DNA from: Nemertoderma westbladi
Lineage: Eukaryota > Animalia > Xenacoelomorpha
DNA length: 49,719 bases
Assembly (NCBI GenBank): GCA_032718475.1
Contig: JAUCBJ010005081.1
Location: forward strand, 1 to 49,719
Direction of reading: 5' to 3'
Notes under the pieces: generated by a model
The model's database searches: none
What the model saw: only the letters and a program-made list of their open reading frames with translations
What the model was told of the DNA's origin: nothing
Position numbers and translations under genes: made by a program
In this document: positions 1 to 49,719 of the stretch, in pieces
Layout: the number at the start of each line of letters is the position of its first letter
How positions within the stretch are numbered: the stretch's first letter is position 1

Positions 1-247
1 GGTCAAAGAAAAGAATTAGAAAAAAGAAAAGGACAAAAAAGTCATAAAAAACTGGTTGGATATTATGTATAGCTATAGTAACTGTAAATGCTGAATGTAT
101 TAGCAATAAGATGATAGATGCCTATATAGCAATGTTATTAATAAACTGAATTAAATAAAAAACTGAATTATTCTGCTATCGCTATAGTTTCAGACTTTCT
201 GGACTTATAATTAACTGATCTAATTTGTAACGGATATAATCGTAAAT

Positions 248-2848
248 ATGGACCCAAATCGCCAAATTATCGGCGAATTACGTAACACGATAGATCTACT
301 GGAATATTCGCAACCCGGATCCCCTGACTTTGATACAAATTGGAGCACCCTGCTAAATGAGAACGTGCGAGTCATTAAATTCACCGGGCGAGAGGGACCG
401 GATTCTAAGAATCTACGAGCCCTCCGGTTAGCTGATGCTAGTACGAGACTGAAAAGAACTCGGAACGCAAAGGCAACCGGAGGGGACGATTCGTCGTTTT
501 GGGAAACGTTCCGGCAGAGCGTCTACAGATCCCGATGTTTGATCTACGACAACGAGGGAAACGCGACGCCCACCTCGAAAGCGATTACGTTGGCGAGATG
601 TCAAAGTTTCGTCGACGACAAGAGTACGTACCTCGCCCACTGGGGAAACCTGTCGGAGTGTACGGCGACGCTTCGAGAGGAACGCGTATCGATTATCCAA
701 AACCGAGACGACTACCAAGAAAAGTACGGGGCGAAAGAATACGGTCGATCCTTAGTCGTCGTCCTCGGAACCCTGGACGGTTTGGTACTGGTGTGCCGAA
801 TATTCCCGACACCCAGACAGGAAGTGCAGGCAGCCGGAGCGATCTGGTTGCTGCCTCCGGAAATCCAAAAGATCCTCTTCGACTTCGACGTCATTAAAAT
901 CGGGTCGGATATCAAGGCGGACGTCCGGAACGACTACGCGAACGCCCCTGCAGGAAGAAACCGACGAGACGACCTCAACGCCCTTAGCCATTGCATCGAC
1001 ACTCAAACGCTACTAGCCTGGTTACGATTCGCCGAGTTCATGCGAGGATTCCAAGAGGTGAGACCGACGAAATCCGGGATCGGCTACCTCGCTGTGCTCA
1101 ACGGCGGTATCGACTTCAAACCCCAGAAATTCCGGGACTATAATAAAATATACGGTGGATACCCGGGATTGGAAATAAAGAGCGAGCGAGAGGGTCGATG
1201 GAAGGACGTTGATCGGAAGTGGACGATACACCAAAGGTGGGAGAATCCTGATCGACGGAACTACGTTTACGTCGTTATGGAGTGCTACACCGTCGCTAAG
1301 TTTATCTGTAAAACTCTCGATAACCTTATTACGGCGGTCCCCCTTTCCTTCGTCGACTACGACTGGAACGAGGTTATAAACCACGCGTTTAAAGCGGTCG
1401 AGAACATTACACCGGGAGAATCGAAAACACCCGCCGTTATCGATTCCTGGGACGAGAGCGGACCTTACGACATCCCTACGATTACCGAACTTCTCGGTGC
1501 GGAGGAGCCTCTGATCTCCTCGGAAGGGGAAGAGATATGGCTAAACGAGGGTGTTCTACTCTCCACCCCGAAGCGACAACTCGAGCCGGAGGCCGCGTAT
1601 GGACCGGCCGCCAAACGGGTTGCCTCGGCCGAACCGATGAAGAGAGCAGGCGTTTACACCCCACGCGGCTCCGGTAGCCCCGCGAGGGAGGTAGCCACTA
1701 CAGCTGCATTGAGCGACTTCGGCGACATATGCCAACGGTTATCCCCGTATCCTTTCCCGGGTGGCGAAGATTGGTCGTCGGAGATTCCGAGTACCAGCCA
1801 CCAACGGACCCGCGCAGCGATACTGATCGAGGAGGGCCCCAGCGATGCGCCGACCCCCGACGATCTCCTCGGTATCCCTCCGTCTAAAACCCCGGCACCT
1901 CTTCGCCGACCAGCGGTGGCTACTACACCCGCCGTTCCTCAGGACCCTATGCGACTAACCCGTTGGTACGCCGAGCAAACTGAATGGATCCACCGCCAGA
2001 AACGGTCATCCGAGTTGAGACCAGCGGGACACAAAGAAGGTTATCGGAGCGAGAACCTATTACGCAAAAGCCTAGCATTCCGCGGGCTACCGACCACCGA
2101 GAATATTCCGAAGAGCGACCGACGACTCGAATACTACGTCGGCGTCCCGATTCCGATATTTCCTGGTCGAGAGATACAGTTGGAGGTATGCGGCGACTGC
2201 GGTTCGGAGCAGTGCCCACGCAGCAGAAGGAATCGGGTTACCGATTCTTGCCTCCAGCTCCTCGGGATACTCTATTGCCCATACTGCGCGACATCGGGCC
2301 ACGACGTTTCCGTCTGCCCGATCCTTTATAACCTCTGCACCACGTGCGGTTTCCGTGGACATTCCTCTAGCCCCCGCTGCTATATCAAATGTCCAACCAA
2401 AGACGTTACCGCTATGGGCAATATGGTCATGTTTGAGACATACGCAAACAGCCACTTAAAGACCAAGGTTCGGAGAAACGCTCGGAATATCGCGCAGGAG
2501 ATGGCGTGCGGATATTTCTCCTTCCCGGAACGCCTCCACACGTCGGCCACGCTACCTTTCCATTACGTGGATCTGCTACTGAGCGCCGGATTATTCGGTC
2601 CATTTGAAGTCATTAGACGATTATACTCGTATAAAGAGGAGTTCGGTGACGGAGAATGGTTCCTAGAGGCACGCAAATCTGAGTTGGAGAGACGAACCGA
2701 CATGATCCCGATGCCTTCGAAAGGAAGAGCCGCCAGGAGACAAGCCGAAGCGTTACTCACGATGGATGTTGACGCTCCTCTACCAGCCATAGCGATCGAT
2801 GAGAGTCGACGGGCGAAGAGACGAAAGGCGTATCAGAGAAAGAAATAG
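248..2848 (+). CDS. 866-aa retroelement accessory protein: degenerate DEDDy/WRN-EXD-like 3'-5' exonuclease domain, low-complexity linker, CCHC zinc knuckles, basic C-terminus
   Basis: Long, intronless, GC/CpG-rich ORF in AT-rich flanks. LPPEIQKILFDFDVIKIGSDIKAD..CIDTQTL..GIGYLA..RW..YVYVVMECY follows the WRN/EXD layout (LP..L..LL.D..I.KVG.GI..D..CVDL..GL..LA..W..YAA.D). CPYCATSGHDVSVC is CX2CX4HX4C and CTTCGFRGHSSSPRC is CX2CX4HX5C. The protein ends RRAKRRKAYQRKK. ORF is well supported; the domain call is by eye. Confidence 0.7.
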   Translation: MDPNRQIIGELRNTIDLLEYSQPGSPDFDTNWSTLLNENVRVIKFTGREGPDSKNLRALRLADASTRLKRTRNAKATGGDDSSFWETFRQSVYRSRCLIYDNEGNATPTSKAITLARCQSFVDDKSTYLAHWGNLSECTATLREERVSIIQNRDDYQEKYGAKEYGRSLVVVLGTLDGLVLVCRIFPTPRQEVQAAGAIWLLPPEIQKILFDFDVIKIGSDIKADVRNDYANAPAGRNRRDDLNALSHCIDTQTLLAWLRFAEFMRGFQEVRPTKSGIGYLAVLNGGIDFKPQKFRDYNKIYGGYPGLEIKSEREGRWKDVDRKWTIHQRWENPDRRNYVYVVMECYTVAKFICKTLDNLITAVPLSFVDYDWNEVINHAFKAVENITPGESKTPAVIDSWDESGPYDIPTITELLGAEEPLISSEGEEIWLNEGVLLSTPKRQLEPEAAYGPAAKRVASAEPMKRAGVYTPRGSGSPAREVATTAALSDFGDICQRLSPYPFPGGEDWSSEIPSTSHQRTRAAILIEEGPSDAPTPDDLLGIPPSKTPAPLRRPAVATTPAVPQDPMRLTRWYAEQTEWIHRQKRSSELRPAGHKEGYRSENLLRKSLAFRGLPTTENIPKSDRRLEYYVGVPIPIFPGREIQLEVCGDCGSEQCPRSRRNRVTDSCLQLLGILYCPYCATSGHDVSVCPILYNLCTTCGFRGHSSSPRCYIKCPTKDVTAMGNMVMFETYANSHLKTKVRRNARNIAQEMACGYFSFPERLHTSATLPFHYVDLLLSAGLFGPFEVIRRLYSYKEEFGDGEWFLEARKSELERRTDMIPMPSKGRAARRQAEALLTMDVDAPLPAIAIDESRRAKRRKAYQRKK

Positions 2849-3004
2849 TGGATCGGGATATTCCAGGAACATTTATCGAACATTTATTTTTATACAAACT
2901 CTAGGCCAAATTAATTAAAAACTATGCAATATTAAATTTGGGTTTTTTATATTGGGAATGACCTACGCAAACTCAATCGACCGACAGACTTCACGAAGGT
3001 CATT

Positions 3005-3012
3005 GGGGGGGA
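3005..3012 (+). promoter_or_regulatory. Polypurine tract of an LTR retroelement
   Basis: GGGGGGGA lies one base before TGTT, the start of the putative LTR. Confidence 0.6.
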
Positions 3013-3013
3013 C

Positions 3014-5056
3014 TGTTCGCGGTATTTCAACTTTCCATAACGCGAGTTGAATATTTTTGTATTTATTTAAAATTGATTATTCCGATATTACTACTGGGTG
3101 CGGGACCATGGGTTTTGGGCACATTCAATAAACTGGGGGCGATTTATGGGCGAACTTTGGGGCAACTTACAGGGTACGGGAATAATTTCATAGTTATAAG
3201 GGCCAGGGGGGGATGGAAAATGCAAGCAGTATTCAGGTTAGCCTGAGTACTATTAGGCCCTGGCCAACTTCCTGCTGCCTGTAGGGGTGGATTTGGTAAT
3301 GCGCCAGGCCTAAAGGACAAGGACTGCCCTTAGCGGTCCCTGGCCAACAGCAGCCATTACGAGACTGAAAAGAACTCGGACCGCTGACTGCTTGTGTCAG
3401 GGATTTGCGACGGGCACCGACGGCCCCTTAGTAGCCAAGCCGTTCTGGTTCTCGATGATCGTTCCCTTCGGGGTTCGTGAGGGGTGGAGCGGACACGCGA
3501 ACGGGTGGCCAACTAACGACTGCCCCCTGACCTAAGCCGTACTGGTTCTCGATGACCGATCCCTTCGGGGTTCGTGAGGGGTGGGACGGACATGCGAAAG
3601 GGCTGGCCACAGGACGGGTTTGACGAGAACTGCCCTTAGCGGTCTCTGGTCAACGGCAGCTACTACGAGACTGAAAAGAACTCGGAACGCTGACTGCTTG
3701 TACTGGGATTTGCGACGGGAACCGACGACAGACCCCTTAGCCAAGCCGTACTGGTTCTCGATGATCGTTCCCTTCGGGGTTCGTGAGGGGTGGAACGGAC
3801 ACGCGATGGGGTCGAAAGACAAAGGACTAGACTCGACTAGACTCTACTGGCCTACCGACTGTTCGGAGCAGTTTCTCGGCTGCCGAAGCGACTACGAGCC
3901 GGAAACGGACTCGGAAAGCCTAGGTGGTTGGGTTTCTGTGATGAACTGACGGACCCCTAGCCAAGCCGTTCTGGTTCTCGATGATCGAACCCTTCGGGGT
4001 TCGTGAGGGGTGGAACGGACACGCGAACGGGTCCACCGACACGACAGACTCCTAGCCAAGCCGTACTGGTTCTCGATGACCGAACCCTTCGGGGTTCGAG
4101 AGGGTTGGTACGGATACGCGACAGAGTCTACCGACTGGACCGACCCTTAGCCAAGCCGTGCTGGTTCTCGATGATCGTTCCCTTCGGGGTTCGTGAGGGG
4201 TGGAACGGACACGCGACAGGGTCGACCGACACCGACACTACGGCACTAAGACTGGGACCGAGGGAAAATCTGGGGAACATTAGGTAGGCTAAAATTCTGA
4301 GCAAACAGTGGGTTATTAAATAATATACTGTAGGGATTTATATTATCGTGTATAATTATTGTGAATATTTGGTGTATATTGATTTGGGGAAGCCCAAAAT
4401 TATTCTTAATCAAGTTTCAATGATGTTGAACGGGTTTCAACTATAGGAAGTTACATTAAAGAGTATATCCAACTAATGCAGCTTTTTATCAACCGCAAAC
4501 TTGCATCTCAGAAAATATTCCCTCCCCACAATCAATATCCGGTGACTGGCCGGGGCTCGGTGGTCTGTTAAGTCACGTCTCCAGCATCGGCGTTTTTCCC
4601 CCCTGGTGTAGGGATAACGGCAACACTTATAATAACAATCGCTACAGGTGAACCTAATTTCACCAAAATCGGAGATAACAAATTTTCGGATTTGATTGAC
4701 AAGTTTGTTGCAAATTGTCAGCGGTTTTTTCCGATTTTTGGAGCACAAATTTCTTTCTCAGAATCTCAGCCGAAATTTTTCTACGTAAATTTGGGGTCGC
4801 TGATTCCGAATTTCAAGTCAAGTTTTCCATTTCGACCTACGGTTAGACTTTTATACGCGCCGAAATTTCGAGAATATTGACAAGATATACAATTTTTGTA
4901 AGCAGTTTTCCCAGATAACGTGTTACCTGGTGTTTCGAAGATGACTTAATCAACTTCAATTTGGGGAACATAGTAGGACAAATTATCAGAGAACATATGG
5001 GTTTGGTTAGTTTTATTCCATTTGCCTCGGATTTATTACTTTTAATAACGCAAACA
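3014..5056 (+). mobile_element. Putative ~2.04-kb 3' LTR (TGTT...AACA) of a BEL/Pao- or Gypsy-type element whose body extends left of the window
   Basis: Starts TGTTCGCGGTATT after the PPT and ends AATAACGCAAACA, an 11/13 inverted match. The partner LTR and gag-pol are not in the window. Confidence 0.6.
3326..4224 (+). ncRNA. Array of structured RNA hairpins: six ~69-nt K-turn/cUUCGg hairpins, two longer GAAA-capped hairpins and one variant
   Basis: Type A cores at 3432-3500, 3534-3597, 3738-3806, 3958-4026, 4053-4121 and 4148-4216. Type B at 3326-3415 and 3632-3720. Basal stems show compensatory changes. ACCGAC linkers recur between units. Confidence 0.65.
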
Positions 5057-5497
5057 TTACGTTATGGAATTACACAACAAAGAAAAAGGCTTTTTTGAAT
5101 TTTTTTATAGTGAAAGTTTAATTTTAACTAAACATATTGCGCATAAGTAGATATGTTCAAAATGCCCGCCATGGTAAAGAAATTTAAGCTGATTTAGAAA
5201 GCCTGTACGTACAGCTGTATTGGTGTCGTTACGGAATTACAAACCAGATCGTTATGGAATTTCAAACAAATGTGAGAAGTTTTTGAACTGGGATATTTGT
5301 CATCGTGATTTACATACAACGCCATGACCCGGAATATAATGTCGTCGTAATTCAATGACAAAAGGATTTCACTTCCCGACCACTTAGTGGGAGAGGCGGA
5401 CTTTTTATATTTGCTTTCAATCTTTAGCGACAACCGTTAAAAAAAAGTGTCTCCTGTGATATTACACAAGTCCCACCGCAGTTATTTTTCAACTTTG

Positions 5498-5776
5498 TAG
5501 TACTACTACTACTACTAGGATCGGCATGCTGCATTGCAGCTGCATTTTTAAGAATGCTGTGCCGGCTTGTCTACAAAATTGCGCCGCCACAACTCCCTAT
5601 CACCCATGGCATTTGCTAGATCATCTGCATCTTCAAGGCCAGTGTCCTTTAAGATGCGTCTCAAGAAAGTCATGGGCTGTCCAACATGCTTATTCACTCC
5701 ATGAGGCTGCCAAAGTACAAGATTATGCACTGGCTGGTCCTCACGGCGAAAGCAATGTCCTGCAAAGCGGAGGCGA
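5498..5776 (-). mobile_element. 3' fragment of an RTE-clade LINE, same family as 45543-47251
   Basis: (TAG)n tail (tac repeats on +) and near-identity to 45543-45812, encoding RLRFAGHCFRREDQPVHNLVLWQP. Confidence 0.9.
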
Positions 5777-5903
5777 AACCCGTTTTTAGTTCCAGTTTTT
5801 ACCCTAAAAACAGTATGTGAGGAAGGGCACAGTGTATCAAGGATTTTGATTACCAAAAACCGTCGTCACTTTTGTTTGCTGCTCCACCGATCTCTGCAAC
5901 AAA

Positions 5904-6065
5904 GATAAACCGAACGCCGCTGATAAACCGAACGCCGCTGATAAACCGAACGCCGCTGATAAACCGAACGCCGCTGATAAACCGAACGCCGCTGATAAAC
6001 CGAACGCCGCTGATAAACCGAACGCCGCTGATAAACCGAACGCCGCTGATAAACCGAACGCCGCC
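5904..6065. repeat. 18-bp minisatellite, 9 copies (GATAAACCGAACGCCGCT)
   Basis: Nearly perfect tandem copies. Confidence 0.95.
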
Positions 6066-6102
6066 GATACCAACCGAGTCTCGATGATTGCGTTCATTCT
6101 AC

Positions 6103-6151
6103 CATGACCTACTATAACAGTTATAGTTGTTAACTGTTAAAGTAGGTCATG
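6103..6151. repeat. Inverted repeat, ~21-bp stem
   Basis: CATGACCTACT.TAACAGTTA pairs with TAACTGTTA.AGTAGGTCATG. Confidence 0.8.
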
Positions 6152-7402
6152 ACGCTATGCCACAGAATCACGACCTCTCTAAAAGTAACATCTCTGATCC
6201 TGTCAACCATACGTTTTTCTTCAGAGTCATCGAAGATTGCACTGCAAATCTGATTACTAACGCTGGATAAATTATATATTTTTTTAATTGTAATTAAATC
6301 AAAAATATCGAAAAAGTAACATAGGTTTAAATAATTGCCTATAACATTTTTATACTTTCGTATTGGACCCTAAATTTTTGCATGCAAGCTCAGAATTAAA
6401 TTCTCATAAATTTAAATTAATTTAAATATATTACACTAAGGTGGATGTCTGGTTTTGGCTGGCCAGGGGGTGGGGGGGGGGGGGGGGGGATCATTATGGA
6501 ACACCCGGTAGAAGGTATTATTATACTGTTTCAATTCAGTGTTTCATAATATAGTGAGTGAACAGTGATTACATTGGTCATATTGACTTAGGCCCTTTAA
6601 AAAAACACAATGTATATAATGGATTCTAGGAATCTCTGATTTAGGCCGTTATGGAATTGGAATTATCTCAATAACCCCGCATTCTGGTGCGTTGGGGGTC
6701 TAACTGTGCTCCGAACTATATGCTACCTAATTGCATACTGGCTTATAAAAAGTTACTTAGGCCCTTATGATATTACAGCATCGATGTGATTTCTGGGTTT
6801 AAAAAATTAATTAAATTAATTTTAATATATTCAGATAAAGGACAGTATTGGCGGTGATTTCAAACCAAAACAATAAACACAACACTTTATTGCATATTAG
6901 ACCAGTTTGCGCTGGAGATTCCCATTACAATAAAAGTAAGTACAAATGTTCTAGAACACTCACCTGATGCAATGAAATTGGTATCAAATCATGAACCAGT
7001 GTATAATTCGCATCATTTTGGAAAAATTTTCAATGTTGATACTACTACTACTAGGATCGGCATGCTGCATTGCAGCTGGGTCAATAAGCTTAAAAGTGGC
7101 CAATGGTTTGTCCGGAAGTTACGATATAATTTTAAATGCTTTAATTTATTCGTATTTAATAAAGTTATATATTATTTTGTAGCTAATTTATTTGCGCAGC
7201 TTACGCACTAAAAATTATCAAAATCTGTAAAGGCAGTCAAAAGAAAAGATATGCCCCATCAAAGACTGAAATATCGTGAAAATCACTTGTCCCTTACATG
7301 ACACGACCACAAACAACTGTAAATTTTATCACCCCAAGTGGCAAATATATAGGAAACCTATATATTGTTGGGGAGCTAAGAAGTTTTGCTTTCTTTTCCG
7401 AT

Positions 7403-7578
7403 ATATTTCAGACCATAATATTTATATTGAACCATTTGAGATCGAGACATAAAATGGGCATGGATTTTTCAATTTTTGTGTGACATCTGTATATTTCAGG
7501 CCATAATATTTATATTGAACCATTTGAGATCGAGACATAAAATGGGCATGGATTTTTCAATTTTTGTATGACATCTGT
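7403..7578. repeat. 88-bp direct tandem duplication, 2 copies
   Basis: ATATTTCAG.CCATAATATTTATATTGAACC...GACATCTGT occurs twice in a row. Confidence 0.9.
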
Positions 7579-7855
7579 AACATTTACGTTGTAGCAACTT
7601 ACAATATCGTTAAAACATATTAATTTGATTCTCAGTAAGTTGTTATATTAATACGGTCAGCGCTGTCAGATAAGCTGATTATCCTGGTGTTGTTGTTAAG
7701 TTGCTAAGCAACATACCAATCTCACTATGTACTAACAGCTGTAGTCCTAATCTCAGCTATATGGGGAGGTGAGATAGGTCCTACTATTTAGAGTATTGTC
7801 CAGTAATTGTGACTCCGCCACATGACCCCCCCCCCCCCCCCAGACTCGAAATAGT

Positions 7856-10555
7856 TTACAAATAGTCCGGCGGGTGGATTGTTCGTCCTGACCGAGTTTG
7901 TGTGGGCGCTAAGGGTGGGCTCTGTGATGGGACAATTTTATTCGGAGCCGCTGGTTGTATGGGAACCGGAATAGGGTTAGGTGGTCGACCACGGCGCCGT
8001 GGATGGTCAAGGGTGACAGGTTTAGTTATGTCAAGATGTGCTGGTTTCAGTCGGTCGACCGAAACTGTTTCGGTACGACCCCCCATCTCAATCTTGAACG
8101 TTTTTGTTCCAGTTTCGAGAACCCTGTAGGGGCCCTCATAGGGCCGTTCTAGCGGTGTCCGGTGGGCATCGCGTCGGATGAAGACGTAGGTGGCGTTCTG
8201 TAGGCCCGGGGGAACTGACGACGAAGTCAAACCATGGCGTGATGTGGGAACCGGAACAAAACGCCCAACCACTTGACGAAGTTGGGGAAGTATTGTTGAC
8301 GGGGTGTGTTGGGTTTCTATAGACGGTGGTAGGAACTCTCCCGGGACAGTGAGCGGAGCACCATAAACGAGCTCGGCGGAGGAGGTTCCTAAGTCGTCCT
8401 TGGGTGCTGTCCGGATTCCGAGAAGCACCCATGGTAATGCGTCTACCCAATCAGGGTTGTCGAGAGAGGCTCGAAGGGCAGACTTGAGATGACGGTGAAA
8501 CCGTTCTACCAGTCCATTCGCCTGTGGGTGATACGCGGTGGTGCGGTGTAGTTGGATGCCCAGCAGCTTGTTGATGGCCGACCAGAAGTGGGAGGTGAAT
8601 TGTGAACCCCAGTCCGATGAGAGATCGGCTGGAACACCGAATCGGGCGATCCATGTCGAAATGAGTGCACGCGCACAGCTCTCTGTGGAAGTTTCACTGA
8701 GGGGTACAGCCTCTGGCCACCGAGTGAAGCGGTCCACAATCGTCAGCAGGTGGGTGAAACCGTGTGATGGTGGTAGAGGACCAACGAGATCAACATGTAT
8801 GTGGTCGAATCGGCGGTGAGGGGTTGCGAAGGTGCCGAGGGGTGCACGTATGTTGCGTTGCACCTTGGAGGTCCGGCACGGGATGCAGGTCTTAACCCAG
8901 TCTCCTACTTCTTTGCGGAGGCCGTGCCAGACAAACATATCAGCAATGATTGTCTTGGTTGCGCGAGCCCCAGGGTGTGACAGACCGTGGATGGTGTTGA
9001 ATACACGTCGTCGCCAGGCCTTGGGAACGACTGGGCGAGGGTGGCCGAGGGAGGTGTCGCATTGTAGTGTGGCACCTGATGGGCCAAGTGAGACGTCCTC
9101 CAGCTGAAGGCCGGAAACAGCCGTGCGGTACATGGCCATCTCTGTGTCGACAAGTTGAGCGTCCGCCATGGCCCTGTAGTCGAGCCCAGGAAGCAAGTTG
9201 CATATGGTGTTAGTATTAGTCCTGGAGAGTGCATCTGCCACACAGTTGTCTTTACCAGCGATGCGTTGGATGTCTGTGGTAAACTCCGAGATGTAGGAGA
9301 GGTGACGCTGCTGTCTATTGGACCATGGGTCACTGATCTTTGCGAGCACAAAAGTTAGTGGTTTGTAGTCAGTGTACACGGTGAAGGGCCGACCTTCCAG
9401 GAAGTACCGGAAGTGGCGGATTGCTAGGTACAGCGCAAGCAGCTCCCGGTCGAATGCACTATATTTGACTTCCGGGGGACGTAGTTGGCGGCTAAAGAAC
9501 GCAAGGGGGCGCCATGAGTTACCGATGAGTTGTTCTAGAACAGCACCCACTGCTGTACCTGATGCGTCCACTGTGAGTGCTGTGTGGGCGTTGGTGTTGG
9601 GATGAGTTAACATCGTCGCATTGGCGAGGGCATCCTTTGCGATCTGGAATGCGTGATCCATGTTGGGAGTCCAGTTTAGTGTTTCCCCGCCAGGGCCGCA
9701 TATAGGGGTCGCATGATGTCAGCAGCGGAGGGGACGAACCGATGGTAAAAGTTTACCATCCCCACAAACTCCTGTAGGCCTTTCACCGTGGTTGGCTGTG
9801 TAAACTCCCGGATGGCGGCGACCTTGTCGGGGAGCGGAACAGCACCGTGAGTTGAAATACGGTGGCCAAGGAAGTCGATTGTTTCACGACCAAACTGACA
9901 TTTTGCCAGGTTGATAACAAGGCCTTGGTGTTGAAGGCGCATGAAGAGCTGATGGAGGTGTTCACGGTGCTCCGACTTGGACCGACTTGCAACGAGAATG
10001 TCATCGAGGGAAACAAATATGAAGTCGAGTCCCTGGCACACCGTGTCCATCAGTCTCTGGAAGGCCTGGGCTGCGTTCTTCAGCCCGAACGGCATCCGAA
10101 GGAACTCGAACAGTCCGAACGGGGTGATGACCGCAGTCTTGGCGATGTCGGCTTCTCGCTGTGACAGGGATCTGGTGGTAGCCGCGCACCAGATCGATCT
10201 TCGAGAAGATCTTCGCACCTGCCAGTCGGGAGGAGAAGTCCTGGATGTGGGGGATGGGGTATCGGTCCGGAGTTGTGGCGTCGTTAAGTCGTCGGTAGTC
10301 GCCACACGGCCGCCAACCGACCGAGGGTTTGGGGGCCATGTGGAGGGGCGACGCCCAGGGACTGTTGGACCAGCGGATGATCCCCATCTCTTCCATTTTG
10401 CGGAACTCCTCCCTCGCGATTTCCAGTTTATCTGGAGGTAGGCGACGGACCCTGCGTGGGGATGTAGTGCTCCACGCCGTGTTTCGCGGTCGGGTCAGAA
10501 AACCGTGGTACTGTAATGTCAGGATATTCGGCAAGTATCTGGGCGAACTCGTCAT
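7856..10555 (-). pseudogene. Gypsy pol (RT, RNase H, integrase), frameshifted
   Basis: Motifs [38 protein letters not shown] (for YLDD), TVDASG, VADALSR, HHCC zinc finger, HVDLVGP and NGLVERFH, spread over three ORFs. Confidence 0.92.
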
Positions 10556-10572
10556 TGGAGGCAGCTATAGAA

Positions 10573-10920
10573 CTAAGGTGGAGGGCGTGGCCCCGGGTCT
10601 GTCCACATGGGATCGAGAGGATCGCCGAGTCCGTTTAGGTCCCAGAGCCTTGCGGCACGGTCGCGCCGTGAGAGGCTGTATGTTTTATTGAGTTTCGCCT
10701 TTAGGGAGTTATATTTATCTCCGGCTGGAGGATCTCGTATTAGGTTGAGGAGCCGGCTGGCGGTGTCTTGGTCCAAAGCACCCACGACGTAGTAGTACTT
10801 CGTGTCGTCCGCTATGATACTACGGATATTAAATTGTGCCTCGGCCTGGGCGAACCATACCTCAGGCTGGGAAGTCCAGAAGGAGGGGAGTTTCAGGGAG
10901 ACTGCGTTCGCTTCAACCAT
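10573..10920 (-). pseudogene. Truncated Gypsy gag N-terminus
   Basis: AVSLKLPSFWTSQPEVWFAQAEAQF is a typical Mag-like gag start. Similarity breaks after LNGLGD (~10620) and joins the post-protease linker, so the gag C-terminus and protease are missing. Confidence 0.85.
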
Positions 10921-13854
10921 GGTTGTTGATTTGGTTGAGAAAGTTCGTTAGTGATTCGGTCGCATCGGTTCTTTTGGGGTTTTCTCAAAAATTCGTTTTG
11001 AGACGCCGGGTCACCAATGTAGCAACTTACAATATCGTTAAAACATATTAATTTGATTCTCAGTAAGTTGTTATATTAATATGGTCAGCGCTGTCAGATA
11101 AGCTGATTATCCTGGTGTTGTTGTTAAGTTGCTAAGCAACATACCAATCTCACTATGTACTAACAGCTGTAGTCCTAATCTCAGCTATATGGGGAGGTGA
11201 GATAGGTCCTACTATTTAGAGTATTGTCCAGTAATTGTGACTCCGCCACAACGTCTAGAATCTGAAATATTAACTGTAGGTTTACAGTTTTGATATATTT
11301 AGAATCTACAGGGTTTCTAACATATATAGGCCAAATATCGCATACAAAGGGTAAGGTCACCTCATTTGGGAAGCATTTATGTTTAACAAAGTCAATATAG
11401 AAAGCATAAACGTCCATATCTGTAACGCTACAAATGTGGCCATAGATTTTGATAATATTAATCTCATACAAGTATAATGGTACGTGTGGTAAGGCAATTT
11501 TAATTTATGCCGCATTAACCCCAAGAGTTAATGTGAAAAATAAACACCTATGATGTATGGCGGTGGTAAGCGTTTTTGTCAACAATCTGTAACGCGTCAC
11601 CGTTACAGTGCAGTGCGTTACAGATAAGGGATGTCTCATCTGTAACGCATTATATAACCAGTTATCGATGCGTTACAGACTGTAGGTTTCAGTCCTATCT
11701 ATATGACAGTCCTATCTGTAACGGAGTGTCATCCTGAAATACAATAAGGCATCACTGACAATACTTGAATGCCTACGCGTTTGATACGTTCTTCGTCTTC
11801 CTACTGACATCCTAACTGCTCATGGTAATGTGGTAGTGTAAGATGGGTAAGTGTAAAACGCGGATCCGGATCGGTACCCGGATTTTGGGGTTAAAACGCG
11901 GATCCGGATTTTCATGAAATCCGGAAATGAGTCCAAAATGCGAATTCAAGATAATTTTCATTGTCAAGTGCGTTACTTGATCCCGTAAGGGGAGTAAAAC
12001 ACGGATTCATGTTTATCTCTATCCGGGAAGAGGTGATTGTGGATTCTGGGGAGTAATAGCGCAGATTCACTTCACATATGAAATTGTATGAATCCAGAGC
12101 TTCTGGGTCCGTGGTAAATAATTTAGGAATTAATTGCAAATATACACTCTCCATCTTATAAATTTTATGTATTAATAAAATGTGCTTTCTGTAAAATTTC
12201 GCTTTATTTCGTTTAGAATTGTAGAAGATACATTTCCTACAAACAGTGTTTTTTTTAACATACAATATATTGTACAGACGGTCCTTTGCCCAATGTTTTG
12301 TTTTTCGTTTTTCATGATTAGGGTCTGCAGACGTACAGTATATAGATAGGTTTCAATAAATTTGTATGTCTAATTTCATCTGACATGAAGCAATAAATAA
12401 ACAAAAGTAAAGAATCCAGTGACTGTTATCAGTGAGTCTTGTGTAACTTCAATGTAAGAGATTGAGATGTATAATTTACTCTAATGATTAAATACTCTAA
12501 TGCGTATAAAAGGCCTAGATTTTACTATCAATTTCTAAATCATTGCCTTAACATCACTTACTGACTTACATGACGGACTTGTGCACTACTTATATTATTG
12601 TGATAAGTTTAGTCAGATCCGTTTATTGGATGTGGTAATAGACGTCTCTGAATCAGTTGCAGAGAAACGCCAGGAAGCGGTTAAATAAGTACAGAGAGCA
12701 AATGTACCGCGGTTGTTATACATAGTATTTTAAACAAGCATATAAAAAGCGGCGCGATAGAGAAAATTTAACACGGGATAAAAAAAAGTCGTGTAAAACA
12801 AGATTATCGGTTACACAGAAAAATGTTAGTGAAAAACTTTTTCTATATTTATTGGAAACCATGTGTATTAAGTACATATAATTTAGTGGATGCGATGGTT
12901 ACGGGCAGATATCGCTGTTTGTTACAGATGTTTGTCCAATAAATTACCTTATTGTCGAAGCAATAAGTTATAAATACTGCAAAATCCATATAACATAATT
13001 ACCGTTACAGATGGCCGTTACAGACGTTTGTCCCATAAATGTCATCACTGTAATGCGTTACAGTGGTAGACAAAAACGTTACAGATATGACATTAGTTTT
13101 TGCCATATGTCTCCCTTTGAGCACCGCCTCATGCTCTCCCTCTACCATCACAAGATTCGCCATGAAATTATCTTTCGAATGGTGTATGGTATGGCACTAA
13201 TTTCCGACAAAAATTTTTTGGTCAATTTGTACACCTTTTTGGCCACTTTTAAGCTTATTGACCGACCCAGCTGCATTTTTAAGAATGCTGTGCCGGCTTA
13301 TCGACAAAATTCAATGTTGATGACACGACAACAATATTAAATTACCTTACAAAAACAACCCAATACATTTGCTATTTATTAAATACTTCAATGCAAAGTA
13401 AAATATAATATCTACCGGTCTTGTATTTTTTAAAACACAATTTCTTCATGCATTTTTAAGGGGTATTTATTGTCTGCGTTGTAATGATCTCCACTGCTCT
13501 GCATTTTAATGTTAATACTAGAAGTTGCCCTGATCTTCCTTTGACTTATAATTAAATCGAGGAATTAAAAAAAATCAAATTATGAATTATGTTCCATTCT
13601 ATTCAATTAAATTCAATAAACGCCAATAATATAACCCATTACTACTAACACACAATAACAATATTCTAAAATGGGAATGTAAAATTATCAGCATAATTAT
13701 ATAAATTGCACAAAATGAACAACAAAAGATTTTGATTAAAAGGCACCAGGTGGATAATAACTATTTAGTTCAGTAACATACCAGTTTGTAAGCGATATTG
13801 TAATTGCTATAGACCATAATCCAAACCTAATGAATACCTAACTTTATATGCGAT

Positions 13855-13860
13855 TTTATT
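13855..13860 (-). promoter_or_regulatory. Candidate polyadenylation signal AATAAA for the supervillin-like gene
   Basis: Minus-strand AATAAA ~175 nt after the stop. The region is AT-rich and other candidates exist. Confidence 0.35.
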
Positions 13861-14035
13861 AAATAAGAAACAATATATTTAAAGCAATAAAATATAGATT
13901 GATTGTTATATGGCTAGCCTATTGGAATAGCAGAAATAAAAAAATACTCAATTAAAATATAAGATAGATAAAATAGAGAAGGCAACAAAAAGGTGGATTG
14001 GATTGCTGATATAAGTAGTATAAAAGAAAAATCAA

Positions 14036-14122
14036 CTAAAACAAATGTTTCTCTTTCTTCAATTGGAATTGTCGCCATTCAGCAAGAGCCATGAATTCAT
14101 CGCGAGTCATAGAAGTCACCTC
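14036..14122 (-). CDS. SVIL: Supervillin-like, last coding exon (villin headpiece end)
   Basis: ctctacag|EVTSMTRDEFMALAEWRQFQLKKEKHLF*, matching the headpiece consensus W.Q..LKK...LF. Confidence 0.95.
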   Translation of the reverse strand, partial: EVTSMTRDEFMALAEWRQFQLKKEKHLF

Positions 14123-14274
14123 CTGTAGAGATATAAACAATGTTATAAAAACTGGAACTCTGTATTTTCCAGTTTAAAAAAAGTAAAGTGATCCGTGAAC
14201 TTGTGAAACACCGGAGACAAACCGAAGATTCCCCTATTGGCTGTTACATATAGCTAGCTATAAGGCATGTATGT

Positions 14275-17200
14275 AGGTCCCCAAATAACCTGGAACTCTG
14301 TATCGTCCAGGTAGGTCTCCAACTAACCTGGAACTCTGTATCGTCCAGGTAGGTCTCCAACTAACCTGGAACTCTGTATCGTCCAGGTAGGTCTCCGACT
14401 AACCTGGAACTCTGTATCGTCCAGGTAGGTCTCCAACTAACCTGGAACTCTGTATCGTCCAGGTAGGTCTCCAACTAACCTGGAACTCTGTATCGTCCAG
14501 GTAGGTTTCCAACTAACCTGGAACTCTGTATCGCCCAGGTAGGTCTCCAACTAACCTGGAACTCTGTATCGTCCAGGTAGGTCTCCAACTAACCTGGAAC
14601 TCTGTATCGTCCAGGTAGGTCTCCGACTAACCTGGAACTCTGTATCGTCCAGGTAGGTCCCCAACTAACCTAGAACTCTGTATCATCCAGGTAGGTCCCC
14701 AACTAACCTAGAACTCTGTATCGTCCAGGTAGGTCTCCAACTAACCTGGAACCCTGTATCGTCCAGGTAGGTCTCCAACGAACCTGGAACTCTGTATCGT
14801 CCAGGTAGGTCTCCAACTAACCTGGAACTCTGTATCGTCCAGGTAGGTCTCCGACTAACCTGGAACCCTGTATCGTCCAGGTAGGTCCCCAACTAACCTG
14901 GAACTCTGTATCGTCCAGGTAGGTCTCCAACTAACCTGGAACTCTGTATCGTCCAGGTAGGTCCCCAACTAACCTGGAACTCTGTATCGTCCAGGTAGGT
15001 CTCCAACTAACCTAGAACTCTGTATCGTCCAGGTAGGTCTCCAACTAACCTGGAACCCTGTATCGTCCAGGTAGGTCTCCAACGAACCTGGAACTCTGTA
15101 TCGTCCAGGTAGGTCTCCAACTAACCTGGAACTCTGTATCGTCCAGGTAGGTCTCCAACTAACCTGGAACTCTGTATCGTCCAGGTAGGTCCCCAACTAA
15201 CCTAGAACTCTGTATCATCCAGGTAGGTCCCCAACTAACCTAGAACTCTGTATCGTCCAGGTAGGTCTCCAACTAACCTAGAACTCTGAATCGTCCAGGT
15301 CTCAAACTAACCTGGAACTCTGTATCGTCCAGGTAGGTCTCCAACTAACCTGGAACTCGGTATCGTCCAGGTAGGTCCTCAACTAACCTGGAACTCTGTA
15401 TCGTCCAGGTAGGTTTCCAACTAACCTGGAACTCTGTATCGTCCAGGTAGGTCTCCAACTAACCTAGAACTCTGAATCGTCCAGGTAGGTCTCCAACTAA
15501 CCTGGAACTCTGAATCGTCCAGGTAGGTCTCCAACTAACCTGGAACTCTGTATCGTCCAGGTAGGTTTCCAACTAACCTGGAACTCTGTATCGTCCAGGT
15601 AGGTCTCCAACTAACCTAGAACTCTGAATCGTCCAGGTAGGTCTCCAACTAACCTGGAACTCTGAATCGTCCAGGTAGGTCTCCAACTAACCTGGAACTC
15701 GGTATCGTCCAGGTAGGTCCTCAACTAACCTAGAACTCTGAATCGTCCAGGTCTCAAACTAACCTGGAACTCTGTATCGTCCAGGTAGGTCTCCGACTAA
15801 CCTGGAACTCTATATCGTCCAGGTAGGTCTCCAACTAACCTGGAACTCTGAATCGTCCAGGTAGGTCTCCAACTAACCTGGAACTCGGTATCGTCCAGGT
15901 AGGTCCTCAACTAACCTATAACTCTGAATCGTCCAGGTCTCAAACTAACCTGGAACTCTGTATCGTCCAGGTAGGTCTCAAACTAACCTGGAACTCTGTA
16001 TCGTCCAGGTAGGTCTCCGACTAACCTGGAACTCTGTATCGTCCAGGTAGGTCTCCAACTAACCTGGAACTCGGTATCGTCCAGGTAGGTCCTCAACTAA
16101 CCTAGAACTCTGAATCGTCCAGGTCTCAAACTAACCTGGAACTCTGTATCGTCCAGGTAGGTCCCCAACTAACCTGGAACTCTGTATCGTCCAGGTAGGT
16201 CTCAAACTAACCTGGAACTCTGTATCGTCCAGGTAGGTCTCCAACTAACCTAGAACTCTGAATCGTCCAGGTCTCAAACTAACCTGGAACTCTGTATCGT
16301 CCAGGTAGGTCTCCAACTAACCTAGAACTCTGAATCGTCCAGGTCTCAAACTAACCTGGAACTCTGTATCGTCCAGGTAGGTCTCAAACTAACCTGGAAC
16401 TCTGTATCGTCCAGGTAGGTCTCCAACTAACCTAGAACTCTGAATCGTCCAGGTCTCAAACTAACCTGGAACTCTGTATCGTCCAGGTAGGTCTCCAACT
16501 AACCTAGAACTCTGAATCGTCCAGGTCTCAAACTAACCTGGAACTCTGTATCGTCCAGGTAGGTCTCCAACTAACCTAGAACTCTGAATCGTCCAGGTAG
16601 GTCTCCAACTAACCTGGAACTCTGTATCGTCCAGGTAGGTCTCCAACTAACCTGGAACTCTGTATCGTCCAGGTAGGTCTCCGACTAACCTGGAACTCTG
16701 TATCGTCCAGGTAGGTCTCCAACTAACCTAGAACTCTGTATCGTCCAGGTAGGTCTCCGACTAACCTGGAACTCTGTATCGTCCAGGTAGGTCTCCAACT
16801 AACCTAGAACTCTGAATCGTCCAGGTAGGTCTCCAACTAACCTGGAACTCTGTATCGTCCAGGTAGGTCTCCAACTAACCTGGAACTCTATATCGTCCAG
16901 GTAGGTCTCCAACTAACCTGGAACTCTGTATCGCCCAGGTAGGTCTCCAACTAACCTGGAACTCTGTATCGCCCAGGTAGGTCTCCAACTAACCTGGAAC
17001 TCTGTATCGTCCAGGTAGGTCTCCAACTAACCTGGAACTCTGTATCGTCCAGGTAGGTCTCCAACTAACCTGGAACTCTGTATCGTCCAGGTAGGTCTCC
17101 AACTAACCTGGAACTCTGTATCGTCCAGGTAGGTCTCCAACTAACCTGGAACTCTGTATCGTACAGGTAGGTCTCCAACTAACCTGGAACTCTGTATCGC

Positions 17201-17750
17201 CCAGGTAGGTCTCCAACTAACCTGCTGGAACGCTGTATCGTCCAGGTAGGTCTCCAACTAACCTAGAACTCTGAATCGTCCAGGTAGGTCTCCAACTAAC
17301 CTGGAACTCTGTATCGTCCAGGTAGGTCTCCAACTAACCTGGAACTCTGTATCGTCCAGGTAGGTCTCAAACTAACCTGGAACTCTGTATCGTCCAGGTA
17401 GGTCTCCAACTAACCTAGAACTCTGAATCGTCCAGGTCTCAAACTAACCTGGAACTCTGTATCGTCCAGGTAGGTCTCCAACTAACCTGGAACTCTGTAT
17501 CGTCCAGGTAGGTCTCCAACTAACCTGGAACTCTGTATCGTCCAGGTAGGTTTCCAACTAACCTGGAACTCTGTATCGTCCAGGTAGGTCTCCAACTAAC
17601 CTGGAACTCTGTATCGTCCAGGTAGGTCTCAAACTAACCTGGAACTCTGTATCGTCCAGGTAGGTCTCAAACTAACCTGGAACTCTGTATCGTCCAGGTA
17701 GGTCTCCAACTAACCTGGAACTCTGTATCGTCCAGGTAGGTCTCCAACTT
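14275..17750. repeat. 38-bp tandem array (~90 copies) of exon end plus splice donor
   Basis: Minus unit GGAGACCTACCTGGACGATACAGAGTTCCAG|GTTAGTT: last 31 nt of exon 17715-17879 plus the first intron bases. Confidence 0.97.
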
Positions 17751-17879
17751 GTGAGGGTCAACTCCCTCCGGAAGGTCATGGATTAGGATCTGTTGGTATG
17801 TTAGACGGATTTCTGTTAAAGTCCGCAACACATTGGTTGCCATGAGCACGGGAAATTCATCTGGTTCCAATTTGTATTC
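17715..17879 (-). CDS. SVIL: Supervillin-like exon (headpiece start)
   Basis: ttttataaag|EYKLEPDEF...HDLPEGVDPHKLETYLDDTEFQ|gttagt; phase 0/0; LPEGVDP.KLE.YL headpiece motif. Confidence 0.92.
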
Positions 17880-17979
17880 CTTTATAAAATGTTTATAATA
17901 TTAATACCATTACTAACGGATACAAGCAAGCAAACAGTCGGCCGAAACCGGAGGCGACCCGAAGGCCCCTCTTTTGATA

Positions 17980-19457
17980 GCTGCTACCCGGGGGTTGGGG
18001 TGGGCGCTACTCATATCTGCTACCCGAAGATAGGGGTGGGCGCTACTCTTATCTGCTACCCGAAGATAGGGGTGGGCGCTACTCTTATCTGCTACCCGAA
18101 GATAGGGGTGGGCGCTACTCTTATCTGTTACCCGAGGGTAGGGGTGGGCGCTACTCTTATCTGCTACCCGAAGATAGGGGTGGGCGCTACTCTTATCTGC
18201 TACCCGAAGATAGGGGTGGGCGCTACTCTTATCTGCTACCCGAAGATAGGGGTGGGCGCTACTCTTATCTGCTACCCGAAGATAGGGGTGGGCGCTACTC
18301 TTATCTGCTACCCGAAGATAGGGGTGGGCGCTACTCTTATCTGCTACCCGGGGGTTGGGGTGGGCGCTACTCATATCTGCTACCCGAAGATAGGGGTGGG
18401 CGCTACTCTTATCTGCTACCCGAAGATAGGGGTGGGCGCTACTCTTATCTGCTACCCGAAGATAGGGGTGGGCGCTACTCTTATCTGCTACCCGAAGGTA
18501 GGGGTGGGCGCTACTCTTATCTGCTACCCGAAGATAGGGGTGGGCGCTACTCTTATCTGCTACCCGAAGATAGGGGTGGGCGCTACTCTTATCTGTTACC
18601 CGAGGGTAGGGGTGGGCGCTACTCTTATCTGCTACCCGAAGATAGGGGTGGGCGCTACTCTTATCTGCTACCCGAAGATAGGGGTGGGCGCTACTCTTAT
18701 CTGCTATCCGAAGATAGGGGTGGGCGCTACTCTTATCTGCTACCCGAAGATAGGGGTGGGCGCTACTCTTATCTGCTACCCGAAGATAGGGGTGGGCGCT
18801 ACTCTTATCTGCTACCCGAAGATAGGGGTGGGCGCTACTCATATCTGCTACCCGAAGATAGGGGTGGGCGCTACTCTTATCTGCTACCCGAAGATAGGGG
18901 TGGGCGCTACTCTTATCTGCTACCCGAAGATAGGGATGGGCGCTACTCTTATATGCTACCCGAAGATAGGGGTGGGCGCTACTCTTATCTGCTACCCGAA
19001 GATAGGGGTGGGCGCTACTCTTATCTGCTACCCGAAGATAGGGGTGGGCGCTACTCTTATCTGCTACCCGAAGATAGGGGTGGGCGCTACTCTTATCTGC
19101 TACCCGAAGATAGGGGTGGGCGCTACTCTTATCTGCTACCCGAAGATAGGGGTGGGCGCTACTCATATCTGCTACCCGAAGATAGGGGTGGGCGCTACTC
19201 TTATCTGCTACCCGAAGATAGGGGTGGGCGCTACTCTTATCTGCTACCCGAAGATAGGGATGGGCGCTACTCTTATCTGCTACCCGAAGATAGGGGTGGG
19301 CGCTACTCTTATCTACTACCTGAAGATAGGGGTGGGCGCTACTCTTATCTGCTACCCGAAGATAGGGGTGGGCGCTACTCTTATCTGCTACCCGAAGATA
19401 GGGGTGGGCGCTACTCTTATCTGCTACCCGAAGATAGGGGTGGGCGCTACTCTTATC
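17980..19457. repeat. 36-bp intronic minisatellite (~41 copies)
   Basis: Unit ATCTGCTACCCGAAGATAGGGGTGGGCGCTACTCTT. Contains no exon sequence. Confidence 0.97.
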
Positions 19458-19521
19458 CCATGTTTTGCTCCCAAGTAATTTAACTGGTACTCATTTATGT
19501 GTGTAGTCAGTCACAACTCAC

Positions 19522-19643
19522 CAATCGGTTGGCCGTTGCTATTTCCGAGTCACGGCGCCAATAAGGAAATAAATTGGTAAACATAACGGGTTCAACACCG
19601 GCGATAACAACATATACTGGTGGGGGGTCTATCGAGGCCACAG
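19522..19643 (-). CDS. SVIL: Supervillin-like exon
   Basis: ttttcag|(S)VASIDPPPVYVVIAGVEPVMFTNLFPYWRRDSEIATANRL|gtgagt; phase 1/0; matches AG.EP..FTN.FP.W. Confidence 0.93.
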
Positions 19644-20679
19644 CTGAAAATAAAATAGTTAAAAATAAACCGGGGTTCTATCGCGAGTCACAACAGACAA
19701 TAGTATAGTGAACTTAAGGGCACCCCCATAGGGACACACGTCTTCTATAAATGTAGGACACATAAGTGTGCATGTAGAAAAGGTTTTGCCTTGGAATTTG
19801 GCAATCATGTTTTATGGCTTTTCAGACAACTATTTGATAGGGTAGATTAAAAATATTTATTACGGCCTCAGGGGCTCAGGAAATTGTTCAGTTTCATAGA
19901 GTAACCAATTTTACTGGTTTTCGAAATTTTGTCAACTCTGTATGATGTGATTTTAGAACAAAACATGCTCAATTTATAATTCTAGACTCATTCAAAATTT
20001 CATAGAAATTTACCAAACCAATCAAGAGATATATACCTAAACAAACAAAGGTCGGGAAATTTTAATTAGCGGGAAATTGCACTTAAAGTTGAAACATTAA
20101 AAACAGCGCTATGAATAACATACTGTAATATATGAATGTAACCTCAAATTGAAAGTAATATCCACTGTATTGTTGCAGAAACAACACAAGCAATTAGGCA
20201 ATTTACTTTAAATATTATAATTAGTATGTGTAGGTAAGCTACAATTAACATATTAATGTAATACTGTAACTATGAAATATACTATAAATTTAGGGAGCGG
20301 TGTTAGAGTCAATCTCATTAAGATGATTTAATATTATGATCTGTTAGTGATTTTAAATATTAAAAATTGTTCTCAATAAGTAACTTTAAAAATAGATAAA
20401 TAATACTCAAATATACTTATGTATTAGTTTTGATACCTATTTTTGAAATTATTGTGTCCTTGCATTATTTTGCCTATCGGAAAGAATAATACAGTATAGT
20501 AAGAATACATCACATGCGTCAGGTGATTTGGGTGTATTCAAAGCTATAAAACTATAACAGATATAAATAAACCCATTTCGGTTTTGATTTCAGCATAAAC
20601 TTTTACATCAGAATATATGTATATAAAAAAAAATTTGGAATAATTTAAGATTTTTGCCCTATGTACCTTAAACAGTAAC

Positions 20680-21277
20680 ATGTAACTCACGGGAACTTAT
20701 ACAGACCCACGTAACTCACAGGAACTTATACAGACCCACGTAACTCACAGGAACTTATACAGACCCATGTAACTCACCGGAACTTATACAGACCCACGTA
20801 AGTCACAGGAACTTATACAGACCCACGTAACTCACAGGAACTTATACAGACCCACGTAACTCACAGGAACATATACAGACCCACGTAACTCACAGGAACT
20901 TATACAGACCCATGTAACGCACCGGAACTTATACAGACCCATGTAACTCACAGGAACTTATACAGACCCACGTAACTCACAGGAACATATACAGACCCAC
21001 GTAACTCACAGGAACTTATACAAACCCATGTAACTCACAGGAACTTATACAGACCCACGTAACTCACAGGAACTTATACAGACCCATGTAACGCACCGGA
21101 ACTTATACAGACCCATGTAACTCACAGGAACTTATACAGACCCACGTAACTCACAGGAACATATACAGACCCACGTAACTCACAGGAACTTATACAAACC
21201 CACGTAACTCACAGGAACTTATACAGACCCACGTAACTCACAGGAACATATACAGACCCACGTAACTCACAGGAACT
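20680..21277. repeat. 29-bp tandem array (~20 copies) spanning a splice donor
   Basis: Minus unit AGTTCCT|GTGAGTTACGTGGGTCTGTATA begins at the end of exon 21271-22039. Confidence 0.96.
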
Positions 21278-22039
21278 GTACTCCAACGCGGTGAGTAAGG
21301 AGCAGCGTCTCTCCGCATCCCAGCGGTGTCTGGCGGTACCGGTGACGGCCTGGCCAACGGGCCACCAACCCAACCAGACGAACACGGCCCCCGGGGAGGC
21401 GTCGAGGAGGAAGACGGCGGGTTGATCCAAGGGTCGGAACAGTTCCGCCTGCGGGAACGGGCAGTGGGTCGGGTCGGAACGGGAGTGAACCAACGGGGAG
21501 ACCAACTCGTTGGCTTGGAACGTTCCGGAGACGCTGCTCAGACGGAACAGTCGCTGCGAGAACGACGGCCCACTCTGATTGTTTGGCTGCCGGTCATACA
21601 GAGTTAAACAACTCGCGTCTCCTAGCAACAGCAGAAAATTCGACGGCTCGGCGTGTTCCTCGCATTCGATTACTTTGAGTTCCGAATCTTTCCGTTCCGT
21701 TTCTCCCCGGGGGAAACCGAACTCAGTGGGTCGGTCCGACTTCAACCGACCAATCGCGTGTCGCGCCGCATCCCTGGATTGCGGGGTTGCTAGGCAACCA
21801 ATCCAAAGGTAACATGAGAAACTCGAGGAATCCATTAGGATCAGACACAGACGGGATCGCAACGAACGAACCGACAACTCCGTCTGCACCAAATAGACCT
21901 CGGAAGAGATGTCGCCACGACAACAGTACAGACGCGGACCAATAGGTGGAACTGAATCACGGTTGCCATGGTGAACCGCCATACCACCCTGGAATATCTG
22001 CGTGAAGGCTGGGGGTTCTTTGGATTCAGCAACTCGAAC
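21271..22039 (-). CDS. SVIL: Supervillin-like exon (gelsolin repeats), 769 bp
   Basis: gttacag|VRVAESKEPPAFTQIFQGGMAVH...SLRSR...YLWIGC...FVWLGWWP...RWDAERRCSLLTALEYSS-T|gtgagt; phase 0/1. Confidence 0.95.
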
Positions 22040-22073
22040 CTGTAACATAAAACATAACGGCATACTGAAAGGC

Positions 22074-22511
22074 CTTGGATTAGAGATGTTATATAAAGGT
22101 TTTGTTAAGAAATGGAAAATATAAGGAAGCGCGTCACCGGGGGTTGAACCAACGCTATACGTAGGTCAGCAATACTCGAGCTGAATATTTATTTATTTGT
22201 TCTTCCCTCCTGTTTCACTCTAACGCCGTTAGGCCCGCTGTTAGAGATAGAATATATGCAACTTAAGACTGCCCGTTCAATAGAAGTGGATTAGGTGGGA
22301 GTTTGAGTGTCAGGGACAAGTGGCTGAGCTGGTTAGCGCTACTGATGAGGCCTGATAGGCTGAAACGTACGTATAGCGCTGGTTCAACCCCCGGTGACGC
22401 GCTTTCTCATTTTTTCCATTTCTGAACAAAACCATAATATTACATCTTTAATTACAGTTGTATTAACAGCTCAACTCCAATTCATTTAATTAATATCACT
22501 TGGATTAGAGA
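22074..22511. mobile_element. Penelope-like element remnant: pseudo-LTR-type inverted repeat with hammerhead
   Basis: ~83-bp imperfect inverted repeat (22081-22163 vs 22368-22450) overlapping the ribozyme. A 13-bp direct repeat CTTGGATTAGAGA at 22074-22086 and 22499-22511 is a candidate TSD. Confidence 0.6.
22335..22380 (+). ncRNA. Minimal type I hammerhead ribozyme
   Basis: Stem I AGCGCUA/UAGCGCU; core CUGAUGA; stem II GGCCU-GAU-AGGCU; GAAA; minimal stem III C-GUAC-G with a palindromic loop; GUA cleavage triplet (cut after 22373). Confidence 0.88.
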
Positions 22512-22652
22512 GGTGCAAAGTTCAATGTCAAAATGTCGGTCTTTCAAAACCAAATTGGCCACTTTTGAAGAGAATGAATCAAAGAAGTTTTATTTTTCAG
22601 GATTGTTGACCCGGTAATTGATCACGAGTTTCCATGGTTACCGAACACCAAC

Positions 22653-22813
22653 CTGCGGTCCTTTCTCTTCGTCCAACTCGATCGTCATTAACGCGGACGC
22701 ACACTTCTCGGTTACGGTGCTCGCGGCGCCCTGCCAGCAGAAATAAACGCAACGGACGCGGCCGGTACCGGAGGAAATAACTCGAGAGGCTCCGCCACGC
22801 AGACTCCGGGTTC
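22653..22813 (-). CDS. SVIL: Supervillin-like exon
   Basis: gctatag|(G)TRSLRGG...[34 protein letters not shown]|gttggt; phase 1/0. Confidence 0.95.
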
Positions 22814-23008
22814 CTATAGCAACAGATAAACAGATACCTAGAGGTTCCTATAGCAACGGATAAATGGGTATCTAGGGGTTCCTATAGCAACAAATAATCA
22901 GTTACCTTGGGGTTCCTATAGCAACAGATAAACAGTTATATACCTAATGGTTACCATAGCAACATATAAACAGTTACCTAGGGGTTCCTATAGCAACAGA
23001 TAAACATG
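22809..23008. repeat. ~34-38-bp degenerate tandem array (6 copies) spanning a splice acceptor
   Basis: Minus unit TAGGTAACTGTTTATCTGTTGCTATAG|GAACC. It fills nearly all of the 209-bp intron. Confidence 0.88.
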
Positions 23009-23022
23009 TCGATTCAACCTAC

Positions 23023-23134
23023 CAGATGTTTCAACACGATAAGTCCATCTAACCACGTAGGTGTCAGCCGAGTGAAACTGACCGAAACTTTTCATCCCCA
23101 GTTCAACTTTATCGAACTCGGACACGTGCCAAAC
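23023..23134 (-). CDS. SVIL: Supervillin-like exon
   Basis: ccctag|VWHVSEFDKVELGMKSFGQFHSADTYVVRWTYRVETS-G|gtaggt; phase 0/1; GQFH..D.YVV.W gelsolin motif. Confidence 0.95.
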
Positions 23135-23623
23135 CTAGGGAACATAGAGGTAGAACAAGGTTCTTAGAAAAGTAGTCCAAACTCCAAACCAATGCAACGT
23201 CCAGTTCCACTAAATACATCATCCAAAAATTAACCGTAACCTTTAAACTATTACATTAACAAATCTAAATATTAATAAAAATTAAAATTTCCATATTTCA
23301 TAAAACTTACAGTTACAATACAATTCGGGATACAATAGAGTCCGGGAATAAAAGCCTCAAATGATTCTAAACGAAGCTTTCAAATTTTCATTAAATAATA
23401 GCAAAATGTAGTTCACTCGCTTTATTTGTGACAAGTTCTACTATACGACGCGGTTTACTATACGATTTAATGAATAGACATCTACGCAACATCCGCAATC
23501 GGTAACCACACGGCGACGATACCTGTAGTGATTGCTATAATCTCAAATCGTCGAAGGGTTTAACATTGTCGATATTTCTCTATAAGGTCTTTCATTTGCT
23601 TTAAGGGCGTAGTTTCTATAGCA

Positions 23624-26600
23624 ACTTACCTGGACCTCAATACTTGTGACTGAGTGTCCACGTATTTCTATTGGACCCAACTAACCTGGACCTAAATACT
23701 TGTGACTGAGTGTCCACGTATTTCTATTGGACCCAACTTACCTGGACCTAAATACTTGTGACTGAGTGTCCACGTCTTTCTATTGGACCCAACTTACCTG
23801 GACCTAAATACTTGTGACTGAGTGTCCACGTCTTTCTATTGGACCCAACTTACCTGGACCACAATACTTGTGACTGAGTGTCCACGTCTTTCTATTGGAC
23901 CCAACTAACCTGGACCTAAATACTTGTGACTGAGTGTCCACGTATTTCTATTGGACCCAACTTACCTGGACCTAAATACTTGTGACTGAGTGTCCACGTC
24001 TTTCTATTGGACCCAACTTACCTGGACCTAAATACTTGTGACTGAGTGTCCACATCTTTCTATTGGACCCAACTTACCTGGACCTAAATACTTGTGACTG
24101 AGTGTCCACGTCTTTCTATTGAACCCAACTTACCTGGACCTCAATACTTGTGACTGAGTGTCCACGTATTTCTATTGGACCCAACTTACCTGGACCTCAA
24201 TACTTGTGACTGAGTGTCCACGTCTTTCTATTGGACCCAACTTACCTGGACCTCAATACTTGTGACTGAGTGTCCACGTCTTTCTATTGGACCCAACTTA
24301 CCTGGACCTCAATACTTGTGACTGAGTGTCCACGTCTTTCTATTGAACCCAACTTACCTGGACCTCAATACTTGTGACTGAGTGTCCACGTCTTTCTATT
24401 GGACCCAACTTACCTGGACCTCAATACTTGTGACTGAGTGTCCACGTCTTTCTATTGGACCCAACTTACCTGGACCTCAATACTTGTGACTGAGTGTCCA
24501 CATCTTTCTATTGGACCCAACTTACCTGGACCTAAATACTTGTGACTGAGTGTCCACGTCTTTCTATTGAACCCAACTTACCTGGACCTCAATACTTGTG
24601 ACTGAGTGTCCACGTATTTCTATTGGACCCAACTTACCTGGACCTCAATACTTGTGACTGAGTGTCCACGTCTTTCTATTGGACCCAACTTACCTGGACC
24701 TCAATACTTGTGACTGAGTGTCCACGTCTTTCTATTGGACCCAACTTACCTGGACCTAAATACTTGTGACTGAGTGTCCACTTATTTCTATTGGACCCAA
24801 CTTACCTGGACCTAAATACTTGTGACTGAGTGTCCACGTCTTTCTATTGGACCCAACTTACCTGGACCTAAATACTTGTGACTGAGTGTCCACATCTTTC
24901 TATTGGACCCAACTTACCTGGACCTAAATACTTGTGACTGAGTGTCCACGTCTTTCTATTGAACCCAACTTACCTGGACCTCAATACTTGTGACTGAGTG
25001 TCCACGTCTTTCTATTGGACCCAACTTACCTGGACCTAAATACTTGTGACTGAGTGTCCACGTCTTTCTATTGAACCCAACTTACCTGGACCTCAATACT
25101 TGTGACTGAGTGTCCACGTATTTCTATTGGACCCAACTTACCTGGACCTCAATACTTGTGACTGAGTGTCCACGTCTTTCTATTGGACCCAACTTACCTG
25201 GACCTCAATACTTGTGACTGAGTGTCCACGTCTTTCTATTGGACCCAACTTACCTGGACCACAATACTTGTGACTTGAGTGTCCACGTCTTTCTATTGGA
25301 CCCAACTTACCTGGACCTCAATACTTGTGACTGAGTGTCCACGTATTTCTATTGGGTCCAACTTACCTGGACCTCAATACTTGTGACTGAGTGTCCACGT
25401 CTTTCTATTGGGTCCAACTTACCTGGACCTCAATACTTGTGACTGAGTGTCCACGTCTTTCTATTGGATCCAATTTACCGGCACCTCAATACTTGGTCCA
25501 CGTCTTTCTATTGGACCCAACTTACCTGGACCACAATACTTGTGACTTGAGTGTCCACGTCTTTCTATTGGACCCAACTTACCTGGACCTCAATACTTGT
25601 GACTGAGTGTCCACGTATTTCTATTGGGTCCAACTTACCTGGACCTCAATACTTGTGACTGAGTGTCCACGTCTTTCTATTGGGTCCAACTTACCTGGAC
25701 CTCAATACTTGTGACTTGAGTGTCCACGTCTTTCTATTGGACCCAACTTACCTGGACCTCAATACTTGTGACTGAGTGTCCACGTCTTTCTATTGGACCC
25801 AACTTACCTGGACCTCAATTCTTGTGACTGAGTGTCCACGTCTTTCTATTGGACCCAACGTACCTGGACCTCAATACTTGTGACTGAGTGTACACATCTT
25901 TATATTGGGTCCAACTTACCTGGACCTCAATACTTGTGACTGAGCGTCCACGTCTTTCTATTGGACCCAACTTACCTGGACCTCAATTATTGTGACTGAG
26001 TGTCCACGTCTTTCTATTGGACCCAACTTACCTGGACCTCAATTCTTGTGACTGAGTGTCCACGTCTTTCTATTAGACCCAACTTACCTGGACCTCAATA
26101 CTTGTGACTGAGTGTCCACGTCTTTCTATTGGACCCAACTTACCTGGACCTCAATACTTGTGACTGAGTGTCCACGTCTTTCTATTGGACCCAACTTACC
26201 TGGACCTCAATTATTGTGACTGAGTGTCCACGTCTTTCTATTGGACCCAACTTACCTGGACCTCAATACTTGTGACTGAGTGTCCACGTCTTTCTATTGG
26301 ACCCAACTTACCTGGACCTCAATACTTGTGACTGAGTGTCCACGTCTTTCTATTGGACCCAACTTACCTGGACCTCAATTCTTGTGACTGAGTGTCCACG
26401 TCTTTCTATTGGACCCAACTTACCTGGACCTCAATACTTGTGACTGAGTGTCCATGTCTTTCTATTGGACCCAACTTACCTGGACCTCAATACTTGTGAC
26501 TGAGTGTCCATGTCTTTCTATTGGACCCAACTTACCTGGACCTCAATTCTTGTGACTGAGTGTCCACGTCTTTCTATTGGACCCAACTTACCTGGACCTA

Positions 26601-29600
26601 AATACTTGTGACTGAGTGTCCACTTATTTCTATTGGACCCAACTTACCTGGACCTAAATACTTGTGACTGAGTGTCCACGTCTTTCTATTGGACCCAACT
26701 TACCTGGACCTAAATACTTGTGACTGAGTGTCCACATCTTTCTATTGGACCCAACTTACCTGGACCTAAATACTTGTGACTGAGTGTCCACGTCTTTCTA
26801 TTGAACCCAACTTACCTGGACCTCAATACTTGTGACTGAGTGTCCACGTCTTTCTATTGGACCCAACTTACCTGGACCTAAATACTTGTGACTGAGTGTC
26901 CACATCTTTCTATTGGACCCAACTTACCTGGACCTAAATACTTGTGACTGAGTGTCCACGTCTTTCTATTGAACCCAACTTACCTGGACCTCAATACTTG
27001 TGACTGAGTGTCCACGTATTTCTATTGGACCCAACTTACCTGGACCTCAATACTTGTGACTGAGTGTCCACGTCTTTCTATTGGACCCAACTTACCTGGA
27101 CCTCAATACTTGTGACTGAGTGTCCACGTATTTCTATTGGACCCAACTTACCTGGACCTCAATACTTGTGACTGAGTGTCCACGTCTTTCTATTGGACCC
27201 AACTTACCTGGACCTCAATACTTGTGACTGAGTGTCCACGTCTTTCTATTGGACCCAACTTACCTGGACCACAATACTTGTGACTTGAGTGTCCACGTCT
27301 TTCTATTGGACCCAACTTACCTGGACCTCAATACTTGTGACTGAGTGTCCACGTATTTCTATTGGGTCCAACTTACCTGGACCTCAATACTTGTGACTGA
27401 GTGTCCACGTCTTTCTATTGGGTCCAACTTACCTGGACCTCAATACTTGTGACTGAGTGTCCACGTCTTTCTATTGGATCCAATTTACCGGCACCTCAAT
27501 ACTTGGTCCACGTCTTTCTATTGGACCCAACTTACCTGGACCACAATACTTGTGACTTGAGTGTCCACGTCTTTCTATTGGACCCAACTTACCTGGACCT
27601 CAATACTTGTGACTGAGTGTCCACGTATTTCTATTGGGTCCAACTTACCTGGACCTCAATACTTGTGACTGAGTGTCCACGTCTTTCTATTGGGTCCAAC
27701 TTACCTGGACCTCAATACTTGTGACTGAGTGTCCACGTCTTTCTATTGGATCCAATTTACCGGCACCTCAATACTTGGTCCACGTCTTTCTATTGGACCC
27801 AACTTACCTGGACCACAATACTTGTGACTTGAGTGTCCACGTCTTTCTATTGGACCCAACTTACCTGGACCTCAATACTTGTGACTGAGTGTCCACGTAT
27901 TTCTATTGGGTCCAACTTACCTGGACCTCAATACTTGTGACTGAGTGTCCACGTCTTTCTATTGGGTCCAACTTACCTGGACCTCAATACTTGTGACTTG
28001 AGTGTCCACGTCTTTCTATTGGACCCAACTTACCTGGACCTCAATACTTGTGACTGAGTGTCCACGTCTTTCTATTGGACCCAACTTACCTGGACCTCAA
28101 TTCTTGTGACTGAGTGTCCACGTCTTTCTATTGGACCCAACGTACCTGGACCTCAATACTTGTGACTGAGTGTACACATCTTTATATTGGGTCCAACTTA
28201 CCTGGACCTCAATACTTGTGACTGAGCGTCCACGTCTTTCTATTGGACCCAACTTACCTGGACCTCAATTATTGTGACTGAGTGTCCACGTCTTTCTATT
28301 GGACCCAACTTACCTGGACCTCAATTCTTGTGACTGAGTGTCCACGTCTTTCTATTAGACCCAACTTACCTGGACCTCAATACTTGTGACTGAGTGTCCA
28401 CGTCTTTCTATTGGACCCAACTTACCTGGACCTCAATACTTGTGACTGAGTGTCCACGTCTTTCTATTGGACCCAACTTACCTGGACCTCAATTATTGTG
28501 ACTGAGTGTCCACGTCTTTCTATTGGACCCAACTTACCTGGACCTCAATACTTGTGACTGAGTGTCCACGTCTTTCTATTGGACCCAACTTACCTGGACC
28601 TCAATACTTGTGACTGAGTGTCCACGTCTTTCTATTGGACCCAACTTACCTGGACCTCAATTCTTGTGACTGAGTGTCCACGTCTTTCTATTGGACCCAA
28701 CTTACCTGGACCTCAATACTTGTGACTGAGTGTCCATGTCTTTCTATTGGACCCAACTTACCTGGACCTCAATACTTGTGACTGAGTGTCCATGTCTTTC
28801 TATTGGACCCAACTTACCTGGACCTCAATTCTTGTGACTGAGTGTCCACGTCTTTCTATTGGACCCAACTTACCTGGACCTCAATACTTGTGACTGAGTG
28901 TCCACGTCTTTCTATTGGACCCAACTTACCTGGACCTCAATTCTTGTGACTGAGTGTCCACGTCTTTCTATTGGACCCAACTTACCTGGACCTCAATACT
29001 TGTGACTGAGTGTCCATGTCTTTCTATTGGACCCAACTTACCTGGACCTCAATTCTTGTGACTGAGTGTCCACGTCTTTCTATTGGACCCAACTTACCTG
29101 GACCTCAATACTTGTGACTGAGTGTCCACGTCTTTCTATTGGACCCAACTTACCTGGACCTCAATTCTTGTGACTGAGTGTCCACGTCTTTCTATTGGAC
29201 CCAACTTACCTGGACCTCAATACTTGTGACTGAGTGTCCATGTCTTTCTATTGGACCCAACTTACCTGGACCTCAATACTTGTGACTGAGTGTCCACGTC
29301 TTTCTATTGGACCCAACTTACCTGGACCTCAATACTTGTGACTGAGTGTCCACGTCTTTCTATTGGACCCAACTTACCTGGACCTCAATACTTGTGACTG
29401 AGTGTCCACGTCTTTCTATTGGACCCAACTTACCTGGACCTCAATACTTGTGACTGAGTGTCCACGTCTTTCTATTGGATCCAATTTCCCTGCACCTCAA
29501 TACTTGGTCCACGTCTTTCTATTGGACCCAACTTACCTGGACCTCAATACTTGTGACTGAGTGCCCACGTCTTTCTATTGGGTCCAACTTACCTGCACTT

Positions 29601-32110
29601 CAATACTTGTGACTGAGTGTCCACGTCTTTCTATTGGATCCAATTTACCTGCACCTCAATACTTGGTCCACGTCTTTCTATTGGACCCAACTTACCTGGA
29701 CCTCAATACTTGTGACTGAGTGTCCACGTCTTTCTATTGGGTCCAACTTACCTGGACCTCAATACTTGTGACTGAGTGTCCACGTCTTTCTATTGGACCC
29801 AACTTACCTGGACCTCAATACTTGTGACTGAGTGACCACGTCTTTCTATTGGGTCCAACTTCCTGGACCTCAATACTTGTGACTGAGTGTCCACGTCTTT
29901 CTATTGGACCCAACTTACCTGGACCTCAATACTTGTGACTGAGTGCCCATGTCTTTCTATTGGGTCCAACTTACCTGCACTTCAATACTTGTGACTGAGT
30001 GTCCATGTCTTTCTATTGGACCCAACTTACCTGGACCTCAATACTTGTGACTGAGTGTCCACGTCTTTCTATTGGACCCAACTTACCTGGACCTCAATAC
30101 TTGTGACTGAGAGTCCACGTCTTTCTATTGGACCCAACTTACCTGGACCTCAATACTTGTGACTGAGTGTCCACGTCTTTCTATTGGATCCAATTTCCCT
30201 GCACCTCAATACTTGGTCCACGTCTTTCTATTGGACCCAACTTACCTGGACCTCAATACTTGTGACTGAGTGCCCACGTCTTTCTATTGGGTCCAACTTA
30301 CCTGCACTTCAATACTTGTGACTGAGTGTCCACGTCTTTCTATTGGATCCAATTTACCTGCACCTCAATACTTGGTCCACGTCTTTCTATTGGACCCAAC
30401 TTACCTGGACCTCAATACTTGTGACTGAGTGTCCACGTCTTTCTATTGGGTCCAACTTACCTGGACCTCAATACTTGTGACTGAGTGTCCACGTCTTTCT
30501 ATTGGACCCAACTTACCTGGACCTCAATACTTGTGACTGAGTGCCCACGTCTTTCTATTGGGTCCAACTTCCTGGACCTCAATACTTGTGACTGGGTGTC
30601 CACGTCTTTCTATTGGACCCAACTCACCTGGACCTCAATACTTGTGACTGAGTGCCCACGTCTTTCTATTGGGTCCAACTTACCTGCACTTCAATACTTG
30701 TGACTGAGTGTCCACGTATTTCTATTGGACCCAACTTACCTGGACCTCAATACTTGTGACAGAGTGTACACATCTTTCTATTGGGTCCAACTTACCTGGA
30801 CCTCAATACTTGTGACTGAGTGTCCACGTCTTTCTATTGGACCCAACTTACCTGGACCTCAATACTTGTGACTGAGTGTACACATCTTTCTATTGGGTTC
30901 AACTTACCTGGACCTCAATACTTGTGACTAAGTGTCCACGTCTTTCTATTGGACACAACTTACCTGGACCTCAATACTTGTGACTGAGTGTCTACGTATT
31001 TCTATTGGACCCAACTTACCTGGACCTCAATACTTGTGACTGAGTGTCCACGTCTTTCTATTGGATCCAATTTACCTGCACCTCAATACTTGGTCCACGT
31101 CTTTCTATTGGACCCAACTTACCTGGACCTCAATACTTGTGACTGAGTGTCCACGTCTTTCTATTGAACCCAACTTACCTGGACCTCAATACTTGTGACT
31201 GAGTGTCCACGTCTTTCTATTGGTTCCAACTTACCTGGACCTCAATACTTGTGACTGAGTGTCCGCGTCTTTCTATTGGACCCAACTTACCTGGACCTCA
31301 ATACTTGTGACTGAGTGCCCACGTCTTTCTATTGGGTTCAACTTACCTGGACCTCAATACTTGTGACTAAGTGTCCACGTCTTTCTATTGGACACAACTT
31401 ACCTGGACCTCAATACTTGTGACTGAGTGTCTACGTATTTCTATTGGACCCAACTTACCTGGACCTCAATACTTGTGACTGAGTGTCCACGTCTTTCTAT
31501 TGGATCCAATTTACCTGCACCTCAATACTTGGTCCACGTCTTTCTATTGGACCCAACTTACCTGGACCTCAATACTTGTGACTGAGTGTCCACGTCTTTC
31601 TATTGAACCCAACTTACCTGGACCTCAATACTTGTGACTGAGTGTCCACGTCTTTCTATTGGTTCCAACTTACCTGGACCTCAATACTTGTGACTGAGTG
31701 TCCGCGTCTTTCTATTGGACCCAACTTACCTGGACCTCAATACTTGTGACTGAGTGCCCACGTCTTTCTATTGGGTTCAACTTACCTGGACCTCAATACT
31801 TGTGACTAAGTGTCCACGTCTTTCTATTGGACACAACTTACCTGGACCTCAATACTTGTGACTGAGTGTCTACGTATTTCTATTGGACCCAACTTACCTG
31901 GACCTCAATACTTGTGACTGAGTGTCCACGTCTTTCTATTGGATCCAATTTACCTGCACCTCAATACTTGGTCCACGTCTTTCTATTGGACCCAACTTAC
32001 CTGGACCTCAATACTTGTGACTGAGTGTCCACGTCTTTCTATTGGACCCAACTTACCTGGACCTCAATACTTGTGACTGAGTGTCCACGTCTTTCTATTG
32101 GGTCCAATTT
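23624..32110. repeat. 56-bp tandem array (~150 copies) of exon end plus splice donor
   Basis: Minus unit TGGGTCCAATAGAAAGACGTGGACACTCAGTCACAAGTATTGAGGTCCAG|GTAAGT. 47-bp deletion variants and higher-order blocks are present. Confidence 0.97.
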
Positions 32111-32224
32111 ACCAGAGCCACGGCCCAAATTAATACCTTCTAGAACCAGTCCTGGTGTTACTGGCGCCCCGTCTCCCATCATTAGTCGTGCGTCGGTAGG
32201 TCGGAGATCCGATATCGCATCCCC
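32057..32224 (-). CDS. SVIL: Supervillin-like exon, flanked by arrays on both sides
   Basis: atttag|GDAISDLRPTDARLMM...LVLEGINLGRGSGKLDPIERRGHSVTSIEVQ|gtaagt; phase 0/0; matches the supervillin segment ILDGVNVGRG.G as I recall it. Confidence 0.92.
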
Positions 32225-32229
32225 CTAAA

Positions 32230-35200
32230 TATAAGGAAGGATAAGGAAATATAACGAATGATATAAGGAAATATAATGAATGATAAGGAAATATAATGAA
32301 TGATAAGGAAATATAATGAATGATAAGGAAATATAATGAATGACAAGGAAATATAATGAATGATAAGGAAATATAATGAATGATAAGGAAATATAATGAA
32401 TGATAAGGAAATATAATGAATGATAAGGAAATATAATGAATGATAAGGATATATAATGAATGATAAGGAAATATAATGAATGACAAGGAAATATAATGAA
32501 TGATAAGGAAATATAATGAATGATAAGGAAATATAATGAATGATAAGGAAATATAATGAATGATAAGGAAATATAATGAATGATAAGGAAATATAATGAA
32601 TGATAAGGATATATAATGAATGATAAGGAAATATAATGAATGACAAGGAAATATAATGAATGATAAGGAAATATAATGAATGATAAGGAAATATAATGAA
32701 TGATAAGGAAATATAATGAATGATAAGGAAATATAATGAATGATAAGGAAATATAATGAATGATAAGGAAATATAATGAATGATAAGGATATATAATGAA
32801 TGATAAGGAAATATAATGAATGATAAGGATATATAATGAATGATAAGGAAATATAATGAATGATAAGGAAATATAATGAATGATAGGAAATATAATGAAT
32901 GATAAGGAAATATAATGAATGATAAGGAAATATAATGAATGATAAGGAAATATAATGAATGATAAGGATATATAATGAATGATAAGGATATATAATGAAT
33001 GATAAGGATATATAATGAATGATAAGGAAATATAATGAATGATAAGGAAATATAATGAATGATAGGAAATATAATGAATGACAAGGAAATATAATGAATG
33101 ATAGGAAATATAATGAATGATAAGGAAATATAATGAATGATAAGGAAATATAATGAATGATAAGGATATATAATGAATGATAAGGATATATAATGAATGA
33201 TAAGGACATATAATGAATGATAAGGAAATATAATGAATGATAAGGAAATATAATGAATGATAAGGAAATATAATGAATGATAAGGAAATATAATGAATGA
33301 TAAGGAAATATAATGAATGATAAGGATATATAATGAATGATAAGGAAATATAATGAATGATAAGGAAATATAATGAATGATAAGGAAATGTAATGAATGA
33401 TAGGAAATATAATGAATGATAAGGAAATATAATGAATGATAAGGAAATATAATGAATGATAAGGAAATATAATGAATGATAAGGAAATATAATGAATGAT
33501 AAGGAAATATAATGAATGATAAGGAAATATAATGAATGATAAGGATATATAATGAATGATAAGGAAATATAATGAATGATAAGGACATATAATGAATGAT
33601 AAGGATATATAATGAATGATAAGGAAATATAATGAATGATAAGGAAATATAATGAATGATAAGGAAATATAATGAATGATAAGGAAATATAATGAATGAC
33701 AAGGAAATATAATGAATGATAAGGAAATATAATGAATGATAAGGATATATAATGAATGATAAGGAAATATAATGAATGATAAGGAAATATAATGAATGAT
33801 AAGGAAATATAATGAATGATAAGGAAATATAATGAATGATAAGGATATATAATGAATGATAGGAAATATAATGAATGATAAGGAAATATAATGAATGATA
33901 AGGAAATATAATGAATGATAAGGATATATAATGAATGATAGGAAATATAATGAATGATAAGGAAATATAATGAATGATAAGGAAATATAATGAATGACAA
34001 GGAAATATAATGAATGATAAGGAAATATAATGAATGATAAGGAAATATAATGAATGATAAGGAAATATAATGAATGATAAGGAAATATAATGAATGATAA
34101 GGATATATAATGAATGATAAGGATATATAATGAATGATAAGGATATATAATGAATGATAAGGAAATATAATGAATGATAAGGAAATATAATGAATGATAG
34201 GAAATATAATGAATGATAGGAAATATAATGAATGATAAGGAAATATAATGAATGATAAGGATATATAATGAATGATAAGGAAATATAATGAATGATAAGG
34301 AAATATAATGAATGATAAGGATATATAATGAATGATAAGGATATATAATGAATGATAAGGAAATATAATGAATGATAAGGAAATATAATGAATGATAGGA
34401 AATATAATGAATGATAAGGAAATATAATGAATGATAAGGAAATATAATGAATGATAAGGAAATATAATGAATGATAAGGATATATAATGAATGATAAGGA
34501 AATATAATGAATGATAAGGAAATATAATGAATGATAAGGATATATAATGAATGATAAGGAAATATAATGAATGATAAGGATATATAATGAATGATAAGGA
34601 TATATAATGAATGATAAGGATATATAATGAATGATAAGGAAATATAATGAATGATAAGGAAATATAATGAATGATAAGGATATATAATGAATGATAAGGA
34701 TATATAATGAATGATAAGGATATATAATGAATGATAAGGAAATATAATGAATGATAAGGAAATATAATGAATGATAAGGAAATATAATGAATGATAAGGA
34801 AATATAATGAATGATAAGGAAATATAATGAATGATAAGGAAATATAATGAATGATAAGGATATATAATGAATGATAAGGAAATATAATGAATGATAAGGA
34901 CATATAATGAATGATAAGGAAATATAATGAATGATAAGGAAATATAATGAATGATAAGGAAATATAATGAATGATAAGGAAATATAATGAATGATAAGGA
35001 AATATAATGAATGATAAGGAAATATAATGAATGATAAGGATATATAATGAATGATAAGGAAATATAATGAATGATAAGGAAATATAATGAATGATAAGGA
35101 AATATAATGAATGATAAGGAAATATAATGAATGATAAGGAAATATAATGAATGATAAGGATATATAATGAATGATAAGGAAATATAATGAATGATAAGGA

Positions 35201-36339
35201 AATATAATGAATGATAGGAAATATAATGAATGATAAGGAAATATAATGAATGATAAGGAAATATAATGAATGATAAGGACATATAATGAATGATAAGGAC
35301 ATATAATGAATGATAAGGAAATATAATGAATGATAAGGACATATAATGAATGATAAGGAAATATAATGAATGATAAGGAAATATAATGAATGATAAGGAA
35401 ATATAATGAATGATAAGGAAATATAATGAATGATAAGGAAATATAATGAATGATAAGGAAATATAATGAATGATAAGGATATATAATGAATGATAAGGAA
35501 ATATAATGAATGATAAGGACATATAATGAATGATAAGGAAATATAATGAATGATAAGGAAATATAATGAATGATAAGGAAATATAATGAATGATAAGGAT
35601 ATATAATGAATGATAAGGAAATATAATGAATGATAAGGAAATATAATGAATGATAGGAAATATAATGAATGATAAGGAAATATAATGAATGATAAGGAAA
35701 TATAATGAATGATAAGGAAATATAATGAATGATAAGGATATATAATGAATGATAAGGAAATATAATGAATGATAAGGACATATAATGAATGATAAGGATA
35801 TATAATGAATGATAAGGAAATATAATGAATGATAAGGATATATAATGAATGATAAGGATATATAATGAATGATAAGGATATATAATGAATGATAAGGAAA
35901 TATAATGAATGATAAGGAAATATAATGAATGATAAGGATATATAATGAATGATAAGGATATATAATGAATGATAAGGATATATAATGAATGATAAGGAAA
36001 TATAATGAATGATAAGGAAATATAATGAATGATAGGAAATATAATGAATGATAAGGAAATATAATGAATGATAAGGAAATATAATGAATGATAAGGAAAT
36101 ATAATGAATGATAAGGATATATAATGAATGATAAGGAAATATAATGAATGATAAGGACATATAATGAATGATAAGGAAATATAATGAATGATAAGGATAT
36201 ATAATGAATGATAAGGAAATATAATGAATGATAAGGAAATATAATGAATGATAAGGAAATATAATGAATGATAAGGAAATATAATGAATGATAAGGAAAT
36301 ATAATGAATGATAAGGACATATAATGAATGATAAGGAAA
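32230..36339. repeat. 20-bp satellite (~205 copies) abutting a splice acceptor
   Basis: Plus unit ATAATGAATGATAAGGAAAT. On minus it reads ATTTCCTTATCATTCATTAT and grades into the polypyrimidine tract ATTTCCTTATCCTTCCTTATATTTAG. Confidence 0.97.
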
Positions 36340-36439
36340 CTTATATTTAAAAATAAAACTATTAAAAAAATTCGATTTGCAATTCTATTTATAATAAAAG
36401 CGTTTATTAGTCCAAACTATGGGTTCTTTTATGAACACC

Positions 36440-37250
36440 TTAAGGATCTACTGCCGTTCATTTTAATTCAAATAACCATGTTATATAACCTGTGTTTGAA
36501 CTGCTCATCGATACCCTTGGCCTGGAAATCGAGTTTTATTTATATTCTGTTCAAAGGCAAAGGGTCTCGACGGGATCCCGACAATTACCGTGGCATTTCC
36601 CTGATAGCAGTTTTTCTAAAAATTCTCACATAGATTTTTAACAAAAGAATTATGTCAAATCTAGCTTCCCAGTTCCCACCAGATCAATATGGGCTTCTGC
36701 GTGGAAAGTCAACAACTCAAGCCTTAGATAAATTCCTTTCTCATATACATAACTCAATAAGCTGATCATCACGCAGTGACCGTAAAGTATACGCCTGTTT
36801 TATTGATTTTAAAAAGGCTTTTGACTTTGTTTCTAGAGATAAACTTTTATATAAAATTTACAACTCCGGTATTAAGGGGAAAGTTTATAATATTATTCGC
36901 GATATTTTCAATAACTCAATTCGTATATTTGATGGTCTTAGACTCACTAACGTTATTAGCCAGCTTAGAGGTGTTTTACAGGGAGATTGTTTATCTCCGA
37001 CATTATTTTTGTTATTCATTTCAGATTTGGCCTACAGACTTCTTTCTATAGCCCACACTATTTTTATTATATTTTATGCAGATGATCTAGTAACTTACTC
37101 AAACAGTGCCACAGACATACAGTTAGCTTTAAACCTAGTACATTTATGGTGTTCGGAGAATGATGGTTAACCTTAAGAAAACTAAAATCGTAAAATTTAG
37201 GAAAGGTGGCCGATTAAATAACAGCGATGTATTTTATTTCGGTGGTGATA
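36440..37250 (+). pseudogene. Decayed non-LTR retrotransposon reverse transcriptase (clade uncertain)
   Basis: IPLAWKSSFIYILFKGKG..DPDNYRGISL, FIDFKKAFD, GVLQGDCLSPTLF and FYADD, interrupted by stops and frameshifts. Confidence 0.88.
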
Positions 37251-37619
37251 TTGACAAATCGGACCGATTATCGTATTTGGTGTTATTGTTTACGTGGTAA
37301 CCCATGACGGCATTAAGTAATGTCCACTAAGGGGACATTACCGCGTAAACAATAGGTGAGAATTTGCCTGACAGCCAGATAGGCCTACTGCATTACCTAC
37401 CGGTGGGCGGGGTATAGCTATTAATAACCAGTAGGGCCTAGCTATATTATTATAACATCGCTCCAAACGCCACCATAAATATAAGCTAACTTTTTTATAA
37501 CATAATTTATGTCATTTTTACATTTATTTATACAGCAACTAATTTAATTTGTGCAGTTTCTATCATTTATAATGTATATATACAATCATTTGGTAATGTT
37601 AAAATTTTGGAATAAAACT

Positions 37620-37762
37620 ACATACATACTTGTTGCAAAGTACTTTGCAGTGTTCTGATCCTCGTGGCTTTATCTTCACTCACTCACTAACGTTCGTTCG
37701 TGTAACAAAGCACTCGGATTATCACACTGTAAAGTGCTACTTTACACACAAGTATGTAAATA
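37620..37762. repeat. ~140-bp imperfect palindrome (MITE/hairpin-like)
   Basis: Nested arms ACATACTTGT/ACAAGTATGT and ACTTTGCAGTG/CACTGTAAAGT. Confidence 0.6.
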
Positions 37763-38269
37763 GTTATTACAATAATATAACATTAATCCCTTTTAGTTAA
37801 TAAATTTTCAATTTTATTATCGATTCATGTGTGGAGTTCCTATATTCTATTTTAACTTTTTTATATTTATTGGTCAATTTATTGAAATAATGATTAAATT
37901 TCCCAGTTGCCTCGCTTTGGGGCGTAATGATTTTTAAAAAATTAGTCCAAACAATGGAATTAATTGGTGGACCGAGGGTGTATATTAAAATTACAATAAA
38001 AGGTTTTATAAATAATTAAATAAAGGGAATTAATTATTTGTGTCCGGTTGGGCTCTGTTGAGGTTCTATTTATTGATAATGGAAACGACATGTAACATTA
38101 TATTTAATAATAAATTAGTTTGTAGATAATGTGTAACAAAGTGAGTTACTATGCGGCTAACTGTCAAAACCAAGCATCATTCTGCAGCTAAACGCATCAA
38201 CGCAACTGTAAAACTGCAGGGTTCGAATGTGAAGGATAGTCAAGAATACAGGGACAGACAAACCGGTTG

Positions 38270-39963
38270 TATTCCTGTTTCACTATGCGGCACTATCCCT
38301 ATTACGTTGCTGTTTCACTATGCGGCACTATCCCTATTACGTTGCTGTTTCACTATGCGGCACTATCCCTATTACGTTGCTGTTTCACTATGCGGCACTA
38401 TCCCTATTACGTTGTTGTTTCATTATGCAGCACAATCCCTATTTCGTTGCTGTTTCACTATGCGGCACTATCCCTATTACATTGCTGTTTCACAATGCGG
38501 CACTATCCCTATTACGTTGCTGTTTCATTATGCAGCACAATCCCTATTTCGTTGCTGTTTCACTATGCGGCACTATCCCTATTACGTTGCTGTTTCACAA
38601 TGCGGCACTATCCCTATTACGTTGCTGTTTCATTATGCAGCACAATCCCTATTACGTTGCTGTTTCACTATGCGGCACTATCCCTATTACGTTGCTGTTT
38701 CACAATGCGGCACTAACCCTATTACTTTGCTGTTTCATTATGCAGCACAAACCCTATTACGTTGTTGTTTATTATGCAGCATTAACCCTATTAGTTGTTG
38801 TTACATTATGCAGTACTAACCCCATTACGTTGTTGTTCATTATGCAGCAGTAACCCTATTAGTTGCTGTTACATTATGCAGCATTAACCCTATTAGTTGT
38901 TGTTACATTATGCAGCATTAACCCTATTAGTTGTTGTTACATTATGCAGTACTAACCCCATTACGTTGTTGTTCATTATGCAGCACTAACCCTATTAGTT
39001 GCTGTTACATTATGCAGCATTAACCCTATTAGTTGTTGTTACATTATGCAGCATTAACCCTATTAGTTGTTGTTACATTATGCAGTACTAACCCCATTAC
39101 GTTGTTGTTCATTATGCAGCACTAACCCTATTAGTTGCTGTTACATTATGCAGCATTAACCCTATTAGTTGTTGTTACATTATGCAGCATTAACCCTATT
39201 AGTTGTTGTTACATTATGCAGTACTAACCCCATTACGTTGTTGTTCATTATGCAGCACTAACCCTATTAGTTGCTGTTACATTATGCAGCATTAACCCTA
39301 TTAGTTGTTGTTACATTATGCAGTACTAACCCCATTACGTTGTTGTTCATTATGCAGCACTAACCCTATTAGTTGCTGTTTCATTATGCAGTACTAACCC
39401 CATTACGTTGTTGTTCATTATGCAGCACTAACCCAATTAGTTGCTGTTACATTATGCAGCATTAACCCTATTAGTTGCTGTTACATTATGCAGCATTAAC
39501 CCTATTAGTTGTTGTTACATTATGCAGCATTAACCCTATTAGTTGTTGTTACATTATGCAGCATTAACCCTATTAGTTGTTGTTACATTATGCAGTACTA
39601 ACCCCATTACGTTGTTGTTCATTATGCAGCACTAACCCTATTAGTTGCTGTTACATTATGCAGCATTAACCCTATTAGTTGTTGTTACATTATGCAGTAC
39701 TAACCCCATTACGTTGTTGTTCATTATGCAGCACTAACCCTATTAGTTGCTGTTTCATTATGCAGTACTAACCCCATTACGTTGTTGTTCATTATGCAGC
39801 ACTAACCCAATTAGTTGCTGTTACATTATGCAGCATTAACCCTATTAGTTGTTGTTACATTATGCAGCATTAACCCTATTAGTTGTTGTTACATTATGCA
39901 GCACTAACCCTATTAGTTACTGCTTCGTTATGCAGCACTCACCCTATTAGGTTGCTGTTTCAC
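38270..39963. repeat. 34/35-bp tandem array (~48 copies) derived from exon end plus donor
   Basis: Minus unit AACAGCAACTAATAGG|GTTAGTGCTGCATAATG versus the real junction GAAACAGCAACCTAATAGG|GTGAGTGCTGCATAA. Confidence 0.95.
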
Positions 39964-40197
39964 GCTGCGGCTTCGAATAAGTTTCGACTCATCCGGCCAG
40001 TCGAGGAACTTCTCTTTGAATAGGATCGTCTCCATATTCTCATTGATCTTACCGAACAGCGTCCAGGGAGGCCTCGTCTCTGATTGGAGGGGATGTTTTG
40101 TGTTGTCAAGGGGACATATTGGATTGATATCGCAGCCAGTGTAATCGTAGCCTCTATCAAACAATATTCTAGATAACTCCACCGTCAGTTTCCTCTC
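39943..40197 (-). CDS. SVIL: Supervillin-like exon
   Basis: ttttgtag|ERKLTVELSRILFDRGYDYTGCDINP...RPPWTLFGKINENMETILFKEKFLDWPD...QQPNR|gtgagt; DY..CDINP and ETILFKEKFLDW are supervillin signatures. Confidence 0.96.
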
Positions 40198-40424
40198 CTA
40201 CAAAATAATTCAAAGAAATTACAAAAATTGTTAGGAATATCCAACAATTATCCTACATTAAGTGCCAGCGCATAGAGTTGTATTTCAGGGCCTGCTGTTT
40301 CAGTAAATTGCAAAATTTATTTTTACCTTTTAATTATAGTGATTGACAAACGATTTGTCACAGAAATAGAGGACATTCTGCAAGATTGATATGAACGAAA
40401 ATTATTGAGTTTCTTATAACGATG

Positions 40425-40735
40425 TAACACGCGGATCCGGATTTACGTACATTCCGGAACAATGCGATTCAGAAATACGCAATCCGTATATATTACAGTG
40501 TAACTGATCCAAATCTCACTGAATCCCGGATCCATGCAGTAACCCTTTGTAATTAACTTGAATCCGCGTTTTAAACTCGATTCCGGATTCAGTAAATTTA
40601 GCTGTTCACGGATCCGCAGACTACCGGTACACCCTAAAAATGTAAAATCAGTCGACTTCTATAGGAACAATGTTAACTGATAGAATCCGGATCCGGATCC
40701 GGATCCGCGTTTTACTCTGATCCGGATCCGCTTCT
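40425..40735. repeat. GGATCC-rich dispersed repeat, related to 11845-12110
   Basis: GTAAAACGCGGATCCGGATC (from 11851) recurs reverse-complemented at ~40696-40715. Both loci have many GGATCC/GAATCC motifs. Confidence 0.55.
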
Positions 40736-41322
40736 TACTCTGACACACGTACAAAGTCATGATGACAAACACTGTCTGGCAGCTCGATTATACCCCAAAA
40801 TCGAGAGAAAAAGTTGCACGTTTTCACTGGGAGAAACAGTAACCCATAGAATTGCATTGATTTTACATTTTTTCCCGGCGAAAAAAGTAAAATAAAATAT
40901 TTTTGATGGAATATCTTAAATTTTAATACATGTGTTGAAAGAGCATAGACGTAGAATAGGTTTCCACGTAATTTGAGCAAAATAAATTCACATATTTAAA
41001 AGTTATGCGGACAATAAAGTGTTTATTGTTCGTACTTTGGCGGGTTTAAAGAAAATAAGTTAACATGTGCGAAACGAGTTCATTATTTACTTAATATAAG
41101 TAGTAAATTTTTGCCGATATGCCAATGTAGAAGATGCAGGCTGATAATTCTGACTGTATATTTTATTTTTGTGCTCAGCTTACCTGTTTGTGCTTTATTA
41201 CTGTTTTAAAAAAATTAATTTACAAATTAATTACAAATTAACCTCGGTTGGAGACGTATATATAATATAAGAAAAAAAATGTAAGTAGTAATAATTGAGT
41301 AATGCGATCAATACTAACTAAC

Positions 41323-41410
41323 CTCAGGAGATGCTGTCTTCCCCAACCAACAATAAACTTCAGTTCCGAAATCGAACACCAGTGTCGAATTTTCCTGAAA
41401 CATTTCTCTT
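41323..41410 (-). CDS. SVIL: Supervillin-like exon (most upstream complete exon in the window)
   Basis: ttatttacag|A-REMFQENSTLVFDFGTEVYCWLGKTASPE|gttagt; phase 2/0; matches LVFDFG.EVY.W.GK. Confidence 0.92.
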
Positions 41411-42250
41411 CTGTAAATAAAAATAGTTTTATCGGTGATAAATTCAAATATATACATATAAATTTTATCTTAAAAATCCAAATTTTCTCAATATAATTTG
41501 TAAAAAACTGCGCATAAATCTAGTTATTTCGCTCGCTATTATTACATTGTATACCACCCTCATCCCCCCCCCCCCCCCCCCCCCCCCCCCTCAAGAAACC
41601 GCCGTATGTTATTTCTAGAACAACTTTTACAGTTTCTTTCTTTCTTGCACCGTTACAGCGGCCTAGCTATAAAATACGTAGTTAAAAGACCAAAGCGAAA
41701 GGGTAAAATAAGTTGTCAAGAAAGTCCCTTCGATACGTGTGATAAATACGAATATTATCTGATTTACAGAGTATTACCTGGTATAGTTACTGTTTTATAT
41801 TGTTATTTTGAATATAGTAAGTAACTTATTCGTTTTTTAGTAATCTATTAGTAATGTAATACAGAATATATATTTGTTAGCATTGAAAGGGAGGGTTAAG
41901 CGTACACTGGCATTATGCGATATATTTACGTTAATTAGTAAGTTGAAAGGTCAAAGTATGCCTTTAGGCAACATTGTAGAATATCAAAACTGCATTGAAT
42001 TTGTACATTAATATTAGGGCATTACTACACATAGAAAATATATTTTTATACTAGCTAGTTTTTGCTACTTTATTTCTAATATTATAGAACATGTTAGGTA
42101 GTTATCAATTAAGAAAAAGATTAATGTTCTAGAACACATTTTGTTTTCTTTTAGAACATTGGCATTGGTGTCATCAGAAAATGACACTAAATTACGGTTC
42201 ATTGTGTATATCTATATCTATATTTTGTATAAAAAAACTAGCTTAGTAGA

Positions 42251-42354
42251 TAATTACTAGCTACCCTGGCTATCTAATAAAAATTACTAGCTACCCTGGC
42301 TATCTAATAAAAATTACTAGCTATCCTGGCTATCTAATAAAAATTACTAGCTAC
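42251..42354. repeat. 30-bp tandem repeat, ~3.5 copies
   Basis: AAATTACTAGCTACCCTGGCTATCTAATAA repeated. Confidence 0.9.
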
Positions 42355-45300
42355 AAATTTCATTAAGGTTTAAATTATAATTTATTTGACTAGCTAATAA
42401 AAAGTACTAGTACTAAGTTTTTTTATTAGCTAATAAAATCTACAGAATTAGCAGCTACCATCTTACTGTTAGAAAAACAAGTGTACCCAAGGTGTAGTAA
42501 TGCCAATATTAGCTGCGATTAAACAAACAGTTCAGAAGTTATAAACGAAAGTTATAATAAAAATAGCTGACATTCAAAATGACAATAAAATACTCCAGAT
42601 GCGAAACCGTCACCAATAATTAAATGGGTTTGTTACATCAAGTGTTTGAGACAGTCTTTACTGCAGTAATAGAAGTTTTAGGACTCGGATATTTAAATGA
42701 TATGTTAATCACGTGGAGAGCGACACAACTGTTGAAGAGTGAGACCGTACTGATACAGAAGGGGAAGGTGAAGTTAGCAGCAGTTAGTAAACGAAAACAA
42801 ACGCGACTAATAGATTCGATAAAGAAATACCAAAAACCGTTAAGTTGCAGAAACAATAGTTACACAGTGCCCGAGGTATGCGTTGGGTCACACGGAGTTG
42901 GTAGAACAGCTGGTATCAGTAGTGGTGCGGGGAGTAGTTCATGGGTGAGTGGTGGAGAAGAGATTGGAAGAGAGGAAGATATTGACGAGGGGTCTAGTGG
43001 TGGATCTTGGATTAGGGGTACTCGTATTGTTGGGAAGGGGATTGGCGGCGCGGGGATTGCTAGACCGGGGATTGGTTGGATTCCAAAAGGAAGTAGACGA
43101 GCTCACAGATCACGTGACCACTCCCATAATAGCCGTGTCCGAAGTCTACTGTCGCCGACCCTGGACGACCGGCCCAGACTGTTGTCATGGAGACCGCTAA
43201 CCGACGGCGACGACGTTAGCAACCATGCCCGAGACTCTAGCGGGTCACATATTTCTCTGACAGACTCCGTGGCGCCATACACAGAGTCACAAATAGATAA
43301 TTAGTACTGGGGGAGTGGGTTAGCCAAATAAAAAAGGTGACAAATTTCTTAGTGAGTATCTGTTGGTATAAATATGACAAAAAACCCAGACTCCCAAGAT
43401 CTGGATCATAACACAACACATTCCTTAGCAACATGTACTTAATCGTTTTTATGAAAACAGTCTTTAGTCTAATGTTACCAATTTAGTTTCCAGAACAAAG
43501 CAAATTAGTCTAACTAATCATAAAATCTCCGCTAACATTTAGTGGAAATAGTACACAGTACTAGTGTTTTGTACCCCCCCCCCCCCCCCCCACACCTCCT
43601 CAAAACACACTAGTACCATAGTACACATAGATGCGGACCTCCTTACTGTAATAATATGGTGGAATTTTCTATGTCTAAAAATTGTTTGCGACTCCTAGTT
43701 ACCGAGATATTAAAGCAACTAATGTACGACAGACCGGTGTACATTGTATTCCTTTTCGCTTGAATCTCAACTTATTGTACGCTTTTCTGGAACATAATTA
43801 TTTCTATCTTTATTCTCCCATATTCTACCTTTTGTGGGGCGAGCCACGACGTATGTGAGCCTTGGCATCGACTGACTGATGTCTGTCGTCGGAAGTATAC
43901 CCCGGTATTGGGTGTCTTTGGTGGGGCAATTACCTTGGAAGTATACCCCAGTATTGGGTGTATGATGGGGCAATTACCTTGGAAGTATACCCCAGTATTG
44001 GGTGTGTTTGGTGGGGCAATTACCTTGGAAGTATACCCCAGTATTGGGTGTATGGTGGGGCAATTACCTTGGAAGTATACCCCAGTATTGGGTGTGTTTG
44101 GTGGGGCAATTACCTTGGAAGTATACCCCAGTATTGGGTGTATGGTGGGGCAATTACCTTGGAAGTATACCCCAGTATTGGGTGTGTTTGGTGGGGCAAT
44201 TACCTTGGAAGTATACCCCAGTATTGGGTGCGTTTGGTGGGGCAATTACCTTGGAAGTATACCCCAGTATTGGGTGTGTTTGGTGGGGTAATTACCTTGG
44301 AAGTATACCCCAGTATTGGGTGTGTTTGGTGGGGTAATTACCTTGGAAGTATACCCCAGTATTGGGTGTGTTTGGTGGGGTAATTACCTTGGAAGTATAC
44401 CCCAGTATTGGGTGTGTTTGGTGGGGTAATTACCTTGGAAGTATACCCCAGTATTGGGTGTGTTTGGTGGGGTAATTACCTTGGAAGTATACCCCAGTAT
44501 TGGGTGTGTTTGGTGGGGTAATTACCTTGGAAGTATACCCCAGTATTGGGTGTGTTTGGTGGGGCAATTACCTTGGAAGTATACCCCAGTATTGGGTGTG
44601 TTTGGTGGGGTAATTACCTTGGAAGTATACCCCAGTATTGGGTGTGTTTGGTGGGGTAATTACCTTGGAAGTATACCCCAGTATTGGGTGTGTTTGGTGG
44701 GGCAATTACCTTGGAAGTATACCCCAGTATTGGGTGCGTTTGGTGGGGCAATTACCTTGGAAGTATAGCCCAGTATTGGGTGTATGGTGGGGCAATTACC
44801 TTGGAAGTATACCCCATTATTGGGTGTATGGTGGGGCAATTACCTTGGAAGTATACCCAAGTATTGGGTGTGTTTGGGTGGGGCAATTACCTTGGAAGTA
44901 TACCCCAGTATTGGGTGTGTTTGGGTGGGGCAATTACCTTGGAAGTATACCCCAGTATTGGGTGTGTTTGGTGGGGCAATTACCTTGGAAGTATACCCCA
45001 GTATTGGGTGTATAGTGGGGCAATTACCTTGGAAGTATACCCAAGTATTGGGTGTGTTTGGGTGGGGCAATTACCTTGGAAGTATACCCCAGTATTGGGT
45101 GTGTTTGGGTGGGGCAATTACCTTGGAAGTATACCCCAGTATTGGGTGTGTTTGGTGGGGCAATTACCTTGGAAGTATACCCCAGTATTGGGTGCGTTTG
45201 GTGGGGCAATTACCTTGGAAGTATAGCCAGGTATTGGGTGTATGGTGGGGCAATTACCTTGGAAGTATACCCCAGTATTGGGTGTATGGTGGGGCAATTA

Positions 45301-45542
45301 CCTTGGAAGTATACCCCAGTATTGTGTGTGTTTGGTGGGGCAATTACCTTGGAAGTATACCCCAGTATTGGGTGTGTTTGGTGGGGCAATTACCTTGGAA
45401 GTATACCCCAGTATTGGGTGTGTTTGGTGGGGCAATTACCTTGGATGTATACCCCAGTATTGGGTATATGGTGGGGCAATTACCTTGGAAGTATACCCAA
45501 GTATTGGGTGTGTTTGGGTGGGGCAATTACCTTGGAAGTATA

Positions 45543-47251
45543 CTACTACTACTAGGATCGGCATGCTGCATTGCAGCTGCATTTTTAAGAATGCTGTGCC
45601 GGCTTGTCAACAAATTTGCACCGCCACAACTCCCTATCACCCATGACATTTGCTAGATCATCCGCATCTTTAAGGCCAGTGTCCTTTAAGATGCGTCTCA
45701 AGAAAGTCATGGGCTGTCCACCATGCTTATTCACTCCATGAGGCTGCCAAAGTACAAGATTATGCACTGGCTGGTCCTCACGGCGAAAGCAATGTCCTGC
45801 AAAGCGGAGGCGATTTTGTTCTAGTGTCAAGCTTGGGGGAACCAATGAGACACCTCCAATGTTATATAGTGTCTGGTTGGAGATGTGTGCATTGTACTTG
45901 ACACAATGAACCCGGCGTAGCATTCTTGTGAATGTGCCGTCCAGAGATTTGGTGTCCTCAGCAGTTAGAGCCCAGCATGGACTCCCGTAGAGGAGTACTG
46001 GAACTACTGCTGCTCTAAATAATCGGACCTTAAGTTTCCGATTAATTCTAGGTGACTTCCAAATCCTGGAAAGCCTATTCAAGGCTGCCCATGCCTTTCC
46101 CTTACGTATTCGAAGGTCCTCACCTGACTTCCGGATCCATGATCCCAGGTAACAGAAGTCGTCCACATGCTCAAGCATACCATCCTTTGAGTTTATGATC
46201 ATCCGATCAGAGACTTGCTGAGGACTTTCAAAGTTAACTGTCAGAATTTTGGTCTTTCTGGAGTTAATAAAAAGACCAACACTAGAAGCAGCATGTTCTA
46301 ATGAGCTGAGGAGCCGTTGGGCTCCCTCTAATGATTCTGAGAGTACTCCTAAGTCATCAGCAAAGTCTAGATCAGTTAGATACTTGGCAGGATTTCCTCG
46401 ACTTCCTGAGCCAGTAGGTGGAGTTATCATCACCCCATCATCATTATGATGATCTAAGGACATGCGTAGAACATAGTCTACCACAATAATGAACAAGAAT
46501 GGTGCAAGTGTGTCTCCCTGGAGGACGCCCCATAACACTTCAAATGGTTCTGTGTCACCGTCAACAGTAGACACAAATGTTGTCGAACCATCGTATACTG
46601 ATCTGATTGCTGCAATAATTTCATCAGGAATCCCATATAATGAAAGTATGCTGAACATACGTGACCGAGAGACTGAATCAAAGGCCTTGAAGAAGTCAAC
46701 AAAGATAACAGCCAGATGCCTGTCTTTCTTTTTTGATAATTCTTCAATTATCCTTCTAAGAGCCAAAATGGGCTTCATGGTCCCACGACCTTTACGGAAC
46801 CCATTCTGATTTCCACGGAGCAGTCTCTCAATGGGATCCCTGATGCGATTTAATAGAATCCTATTGTATAGCTTTGCAGCAATCGAGATCAATGAGATTC
46901 CCCGAAAAGAACCATAGAGTGTTAGGTTGCCCTTCTTGGGAACTGGCACCAACTTATTTGTTTTCATTTCTTGTGGGACTCTTGTTGTTCGGTACATGTC
47001 TACTATGATGGGATAGATGAGCTTTAAACACTCAGGTATTTTAAAGACCTCAGGGGGAACACCATCTACTCCACTGGCACGATTGGTCTTAATGCTCTTT
47101 GCAGCAGCCTTCACTTCTGCAAAGGAGATATCGCCAATGGGAATATCTGGGAGTACAGACTCAGACACTTTTACTTCTATAAAGTTATCAGGCAATACCC
47201 TGTCATTATTGAGGAGCTTTTCAAAGTGGGCTTTCCAACCATTAAGGCGAA
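45543..47251 (-). mobile_element. 5'-truncated RTE-clade LINE with (TAG)n tail and 11-bp TSD
   Basis: TSD TTGGAAGTATA at 45532-45542 and 47252-47262; microsatellite tail; uninterrupted RT frame. Confidence 0.93.
45585..47251 (-). CDS. RTE-type reverse transcriptase, N-terminally truncated (no endonuclease, no native start)
   Basis: PVPKKG, FRGISL, QNGFRKGR, FVDFFKAFDSV, GVLQGDTLAPFLF, LDFADD, FCYLGS, RLRFAGH. Confidence 0.9.
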
Positions 47252-49719
47252 TTGGAAGTATAGCCCAGTATTGGGTGTATGGTGGGGCAATTACCTTGGA
47301 AGTATACCCCAGTATTGGGTGTATGGTGGGGCAATTACCTTGGAAGTATACCCCAGTATTGGGTGTGTTTGGTGGGGCAATTACCTTGGAAGTATACCCC
47401 AGTATTGGGTGTGTGTTGGTGGGGCAATTACCATGGAAGTATACCCCAGTATTGGGTGTATGGTGGGGCAATTACCTTGGAAGTATACCCCAGTATTGGG
47501 TGTGTGGTGGGGCAATTACCTTGGAAGTATACCCCAGTATTGGGTGTGTGGTGGGGCAATTACCTTGGAAGTATACCCCAGTATTGGGTGTGTGTTGGTG
47601 GGGCAATTACCATGGAAGTATACCCCAGTATCGGGTGTATGGTGGGGCAATTACCTTGGAAGTATACCCCAGTATTGGGTGTGTTTGGTGGGGCAATTAC
47701 CTTGGAAGTATACCCCAGTATTGGGTGTGTTTGGTGGGGCAATTACCTTGGAAGTATACCACAGTATTGGGTGTATGGTGGGGCAATTACCTTGGAAGTA
47801 TACCCCAGTATTGGGTGTGTGGTGGGGCAATTACCTTGGAAGTATACCCCAGTATTGGGTGTGTGGTGGGGCAATTACCTTGGAAGTATACCCCAGTATT
47901 GGGTGTGTGTTGGTGGGGCAATTACCATGGAAGTATACCCCAGTATCGGGTGTATGGTGGGGCAATTACCTTGGAAGTATACCCCAGTATTGGGTGTGTT
48001 TGGTGGGGCAATTACCTTGGAAGTATACCCCAGTATTGGGTGTGTGGTGGGGCAATTACCTTGGAAGTATACCCCAGTATTGGGTGTGTGTTGGTGGGGC
48101 AATTACCTTGGAAGTATACCCCAGTATTGGGTGTGTGTTGGTGGGGCAATTACCTTGGAAGTATACCCCAGTATTGGGTGTGTGGTGGGGCAATTACCTT
48201 GGAAGTATACCCCAGTATTGGGTGTGTTTGGTGGGGCAATTACCTTGGAAGTATACCCCAGTATTGGGTGCGTTTGGTGGGGCAATTACCTTGGAAGTAT
48301 ACCCCAGTATTGGGTGTATGGTGGGGCAATTGCCTTGGAAGTATACCCCAGTATTGGGTGTGTTTGGTGGGGCAATTACCTTGGAAGTATACCCCAGTAT
48401 TGGGTGTGTTTGGTGGGGCAATTACCTTGGAAGTATACCCCAGTATTGGGTGTATGGTGGGGCAATTGCCTTGGAAGTATACCCCAGTATTGGGTGTGTT
48501 TGGTGGGGCAATTACCTTGGAAGTATACCCCAGTATTGGGTGTATGGTGGGGCAATTACCTTGGAAGTATGCCCCAGTATTGGGTGTGTTTGGTGGGGTA
48601 ATTACCTTGGAAGTATACCCCAGTATTGGGTGTGTTTGGTGGGGTAATTACCTTGGAAGTATACCCCAGTATTGGGTGTGTTTGGTGGGGTAATTACCTT
48701 GGAAGTATACCCCAGTATTGGGTGTGTTTGGTGGGGCAATTACCTTGGAAGTATACCCCAGTATTGGGTGTGTTTGGTGGGGTAATTACCTTGGAAGTAT
48801 ACCCCAGTATTGGGTGTGTTTGGTGGGGTAATTACCTTGGAAGTATACCCCAGTATTGGGTGTGTTTGGTGGGGCAATTACCTTGGAAGTATACCCCAGT
48901 ATTGGGTGCGTTTGGTGGGGCAATTACCTTGGAAGTATAGCCCAGTATTGGGTGTATGGTGGGGCAATTACCTTGGAAGTATACCCCATTATTGGGTGTA
49001 TGGTGGGGCAATTACCTTGGAAGTATACCCAAGTATTGGGTGTGTTTGGGTGGGGCAATTACCTTGGAAGTATACCCCAGTATTGGGTGTGTTTGGGTGG
49101 GGCAATTACCTTGGAAGTATACCCCAGTATTGGGTGTGTTTGGTGGGGCAATTACCTTGGAAGTATACCCCAGTATTGGGTGTATAGTGGGGCAATTACC
49201 TTGGAAGTATACCCAAGTATTGGGTGTGTTTGGGTGGGGCAATTACCTTGGAAGTATACCCCAGTATTGGGTGTGTTTGGGTGGGGCAATTACCTTGGAA
49301 GTATACCCCAGTATTGGGTGTGTTTGGTGGGGCAATTACCTTGGAAGTATACCCCAGTATTGGGTGTGTTTGGGTGGGGCAATTACCTTGGAAGTATACC
49401 CCAGTATTGGGTGTGTTTGGTGGGGCAATTACCTTGGAAGTATACCCCAGTATTGGGTGTGTTTGGTGGGGCAATTACCTTGGAAGTATACCCCAGTATT
49501 GGGTGTGTTTGGTGGGGCAATTACCTTGGAAGTATACCCCAGTATTGGGTGTGTTTGGTGGGGCAATTACCTTGGAAGTATACCCCAGTATTGGGTGTGT
49601 TTGGTGGGGCAATTACCTTGGAAGTATACCCCAGTATTGGGTGTATAGTGGGGCAATTACCTTGGAAGTATACCCCAGTATTGGGTGTGTTTGGGTGGGG
49701 CAATTACCTTGGAAGTATA

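Follow-up and report, generated by a model that had tools for sequence, protein, structure and literature searches.

The stretch of DNA analysed here, which we call the window, comprises 49,719 nucleotides of contig JAUCBJ010005081.1 from Nemertoderma westbladi (assembly GCA_032718475.1), and the 3' part of a retroelement lies at its beginning, on the plus strand. An accessory ORF of 866 aa occupies positions 248 to 2848, running from ATG to TAG with no internal stop and no introns; given the base composition, a stop-free run of this length has a chance of 3e-16. It ends 165 bp upstream of a 3' LTR of 1,612 bp (3014 to 4625, TGTT...AACA), just before which stands a G7A polypurine tract (3005 to 3012), and similar G-runs precede the LTR in relatives. 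The outer end of the LTR is marked by a step in depth and by loose contig ends at 4625, past which two contigs of run X1 continue into differing sequence. AATAAA at 3127 and ATTAAA at 4315 and 4455 are candidate poly(A) signals. An intact ORF closing about 160 bp before a polypurine tract and LTR, as the original prediction had it, is therefore what we find. The splice acceptor that it placed just upstream (TTTCAG, 188 to 193, a weak candidate) is indeed present, but the same hexamer occurs in 4.9% of shuffles of bases 1 to 247. These 247 AT-rich bases are all that precedes the ORF in the window, so that the gag-pol of this copy lies outside it. Elsewhere in the window, an exon at 21209 to 22063 gives a weak Pfam match to the gelsolin repeat and reads as supervillin-like, which suggests an animal as host.

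The ORF stands in the env position, beside the polypurine tract and LTR, as its relatives sit behind pol. Env traits are not found in the protein (neither signal peptide or transmembrane anchor nor homology to fusion proteins), and it has no Pfam match; its sole hydrophobic peak is a beta-strand (residues 168 to 188) within the nuclease core described below. Although it occupies the place of env in a repeated LTR retrotransposon, it is a non-env gene, and its assignment as a retroelement accessory gene stands.

A repeated element under purifying selection

We mapped contigs of public sequencing runs on the region. Their summed depth rises at the LTR start and drops at the LTR end; in run X2 it amounts to about 14,000-41,000 in ORF bins, 60,000-117,000 in LTR bins and less than 650 at 4801 to 5400, and since summed depth is not a copy number we read these values only as "repeated". 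The ORF and the LTR have this repeat-like depth in common, far above the flank, which speaks for a repeated element and not a single-copy host gene. Among the best-supported 40 of 255 differing places, which represent a mixture of copies and strains, 30 fall in the ORF, 24 of them synonymous and six nonsynonymous, on 615 synonymous and 1,983 non-synonymous sites. The resulting pN/pS ratio for these 30 listed differences is about 0.08 (p 1e-10). All nine listed differences in codons 62 to 308 are synonymous, and no indel of the 12 listed, of 31, lies in the ORF. The ORF is thus under purifying selection.

These data bear on the possibility that the ORF is a host gene, or a passenger without a role, that happens to adjoin a solo LTR. 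The absence of gag-pol from the window speaks for this idea, yet the lack of introns, the depth that the ORF shares with the LTR, the strong purifying selection and the position of relatives behind a BEL/Pao pol make it highly improbable.

A predicted exonuclease joined to a Cys-rich domain

Taken as a single query, the 866-aa protein matched nothing in Pfam or PDB, word-index protein searches returned 0, 2 and 6 matches, none of them named, and a single-sequence AlphaFold model reached a pLDDT of only 34. A model built from a 48-row alignment has a mean pLDDT of 60, with 80-94 in the strands and helices of the nuclease core and less than 50 in the linker. Its residues ~64-385 (437 to 1402) form a predicted DEDDy (DnaQ-like) 3'-5' exonuclease domain, for which the best structural match is the EXO domain of Nibbler (VIA Z 13.0, rmsd 3.7, 201 residues aligned), rows within about 1 Z of it, bacterial diDNases among them, being near ties. 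Every structural match listed is either a DEDD-family nuclease or a polymerase that carries a domain of this kind, and WRN and the A-family proofreading domains share the fold. Foldseek with the whole model put Egalitarian, Nibbler and EXD2 in its top rows, none of them below E 0.001. The profile of the 48-row family matches EXD2 (E 9.8e-14), the RNase D of Trypanosoma brucei (E 1.9e-5) and Egalitarian (E 1.2e-4); PF01612 is matched by two of the 48 rows, and a match to it is recorded in the related locus L072. ESM Atlas leads for the domain lie at 0.91-0.93. Structure and profile searches thus agree with the RNase H-like/DEDD fold first proposed by eye, and we regard the N-terminal domain as a predicted DnaQ-like DEDDy exonuclease fold.

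A Pro/Ser/Thr-rich linker, recognised by its composition and a pLDDT mostly below 50, covers residues ~390-645 (1415 to 2182). After it comes a Cys-rich domain (residues ~648-800, 2189 to 2647) with one canonical CX2CX4HX4C knuckle (C677-C690), two clusters (C648/C651/C668 and C697/C700/H705/C711) and a conserved helical tail. Of the zinc knuckles anticipated here, one is therefore the real CCHC motif, with the spacing found in Gag NC, while the two further clusters are only knuckle-like. Among positions left free by the search pattern used below to collect relatives, conservation over 65 rows lies at 91-98% for C648, C651, C668, C677, Y679 and T739. Conservation of the Cys residues that the pattern fixes is circular in the loci it found; these residues are also invariant in 11 sequences found by phmmer. 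This protein departs from the family consensus at H655Q, H694Y and G736H. A larger profile of the domain matched no Pfam family or PDB entry, and ESM Atlas gave only leads below 0.9 (DUF8363, CCHC). We predict from its sequence that the domain represents an unnamed zinc-binding family. The protein closes with a basic helix (2783 to 2845), the Arg-rich tail of the original prediction, with 43% Arg/Lys in the last 21 residues; it may be a nuclear signal or an RNA contact. A tail at least 30% basic is present in only eight of 58 relatives and is not a family trait.

The catalytic residues

The protein had been taken for a pseudo-exonuclease in which ExoI appears as NRD. Its ExoII (D225 in GSDIKAD, 920 to 922) and ExoIII (Y341-x3-E345 in YVVME, 1268 to 1282, with Glu for the usual Asp) had been read correctly, and the family alignment supports both. 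ExoI had not: a profile made from 57 relatives, with this protein left out, places the D-x-E motif on D101 and E103 of YDNEG (548 to 556; E 1e-25), where the first predicted strand (residues 97-103) ends and block pLDDT is 94 (residues 91-100) and 68 (101-110). NRD (residues 152-154) lies instead where a predicted helix begins, inside a helical insert of about 60 aa (560 to 742) for which relatives have a short loop only. The pseudo-enzyme call thus came from misalignment of ExoI onto NRD. With D101, E103, D225 and Y341 intact and E345 acidic, all four acidic positions are D or E, and the description as a catalytically dead exonuclease is not supported for this protein by its residues. Glu at ExoIII is found in three of 26 intact-type rows of the family; P0002 and P0004 have it as this protein does.

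We consider the nuclease of this member probably active. Activity is not assured, because E345 replaces an Asp and the 60-aa insert sits beside ExoI; in RNase D, replacement of the ExoIII-equivalent residue (D230A) leaves only trace activity, according to the available part of PMC7797062. The same two features could block catalysis and would then suit a dead fold working in an obligatory Rev/RRE-like pair with the hairpin array of the LTR. Against such a pair stand the intact residues and the fact that the DEDE set of this protein recurs in two distant relatives; the array itself, considered below, bears on it further.

A family carried by BEL/Pao elements

A full phmmer scan yielded 10 relatives (E 5e-14 to 7e-4) with no informative names, the Cys-rich domain being present in all 10 and the N-terminal domain in seven. 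Searching half of a metagenome collection with the Cys motif written as a DNA pattern, we collected 120 loci, 80 of them with flanks. The same pattern gave two matches in bacterial MAGs, presumably eukaryotic contamination, and viral contigs contained no match to the Cys protein motif or to the hairpin B described below. Relatives are only about 20% identical and measure 700-1,200 aa. After reduction of 67 domain segments to 58 at less than 80% identity, 26 have the four acidic residues (this protein included, and four with Glu at ExoII, where the column is less certain), 24 are degenerate and eight incomplete. A clade of 18 rows (SH-aLRT 97, in a quick tree only) lacks the ExoI Asp in all 17 readable rows, one row being incomplete, and nevertheless retains both domains, the Cys-rich one included. 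Judged by their residues, dead versions are thus real, though confined to branches other than that of the present protein, which sits on a long branch whose position is uncertain.

Within BEL/Pao (Belpaoviridae), the named superfamilies are Pao, BEL, Tas, Suzu, Sinbad, Dan and Flow. Of the related loci, 41 extend 3.5 kb or more upstream of the motif, and 37 of these have a BEL-type pol there on the same strand, a count that includes the three loci whose own pols served as queries; no pol was found upstream in the other four (L004, L010, L017 and L045). The pol-side ORFs that we scanned bear marks of BEL/Pao, whose gag-pol is of the type PR-RT-RH/Peptidase_A17-IN-DUF5641, namely the Pao-specific Peptidase_A17 (10/13) and DUF5641 (9/13). 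Two loci, L074 and L018, have a pair of LTRs that are 95-96% alike, the first of them being followed by a primer-site-like sequence. In L074 the LTR ends are TG...CA, and a purine tract is present too. The element in the window has a TG...CA-ended LTR after a polypurine tract, as expected of this group, and the element carrying the ORF likely belongs to BEL/Pao, judging by these sequence comparisons.

The gene has been in this lineage for long. Integrase and exonuclease could be compared in 29 loci: of the 13 integrase splits with support of at least 0.9, 11 recur in the exonuclease tree, with no strong conflict, and the two distance matrices are correlated (Mantel rho 0.80, 0 of 2000 permutations); the comparison covers the relatives and leaves out the window's protein, for which no pol can be seen. 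Measured against L021, identities in RT-RNase H are 28-50%, except in two close relatives. This pattern shows long joint, vertical inheritance of integrase and exonuclease, and not functional co-evolution.

Such co-inheritance would also be expected if the protein were a helper of reverse transcription, proofreading or trimming cDNA 3' ends or flaps in the particle, with its knuckles as a second nucleocapsid. The fold common to A-family proofreading domains and WRN, the PF01612 match in L072 and the Gag NC-like knuckle spacing fit this role. We find it unlikely, however, since the gene is a separate ORF in the env position, a dead clade exists and a gene of this kind is absent from most BEL/Pao elements, only occasional env being mentioned in the available text of PMC3118150.

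Hairpins in the LTR and in the ORF

Between 3335 and 4230 two types of hairpin unit alternate in the LTR. Type A is present as six cores within 3451 to 4199 (starts at 3451, 3548, 3757, 3977, 4072 and 4167), each with a UUCG loop and a K-turn-like sequence; we take the sequence of all six units to fit the K-turn consensus of the box C/D type (C, GAU, GA ... GA, G), which has a C-G pair, a 3-nt bulge, tandem GA/AG and flanking stems. The K-turn-like pattern has nine plus-strand matches in the window, six of them being the type A units; the minus strand has none. In an energy model that scores neither sheared pairs nor a bound protein, slipping into a Watson-Crick register gains 3-5 kcal/mol of stability, so that the K-turn reading stays a lead; the stability of type A against shuffles is modest (z -1.9 and -1.0). 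A hammerhead was tried as another reading of unit A and rejected, as its core does not fit the consensus. Type B, in which a 5x4 internal loop resembling the bulged-G/loop E motif lies under a GAAA tetraloop, has three copies in the LTR (3335-3408, 3641-3714 and 3870-3943; z -4.2, -2.1 and -1.9) and a fourth within the ORF (419 to 492; z -6.8, 0/200 shuffles). The four copies have their apical structure in common, with pairing in 35 of 36 cells and both partners altered in two pairs, and differ in the sequence of their lower stems; this covariation, on four rows only, is reached by 24 of 500 shuffles.

Rfam had no match in the array. RNA models of A and B recovered only the copies in the window (5/6 and 4/4) and gave no match below E 0.8 among 82 related loci. 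No internal repeats are found in the LTRs of L018 and L074. In eight loci whose contig has gag-pol after the ORF, exact repeats in the intervening sequence reach 10-26 bases at most, versus 56 here. The original prediction had joined protein and array in a Rev/RRE-like two-component system, and as a family-wide pair this is not supported: as far as the related loci show, homologues occur without the array (0/82 loci), and relatives on long two-LTR or circular contigs lack it. Absence from relatives is not proof, because they are distant and short-read assembly can collapse arrays, as in run X6 (which we only guess to be RNA), where 3444 is joined to 4161. The array is, as far as we compared, a property of this element, and one hint, the hairpin B that the ORF has in common with the LTR, suggests that protein and array may form a pair in this element in particular. 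Taking array and active site together, a dead fold in an obligatory pair strikes us as distinctly unlikely.

Discussion

We are highly confident of the ORF and its LTR, its purifying selection, its four acidic residues, the family to which it belongs and the place of that family behind a BEL/Pao pol in relatives. What the protein does can be stated only tentatively. In the explanation that we prefer, and to which as a whole chain we give a little short of an even chance, it would be an accessory protein that binds the element's own RNA through its DEDDy fold and Cys-rich zinc domain, and would thereby aid that RNA through export, protection or packaging. Its message would be spliced or subgenomic, as is usual for ORF3s. 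Since live and dead branches both retain it, the Cys-rich domain would be the indispensable RNA-binding part; in this member the nuclease would trim RNA 3' ends, and the large sister clade would work without catalysis, as Egalitarian and EXD1 do. Likely binding sites would here be the structured LTR array and the copy of hairpin B in the element's own coding region. That the two-domain layout survives in every branch, and catalysis does not, favours RNA binding as the core job and trimming as a retained extra.

The same data can be read in a different manner, with the protein as a counter-silencing nuclease that trims or sequesters the 3' ends of host piRNAs or siRNAs, much as Nibbler trims small RNAs, the LTR array being unrelated. 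Its acidic residues are intact, the array is missing from relatives and Nibbler EXO is its best structural match, if with near ties that include bacterial diDNases. A link to silencing was raised in the available part of Rodriguez et al. (PMC5408684), and the arenavirus exonuclease dampens immune signalling, according to the portion of PMC7968707 at hand, which covers viral exonucleases. However, a common fold shows no function, and the 18-row clade persists without catalytic residues; we regard this alternative as doubtful, if worth keeping in mind.

The preferred RNA-binding role can also be set in a broader joint reading, one that taken whole is speculative and rather unlikely. An old BEL/Pao lineage would have its own RNA-handling system, in which the DEDDy-zinc protein would recognise structured elements of the LTR, rebuilt in each element family. 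In the present element these would be the six K-turns, recruiting a host L7Ae-type protein, and the loop-E hairpins, of which the one in the protein's coding region would serve feedback control. Catalysis would have been kept or lost by branch, with a transposon retracing the course from a Nibbler-like nuclease to an Egalitarian-like RNA adaptor.

BEL/Pao elements are usually described as gag-pol with an occasional env, and here we find a widespread lineage with a non-env nuclease-zinc gene, whose presence predates the divergence of the lineage's pol genes to about 28% identity. Its live and dead branches offer a natural comparison for a question left open in 2017, the function of the DEDDy ORFs of retroelements, as features that persist once catalysis is gone indicate which task is essential. 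The small size of the protein and of two short hairpins puts direct assays of binding and nuclease action within reach, and the Cys-rich domain itself represents an unnamed family.

Among cellular proteins, EXD2, Nibbler (Mut-7), the WRN exonuclease, Egalitarian and EXD1 have the same fold, EXD2 being the best sequence match of the family and Nibbler the best structural one, and active and dead versions coexist among them as they do here. They differ in being cellular and intron-bearing, without this Cys-rich domain, and are only 10-18% identical. The RNase D of T. brucei (PDB 7c42 series) has, like our protein, a DEDD exonuclease followed by CCHC knuckles, and its zinc knuckles bind RNA and hold it for the Exo domain, as far as the accessible text of PMC7797062 describes. 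The family profile matches both its Exo part (at the E-value given above) and its knuckles (E 1.1e-5), and the model aligns to it with Z 10.7. Unlike it, the present protein has a long disordered linker and a helical extension of the Cys domain, and as the larger profile of that domain no longer matches RNase D, the likeness is probably convergent.

Accessory proteins of LTR elements offer a second comparison, retroviral Rev and Rex among them. CERV of the Caenorhabditis elegans element Cer1 serves the export of genomic RNA, needs its Cys-rich part to do so and has an enzyme-like fold thought to be inactive, according to the available portion of PMC10309623. By the same description it is not homologous (it has H, M and G-protein-like domains, and the word "exonuclease" is absent from that text), and export, established for CERV, is only inferred for the 866-aa protein.

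Our literature search found no description of a BEL/Pao exonuclease family or of a K-turn in an LTR, although earlier annotation in Repbase or in a supplement is possible; the word "nuclease" does not occur in PMC2996953, nor in the accessible part of PMC3118150. What is known is the DEDDy ORF3, and what we did not find in print is its combination with a BEL/Pao host and a fused Cys-rich domain. The closest counterpart is found in bdelloid rotifers, where Juno/Vesta LTR retrotransposons and Terminons carry DEDDy ORF3s with the motif DEED and of untested function, in Juno/Vesta likewise downstream of pol (available text of PMC5408684, the account being repeated in the parts seen of PMC6431247 and PMC5718144). 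Compared by description, the carrier is BEL/Pao here and the Juno/Vesta clades there, the motif is DEDD or DEDE instead of DEED, and the protein, at 700-1,200 aa and with its fused Cys-rich domain, is unlike the rotifer ORF3. For the rotifer ORFs, recent and repeated capture is described, whereas in the present family the gene tracks the integrase tree even where pol identity is as low as 28%.

Members of the exonuclease-zinc family with a dead active site

Among the relatives of the 866-aa protein, loss of the exonuclease active site marks a clade of 18 family members, which includes the related loci L026, L079, L077, L053, L031, L002 and L028. Wherever the comparison could be made, this dead-site exonuclease clade corresponds to a single integrase clade. 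Its members also differ in the linker, which measures about 310-520 aa against 120-240 aa in most members with an intact site.

Some members depart from the common architecture. One protein, P0003, combines two Cys-rich domains with a truncated exonuclease, and in three others (P0005, P0008 and P0011) the Cys-rich domain stands alone, as called. Two further loci, L121 and L122, come from short contigs in two bacterial MAGs, where they are likely eukaryotic contamination.

The hairpin array and the remainder of the window

The composite array in the LTR (3335-4230) comprises six K-turn-like and three loop-E-like hairpins. Joints between its units are seen in contigs, and may represent copy-number variants or assembly collapse.

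From 14273 to 49719 the window holds at least eight long minisatellite arrays, whose repeat units span 20-56 bp and number as many as 206 per array. These arrays give rise to artefactual long ORFs at 17889, 32130, 44784, 47017 and 48956. Flanked by satellites, the minus strand at 21209-22063 carries a probable exon from a host gene with gelsolin repeats, seemingly related to supervillin.

A Gypsy-type LTR element (7560-11270, minus strand) has LTRs that are 99.6% alike over 233 bp, and a pol split over three separate ORFs. It is nested within an element bounded by 25-bp terminal inverted repeats (7079-7103 and 13239-13263). A non-LTR element is represented by a 3' fragment (5493-5776) and by a longer, RT-bearing copy (45531-46997, minus strand). 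The fragment contains a sub-threshold match to IRE_II (5627-5657; 24 bits, E 0.42) that is probably due to chance. The non-LTR element itself, very abundant and with a (TAG)n tail, is presumably RTE-like.

Follow-up and report, generated by a model that had tools for sequence, protein, structure and literature searches.

A likely BEL/Pao-type element and its third ORF

The stretch of contig JAUCBJ010005081.1 from Nemertoderma westbladi analysed here (49,719 nucleotides in full; hereafter, the window) starts 247 nt 5' of an ORF that has its homologues among the third ORFs (ORF3) of BEL/Pao LTR retrotransposons and is followed by a purine tract, an inferred LTR and the hairpins that are the subject of this work (Table 1). 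The hairpins belong to a multi-copy LTR element, which is likely a BEL/Pao-type retrotransposon. The putative LTR is delimited by its ends and by the preceding purine tract, likely the polypurine tract of the element: TG...CA inverted ends preceded by such a tract, as expected of a BEL/Pao element, are found at this location, and A4303 is replaced by G in nearly all other copies, which makes the 7-bp ends exactly complementary. A search for a second LTR in the window found none, so that a single LTR is present; no tRNA primer site was recognised for the element, and the AT-rich bases 3' of the LTR are unlike a usual tRNA primer site.

Table 1. Features of the element in the window (coordinates in nucleotides)
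Feature	Coordinates	Strand	Description
ORF	248..2848	+	866 aa; homologue of BEL/Pao ORF3
Predicted DEDD 3'-5' exonuclease-fold domain	359..1417	+	about aa 38-390; AlphaFold model
Stretch predicted disordered	386..487	+	aa 47-80, pLDDT < 50; missing from relatives; holds the ORF hairpin
ORF hairpin (module A)	420..484	+	core 437-468: sarcin-ricin-type loop, 4-bp stem, UGAAA cap
Cys/His (zinc-knuckle-like) domain	2189..2590	+	about aa 648-780; invariant Cys/His columns in 11 proteins
Purine tract	3005..3012	+	seven G and one A, just 5' of the inferred LTR; from sequence
Inferred LTR	3014..4307	+	TG...CA, 7-bp inverted ends, nine tandem hairpin modules
LTR module A, copy 1	3335..3405	+	core 3353-3384
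Two module K hairpins	3434..3595	+	3434-3498, 3531-3595; k-turn-like
LTR module A, copy 2	3641..3710	+	core 3659-3690
Module K hairpin	3740..3804	+	k-turn-like
LTR module A, copy 3	3869..3938	+	core 3888-3919
Three module K hairpins	3960..4214	+	3960-4024, 4055-4119, 4150-4214; k-turn-like

Judging from differences between copies, the ORF is under purifying selection because 23 of the 29 listed differences that fall in it are synonymous, compared to the expected 24% (the listed differences are 40 of a total of 379). In the AlphaFold model of the protein (mean pLDDT of only 48.8, and 32 when a single sequence was used), the exonuclease-fold domain is of the DnaQ-like type: the best 50 matches listed in the fold search comprise DnaQ/DEDD-type nucleases and polymerases that contain a domain of this type, with the best Z for Nibbler EXO (Z 13.0, rmsd 4.0, 202 aligned), and EXD2/Nibbler is matched with E 1e-3. 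The acidic residues D101, E103 and D225 of the DEDD set are in place, and the last site is occupied by E345, not D; together, these acidic residues suggest that the protein acts as a nuclease and not just as an adaptor. Egalitarian is among the structural neighbours as well (Z 10.2), but sharing its fold shows no function. The protein also has an arginine-rich tail. A DJ-1-like identity, suggested by three PDB sequence matches (E 0.06-0.25), was rejected because the fold search points elsewhere.

Pfam contains no family for the ORF, and none scored above the cut-off among 10 homologues; two word-indexed protein searches gave 0 matches, and a third returned a seed sequence only. No related loci were confirmed in viral contigs (0; 0/16; 0/4) or in prokaryote genomes (0/13). 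In one relative (L004), a Pao-type gag-pol (DUF1759, Peptidase_A17, DUF5641, RVT_1) lies upstream of ORF3, and another (L005) has paired 407-bp repeats that are 94% identical.

A hairpin module common to the ORF and the inferred LTR

Module A, a predicted RNA hairpin of 65-70 nt, is present once in the ORF and three times in the LTR, where the nine modules follow the order A K K A K A K K K. Its 32-nt core is found in these four places and nowhere else in the window, always on the + strand; the motif that the initial annotation had placed at 442, 3358, 3664 and 3893 is thereby confirmed, as are the 10-bp stem (420-429/475-484) and the AGUA/GAA internal loop of the ORF copy, in codons 58-79. 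The ORF core is identical to those at 3353, 3659 and 3888 in 29/32, 31/32 and 25/32 positions, respectively, and the chance expectation of such ORF-LTR matches is about 2e-10, which bears out the proposal that one structured module is common to the ORF and the LTR. A looser version of the pattern adds only one match in the window, an unrelated one, and the exact motif has 0 matches in viral and metagenome contigs.

Folding supports the hairpin to different degrees in the four copies. The ORF segment 415-490 folds with -35.4 kcal/mol (z -6.2, 0/200 shuffles as good), and when the peptide is fixed and the codons are redrawn, the hairpin still has a z of -3.5 (1/3000), the best of 211 ORF windows. 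The LTR copies have z values of -5.2, -1.8 and -2.7, and the stem pairing of copy 2 is no better than that of shuffles (p 0.19). The pairing of the ORF stem (-26.6 kcal/mol, 0/2000 shuffles) is better than that of any LTR stem, and in three of the four copies, the flanks pair best with the partner from their own copy. In a blind sliding scan with 80-nt windows, 1/114 windows had z < -3, and the ORF hairpin was split by its scan window (z -2.6).

The internal loop and the cap

The internal loop was initially described as the loop E/sarcin-ricin motif, a name that here denotes only an RNA shape predicted from sequence. The likeness consists in a 5x4 loop with the order tSH, tHH, bulge, U.A, A.G, and the ORF copy equals the prototype, U.C, A.A, G, U.A, A.G, as given in the description of the motif (PMC8450098). 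Across the copies, taken in the order of their coordinates, the lower tSH pair is U.C, C.C, U.C and G.A, and the next (tHH) pair is A.A, A.C, A.A and A.A, whereas the upper U.A and A.G are fixed between Watson-Crick helices in 4/4 copies. All of these combinations are either listed for real sarcin-ricin motifs or proved permissible when tested (PMC8450098). The claim is supported as regards a sarcin-ricin-type loop, with 5/5 positions canonical in the ORF copy; the bulged G is limited to that copy (1/4) and is replaced by U, C and C in the LTR copies. According to the same source, U and C do occur at the bulge, if rarely, and the G-to-C change costs about 5 kcal/mol in model duplexes (PMC8450098). 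Module A further differs from the plain motif in the addition of a 4-bp stem and the UGAAA cap. The four paralogous copies thus provide a natural example of a non-canonical loop that varies via allowed substitutions only.

The cap had been taken for a GNRA tetraloop, and a GNRA loop closed by a Watson-Crick pair, on a 2-3-bp stem, is indeed predicted in all four copies in the window; this assignment is nevertheless doubtful, given that the cap fits a T-loop equally well or better. The T-loop signature is described as UGxRA (PMC7583486), with C:G closing and one bulged base (PMC2615604), and the pattern C-U-G-N-R-A-N-G is present in three of the four window copies. The remaining one, the third LTR copy, has G at the position of the T-loop's U; in most genomic copies of the element, it probably fits the T-loop. 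G3901 reads T at full depth in three sequencing runs, and its partner 3906 is unchanged among the 40 of 379 differences listed; because of this, the apex at 3893, reported as changed yet paired, which it is in the window, may be peculiar to this genomic copy.

The accompanying k-turn-like modules

In a standard k-turn, two helices are separated by a 3-nt bulge and, after it, the pairs G.A and A.G (PMC4382518), and this pattern is found in all six copies of module K, which are paralogues. The pair after A.G is U.U, C.U or C.A, and the minimum-energy fold of the module favours a 5-nt bulge over the 3-nt one. The idea that the lower loop of module K is an 11-nt GAAA receptor, which requires a core U3.A8 and C2-G10 with C1-G11, was weakened: U3 is C in 5/6 copies, and in the remaining copy the outer pair is mismatched (C.C). 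The shuffle control for this idea lacks independence, as its pattern had been derived from the same copies. Rfam covariance models gave 0 matches at E <= 5 in window positions 1-5000, the hammerhead core pattern is absent from the LTR, and a literature search found no LTR in which nine hairpins that contain recognisable 3D motifs are arranged in tandem.

Origin of the ORF hairpin and evolution of its stem

The distance from the first strand to the Asp of the exonuclease fold is 31-32 aa in 7/7 scored relatives vs 63 here. The codons of the hairpin fall in a stretch of about 32 residues that is predicted to be disordered and has no counterpart in these relatives; therefore, the hairpin gives the impression of an insertion, and the proposed overprinting on codons is not supported in its strict sense. 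By sequence, locating the first strand at aa 38-46 lacks significance (p 0.17), with aa 143-152 scoring better, and pairwise tests of the insertion position in the protein were significant for 0/5 relatives (p 0.3-1.0). Low-depth contigs from two sequencing runs join 473 to 3658, which might represent exchange between cores.

The stems of the LTR copies had been considered different from that in the ORF, but the latter appears homologous to the stems of the copies at 3353 and 3659. In comparison with LTR copy 1, both bases differ in 5 of the 9 outer pairs and a single base in 1, while 3 pairs are identical and 0 are broken, and a 12-nt purine/pyrimidine run is in exact register, matched as well by 3/2584 ORF windows; the pairs come from the minimum-energy fold of each copy, and the register was picked after inspection. 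Because of these matched changes on both sides of the stem, the hairpin seems to be kept for its shape: the covariation, together with the z obtained under synonymous recoding, suggests selection on the RNA structure of the module. In nearly all other copies of the element, T433 is replaced by C, a synonymous change by which U.G becomes C-G. Of the 29 listed ORF differences, 1 is within 420-484, with about 0.7 expected, and there is therefore no sign of suppressed variation either way. The alignment of a contig that is about 83% identical over 410-945 begins 10 nt 5' of the hairpin. Related elements had been expected to carry the motif, but it is absent from all 5 distant relatives, and Rfam matches in the relatives L001-L005 are likewise 0.

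A proposed protein-binding tag and the alternatives

The reading that we favour, with a probability of roughly 0.45, is that module A is a multi-copy protein-binding tag which routes the RNA of the element into packaging or transport. One LTR module would have been copied in frame, probably via a template switch of the reverse transcriptase, into a loop that the protein can spare, close to the 5' end of the ORF, and would since have been kept at the RNA level, with the stem drifting by matched changes and the loop E core and UGAAA cap staying fixed. A protein would recognise the grooves of loop E and the cap; the likeliest candidate is the ORF3 product of the element itself, with the exonuclease fold, the Cys/His knuckles and the arginine-rich tail as candidate reader features. 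Genomic RNA would be tagged through the LTR copies, and the ORF copy, which lies about 170 nt 3' of the start codon, would tag the ORF3 message or feed back on it, in a mode of action resembling that of the I-factor signal read by Egalitarian or of a retroviral response element. The stem covariation, the permitted loop pairs, the recoding z, the T433 change, the purifying selection on the ORF and the presence of Egalitarian among the fold neighbours speak for this reading; the absence of the motif from the 5 distant relatives, the missing bulged G in the LTR copies, the poor pairing of LTR copy 2 and the nuclease-like acidic residues speak against it.

Structured export elements are found in the env gene of HIV (RRE) and in the LTRs of HTLV and HERV-K (response elements). 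Such elements, like module A, are structured and placed in a third ORF or an LTR, and they have non-canonical internal loops or long-range contacts; here, one module occupies both places, among k-turn-like arrays. The MusD transport element, also a structured cis element with long-range contacts, is described as functioning in RNA export (PMC3362945).

Egalitarian binds bulged stem-loops, one of which lies in the I-factor coding sequence, and more than one stem-loop per RNA is reported to raise the specificity of reading by Egalitarian-BicD (PMC13186709). The I-factor case is similar in that a bulged stem-loop within retrotransposon coding sequence is bound by a protein with an exonuclease-homology domain. 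Egalitarian, however, is described as a host protein that reads bent A-form helices and U-A pairs (PMC13186709), whereas module A is GC-rich, contains a loop E core and is repeated in the LTR, and its candidate reader is encoded by the element; the likeness to the Egalitarian-type signal, with its bent helix, 3' bulges and U-A pairs at two minor-groove sites, is a resemblance only.

A rather unlikely alternative is RNA-RNA docking, whereby the T-loop (or GNRA) cap would contact a partner in neighbouring K modules and compact the LTR with no specific protein; by means of the ORF copy, the coding region could attach to the LTR array, and genomes could thereby dimerise or make end-to-end contact. 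C-UGAAA-N-G fits the T-loop in three window copies and, as far as most genomic copies of the element are concerned, probably in the fourth too, which is compatible with such contacts, given that long-range or ligand contacts are said to be universal among T-loops (PMC2615604); moreover, K modules come after every A module, one low-depth contig retains a single A and a single K module, and the MusD element is reported to depend on long-range contacts (PMC3362945). No partner was found, however; the receptor-like loop of module K has C for the core U of the 11-nt receptor in five of its six copies, and the G of the third LTR copy in the window departs from the T-loop.

It is also unlikely that only the LTR modules are functional, the ORF copy having landed once in a tolerant loop where it has no role, with gene conversion or template switching preserving the likeness of its core and hairpin-templated repair maintaining its stem. 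The location of the ORF copy within a dispensable protein segment, the lack of the module in distant relatives and the 473-3658 joins, insofar as these reflect core exchange, would all fit. Yet the ORF stem, unlike every LTR stem in sequence, pairs better than any of them; hairpin-templated repair should erase an asymmetric loop instead of keeping one; and the canonical bulged G is found only in the ORF copy.

Capture of a primer tRNA in the manner of a T-box, by the T-loop, loop E and neighbouring k-turns, seems highly improbable, even if the AT-rich bases after the LTR are in line with it. Although T-box Stem I likewise uses a k-turn, a loop E and UGxRA T-loops together, T-boxes are bacterial and, as described, have a single stem that combines a specifier codon with two T-loops interlocked with each other (PMC7583486), whereas here each hairpin has one cap, the k-turns are in separate hairpins, Rfam gives no match in positions 1-5000 and the ORF copy is left unexplained. 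Equally remote is the idea that module A belongs to a self-cleaving ribozyme of an undescribed type, comparable to those of retrozymes or Penelope-like repeats: the tandem structured modules in a terminal repeat and the conserved non-canonical loops recall these, but no Rfam model matches in positions 1-5000 and no hammerhead pattern in the LTR, and cleavage within the conserved ORF would cut its own message.

Implications for exonuclease ORFs of LTR retrotransposons

The Juno and Vesta LTR retrotransposons of bdelloids carry an extra ORF3 with a DEDDy exonuclease, in some cases with a Cys-His-Cys motif, for which the report states no demonstrated role and proposes RNA 3'-end processing or RNP assembly (PMC5408684). 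A DEDD-type exonuclease in an extra ORF of an LTR retrotransposon is common to these elements and the one described here; however, the relatives of the present ORF sit behind a BEL/Pao gag-pol and carry a large conserved Cys/His domain, and an RNA module in the ORF or LTR is not mentioned in the passages considered from that report (PMC5408684).

A more far-reaching version of the protein-binding tag, which we regard as doubtful, would make the LTR an array of ribosome- and riboswitch-type 3D modules, in which hairpins with loop E and a T-loop alternate with k-turn hairpins, and the captured exonuclease a private RNA adaptor that recognises the genome of the element via this array and regulates its own message via the ORF copy, by analogy a self-made Egalitarian or Rev. 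The 65-nt hairpin found in both the ORF and the LTR is a small, defined candidate target for the ORF3 protein. If the adaptor reading is true, the exonuclease ORF3 of LTR retrotransposons, for which an explanation is lacking, would acquire a function as well as a target.

The module A hairpin and its copies

The motif that the initial annotation reported at 442, 3358, 3664 and 3893 was verified at all four positions on the + strand by pattern search, and a 32-nt core is common to the four hairpins, denoted module A, one in the 866-aa ORF and three in the inferred LTR (see table); ORF-LTR core matches of this kind are expected by chance at ~2e-10. Across the 49.7-kb window, a covariance model of the four cores, which recovers them by construction, gave no further match with E under 0.65. 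All four instances fold better on the + strand than on the opposite strand. The ORF hairpin exceeds both dinucleotide shuffles (z -6.2, 0/200 as good) and alternative synonymous codings of its peptide (z -3.5, 1/3000), ranking first among 211 ORF windows on the latter measure. Module A is a real RNA module, and probably a selected one.

The ORF and LTR cores had been assigned to different stems. Instead, the stems of the ORF copy and LTR copy 1 appear related and in the same register, as set by counting back from the core: five of the nine outer pairs are changed on both sides, one is changed on one side, three are identical and none is broken, and among the next seven positions, three more are changed on both sides, one is identical and three lack a partner in the ORF copy, in a comparison of only four paralogues that takes pairs from each copy's own predicted fold and a register picked after inspection. 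The 5' arm of the ORF copy shares only 7 of 17 bases with LTR copy 1 and 9 of 17 with LTR copy 2; the arms have in common a 12-nt purine/pyrimidine run, equalled by 3 of 2584 ORF windows. Pairing of the flanks reaches -26.6 kcal/mol in the ORF copy (0/2000 shuffles as good) and is significant in LTR copies 1 and 3 (p 0.002 and 0.01, respectively) but no better than chance in copy 2 (p 0.19). T433 reads C in nearly all other copies of the element, a synonymous difference that creates a C-G pair in the stem and is a further hint in the same direction.

Coordinates of features in the window (core identities are to the ORF core; loop entries give lower pair/next pair/bulge)
Feature	Positions	Strand	Remarks
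ORF	248-2848		866 aa
Module A, ORF copy	437-468	+	hairpin 420-484
Module A, LTR copy 1	3353-3384	+	29/32; C.C/A.C/U
Module A, LTR copy 2	3659-3690	+	31/32; U.C/A.A/C
Module A, LTR copy 3	3888-3919	+	25/32; G.A/A.A/C
Strand-like segment	674-703		aa 143-152, after the first catalytic motif
Purine tract	3005-3012		just before the repeat
Repeat (inferred LTR)	3014-4307		TG...CA ends
Module K hairpins	3434-4214		six, UUCG-capped, interspersed with the three module A hairpins
Sequence after the LTR	4308-4600		contig-covered in all four runs compared
Open frame	5850-6107		CCxxDxCN motif, reminiscent of the end of Ly6/three-finger domains; NAADKP units, encoded by an 18-bp tandem repeat, follow
Second LTR retrotransposon	~7590-11250	-	two near-identical ~230-bp LTRs, RNase H/integrase domains, fragmented pol
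Satellite	from ~23480		long, 56-bp tandem, >140 overlapping family members
Skewed region	32000-36000		after the satellite; extreme G-over-C skew
Reverse-transcriptase ORF	45585-47471	-	RVT_1 and DUF6451

Internal loop, cap and module K

The AGUA/GAA internal loop had been identified with the loop E (sarcin-ricin) bulged-G motif. This fits the ORF copy, which presents the prototype order U.C, A.A, bulged G, U.A, A.G, but less so the LTR copies, with U or C at the bulge; LTR copy 3 also differs at both bases of the lower pair. Every lower/next pair combination seen in the four copies is listed or tested as allowed in PMC8450098, and that source gives G-C at the lower pair as never observed in sarcin-ricin motifs. 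A bulged A or C is rare in the motif and ~5 kcal/mol less stable (PMC8450098), which disfavours the canonical motif in the LTR copies. A loop descriptor, drawn with the module A copies in view, matches exactly the four module A sites in 1-4600, compared to 0.03 matches per shuffled ORF.

The cap, C-UGAAA-A-G, was originally called a GNRA tetraloop; it allows two readings, one with GAAA on a 2-bp stem and the other a T-loop, for which the signature is UGxRA (PMC7583486) with a C:G closing pair and a single bulged base (PMC2615604). G3901 reads T at full compared depth in three runs; none of the differences listed (40 of 379) falls at its partner, 3906, and if that base is unchanged, most third-module copies would lose the GNRA closing pair yet retain the T-loop.

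The LTR modules are arranged in the order A K K A K A K K K. In 6/6 copies of module K, G.A and A.G come after a 3-nt bulge, as in a standard k-turn (PMC4382518), although the minimum-energy fold favours a different pairing. The conserved lower internal loop of module K resembles the 11-nt GAAA receptor, but the core U is absent in 5/6 copies. RNA-RNA docking via the T-loop, for which the cap would be suited, is an unlikely, if the strongest, alternative explanation of module A. A low-depth contig of one sequencing run lacks 716 nt (3444-4161), so that one module of each type, A and K, is left in the LTR; either the deletion is genuine or the assembly has collapsed. In two runs, contigs of low depth connect the ORF hairpin (473) with the second LTR core (3658).

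The host element and its ORF3 protein

The window is repeat-rich, of animal-genome character. The ORF protein matched no Pfam family, and a search of 1.84 billion representatives yielded 10 relatives at 27-39% identity. An AlphaFold model with these relatives as the alignment is partly confident (mean pLDDT 48.8), and its N-terminal domain aligns in structure with DEDD exonucleases, Nibbler EXO first (Z 13.0, rmsd 4.0, 202 residues), followed by diDNases, EXD1, RNase D, WRN and Egalitarian, with EXD2 and Nibbler at the top of the Foldseek ranking (E 1e-3). The most conserved portion is a Cys/His domain near aa 648-780.

In metagenome contigs, 5 of 46 candidate stretches were confirmed as relatives. 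At one locus, the relative is a third ORF (ORF3), 33 nt past pol (Pao peptidase, DUF5641, RT), with a DUF1759 gag upstream; another has paired 407-bp terminal repeats. At locus L001 (8070-11182), which may be a similar but non-autonomous element, the relative is flanked by inverted repeats and by direct repeats that have diverged (73-76%), and in L002 (79-2022) the Cys/His domain is tandemly duplicated.

The window begins 247 nt 5' of the ORF. A4303, in the LTR, is G in almost every other copy, and with G there the 7-bp ends of the repeat are exactly complementary. The stretch right after the LTR is AT-rich, unlike the usual primer site. Its coverage by contigs in all four runs suggests that 4308-4600 is part of the element; it seems to be either a collapsed assembly or the leader of the unit that follows. 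A multi-copy family is shown by the many variant contigs in DNA runs from three studies (four of nine listed runs compared). Among the differences listed (40 of 379), 29 are inside the ORF, 23 of them synonymous (24% expected, P 4e-10); among the indels listed (12 of 44), none is in the ORF.

Origin of the ORF copy

The hairpin had been described as overprinted on codons. It appears to be inserted instead: its codons (aa 58-79) lie wholly within a stretch that is extra compared with 7/7 scored relatives, in which the first strand lies 31-32 residues ahead of the catalytic Asp, against 63 for the best candidate in the ORF protein. In the model, aa 40-46 form a strand, pLDDT stays <50 across aa 47-80, and a confidently predicted helix starts at 82; several structural alignments begin at aa 35-39, opposite the nuclease's first residues. 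The sequence test does not reach significance for the first strand (p 0.17; pairwise p 0.3-1.0). The segment at aa 143-152 outscores aa 38-46 as a match to the relatives' first strand, a likeness in sequence that hints at internal duplication or rearrangement of the exonuclease domain. Under either placement, the conserved core does not include the hairpin codons. Given that three copies stand in the LTR, copying from LTR to ORF is the likelier direction.

As to related elements, a contig with ~83% identity over 410-945 extends across the hairpin, the alignment ending just upstream of it, which is only suggestive of a hairpin kept in a relative. None of the five distant loci resembles the element at the DNA level; the covariance model gave one match (E 4.4) in 55,773 bases and the loop descriptor one, outside the element. 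Module A thus looks lineage-specific. One of the 29 listed ORF differences falls at codons 58-79, about as expected. We regard a neutral ORF copy as slightly less probable than docking, and the two are not mutually exclusive. Capture of tRNA and ribozyme activity are both highly improbable.

Proposed role of module A

Structured signals within coding regions are already known, and nematode Cer elements have an exonuclease ORF. Exonuclease ORF3s are likewise known in bdelloid LTR elements, with no role demonstrated there (PMC5408684). In searches of the open-access literature, we found no description of module A, no k-turn/loop E array in an LTR and no account of this BEL/Pao ORF3 family.

We tentatively favour, with a probability of about 0.45, a model in which module A would be a multi-copy tag read by a protein, for packaging or transport. 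Rev- and Rex-type response elements, located in env or the LTR, are a precedent for such a tag. Further precedents are the MusD transport element (PMC3362945) and Egalitarian, which binds bulged stem-loops, two per RNA, including one in the I-factor coding sequence (PMC13186709). The leading candidate reader of the tag would be the ORF3 protein itself.

What the first reader, a model, noticed from the sequence alone, without database searches (positions are those of the whole stretch)
3425..4224. Six tandem kink-turn hairpins with covarying stems inside a putative LTR
Seen: each unit reads basal stem, YUAGCCAAG, CCGUWC, UGGUUCUC, GAU, GA, Y, CGWWCCC, UUCG, GGGUUCG, W, GA, GGG, GWACGG, ACACGCGA, basal stem. 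Basal stems change but keep pairing: GACCCC/GGGGUC, GGACCC/GGGUCC, AGACUC/GAGUCU, CGACCC/GGGUCG. The middle stem is CCGUUC/GAACGG in copy 4 and CCGUAC/GUACGG in copy 5; other copies have a mismatch there. Established: a 3-nt bulge ending in U followed by tandem G.A/A.G and U.U pairs is the K-turn consensus bound by L7Ae-family proteins (Snu13/15.5K, L30e), and cUUCGg is an extra-stable tetraloop. Inference: this is a selected multivalent RNA scaffold in the element's terminal RNA (export, localisation, packaging or protection), not a neutral LTR repeat. I know of no described equivalent.
Basis: partly seen in the sequence, partly recalled or inferred. Interest (0 to 1): 0.9.

Follow-up and report, generated by a model that had tools for sequence, protein, structure and literature searches.

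The report
Kink-turn hairpin array in retrotransposon LTR
The terminal repeat of an animal retrotransposon holds six hairpins whose sequence matches the kink-turn motif, mixed with a second hairpin type, and these likely form a multi-site protein docking platform on the element's RNA, although the kink and any protein binding are only predicted.

Summary
The six units are real (6 matches, 0 by chance). They lie in a 1,612-bp LTR (3014-4625) of a multi-copy element whose last gene encodes a nuclease-like, zinc-knuckle protein. They are not simply tandem. One contig carrying a template-switch adapter plus G suggests a cap site near 3224, and ATTAAA lies at 4315, so the array probably fills an unusually long R region. 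Compensatory changes exist but are few: three columns in basal and middle stems, marginal under a column shuffle. None lies in the kink-turn core, which is invariant. All six units match the standard K-turn pattern. However, nearest-neighbour folding prefers a competing register by 3-6 kcal/mol, so a kink would probably need protein. There is no Rfam match and no such element in the papers searched. Best reading: a selected multivalent RNA scaffold that steers the fate of the element's RNA (0.5). Binding of a 15.5K/Snu13-type protein is untested.

The parts
248..2848 (+). Last ORF of the element (env position, 'ORF3'), 866 aa from ATG 248: DEDDy-like 3'-5' exonuclease fold (first catalytic motif apparently lost), low-complexity linker, Cys/His zinc knuckles, basic C-terminal tail
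   Evidence: Atlas lead PF01612; homologues P0002-P0004; 15 of 19 listed variants synonymous
188..193 (+). Candidate 3' splice site (TTTCAG) upstream of the ORF; inferred
   Evidence: sequence only
420..484 (+). Type-B hairpin B0 inside the coding sequence: 10-bp perfect lower stem, 5x4 internal loop, GAAA cap
   Evidence: (z -3.99)
3005..3012 (+). Polypurine tract
   Evidence: sequence
3014..4625 (+). 3' LTR, 1,612 bp, TGTT...AACA
   Evidence: 9 of 12 inverted-repeat matches; contig breaks at 3012 and 4625 and depth steps
3195..3200 (+). TATA-like box about 29 nt before the candidate cap site
3224..3224 (+). Candidate transcription start (cap site)
   Evidence: one contig of run X2 has template-switch adapter plus one extra G before 3224; base 3223 is C; adapter and cap-tag meaning from PMC9245221
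3228..3251 (+). Cap-proximal hairpin H1 (10 bp)
   Evidence: z -4.9
3253..3313 (+). Hairpin H2
   Evidence: z -1.8
3325..3416 (+). Type-B hairpin B1
   Evidence: z -5.3
3423..3506 (+). Type-A unit A1 (K-turn pattern, bulge starts 3454)
3522..3603 (+). Type-A unit A2 (most degenerate; bulge 3551)
3633..3719 (+). Type-B hairpin B2
   Evidence: z -2.0
3731..3813 (+). Type-A unit A3 (bulge 3760)
3861..3946 (+). Type-B hairpin B3 on an unrelated lower stem
   Evidence: z -3.9
3951..4034 (+). Type-A unit A4 (bulge 3980)
   Evidence: (z -4.1)
4046..4129 (+). Type-A unit A5 (bulge 4075)
   Evidence: (z -3.3)
4141..4224 (+). Type-A unit A6 (bulge 4170)
3416..4236 (+). ACCGAC linkers between hairpins (3416, 3721, 3854, 4035, 4130, 4139, 4225, 4231)
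   Evidence: 8 in 3300-4260 (8.3 per kb) against 5 in the ORF (1.9 per kb)
4315..4320 (+). Candidate poly(A) signal ATTAAA followed by U/GU-rich sequence; inferred end of R
   Evidence: depth of run X2 falls after 4320

Best explanation
The six hairpins match the kink-turn sequence pattern and alternate with three GAAA-capped hairpins inside the LTR of a multi-copy retrotransposon, where they likely form a selected, multi-site protein docking platform that would steer the element's RNA towards protection, export or packaging rather than translation. Shown: the units, the LTR, the second hairpin type, the K-turn pattern, and a few compensated pairs. Inferred step 1: transcription starts near 3224 and polyadenylates after 4315, so the array fills a long (about 1.1 kb) R region and sits at both ends of the genomic RNA. 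Inferred step 2: type-A units rest in an extended, bulged form and are pulled into a kink by a host L7Ae-family protein (15.5K/Snu13 or L30e). That would also bury the AUG in each unit and block scanning from the cap. Inferred step 3: type-B units are bound by the element's own ORF3 product (zinc knuckles, basic tail, probably inactive nuclease fold), which also has a site in its own coding sequence, a logic like Rev/Rex or CERV.
For: K-turn positions met in 6 of 6 units, and 3b:3n is never Watson-Crick (definition and rules in PMC8191799). Both changes at 3b give C, which those rules say folds well. A loose K-turn-hairpin pattern hits only these 6 places on both strands of the 49.7-kb window. 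A4 against A5: 3 compensated Watson-Crick pairs among 14 differences, P about 3e-4 under random placement. One basal column shows three pair types. The + strand folds better than the - strand in 12 of 12 hairpins, with more G.U pairs in 11 of 12. The type-B head sits on three unrelated lower stems that each pair (z -4.0, -5.3, -2.0, -3.9), one inside a coding sequence under apparent purifying selection (15 of 19 listed variants synonymous). The common variant at 433 turns a U.G in B0 into C-G. A and B units share a basal YUA-GC/GC-GA module and the ACCGAC linker. Run X2 looks like cDNA: adapter plus G at 3224, LTR flanks at 1.18 times and the array at 3.8 times the internal depth, against 2.9 and 2.5 for the LTR flanks in runs X1 and X4. 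Precedent for protein-induced K-turn folding in a leader: PMC6298567 (abstract). Precedent for tandem motifs in a 5' UTR repressing translation additively: PMC3711428 (passages).
Against: The K-turn core and nearly all pairs beside it never vary, so they say nothing. The energy model gives the K-turn register a probability of at most 0.008, and the competing register 0.96-0.998 in 5 of 6 units (0.35 in A5); the K-turn register costs 3.2-6.0 kcal/mol (the model has no K-turn term). Column-shuffle controls on A4-A6 are marginal (24 to 65 of 500). The A4-A6 and A5-A6 comparisons give P 0.054 and 0.014, with 3 and 4 pairs gained or lost. 4 of 6 A units fold no better than shuffles. Folding 3224-4300 as a whole cross-pairs units instead of keeping all as hairpins. 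The one both-sided change in type B is weak, because all contigs laid at 3901 in X1, X2 and X4 read another letter there. A copy in run X5 keeps only one A unit (joint 3444-4161), so six are not needed. The cap site rests on one contig in a run labelled 'DNA?', and contig depth is a poor measure of expression. The exonuclease call is a lead only: no Pfam hit for this protein and both folds had pLDDT about 35.
Confidence: 0.5

Rival explanations
1. The hairpins are selected RNA structures but not kink-turns. Each A unit folds as an extended helix with a 5-6 nt purine-rich bulge, and the array serves as a binding, dimerisation or packaging signal for the element's own proteins, or as a shunt-type leader with one short upstream ORF per unit.
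For: The competing register is favoured by the energy model in all six units. The conserved U at -2b pairs Watson-Crick with A1n in that register but only as U.G in the K-turn register. The G-to-U change in A5 loses a pair in the K-turn register and gains one in the other. Each unit holds an AUG opening a 23-62 codon ORF.
Against: The exact purine-purine-U bulge, tandem G.A/A.G, -1 C:G and a never-Watson-Crick 3b:3n pair are all kept. Rare variant units keep GAUGA while the bases just before it change (tables 5c and 7), though those contigs were picked by aligning from that point. The energy model lacks K-turn terms.
Confidence: 0.22
2. The array works in trans. LTRs, including solo LTRs, would make a stand-alone capped RNA of about 1.1 kb (3224 to about 4335) that consists only of the hairpins and soaks up host RNA-binding proteins, like viral decoy RNAs.
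For: Candidate TATA, cap site and poly(A) signal all lie within one LTR around the array. Array depth in run X2 is 3.8 times internal, above the 2 expected for R in a full-length RNA. LTR to internal depth in X1 and X4 is above 2, as solo LTRs would give.
Against: Repeated units inflate contig depth. No poly(A)-tailed contig end was among the loose ends shown (372 were not shown). A B hairpin inside the ORF points to a cis role.
Confidence: 0.15
3. Neutral LTR tandem repeats. A chance hairpin was amplified by slippage and unequal recombination, and the few compensated pairs arose by template switching within inverted repeats during replication.
For: Unit number and order vary among copies (joints). 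Units are 75-92% identical, so conservation may reflect recent duplication. The shuffle controls are marginal and several pairs are broken.
Against: Two hairpin types with shared basal modules, unrelated but paired lower stems, G.U-rich strand asymmetry, kept internal loops, and a structured B copy inside a coding sequence are not expected from slippage or palindrome correction.
Confidence: 0.13

Closest known systems
Standard K-turns of box C/D snoRNA, U4 snRNA and L30e/L7Ae mRNA leaders (PMC8191799 part 1 of 5; PMC4382518, PMC5061560, PMC4316175 passages; PMC6298567 abstract)
   Same: 3-nt bulge, tandem G.A/A.G, -1b:-1n C:G; 3b:3n U.U in four units, which predicts the N3 conformation
   Different: Six copies in a mobile element's LTR. 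4b:4n is C:G, whereas the box C/D consensus has G:C (recalled). There is a strong competing register. No Rfam match.
Retroviral RNA export elements: MPMV CTE and RSV direct repeats (PMC5035971 passages); HTLV RexRE in R and HERV-K RcRE (recalled)
   Same: Long hairpins with internal loops near the RNA ends, repeated, serving as protein docking sites
   Different: No sequence match was shown. Two hairpin types, K-turn pattern, variable copy number, invertebrate-type LTR element.
Cer1 CERV of C. elegans (PMC10309623 passages)
   Same: An LTR retrotransposon with a non-env ORF at the env position; CERV is needed for export of genomic RNA
   Different: No homology was tested. The passages found name no RNA response element ('stem-loop' and 'cis-acting' had 0 occurrences). 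ORF3 here is nuclease-like with zinc knuckles.
ENE triple-helix element of the Evade/Copia93 retrotransposon (PMC12501189 passages)
   Same: A structured RNA motif near the 3' end of an LTR retrotransposon RNA that acts on RNA fate
   Different: ENE has U-rich internal loops that bind poly(A) and lies between the ORF and the LTR. The units here lack such loops and lie inside the LTR.
Bdelloid Juno/Vesta LTR retrotransposons with DEDDy ORF3 (PMC5408684 parts 2-3 of 5)
   Same: An extra 3' ORF with a DEDDy-type exonuclease fold instead of env
   Different: Their LTRs are 159-551 bp with intact catalytic residues. Here the LTR is 1,612 bp, the first acidic motif seen in homologues P0002-P0004 is not kept, and zinc knuckles are fused.

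Membership tests
Standard K-turn | 3-nt bulge followed by tandem G.A and A.G pairs in a duplex | tested here: met
   6 of 6 units; definition
Standard K-turn | Canonical helix closing the bulge (-1b:-1n C:G) and paired NC helix | tested here: met
   C:G, U.G, C:G in 6 of 6; NC stem closed by UUCG with 0-2 U.U pairs
Standard K-turn | K-turn register actually adopted rather than an alternative pairing | tested here: inconclusive
   The energy model prefers another register but has no K-turn term; core invariant
Standard K-turn | Kinked 3D fold and binding by an L7Ae-family protein | not testable with these tools
   needs FRET, probing, gel shift
Box C/D snoRNA | Box C RUGAUGA and box D CUGA with G:C at 4b:4n (consensus recalled) | tested here: not met
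   4b:4n is C:G in 6 of 6; only a chance-level sR36 hit, 13.4 bits against a cut-off of 55
SECIS element | AUGA/GA core with a 10-13 bp upper helix and apical AAR (recalled) | tested here: not met
   Upper helix of 7-8 pairs capped by UUCG, no apical AA; the ORF ends in TAG with no in-frame TGA; no Rfam hit
Any Rfam family (ribozymes, CTE, RRE, ENE and others) | Covariance-model match at gathering score | tested here: not met
   3 sub-threshold hits in 1-6000, best E 0.42 and outside the array
LTR retrotransposon 3' LTR | Polypurine tract then TG...CA ends with short inverted repeat | tested here: met
LTR retrotransposon 3' LTR | Over-representation of the LTR against the internal part, and sharp ends among copies | tested here: met
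   2.5-2.9 times in X1 and X4; depth falls from 66,537 to 1,372 after 4680 in X1
LTR retrotransposon 3' LTR | Matching 5' LTR, gag-pol, target-site duplication, superfamily | not testable with these tools
   The window starts inside the element; no genome is held
DEDDy 3'-5' exonuclease | Fold and acidic catalytic motifs | tested here: inconclusive
   Atlas lead 0.92, family on 50% of members; P0002 weak PF01612, E 0.2; D-x-E in homologues but not here; folds unusable
Rev/Rex/CERV-type export system | Element protein made from a spliced RNA binds a structured element and is needed for export | not testable with these tools
   only a candidate acceptor and a basic tail seen

The most novel reading that the evidence does not exclude
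A retrotransposon that has built, by duplicating two hairpin modules, a tunable RNP scaffold of about 1.1 kb in its LTR. Kink-turns capture the host's snoRNP/U4 core protein 15.5K, and GAAA hairpins capture the element's own pseudo-nuclease protein, which also controls its own mRNA. The same RNA is also released from solo LTRs as a free decoy. It would be a natural multivalent K-turn array in a mobile element, of a kind not found in the papers searched.
Probability: 0.2. Interest if true: 0.88.

Novelty: new variant of a known kind. Interest (0 to 1): 0.62.

Why it matters
How invertebrate LTR retrotransposons get unspliced RNA past nuclear retention and decay, and sort it between translation and packaging, is known for very few elements. 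For Cer1 a protein is known, but the passages read named no RNA element. Here a candidate RNA element and a candidate cognate protein sit in one element, in short modules that are easy to test. If the K-turns bind 15.5K/Snu13, a mobile element is using a core snoRNP/spliceosome protein, and it naturally does what synthetic biologists built with tandem L7Ae sites. Full-text searches for LTR retrotransposon with kink-turn (2 papers) and k-turn with retrotransposon and long terminal repeat (2 papers) listed no such element by title or abstract start. They cover only open-licence PubMed Central and bioRxiv, so absence from print is not shown.

Tried and rejected
No whole genome is held, so other copies could not be aligned. 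Rfam at E up to 10 on 1-6000: no real hit. DNA pattern in metagenome contigs: 0. A looser pattern in viral contigs: 14 single matches, none in an array, judged unrelated. Protein-based locus searches: 0, one weak 26-residue locus not followed up, and 0 of 145 candidates in metagenomes. Word-index protein searches: none for the whole protein or the shorter range, and only P0002 itself with the alignment. The full HMMER scan gave 3 relatives, all unnamed singletons, whose DNA context could not be read. Pfam: nothing for ORF3. Solved-structure sequence searches: nothing meaningful for ORF3 or the profile; P0002's knuckles match retroviral nucleocapsid (E 1e-4). Both structure predictions had mean pLDDT 34-36, so no fold search was run. 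No RNA holder is on record among the listed runs; this is no evidence either way. Sliding-window folding z-scores do not single out the array: minus-strand ORF windows reach -4.0. Earlier findings of this scan: nothing. A paper search for a recalled exonuclease in a BEL-type Cer element gave 0, so that lead is dropped. A recalled ENE survey paper was not held. SECIS, box C/D snoRNA and hammerhead readings were considered and rejected on sequence (consensus rules recalled) and on Rfam. A finer tally of variants within a single unit across genomic copies was not obtained, so covariation in the K-turn core among copies is untested. No supplements were read.

Full report
OBSERVATION. The six units are present (family D1, 75-92% identical to A4). 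A 28-nt core pattern matches 6 times with 0 expected. Spacings are 97, 209, 220, 95 and 95, so the array is not purely tandem. Anchored on the bulge (3454, 3551, 3760, 3980, 4075, 4170), every unit has bulge GAU, G.A at 1b:1n, A.G at 2b:2n, C:G at -1b:-1n and 4b:4n, and a UUCG loop. 3b:3n is U.U in four units, C.U in A2 and C.A in A5. This meets the sequence definition of a standard K-turn (PMC8191799, part 1 of 5 read). A loose K-turn-hairpin pattern of my own hits only these six places on both strands of the window; the pattern was written after seeing the units.

A second hairpin type (B) occurs four times: 3325-3416, 3633-3719, 3861-3946, and inside the upstream ORF at 420-484 (0 expected by chance). 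Its head is a GC pair step, a 5x4 internal loop (N-A-N-U-A opposite G-A-N-N, resembling a loop-E/bulged-G motif; resemblance recalled), a 4-bp stem and a GAAA cap. It sits on three unrelated lower stems that each pair (z -4.0, -5.3, -2.0, -3.9). B1, B2 and five of the six A units share a basal YUA-GC/GC-GA module (A2 is degenerate), and hairpins are spaced by an ACCGAC linker (8 in 961 bp). Two more hairpins start the array (3228-3251, z -4.9; 3253-3313, z -1.8). The order is H1 H2 B1 A1 A2 B2 A3 B3 A4 A5 A6. Rfam has no match.

CONTEXT. A polypurine tract (3005-3012) precedes TGTT at 3014, and AACA ends at 4625, with 9 of 12 inverted-repeat matches. I laid contigs of 4 of the 9 listed runs on 1-5400. 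In X1 and X4, depth is about 15,000-34,000 over the ORF, 46,000-112,000 over the LTR, and under 1,400 beyond 4680. Contigs of X2 break at 3012 and 4625. Depth is not a copy number, but the steps mark a multi-copy element with an LTR. Joints show units rearranged among copies, and one contig of X5 joins 3444 to 4161, leaving a single A unit. The 5' LTR and gag-pol are outside the window and no genome is held, so the superfamily is open. The ORF at 248-2848 has no Pfam hit. An Atlas lead points to a 3'-5' exonuclease (0.92, family on half the members). HMMER found three relatives. P0002 shares both the N-terminal domain and the Cys-rich part, has a weak PF01612 hit, and its knuckles match retroviral nucleocapsid. 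The relatives have a D-x-E motif where this protein does not, so it may be a pseudo-nuclease (inference from a four-sequence alignment). 15 of the 19 ORF variants among the 40 rows shown (206 not shown) are synonymous. DEDDy ORF3s are known from bdelloid LTR elements (PMC5408684, parts 2-3 of 5).

WHERE IN THE RNA. One contig of X2 carries the end of the SMARTer template-switch adapter plus one G before position 3224. The genomic base there is C, and PMC9245221 (passages) gives that adapter and treats such an untemplated G as a cap tag. A TATA-like box lies 29 nt upstream and ATTAAA at 4315 is followed by U/GU-rich sequence. In X2, the LTR bins flanking the array have 1.18 times and the array 3.8 times the internal depth, as expected of RNA with R duplicated; X1 and X4 give 2.9 and 2.5 for the flanks. 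These are hints only: one contig, a run labelled 'DNA?', and the tool warns that contigs cannot show starts or levels. They point to R of about 3224-4335, which would put the array at both ends of the genomic RNA.

IS THE STRUCTURE SELECTED? For: A4 against A5 has 3 compensated Watson-Crick pairs among 14 differences (null P about 3e-4; the structure was derived from these sequences), and one basal column has three pair types. The + strand folds better in 12 of 12 hairpins. The common variant at 433 improves a B0 pair. Against: column shuffles reach the observed values in 24-65 of 500 (three sequences only; A1-A3 left out because they need gaps). The other two comparisons give P 0.054 and 0.014 and lose or gain 3-4 pairs. 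Four A units fold no better than shuffles. The single both-sided change in B (141 of 500 shuffles) is undercut by the variant at 3901 read in all contigs of X1, X2 and X4 laid there. The whole-leader fold cross-pairs units. On balance I put selection on RNA structure at about 0.85.

IS IT A K-TURN? The core is invariant, so covariation is silent. The nearest-neighbour model pairs the C and U before the bulge with the G and A of the other strand. The probability is 0.96-0.998 in five units and 0.35 in A5, against at most 0.008 for the K-turn register, a cost of 3.2-6.0 kcal/mol. The model has no K-turn term. Box C/D and U4 K-turns fold only with protein (PMC4382518 passages), and an archaeal leader K-turn is unstructured until L7Ae binds (PMC6298567 abstract). 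A protein-driven switch is therefore possible but not shown. 4b:4n is C:G, unlike the recalled box C/D consensus. A paper whose title says stem II is needed for snoRNP assembly was seen only as a reference-list entry, so a full snoRNP is not expected (inference). I put real L7Ae-family binding at about 0.5.

MECHANISM. Most likely (0.5) the array is a cis-acting multivalent docking platform in R. Host 15.5K/Snu13 or L30e would kink the A units, burying the AUG that each contains (uORFs of 23-62 codons) and impeding scanning, as tandem L7Ae sites do in reporters (PMC3711428 passages). The element's ORF3 product would bind the B units, including the one in its own coding sequence. Together these would favour protection, export or packaging of the genomic RNA. 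Parallels are CTE-type export elements (PMC5035971 passages), CERV (PMC10309623 passages) and the Evade ENE (PMC12501189 passages); it works like these at most and is a member of none. Rivals: structured but not kinked (0.22), a free LTR RNA acting in trans (0.15), neutral repeats (0.13).

NOVELTY. Searches (listings and abstract starts, plus the papers named above) showed no K-turn array in a retroelement LTR; the library is limited to open-licence papers. No related locus was found in the collections at hand. I file it as a new variant of a known kind, structured RNA control elements at retroelement ends, with interest 0.62.

Noticed in passing
window 7590-11250 (- strand): A separate Ty3/Gypsy-type element with its own 233-bp LTR pair (7590-7822 and 11018-11250, near-identical) and RT, RNase H and integrase domains over overlapping frames; unrelated to the array.
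   Followed up: partly
window 3861-3875 and 3932-3946: The base of hairpin B3 has GAUGA opposite GGA, which could form a further K-turn in reverse orientation or a plain tandem G.A loop (fold).
   Followed up: no
window 5877-6110: A CCxxDxCN motif (Ly6/three-finger-like end; label recalled) followed by nine DKPNAA repeats and a short hydrophobic tail; stops upstream in this frame. Possibly an exon or a decayed gene.
   Followed up: partly
window 5627-5657: Weak IRE_II-like hairpin with a CAGUG loop, 24.2 bits against a cut-off of 30, E 0.42; probably chance.
   Followed up: no
window 14273-49719: Large satellite arrays with periods 38, 36, 29, 56, 20, 34 and 46.
   Followed up: no
window 1303-2462: A contig of run X2 skips 1,158 bases of the ORF (depth 95.9; ends AT..AG): an internally deleted copy or an unusual splice.
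   Followed up: no
window 3551 and 3705: Loose ends in runs X5 and X2 and rare joints in X1 and X4 show diverged A and B units (changed middle stem and changed bases before GAUGA), hinting at older subfamilies useful for covariation.
   Followed up: partly
window 442-450: The head of B0 begins with letters resembling the sarcin-ricin loop, and the B cap resembles phage boxB hairpins bound by arginine-rich peptides; both resemblances are recalled, not tested.
   Followed up: no

Follow-up and report, generated by a model that had tools for sequence, protein, structure and literature searches.

Minisatellites that run across exon-intron borders have been described both in amphioxus and in human genes. 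In amphioxus, these so-called mirage minisatellites occur in Adh3, the globins BflGb6 and BflGb9, troponin C, and PGBD5, and are described as silent, with normal splicing of the host gene (PMC3087553; PMC3902484). The mechanism that generates them is called unclear in the amphioxus paper (PMC3087553). Human VNTRs likewise span the donors of intron 7 of F7 (37-bp unit), intron 13 of CBS (31-bp unit), the interferon-inducible gene 6-16, lamin B2, and PDGF (PMC1557585; PMC2630376), and preference for the first donor has been demonstrated experimentally for F7 (PMC1557585). In addition, human duplicated genes carry internal tandem repeats at exon-intron boundaries (PMC2812944). The repeat class discussed here is already known from these mirages and human minisatellites; what is unusual is its density in the supervillin gene of Nemertoderma westbladi, as well as the donor units that consist mostly of exon sequence.

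The window, that is, the whole stretch of DNA that was analyzed, comprises 49,719 nucleotides of N. westbladi contig JAUCBJ010005081.1. A supervillin gene lies on its minus strand, as do all features given below; the gene model has nine exons within the window, 641 open codons, and GT-AG borders at every junction, and nine introns are touched by the window. Exon E2 (39943..40197) comes from the gene model, to which homology adds support for E1, the first exon in the window (41323..41410), E3 (32057..32224), E7 (19522..19643), and E8 (17715..17879). Exons E4 (23023..23134) and E5 (22653..22813) are backed by contigs of run X4, which was taken as a transcriptome solely on its spliced contigs, and E6 (21271..22039), which encodes gelsolin-type repeats of supervillin, by both homology and X4 contigs. 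The last coding exon, E9 (14048..14122, with the stop near 14048), encodes the villin headpiece (Pfam VHP PF02209, E=1.9e-6).

The predicted identity as supervillin rests on homologues, as Pfam searches of single exons at E 0.01 detect no gelsolin domain and leave eight of the nine exons without a match. At the C-terminus, gelsolin-type repeats precede a villin headpiece, colinear with named supervillins, and the spliced model is 33-42% identical to full-length supervillin matches across ~650 residues. When the model is aligned to supervillins, its junctions are free of blocks of repeat-derived residues; homologous proteins align through each junction and give no sign that exon sequence was lost or doubled. 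Its nearest relative among 18 matches is a bivalve protein (42% identity), and in a protein tree of 18 rows, from which P0010 was omitted for short coverage, it sits on a long, unplaced branch. Rfam at gathering thresholds gave no matches in the window.

Tandem Repeats Finder places arrays at five donors, with units of 38, 29, 56, 34/35, and 44-47 bp. At the E8 donor, ~92 copies of a 38-bp unit (14273..17749), each made of 33-35 exon bases plus the donor, retain GT in 91/92 cases, and the final unit is decayed. The ~153 copies of the 56-bp unit at the E3 donor (23622..32113) retain GT in 149/153 cases and a perfect consensus donor in 136; among its 152 units, the variant map distinguishes 42 variants and shows block duplications, and the upstream breakpoint shows donor-like microhomology (8/9) that is clear only for this unit. 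Each 34/35-bp unit at the E2 donor (~49 copies, 38279..39959) has 29 exon bases, and GT is retained in 37/49 and lost in 12/49, with most GT-bearing decoys weaker than the authentic donor. Likeness to the exon is 0.71-0.72 for proximal and 0.87 for distal copies of this array, the distal ones being closest. At the E6 donor, the ~21 copies of the 29-bp unit (20682..21277) all retain GT (21/21), with only 7 exact exon bases per unit. The preliminary description of donor units as exon 3′ end plus GT holds with this qualification for the 29-bp unit; the 38-, 56-, and 34/35-bp units (three of the four measurable) are mostly exon sequence, and the 29-bp unit is the opposite. Three of the four measurable units also end no more than ~8 nt from the donor (P=0.018, post hoc), and in each of the four donor arrays with an exon inside the window, the authentic donor coincides exactly with the first of the donor-equivalent sites. 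Nested block duplications appear in three variant maps, one of which has 20 variants in 91 units.

The fifth donor array, of 44-47-bp units (the 46-bp array), is cut by the window end (43891..49719; 36 plus at least 54 copies) and retains GT in 88/93 anchor matches. Its exon lies beyond the window end and was assigned through homology: translation of the 46-bp unit is in register with supervillin immediately before E1, and the register test with supervillin homologues counts for two of three (rank 1/1589 and 2/1681), the anchor motif of P0001 being different. Within this array sits a 5′-truncated LINE with a reverse transcriptase (45544..47251; RVT_1, E=1e-28), flanked by a direct repeat of ~11 bp and absent from the preliminary description. 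Such a LINE with its direct repeat inside an array, together with nested block duplications, is as in real, aged minisatellites.

Two arrays adjoin acceptors. At the E5 acceptor, ~6 decayed copies (x5.7) of a 34-38-bp unit (22808..23006) occupy the 209-nt intron 4 except for 16 non-array bases; AG is kept in 5/6 units and a donor-like site lies 10 nt after the acceptor. At E3, 206 copies of a 20-bp unit (32227..36339) stop 2 nt before the exon, and on the sense strand this array is 74% pyrimidine and free of AG throughout its 4,113 nt. It abuts the acceptor without spanning the junction and was not classed as a mirage. The count of seven arrayed splice sites out of eighteen in the preliminary description (five donors, one spanned acceptor, and one amplified pyrimidine tract) is reproduced by Tandem Repeats Finder and the gene model, as is its claim that over 20 kb of intron was added with the frame intact: 22,557 of 33,757 intron bases are junction-linked array DNA. 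A local, independent origin of each array is likewise supported, as the units are unrelated in 27/28 pairs. The 38- and 56-bp units have 16/18 bases in common around the donor (p=0.005); a shared origin was rejected because these common 18 bases are the splice consensus and each exon's own last codons.

Other elements of the gene were absent from the preliminary description. An eighth long array, with 41 copies of a 36-bp unit, lies inside intron 7 (17981..19457), 64 nt from the donor and 101 nt from the acceptor; it is not a junction copy and was not classed as a mirage. A 525-codon open frame over this array was rejected as an exon because a 36-bp unit can be expected to lack a stop in one frame by chance, and the homologues carry no matching insert. 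The gene also holds two stray junction copies, both single. One matches the E8 3′ end at 19/21 bases (14153..14173; 0/5000 shuffles reach its score) and lies 30 nt ahead of the E9 start and ~100 nt from the 38-bp array; the other is a decayed copy of the intron 6/E7 acceptor junction (19672..19712), for which 0/5000 shuffles reach the score with the junction query and 13/5000 with exon bases only. They were the two significant results among 17 junction queries, the other 15 being non-significant. A search for related loci in metagenomes gave 96 pattern matches, none of which was confirmed.

The supervillin arrays share the main properties of amphioxus mirages. They are head-to-tail minisatellites with units of 29-56 bp in ~6-153 copies by Tandem Repeats Finder, the unit spans the boundary in six of the eight long arrays (one via homology), and AG or GT is found in many but not all copies across donor and acceptor arrays. 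Concerted turnover is visible in the nested blocks, the diverged edge of the 34/35-bp array, and the decayed end unit of the 38-bp array, and undisturbed splicing is seen at two of the six junction-spanning arrays, those read in X4 contigs. In the amphioxus cases as described, copies also lie across exon-intron borders in donor and acceptor types (PMC3087553; PMC3902484), many copies keep AG or GT, splicing is normal, and there is turnover within the cluster with divergent edge units; the supervillin unit sizes lie inside the range of 10-72 bp given for Adh3. Unlike the amphioxus examples given, supervillin has six junction-spanning arrays in one stretch of one gene, donors outnumber acceptors 5 to 1, and arrays reach ~153 copies and 8.4 kb, compared with 2-7 copies in amphioxus globin and PGBD5.

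The human VNTRs described are alike in that the first unit spans the border, further donor copies extend into the intron, and the most upstream donor is used, and the exon-heavy geometry of CBS is that of the supervillin 38-, 56-, and 34/35-bp units. However, the human cases reported feature one array per gene with 5-25 copies, whereas supervillin has several arrays. In 6-16 and CBS the nearest decoys are partly used, while the supervillin RNA consists of contigs, which are blind to rare forms. The repeats of human duplicated genes are also variable, lie at boundaries, and alter gene structure, and many in young paralogues are reported to give rise to novel introns or to alternative transcripts (PMC2812944); in supervillin, by contrast, coding sequence has not changed and each donor-array intron keeps its own acceptor.

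With a probability of roughly 0.6, the arrays are mirage minisatellites that arose as local duplications, expanded through unequal exchange, and are probably tolerated because splicing stays at the site adjoining the exon. A duplication of 20-60 bp would arise via slippage or microhomology-mediated repair and would survive only when the exon-adjacent copy keeps a working splice site, so that all extra copies turn into intron; unequal crossover or gene conversion would then expand the array, and leaky use of a decoy would give a truncated product, usually by an early stop. An intact C-terminus is predicted from none of the decoys (0/294 GT donors and 0/4 acceptors). One X4 contig begins exactly at 21271, where the 29-bp array has its first donor, and an X4 contig joins 22812 to 23022, the last acceptor of intron 4 (34-bp array). 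Harm from the arrays is unlikely, since at both directly readable junctions the transcript is spliced at the real site, although this reading comprises two junctions in assembled contigs of one run, from which rare forms are dropped by assembly. Tolerance alone predicts no enrichment at junctions, yet six of the eight long arrays span one and two further stray junction copies exist. The density in supervillin most likely combines a modest bias of array birth or growth toward exon edges, introns that were short at the origin of several arrays, and the selection of an extreme gene by the scan.

A possible, though rather unlikely, alternative to tolerated mirages is junction-targeted mutation, which would seed duplications that end just beyond the 5′ splice site. 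The proposed triggers are co-transcriptional splicing, polymerase pausing, R-loops, and exon-edge nucleosome boundaries, any of which may lead to breaks and templated re-synthesis. The six junction-spanning long arrays compare with an expected 0.59 (pooled) or 1.75 (per intron), P ~1e-4 or less, under uniform placement within this one gene, in a window picked post hoc. GC weighting only doubles the expected junction share (0.08 to ~0.16), and GC bias as the sole cause was rejected under the GC-weighted null. The excess over both the uniform and the GC-weighted null makes some positional bias in the birth or growth of long arrays plausible. Targeting is further favored by the 5:1 ratio of donors to acceptors, the exon-heavy units (3/4), the two stray copies, the absence of junction-spanning cases among the four short two- or three-copy repeats (0/4, vs. 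6/8 long arrays), and the same geometry in the human CBS unit, with 24 exon and 7 intron bases (c.1444_1467+7, PMC2630376). However, the evidence comes from a single gene chosen post hoc from a very large scan, and the enrichment fades if introns were ~80 nt long at array birth (P=0.06 for donors, P=0.32 for junctions). After collapse of the arrays, four array-bearing introns measure 50, 188, 201, and 543 nt, while two donor-array introns collapse to 2.0 and 2.5 kb; for these two the short-intron argument is weak unless they were lengthened by later insertions. Very short ancestral introns or the post hoc choice of window could be the source of the junction density. The 29-bp unit and that of human F7 (4 exon and 33 intron bases, PMC1557585) also show the opposite geometry. 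Of the earlier proposal of a splice-site-focused mutational process, then, the focus is plausible from the within-gene excess, while the coupling to splicing or R-loops gains no support, the sense-strand G skew being inconsistent: positive in four of the five donor arrays, it is markedly negative in the 46-bp array. A bolder and still more doubtful version holds that the 5′ splice site is a mutational hotspot here, and perhaps widely in invertebrates, at which a transcription- or spliceosome-linked lesion would re-copy the last 30-50 exon bases to ~5-8 past the donor and so seed the minisatellites that form most intron length (71% here).

It is improbable that selection keeps the arrays, with decoys or longer introns tuning supervillin output through unproductive splicing and decay, or through timing. 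Most decoys do keep GT, with 136 perfect-consensus 56-bp copies among them, any decoy use would truncate the protein, and a few decoys are in use in human 6-16 and CBS (PMC1557585). However, GT retention follows from recent homogenization, the copies in the two largest arrays being 93-95% identical to the exon, and in the more diverged 34/35-bp array GT is gone from 12/49 donors and most of the remaining sites are weaker than the authentic one. At the two junctions read, the authentic site is the only one seen in RNA contigs, and units, sizes, and decay states all differ between arrays. Selective retention, which had been offered earlier as an alternative, finds no favor: tolerance alone cannot enrich junction over purely intronic arrays, and nothing indicates a benefit.

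An assembly artefact as the origin of the arrays, or of most of their length, is very improbable. It would fit two exact duplications inside arrays, one of 1,376 bp in the 56-bp array and one of 795 bp that crosses the LINE in the 46-bp array, as well as the fall of the window end within an array. However, public DNA runs back three arrays (intron 4, 29-bp, and 56-bp) in presence, not copy number. X1 and X3, which are one sample and possibly the source of the assembly, have short-read contigs that cross the whole intron 4 array; the 56-bp period shows in contigs of X3 and of X2, which is from a different study. Within the intron 4 array, X2 also carries substitutions and gaps of 1 nt, though short-read contigs give no copy number. 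In each of the three DNA runs, summed depth is far higher in the bins with 29- and 56-bp repeats, which again is not a copy number. The nested variant blocks and the LINE with its flanking direct repeat also speak against an artefact.

Least credible is Rogers-type intron gain, in which a tandemly duplicated exon piece containing AG|GT would have created the introns. This model was put forward for mirages (PMC3087553) and is favored by the nearly all-array intron 4 and its units with acceptor and donor-like site. However, five donor-array introns finish in separate, unrelated non-repeat acceptors, homologues align through every junction as noted above, and neither in these five nor in intron 4 do both splice sites come from copies of one unit, the intron 4 donor lying outside its array.

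Supervillin of N. westbladi offers a natural test bed for splice-site choice, with hundreds of near-identical decoys behind real donors and an AG-free 4-kb tract ahead of one acceptor. Its arrays are also a caution for annotation and assembly. No genome-wide test of junction enrichment for such arrays was found in the open-access literature; if the density is typical of the genome, this species would make the origin of mirages directly testable. If the hotspot reading is true, splicing would reshape germline DNA and drive intron and genome growth without transposons.

The window carries the 3' portion of a minus-strand supervillin gene, and the gene model joins nine exons (E1 to E9) into 641 open codons with GT-AG at every junction, in keeping with the intact reading frame claimed by a preliminary description of this DNA. 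The spliced protein is 33-42% identical to full-length matches along about 650 residues. E6 matches fish supervillins (36-37% identity), the best match of E2 is a bivalve protein (58%), and a villin headpiece lies within E9, the last coding exon (Pfam). In a protein tree the gene sits on a long branch without a firm position.

Tandem Repeats Finder, run over the window, detects eight long arrays across the nine introns. Arrays with units of 38, 29, 56, and 34/35 bp start at the donors of E8, E6, E3, and E2, respectively. A 44-47-bp array (the 46-bp array) is assigned by homology to the donor of an exon past the window end: the peptide encoded by its unit aligns with the supervillin residues immediately ahead of E1 and keeps their register, ranking 1/1589 and 2/1681 among positions in two of three homologues. 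On the acceptor side, the array of intron 4 (34-38-bp unit) lies across the E5 acceptor, and a 20-bp array stops 2 nt before E3 with no AG in 4,113 sense-strand bases. The 36-bp array is mid-intron, away from any junction; the sense frame that runs through it (17916-19490, minus strand) is open for 525 codons and is put down to chance, as a 36-bp unit may by chance lack a stop in one frame and homologues have no such insertion. The description of seven splice sites with their own arrays, five of them donors and one a junction-spanning acceptor, is accurate, as is its figure of over 20 kb of added intron: the seven junction-linked arrays make up 22,557 of 33,757 intron bases (71% once the eighth is included).

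In 27 of the 28 pairings the units show no relationship, which largely upholds the earlier claim that they are unrelated, and the authentic donor is the first donor-equivalent site in all four donor arrays whose exon lies in the window. Most of the donor unit is exon sequence in the 38-bp array (33-35 bases), the 56-bp array (about 45-51 bases), and the 34/35-bp array (29 of 35 bases), but the 29-bp unit has only 7 exact exon bases. The arrays are likely of different ages, since similarity to the exon is highest in the 38-bp array (0.95) and lowest in the 29-bp array (0.61). A short repeat bounding the unit is a typical seed for slippage in minisatellites. The 56-bp unit is bounded by such a repeat (8 of 9 bases), whose two copies are the donor and an exonic donor-like motif, and the other donor units have at most 2-4 bases of boundary repeat. 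A search with 17 junction queries also found two stray single copies, of the E8 end (14153-14173) and of the E7 acceptor (19672-19712). Together with the six spanning arrays, these indicate that junctions were copied at least eight times in the window.

The arrays were compared with four public runs from three studies over 21225-23660; two of the three DNA runs (X1 and X3) come from one sample, which may be the source of the assembly. The intron 4 array is crossed by contigs in X1 and X3, and the 56-bp period is visible in X2 and X3. In each of the three DNA runs, the bins with the 29- and 56-bp repeats have a summed depth, not to be read as a copy number, far above that of adjacent single-copy bins. 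Variant maps (42 unit types among 152 copies, and 20 among 91) show nested duplicated blocks. A truncated LINE (45544-47251), flanked by a direct repeat of some 11 bp, interrupts the 46-bp array, and 3'-end fragments of the same family occur near 5514 and 13270. Exact internal duplications of 1,376 bp (in the 56-bp array) and 795 bp, the latter on either side of the LINE (44400-45194 and 48572-49366), may have arisen recently or reflect misassembly, and array lengths are given as assembled.

The fourth run (X4) is treated as a transcriptome, its contigs being spliced. The start of one contig coincides with position 21271, where the 29-bp array has its first donor; a further 845 letters of this contig lie outside the window, and bin depths fit zero RNA cover over that array. 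A second joins 22036 to 22650 (across intron 5) and 22812 to 23022 (across intron 4, at its last acceptor), and bin depths fit its running on into the 56-bp unit for 33 bases; this run-on fits the unit being the E3 end, whichever copy is used. Intron 4 (22814-23022, minus strand) has only 16 non-array bases, and several of its units carry an acceptor with a donor-like site 10 nt further on; such a pair could act as a micro-exon that shifts the frame, and the X4 contig skips it. In silico, none of the 294 extra GT donors inside four arrays and none of four extra acceptors yields an intact C-terminus.

Elsewhere in the window, an intronless 874-codon open frame (224-2848, plus strand) has no Pfam match; a region towards its end is Cys/His-rich and zinc-knuckle-like, and the frame is possibly part of a mobile element. 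Imperfect GC-rich repeats at 3340-4240 (a 95-bp unit three times, dispersed copies, and small hairpin-like palindromes) match nothing in Rfam at gathering thresholds; a 22-base piece of them recurs near 443-464 within that frame. A near-perfect 18-bp repeat in nine copies (5904-6069), after a Cys-rich stretch on the plus strand, is open in one frame and may form the last coding part of a small gene. An LTR retrotransposon (7590-11250) has two LTRs of about 233 bp and a frameshifted pol, whose minus-strand frames encode reverse transcriptase, RNase H, and integrase. Within intron 5, a very high-copy interspersed repeat (22167-22500) exceeds single-copy DNA bins in summed depth by a factor of 1e4-1e5, its related ends suggesting a SINE or MITE. 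Decayed coding-like stretches in intron 2 (36500-37200) and intron 0 (42640-43300), without a Pfam match in the single frame scanned, are probably more transposon remnants.

After array collapse and LINE removal the introns total 8.3 kb. With the poly-C run excluded, the split 46-bp array treated as a single array, and the 20-bp array counted as non-spanning, a pooled null for the eight long arrays gives P=2.5e-6 for five at donors and 0/400,000 draws for six at junctions. Fixing the intron of each array gives 7e-5 (donors) and 1.2e-4 (junctions); when four short repeats, all away from junctions, are included as well, the per-intron values are 2e-4 and 6e-4. If seeds are confined to GC-rich windows, the expected share at junctions is still only about 0.16, compared with 0.08 otherwise, and a GC-restricted null for seven arrays (without the 20-bp one) still gives P of about 1e-4. 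P becomes 0.008 (donors) and 0.035 (junctions) if all introns were 150 nt when the arrays arose, and 0.06 and 0.32 if all were 80 nt. Collapsed, four array-bearing introns measure 50-543 nt and the others 1.1-2.5 kb. Since the gene was picked out of a very large scan, P near 1e-4 is not genome-level evidence.

The preferred reading, with a probability of roughly 0.6, is local duplication followed by filtering and expansion. A short piece at an exon edge would be duplicated locally, the duplication would survive because the exon-adjacent splice site is still used, and the array would then expand through unequal exchange; the high density here would reflect a modest edge bias, short introns, and the selection of an extreme gene. 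In human F7, preference for the first donor is shown experimentally (PMC1557585). The acceptor side also fits such a filter, as the sole large acceptor-side array lacks AG and the AG-bearing one is short and decayed. A process targeted at donors, the main rival, is favoured by the residual excess at junctions and by unit geometry: in three of the four donor units the end lies no more than 8 nt from the donor (P=0.018, computed post hoc). Against it, the G skew of the sense strand varies between arrays and the geometry of F7 and the 29-bp unit is opposite; this process is unlikely. That donors are mutational hotspots seeding intron growth is doubtful, a shade more so. Little supports a function for the arrays, which is very improbable, an artefact, still less probable, or intron gain, the least probable.

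The name mirages was given to tandem repeats across exon-intron borders in amphioxus Adh3, and others occur in globins, troponin C, and PGBD5; splicing there is normal, and the origin is described as unclear (PMC3087553; PMC3902484). Human counterparts are described for F7, CBS, 6-16, lamin B2, and PDGF (PMC1557585), and boundary repeats for duplicated human genes (PMC2812944). Mainly open-access literature yielded no genome-wide test of junction enrichment. Six supervillin arrays share the mirage features compared here, among them head-to-tail copies, units across an exon-intron border, and splice signals kept in many copies, with normal splicing read at two of the six. The supervillin arrays of N. 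westbladi are real and belong to a known class of repeats, of which they are an unusually dense case.
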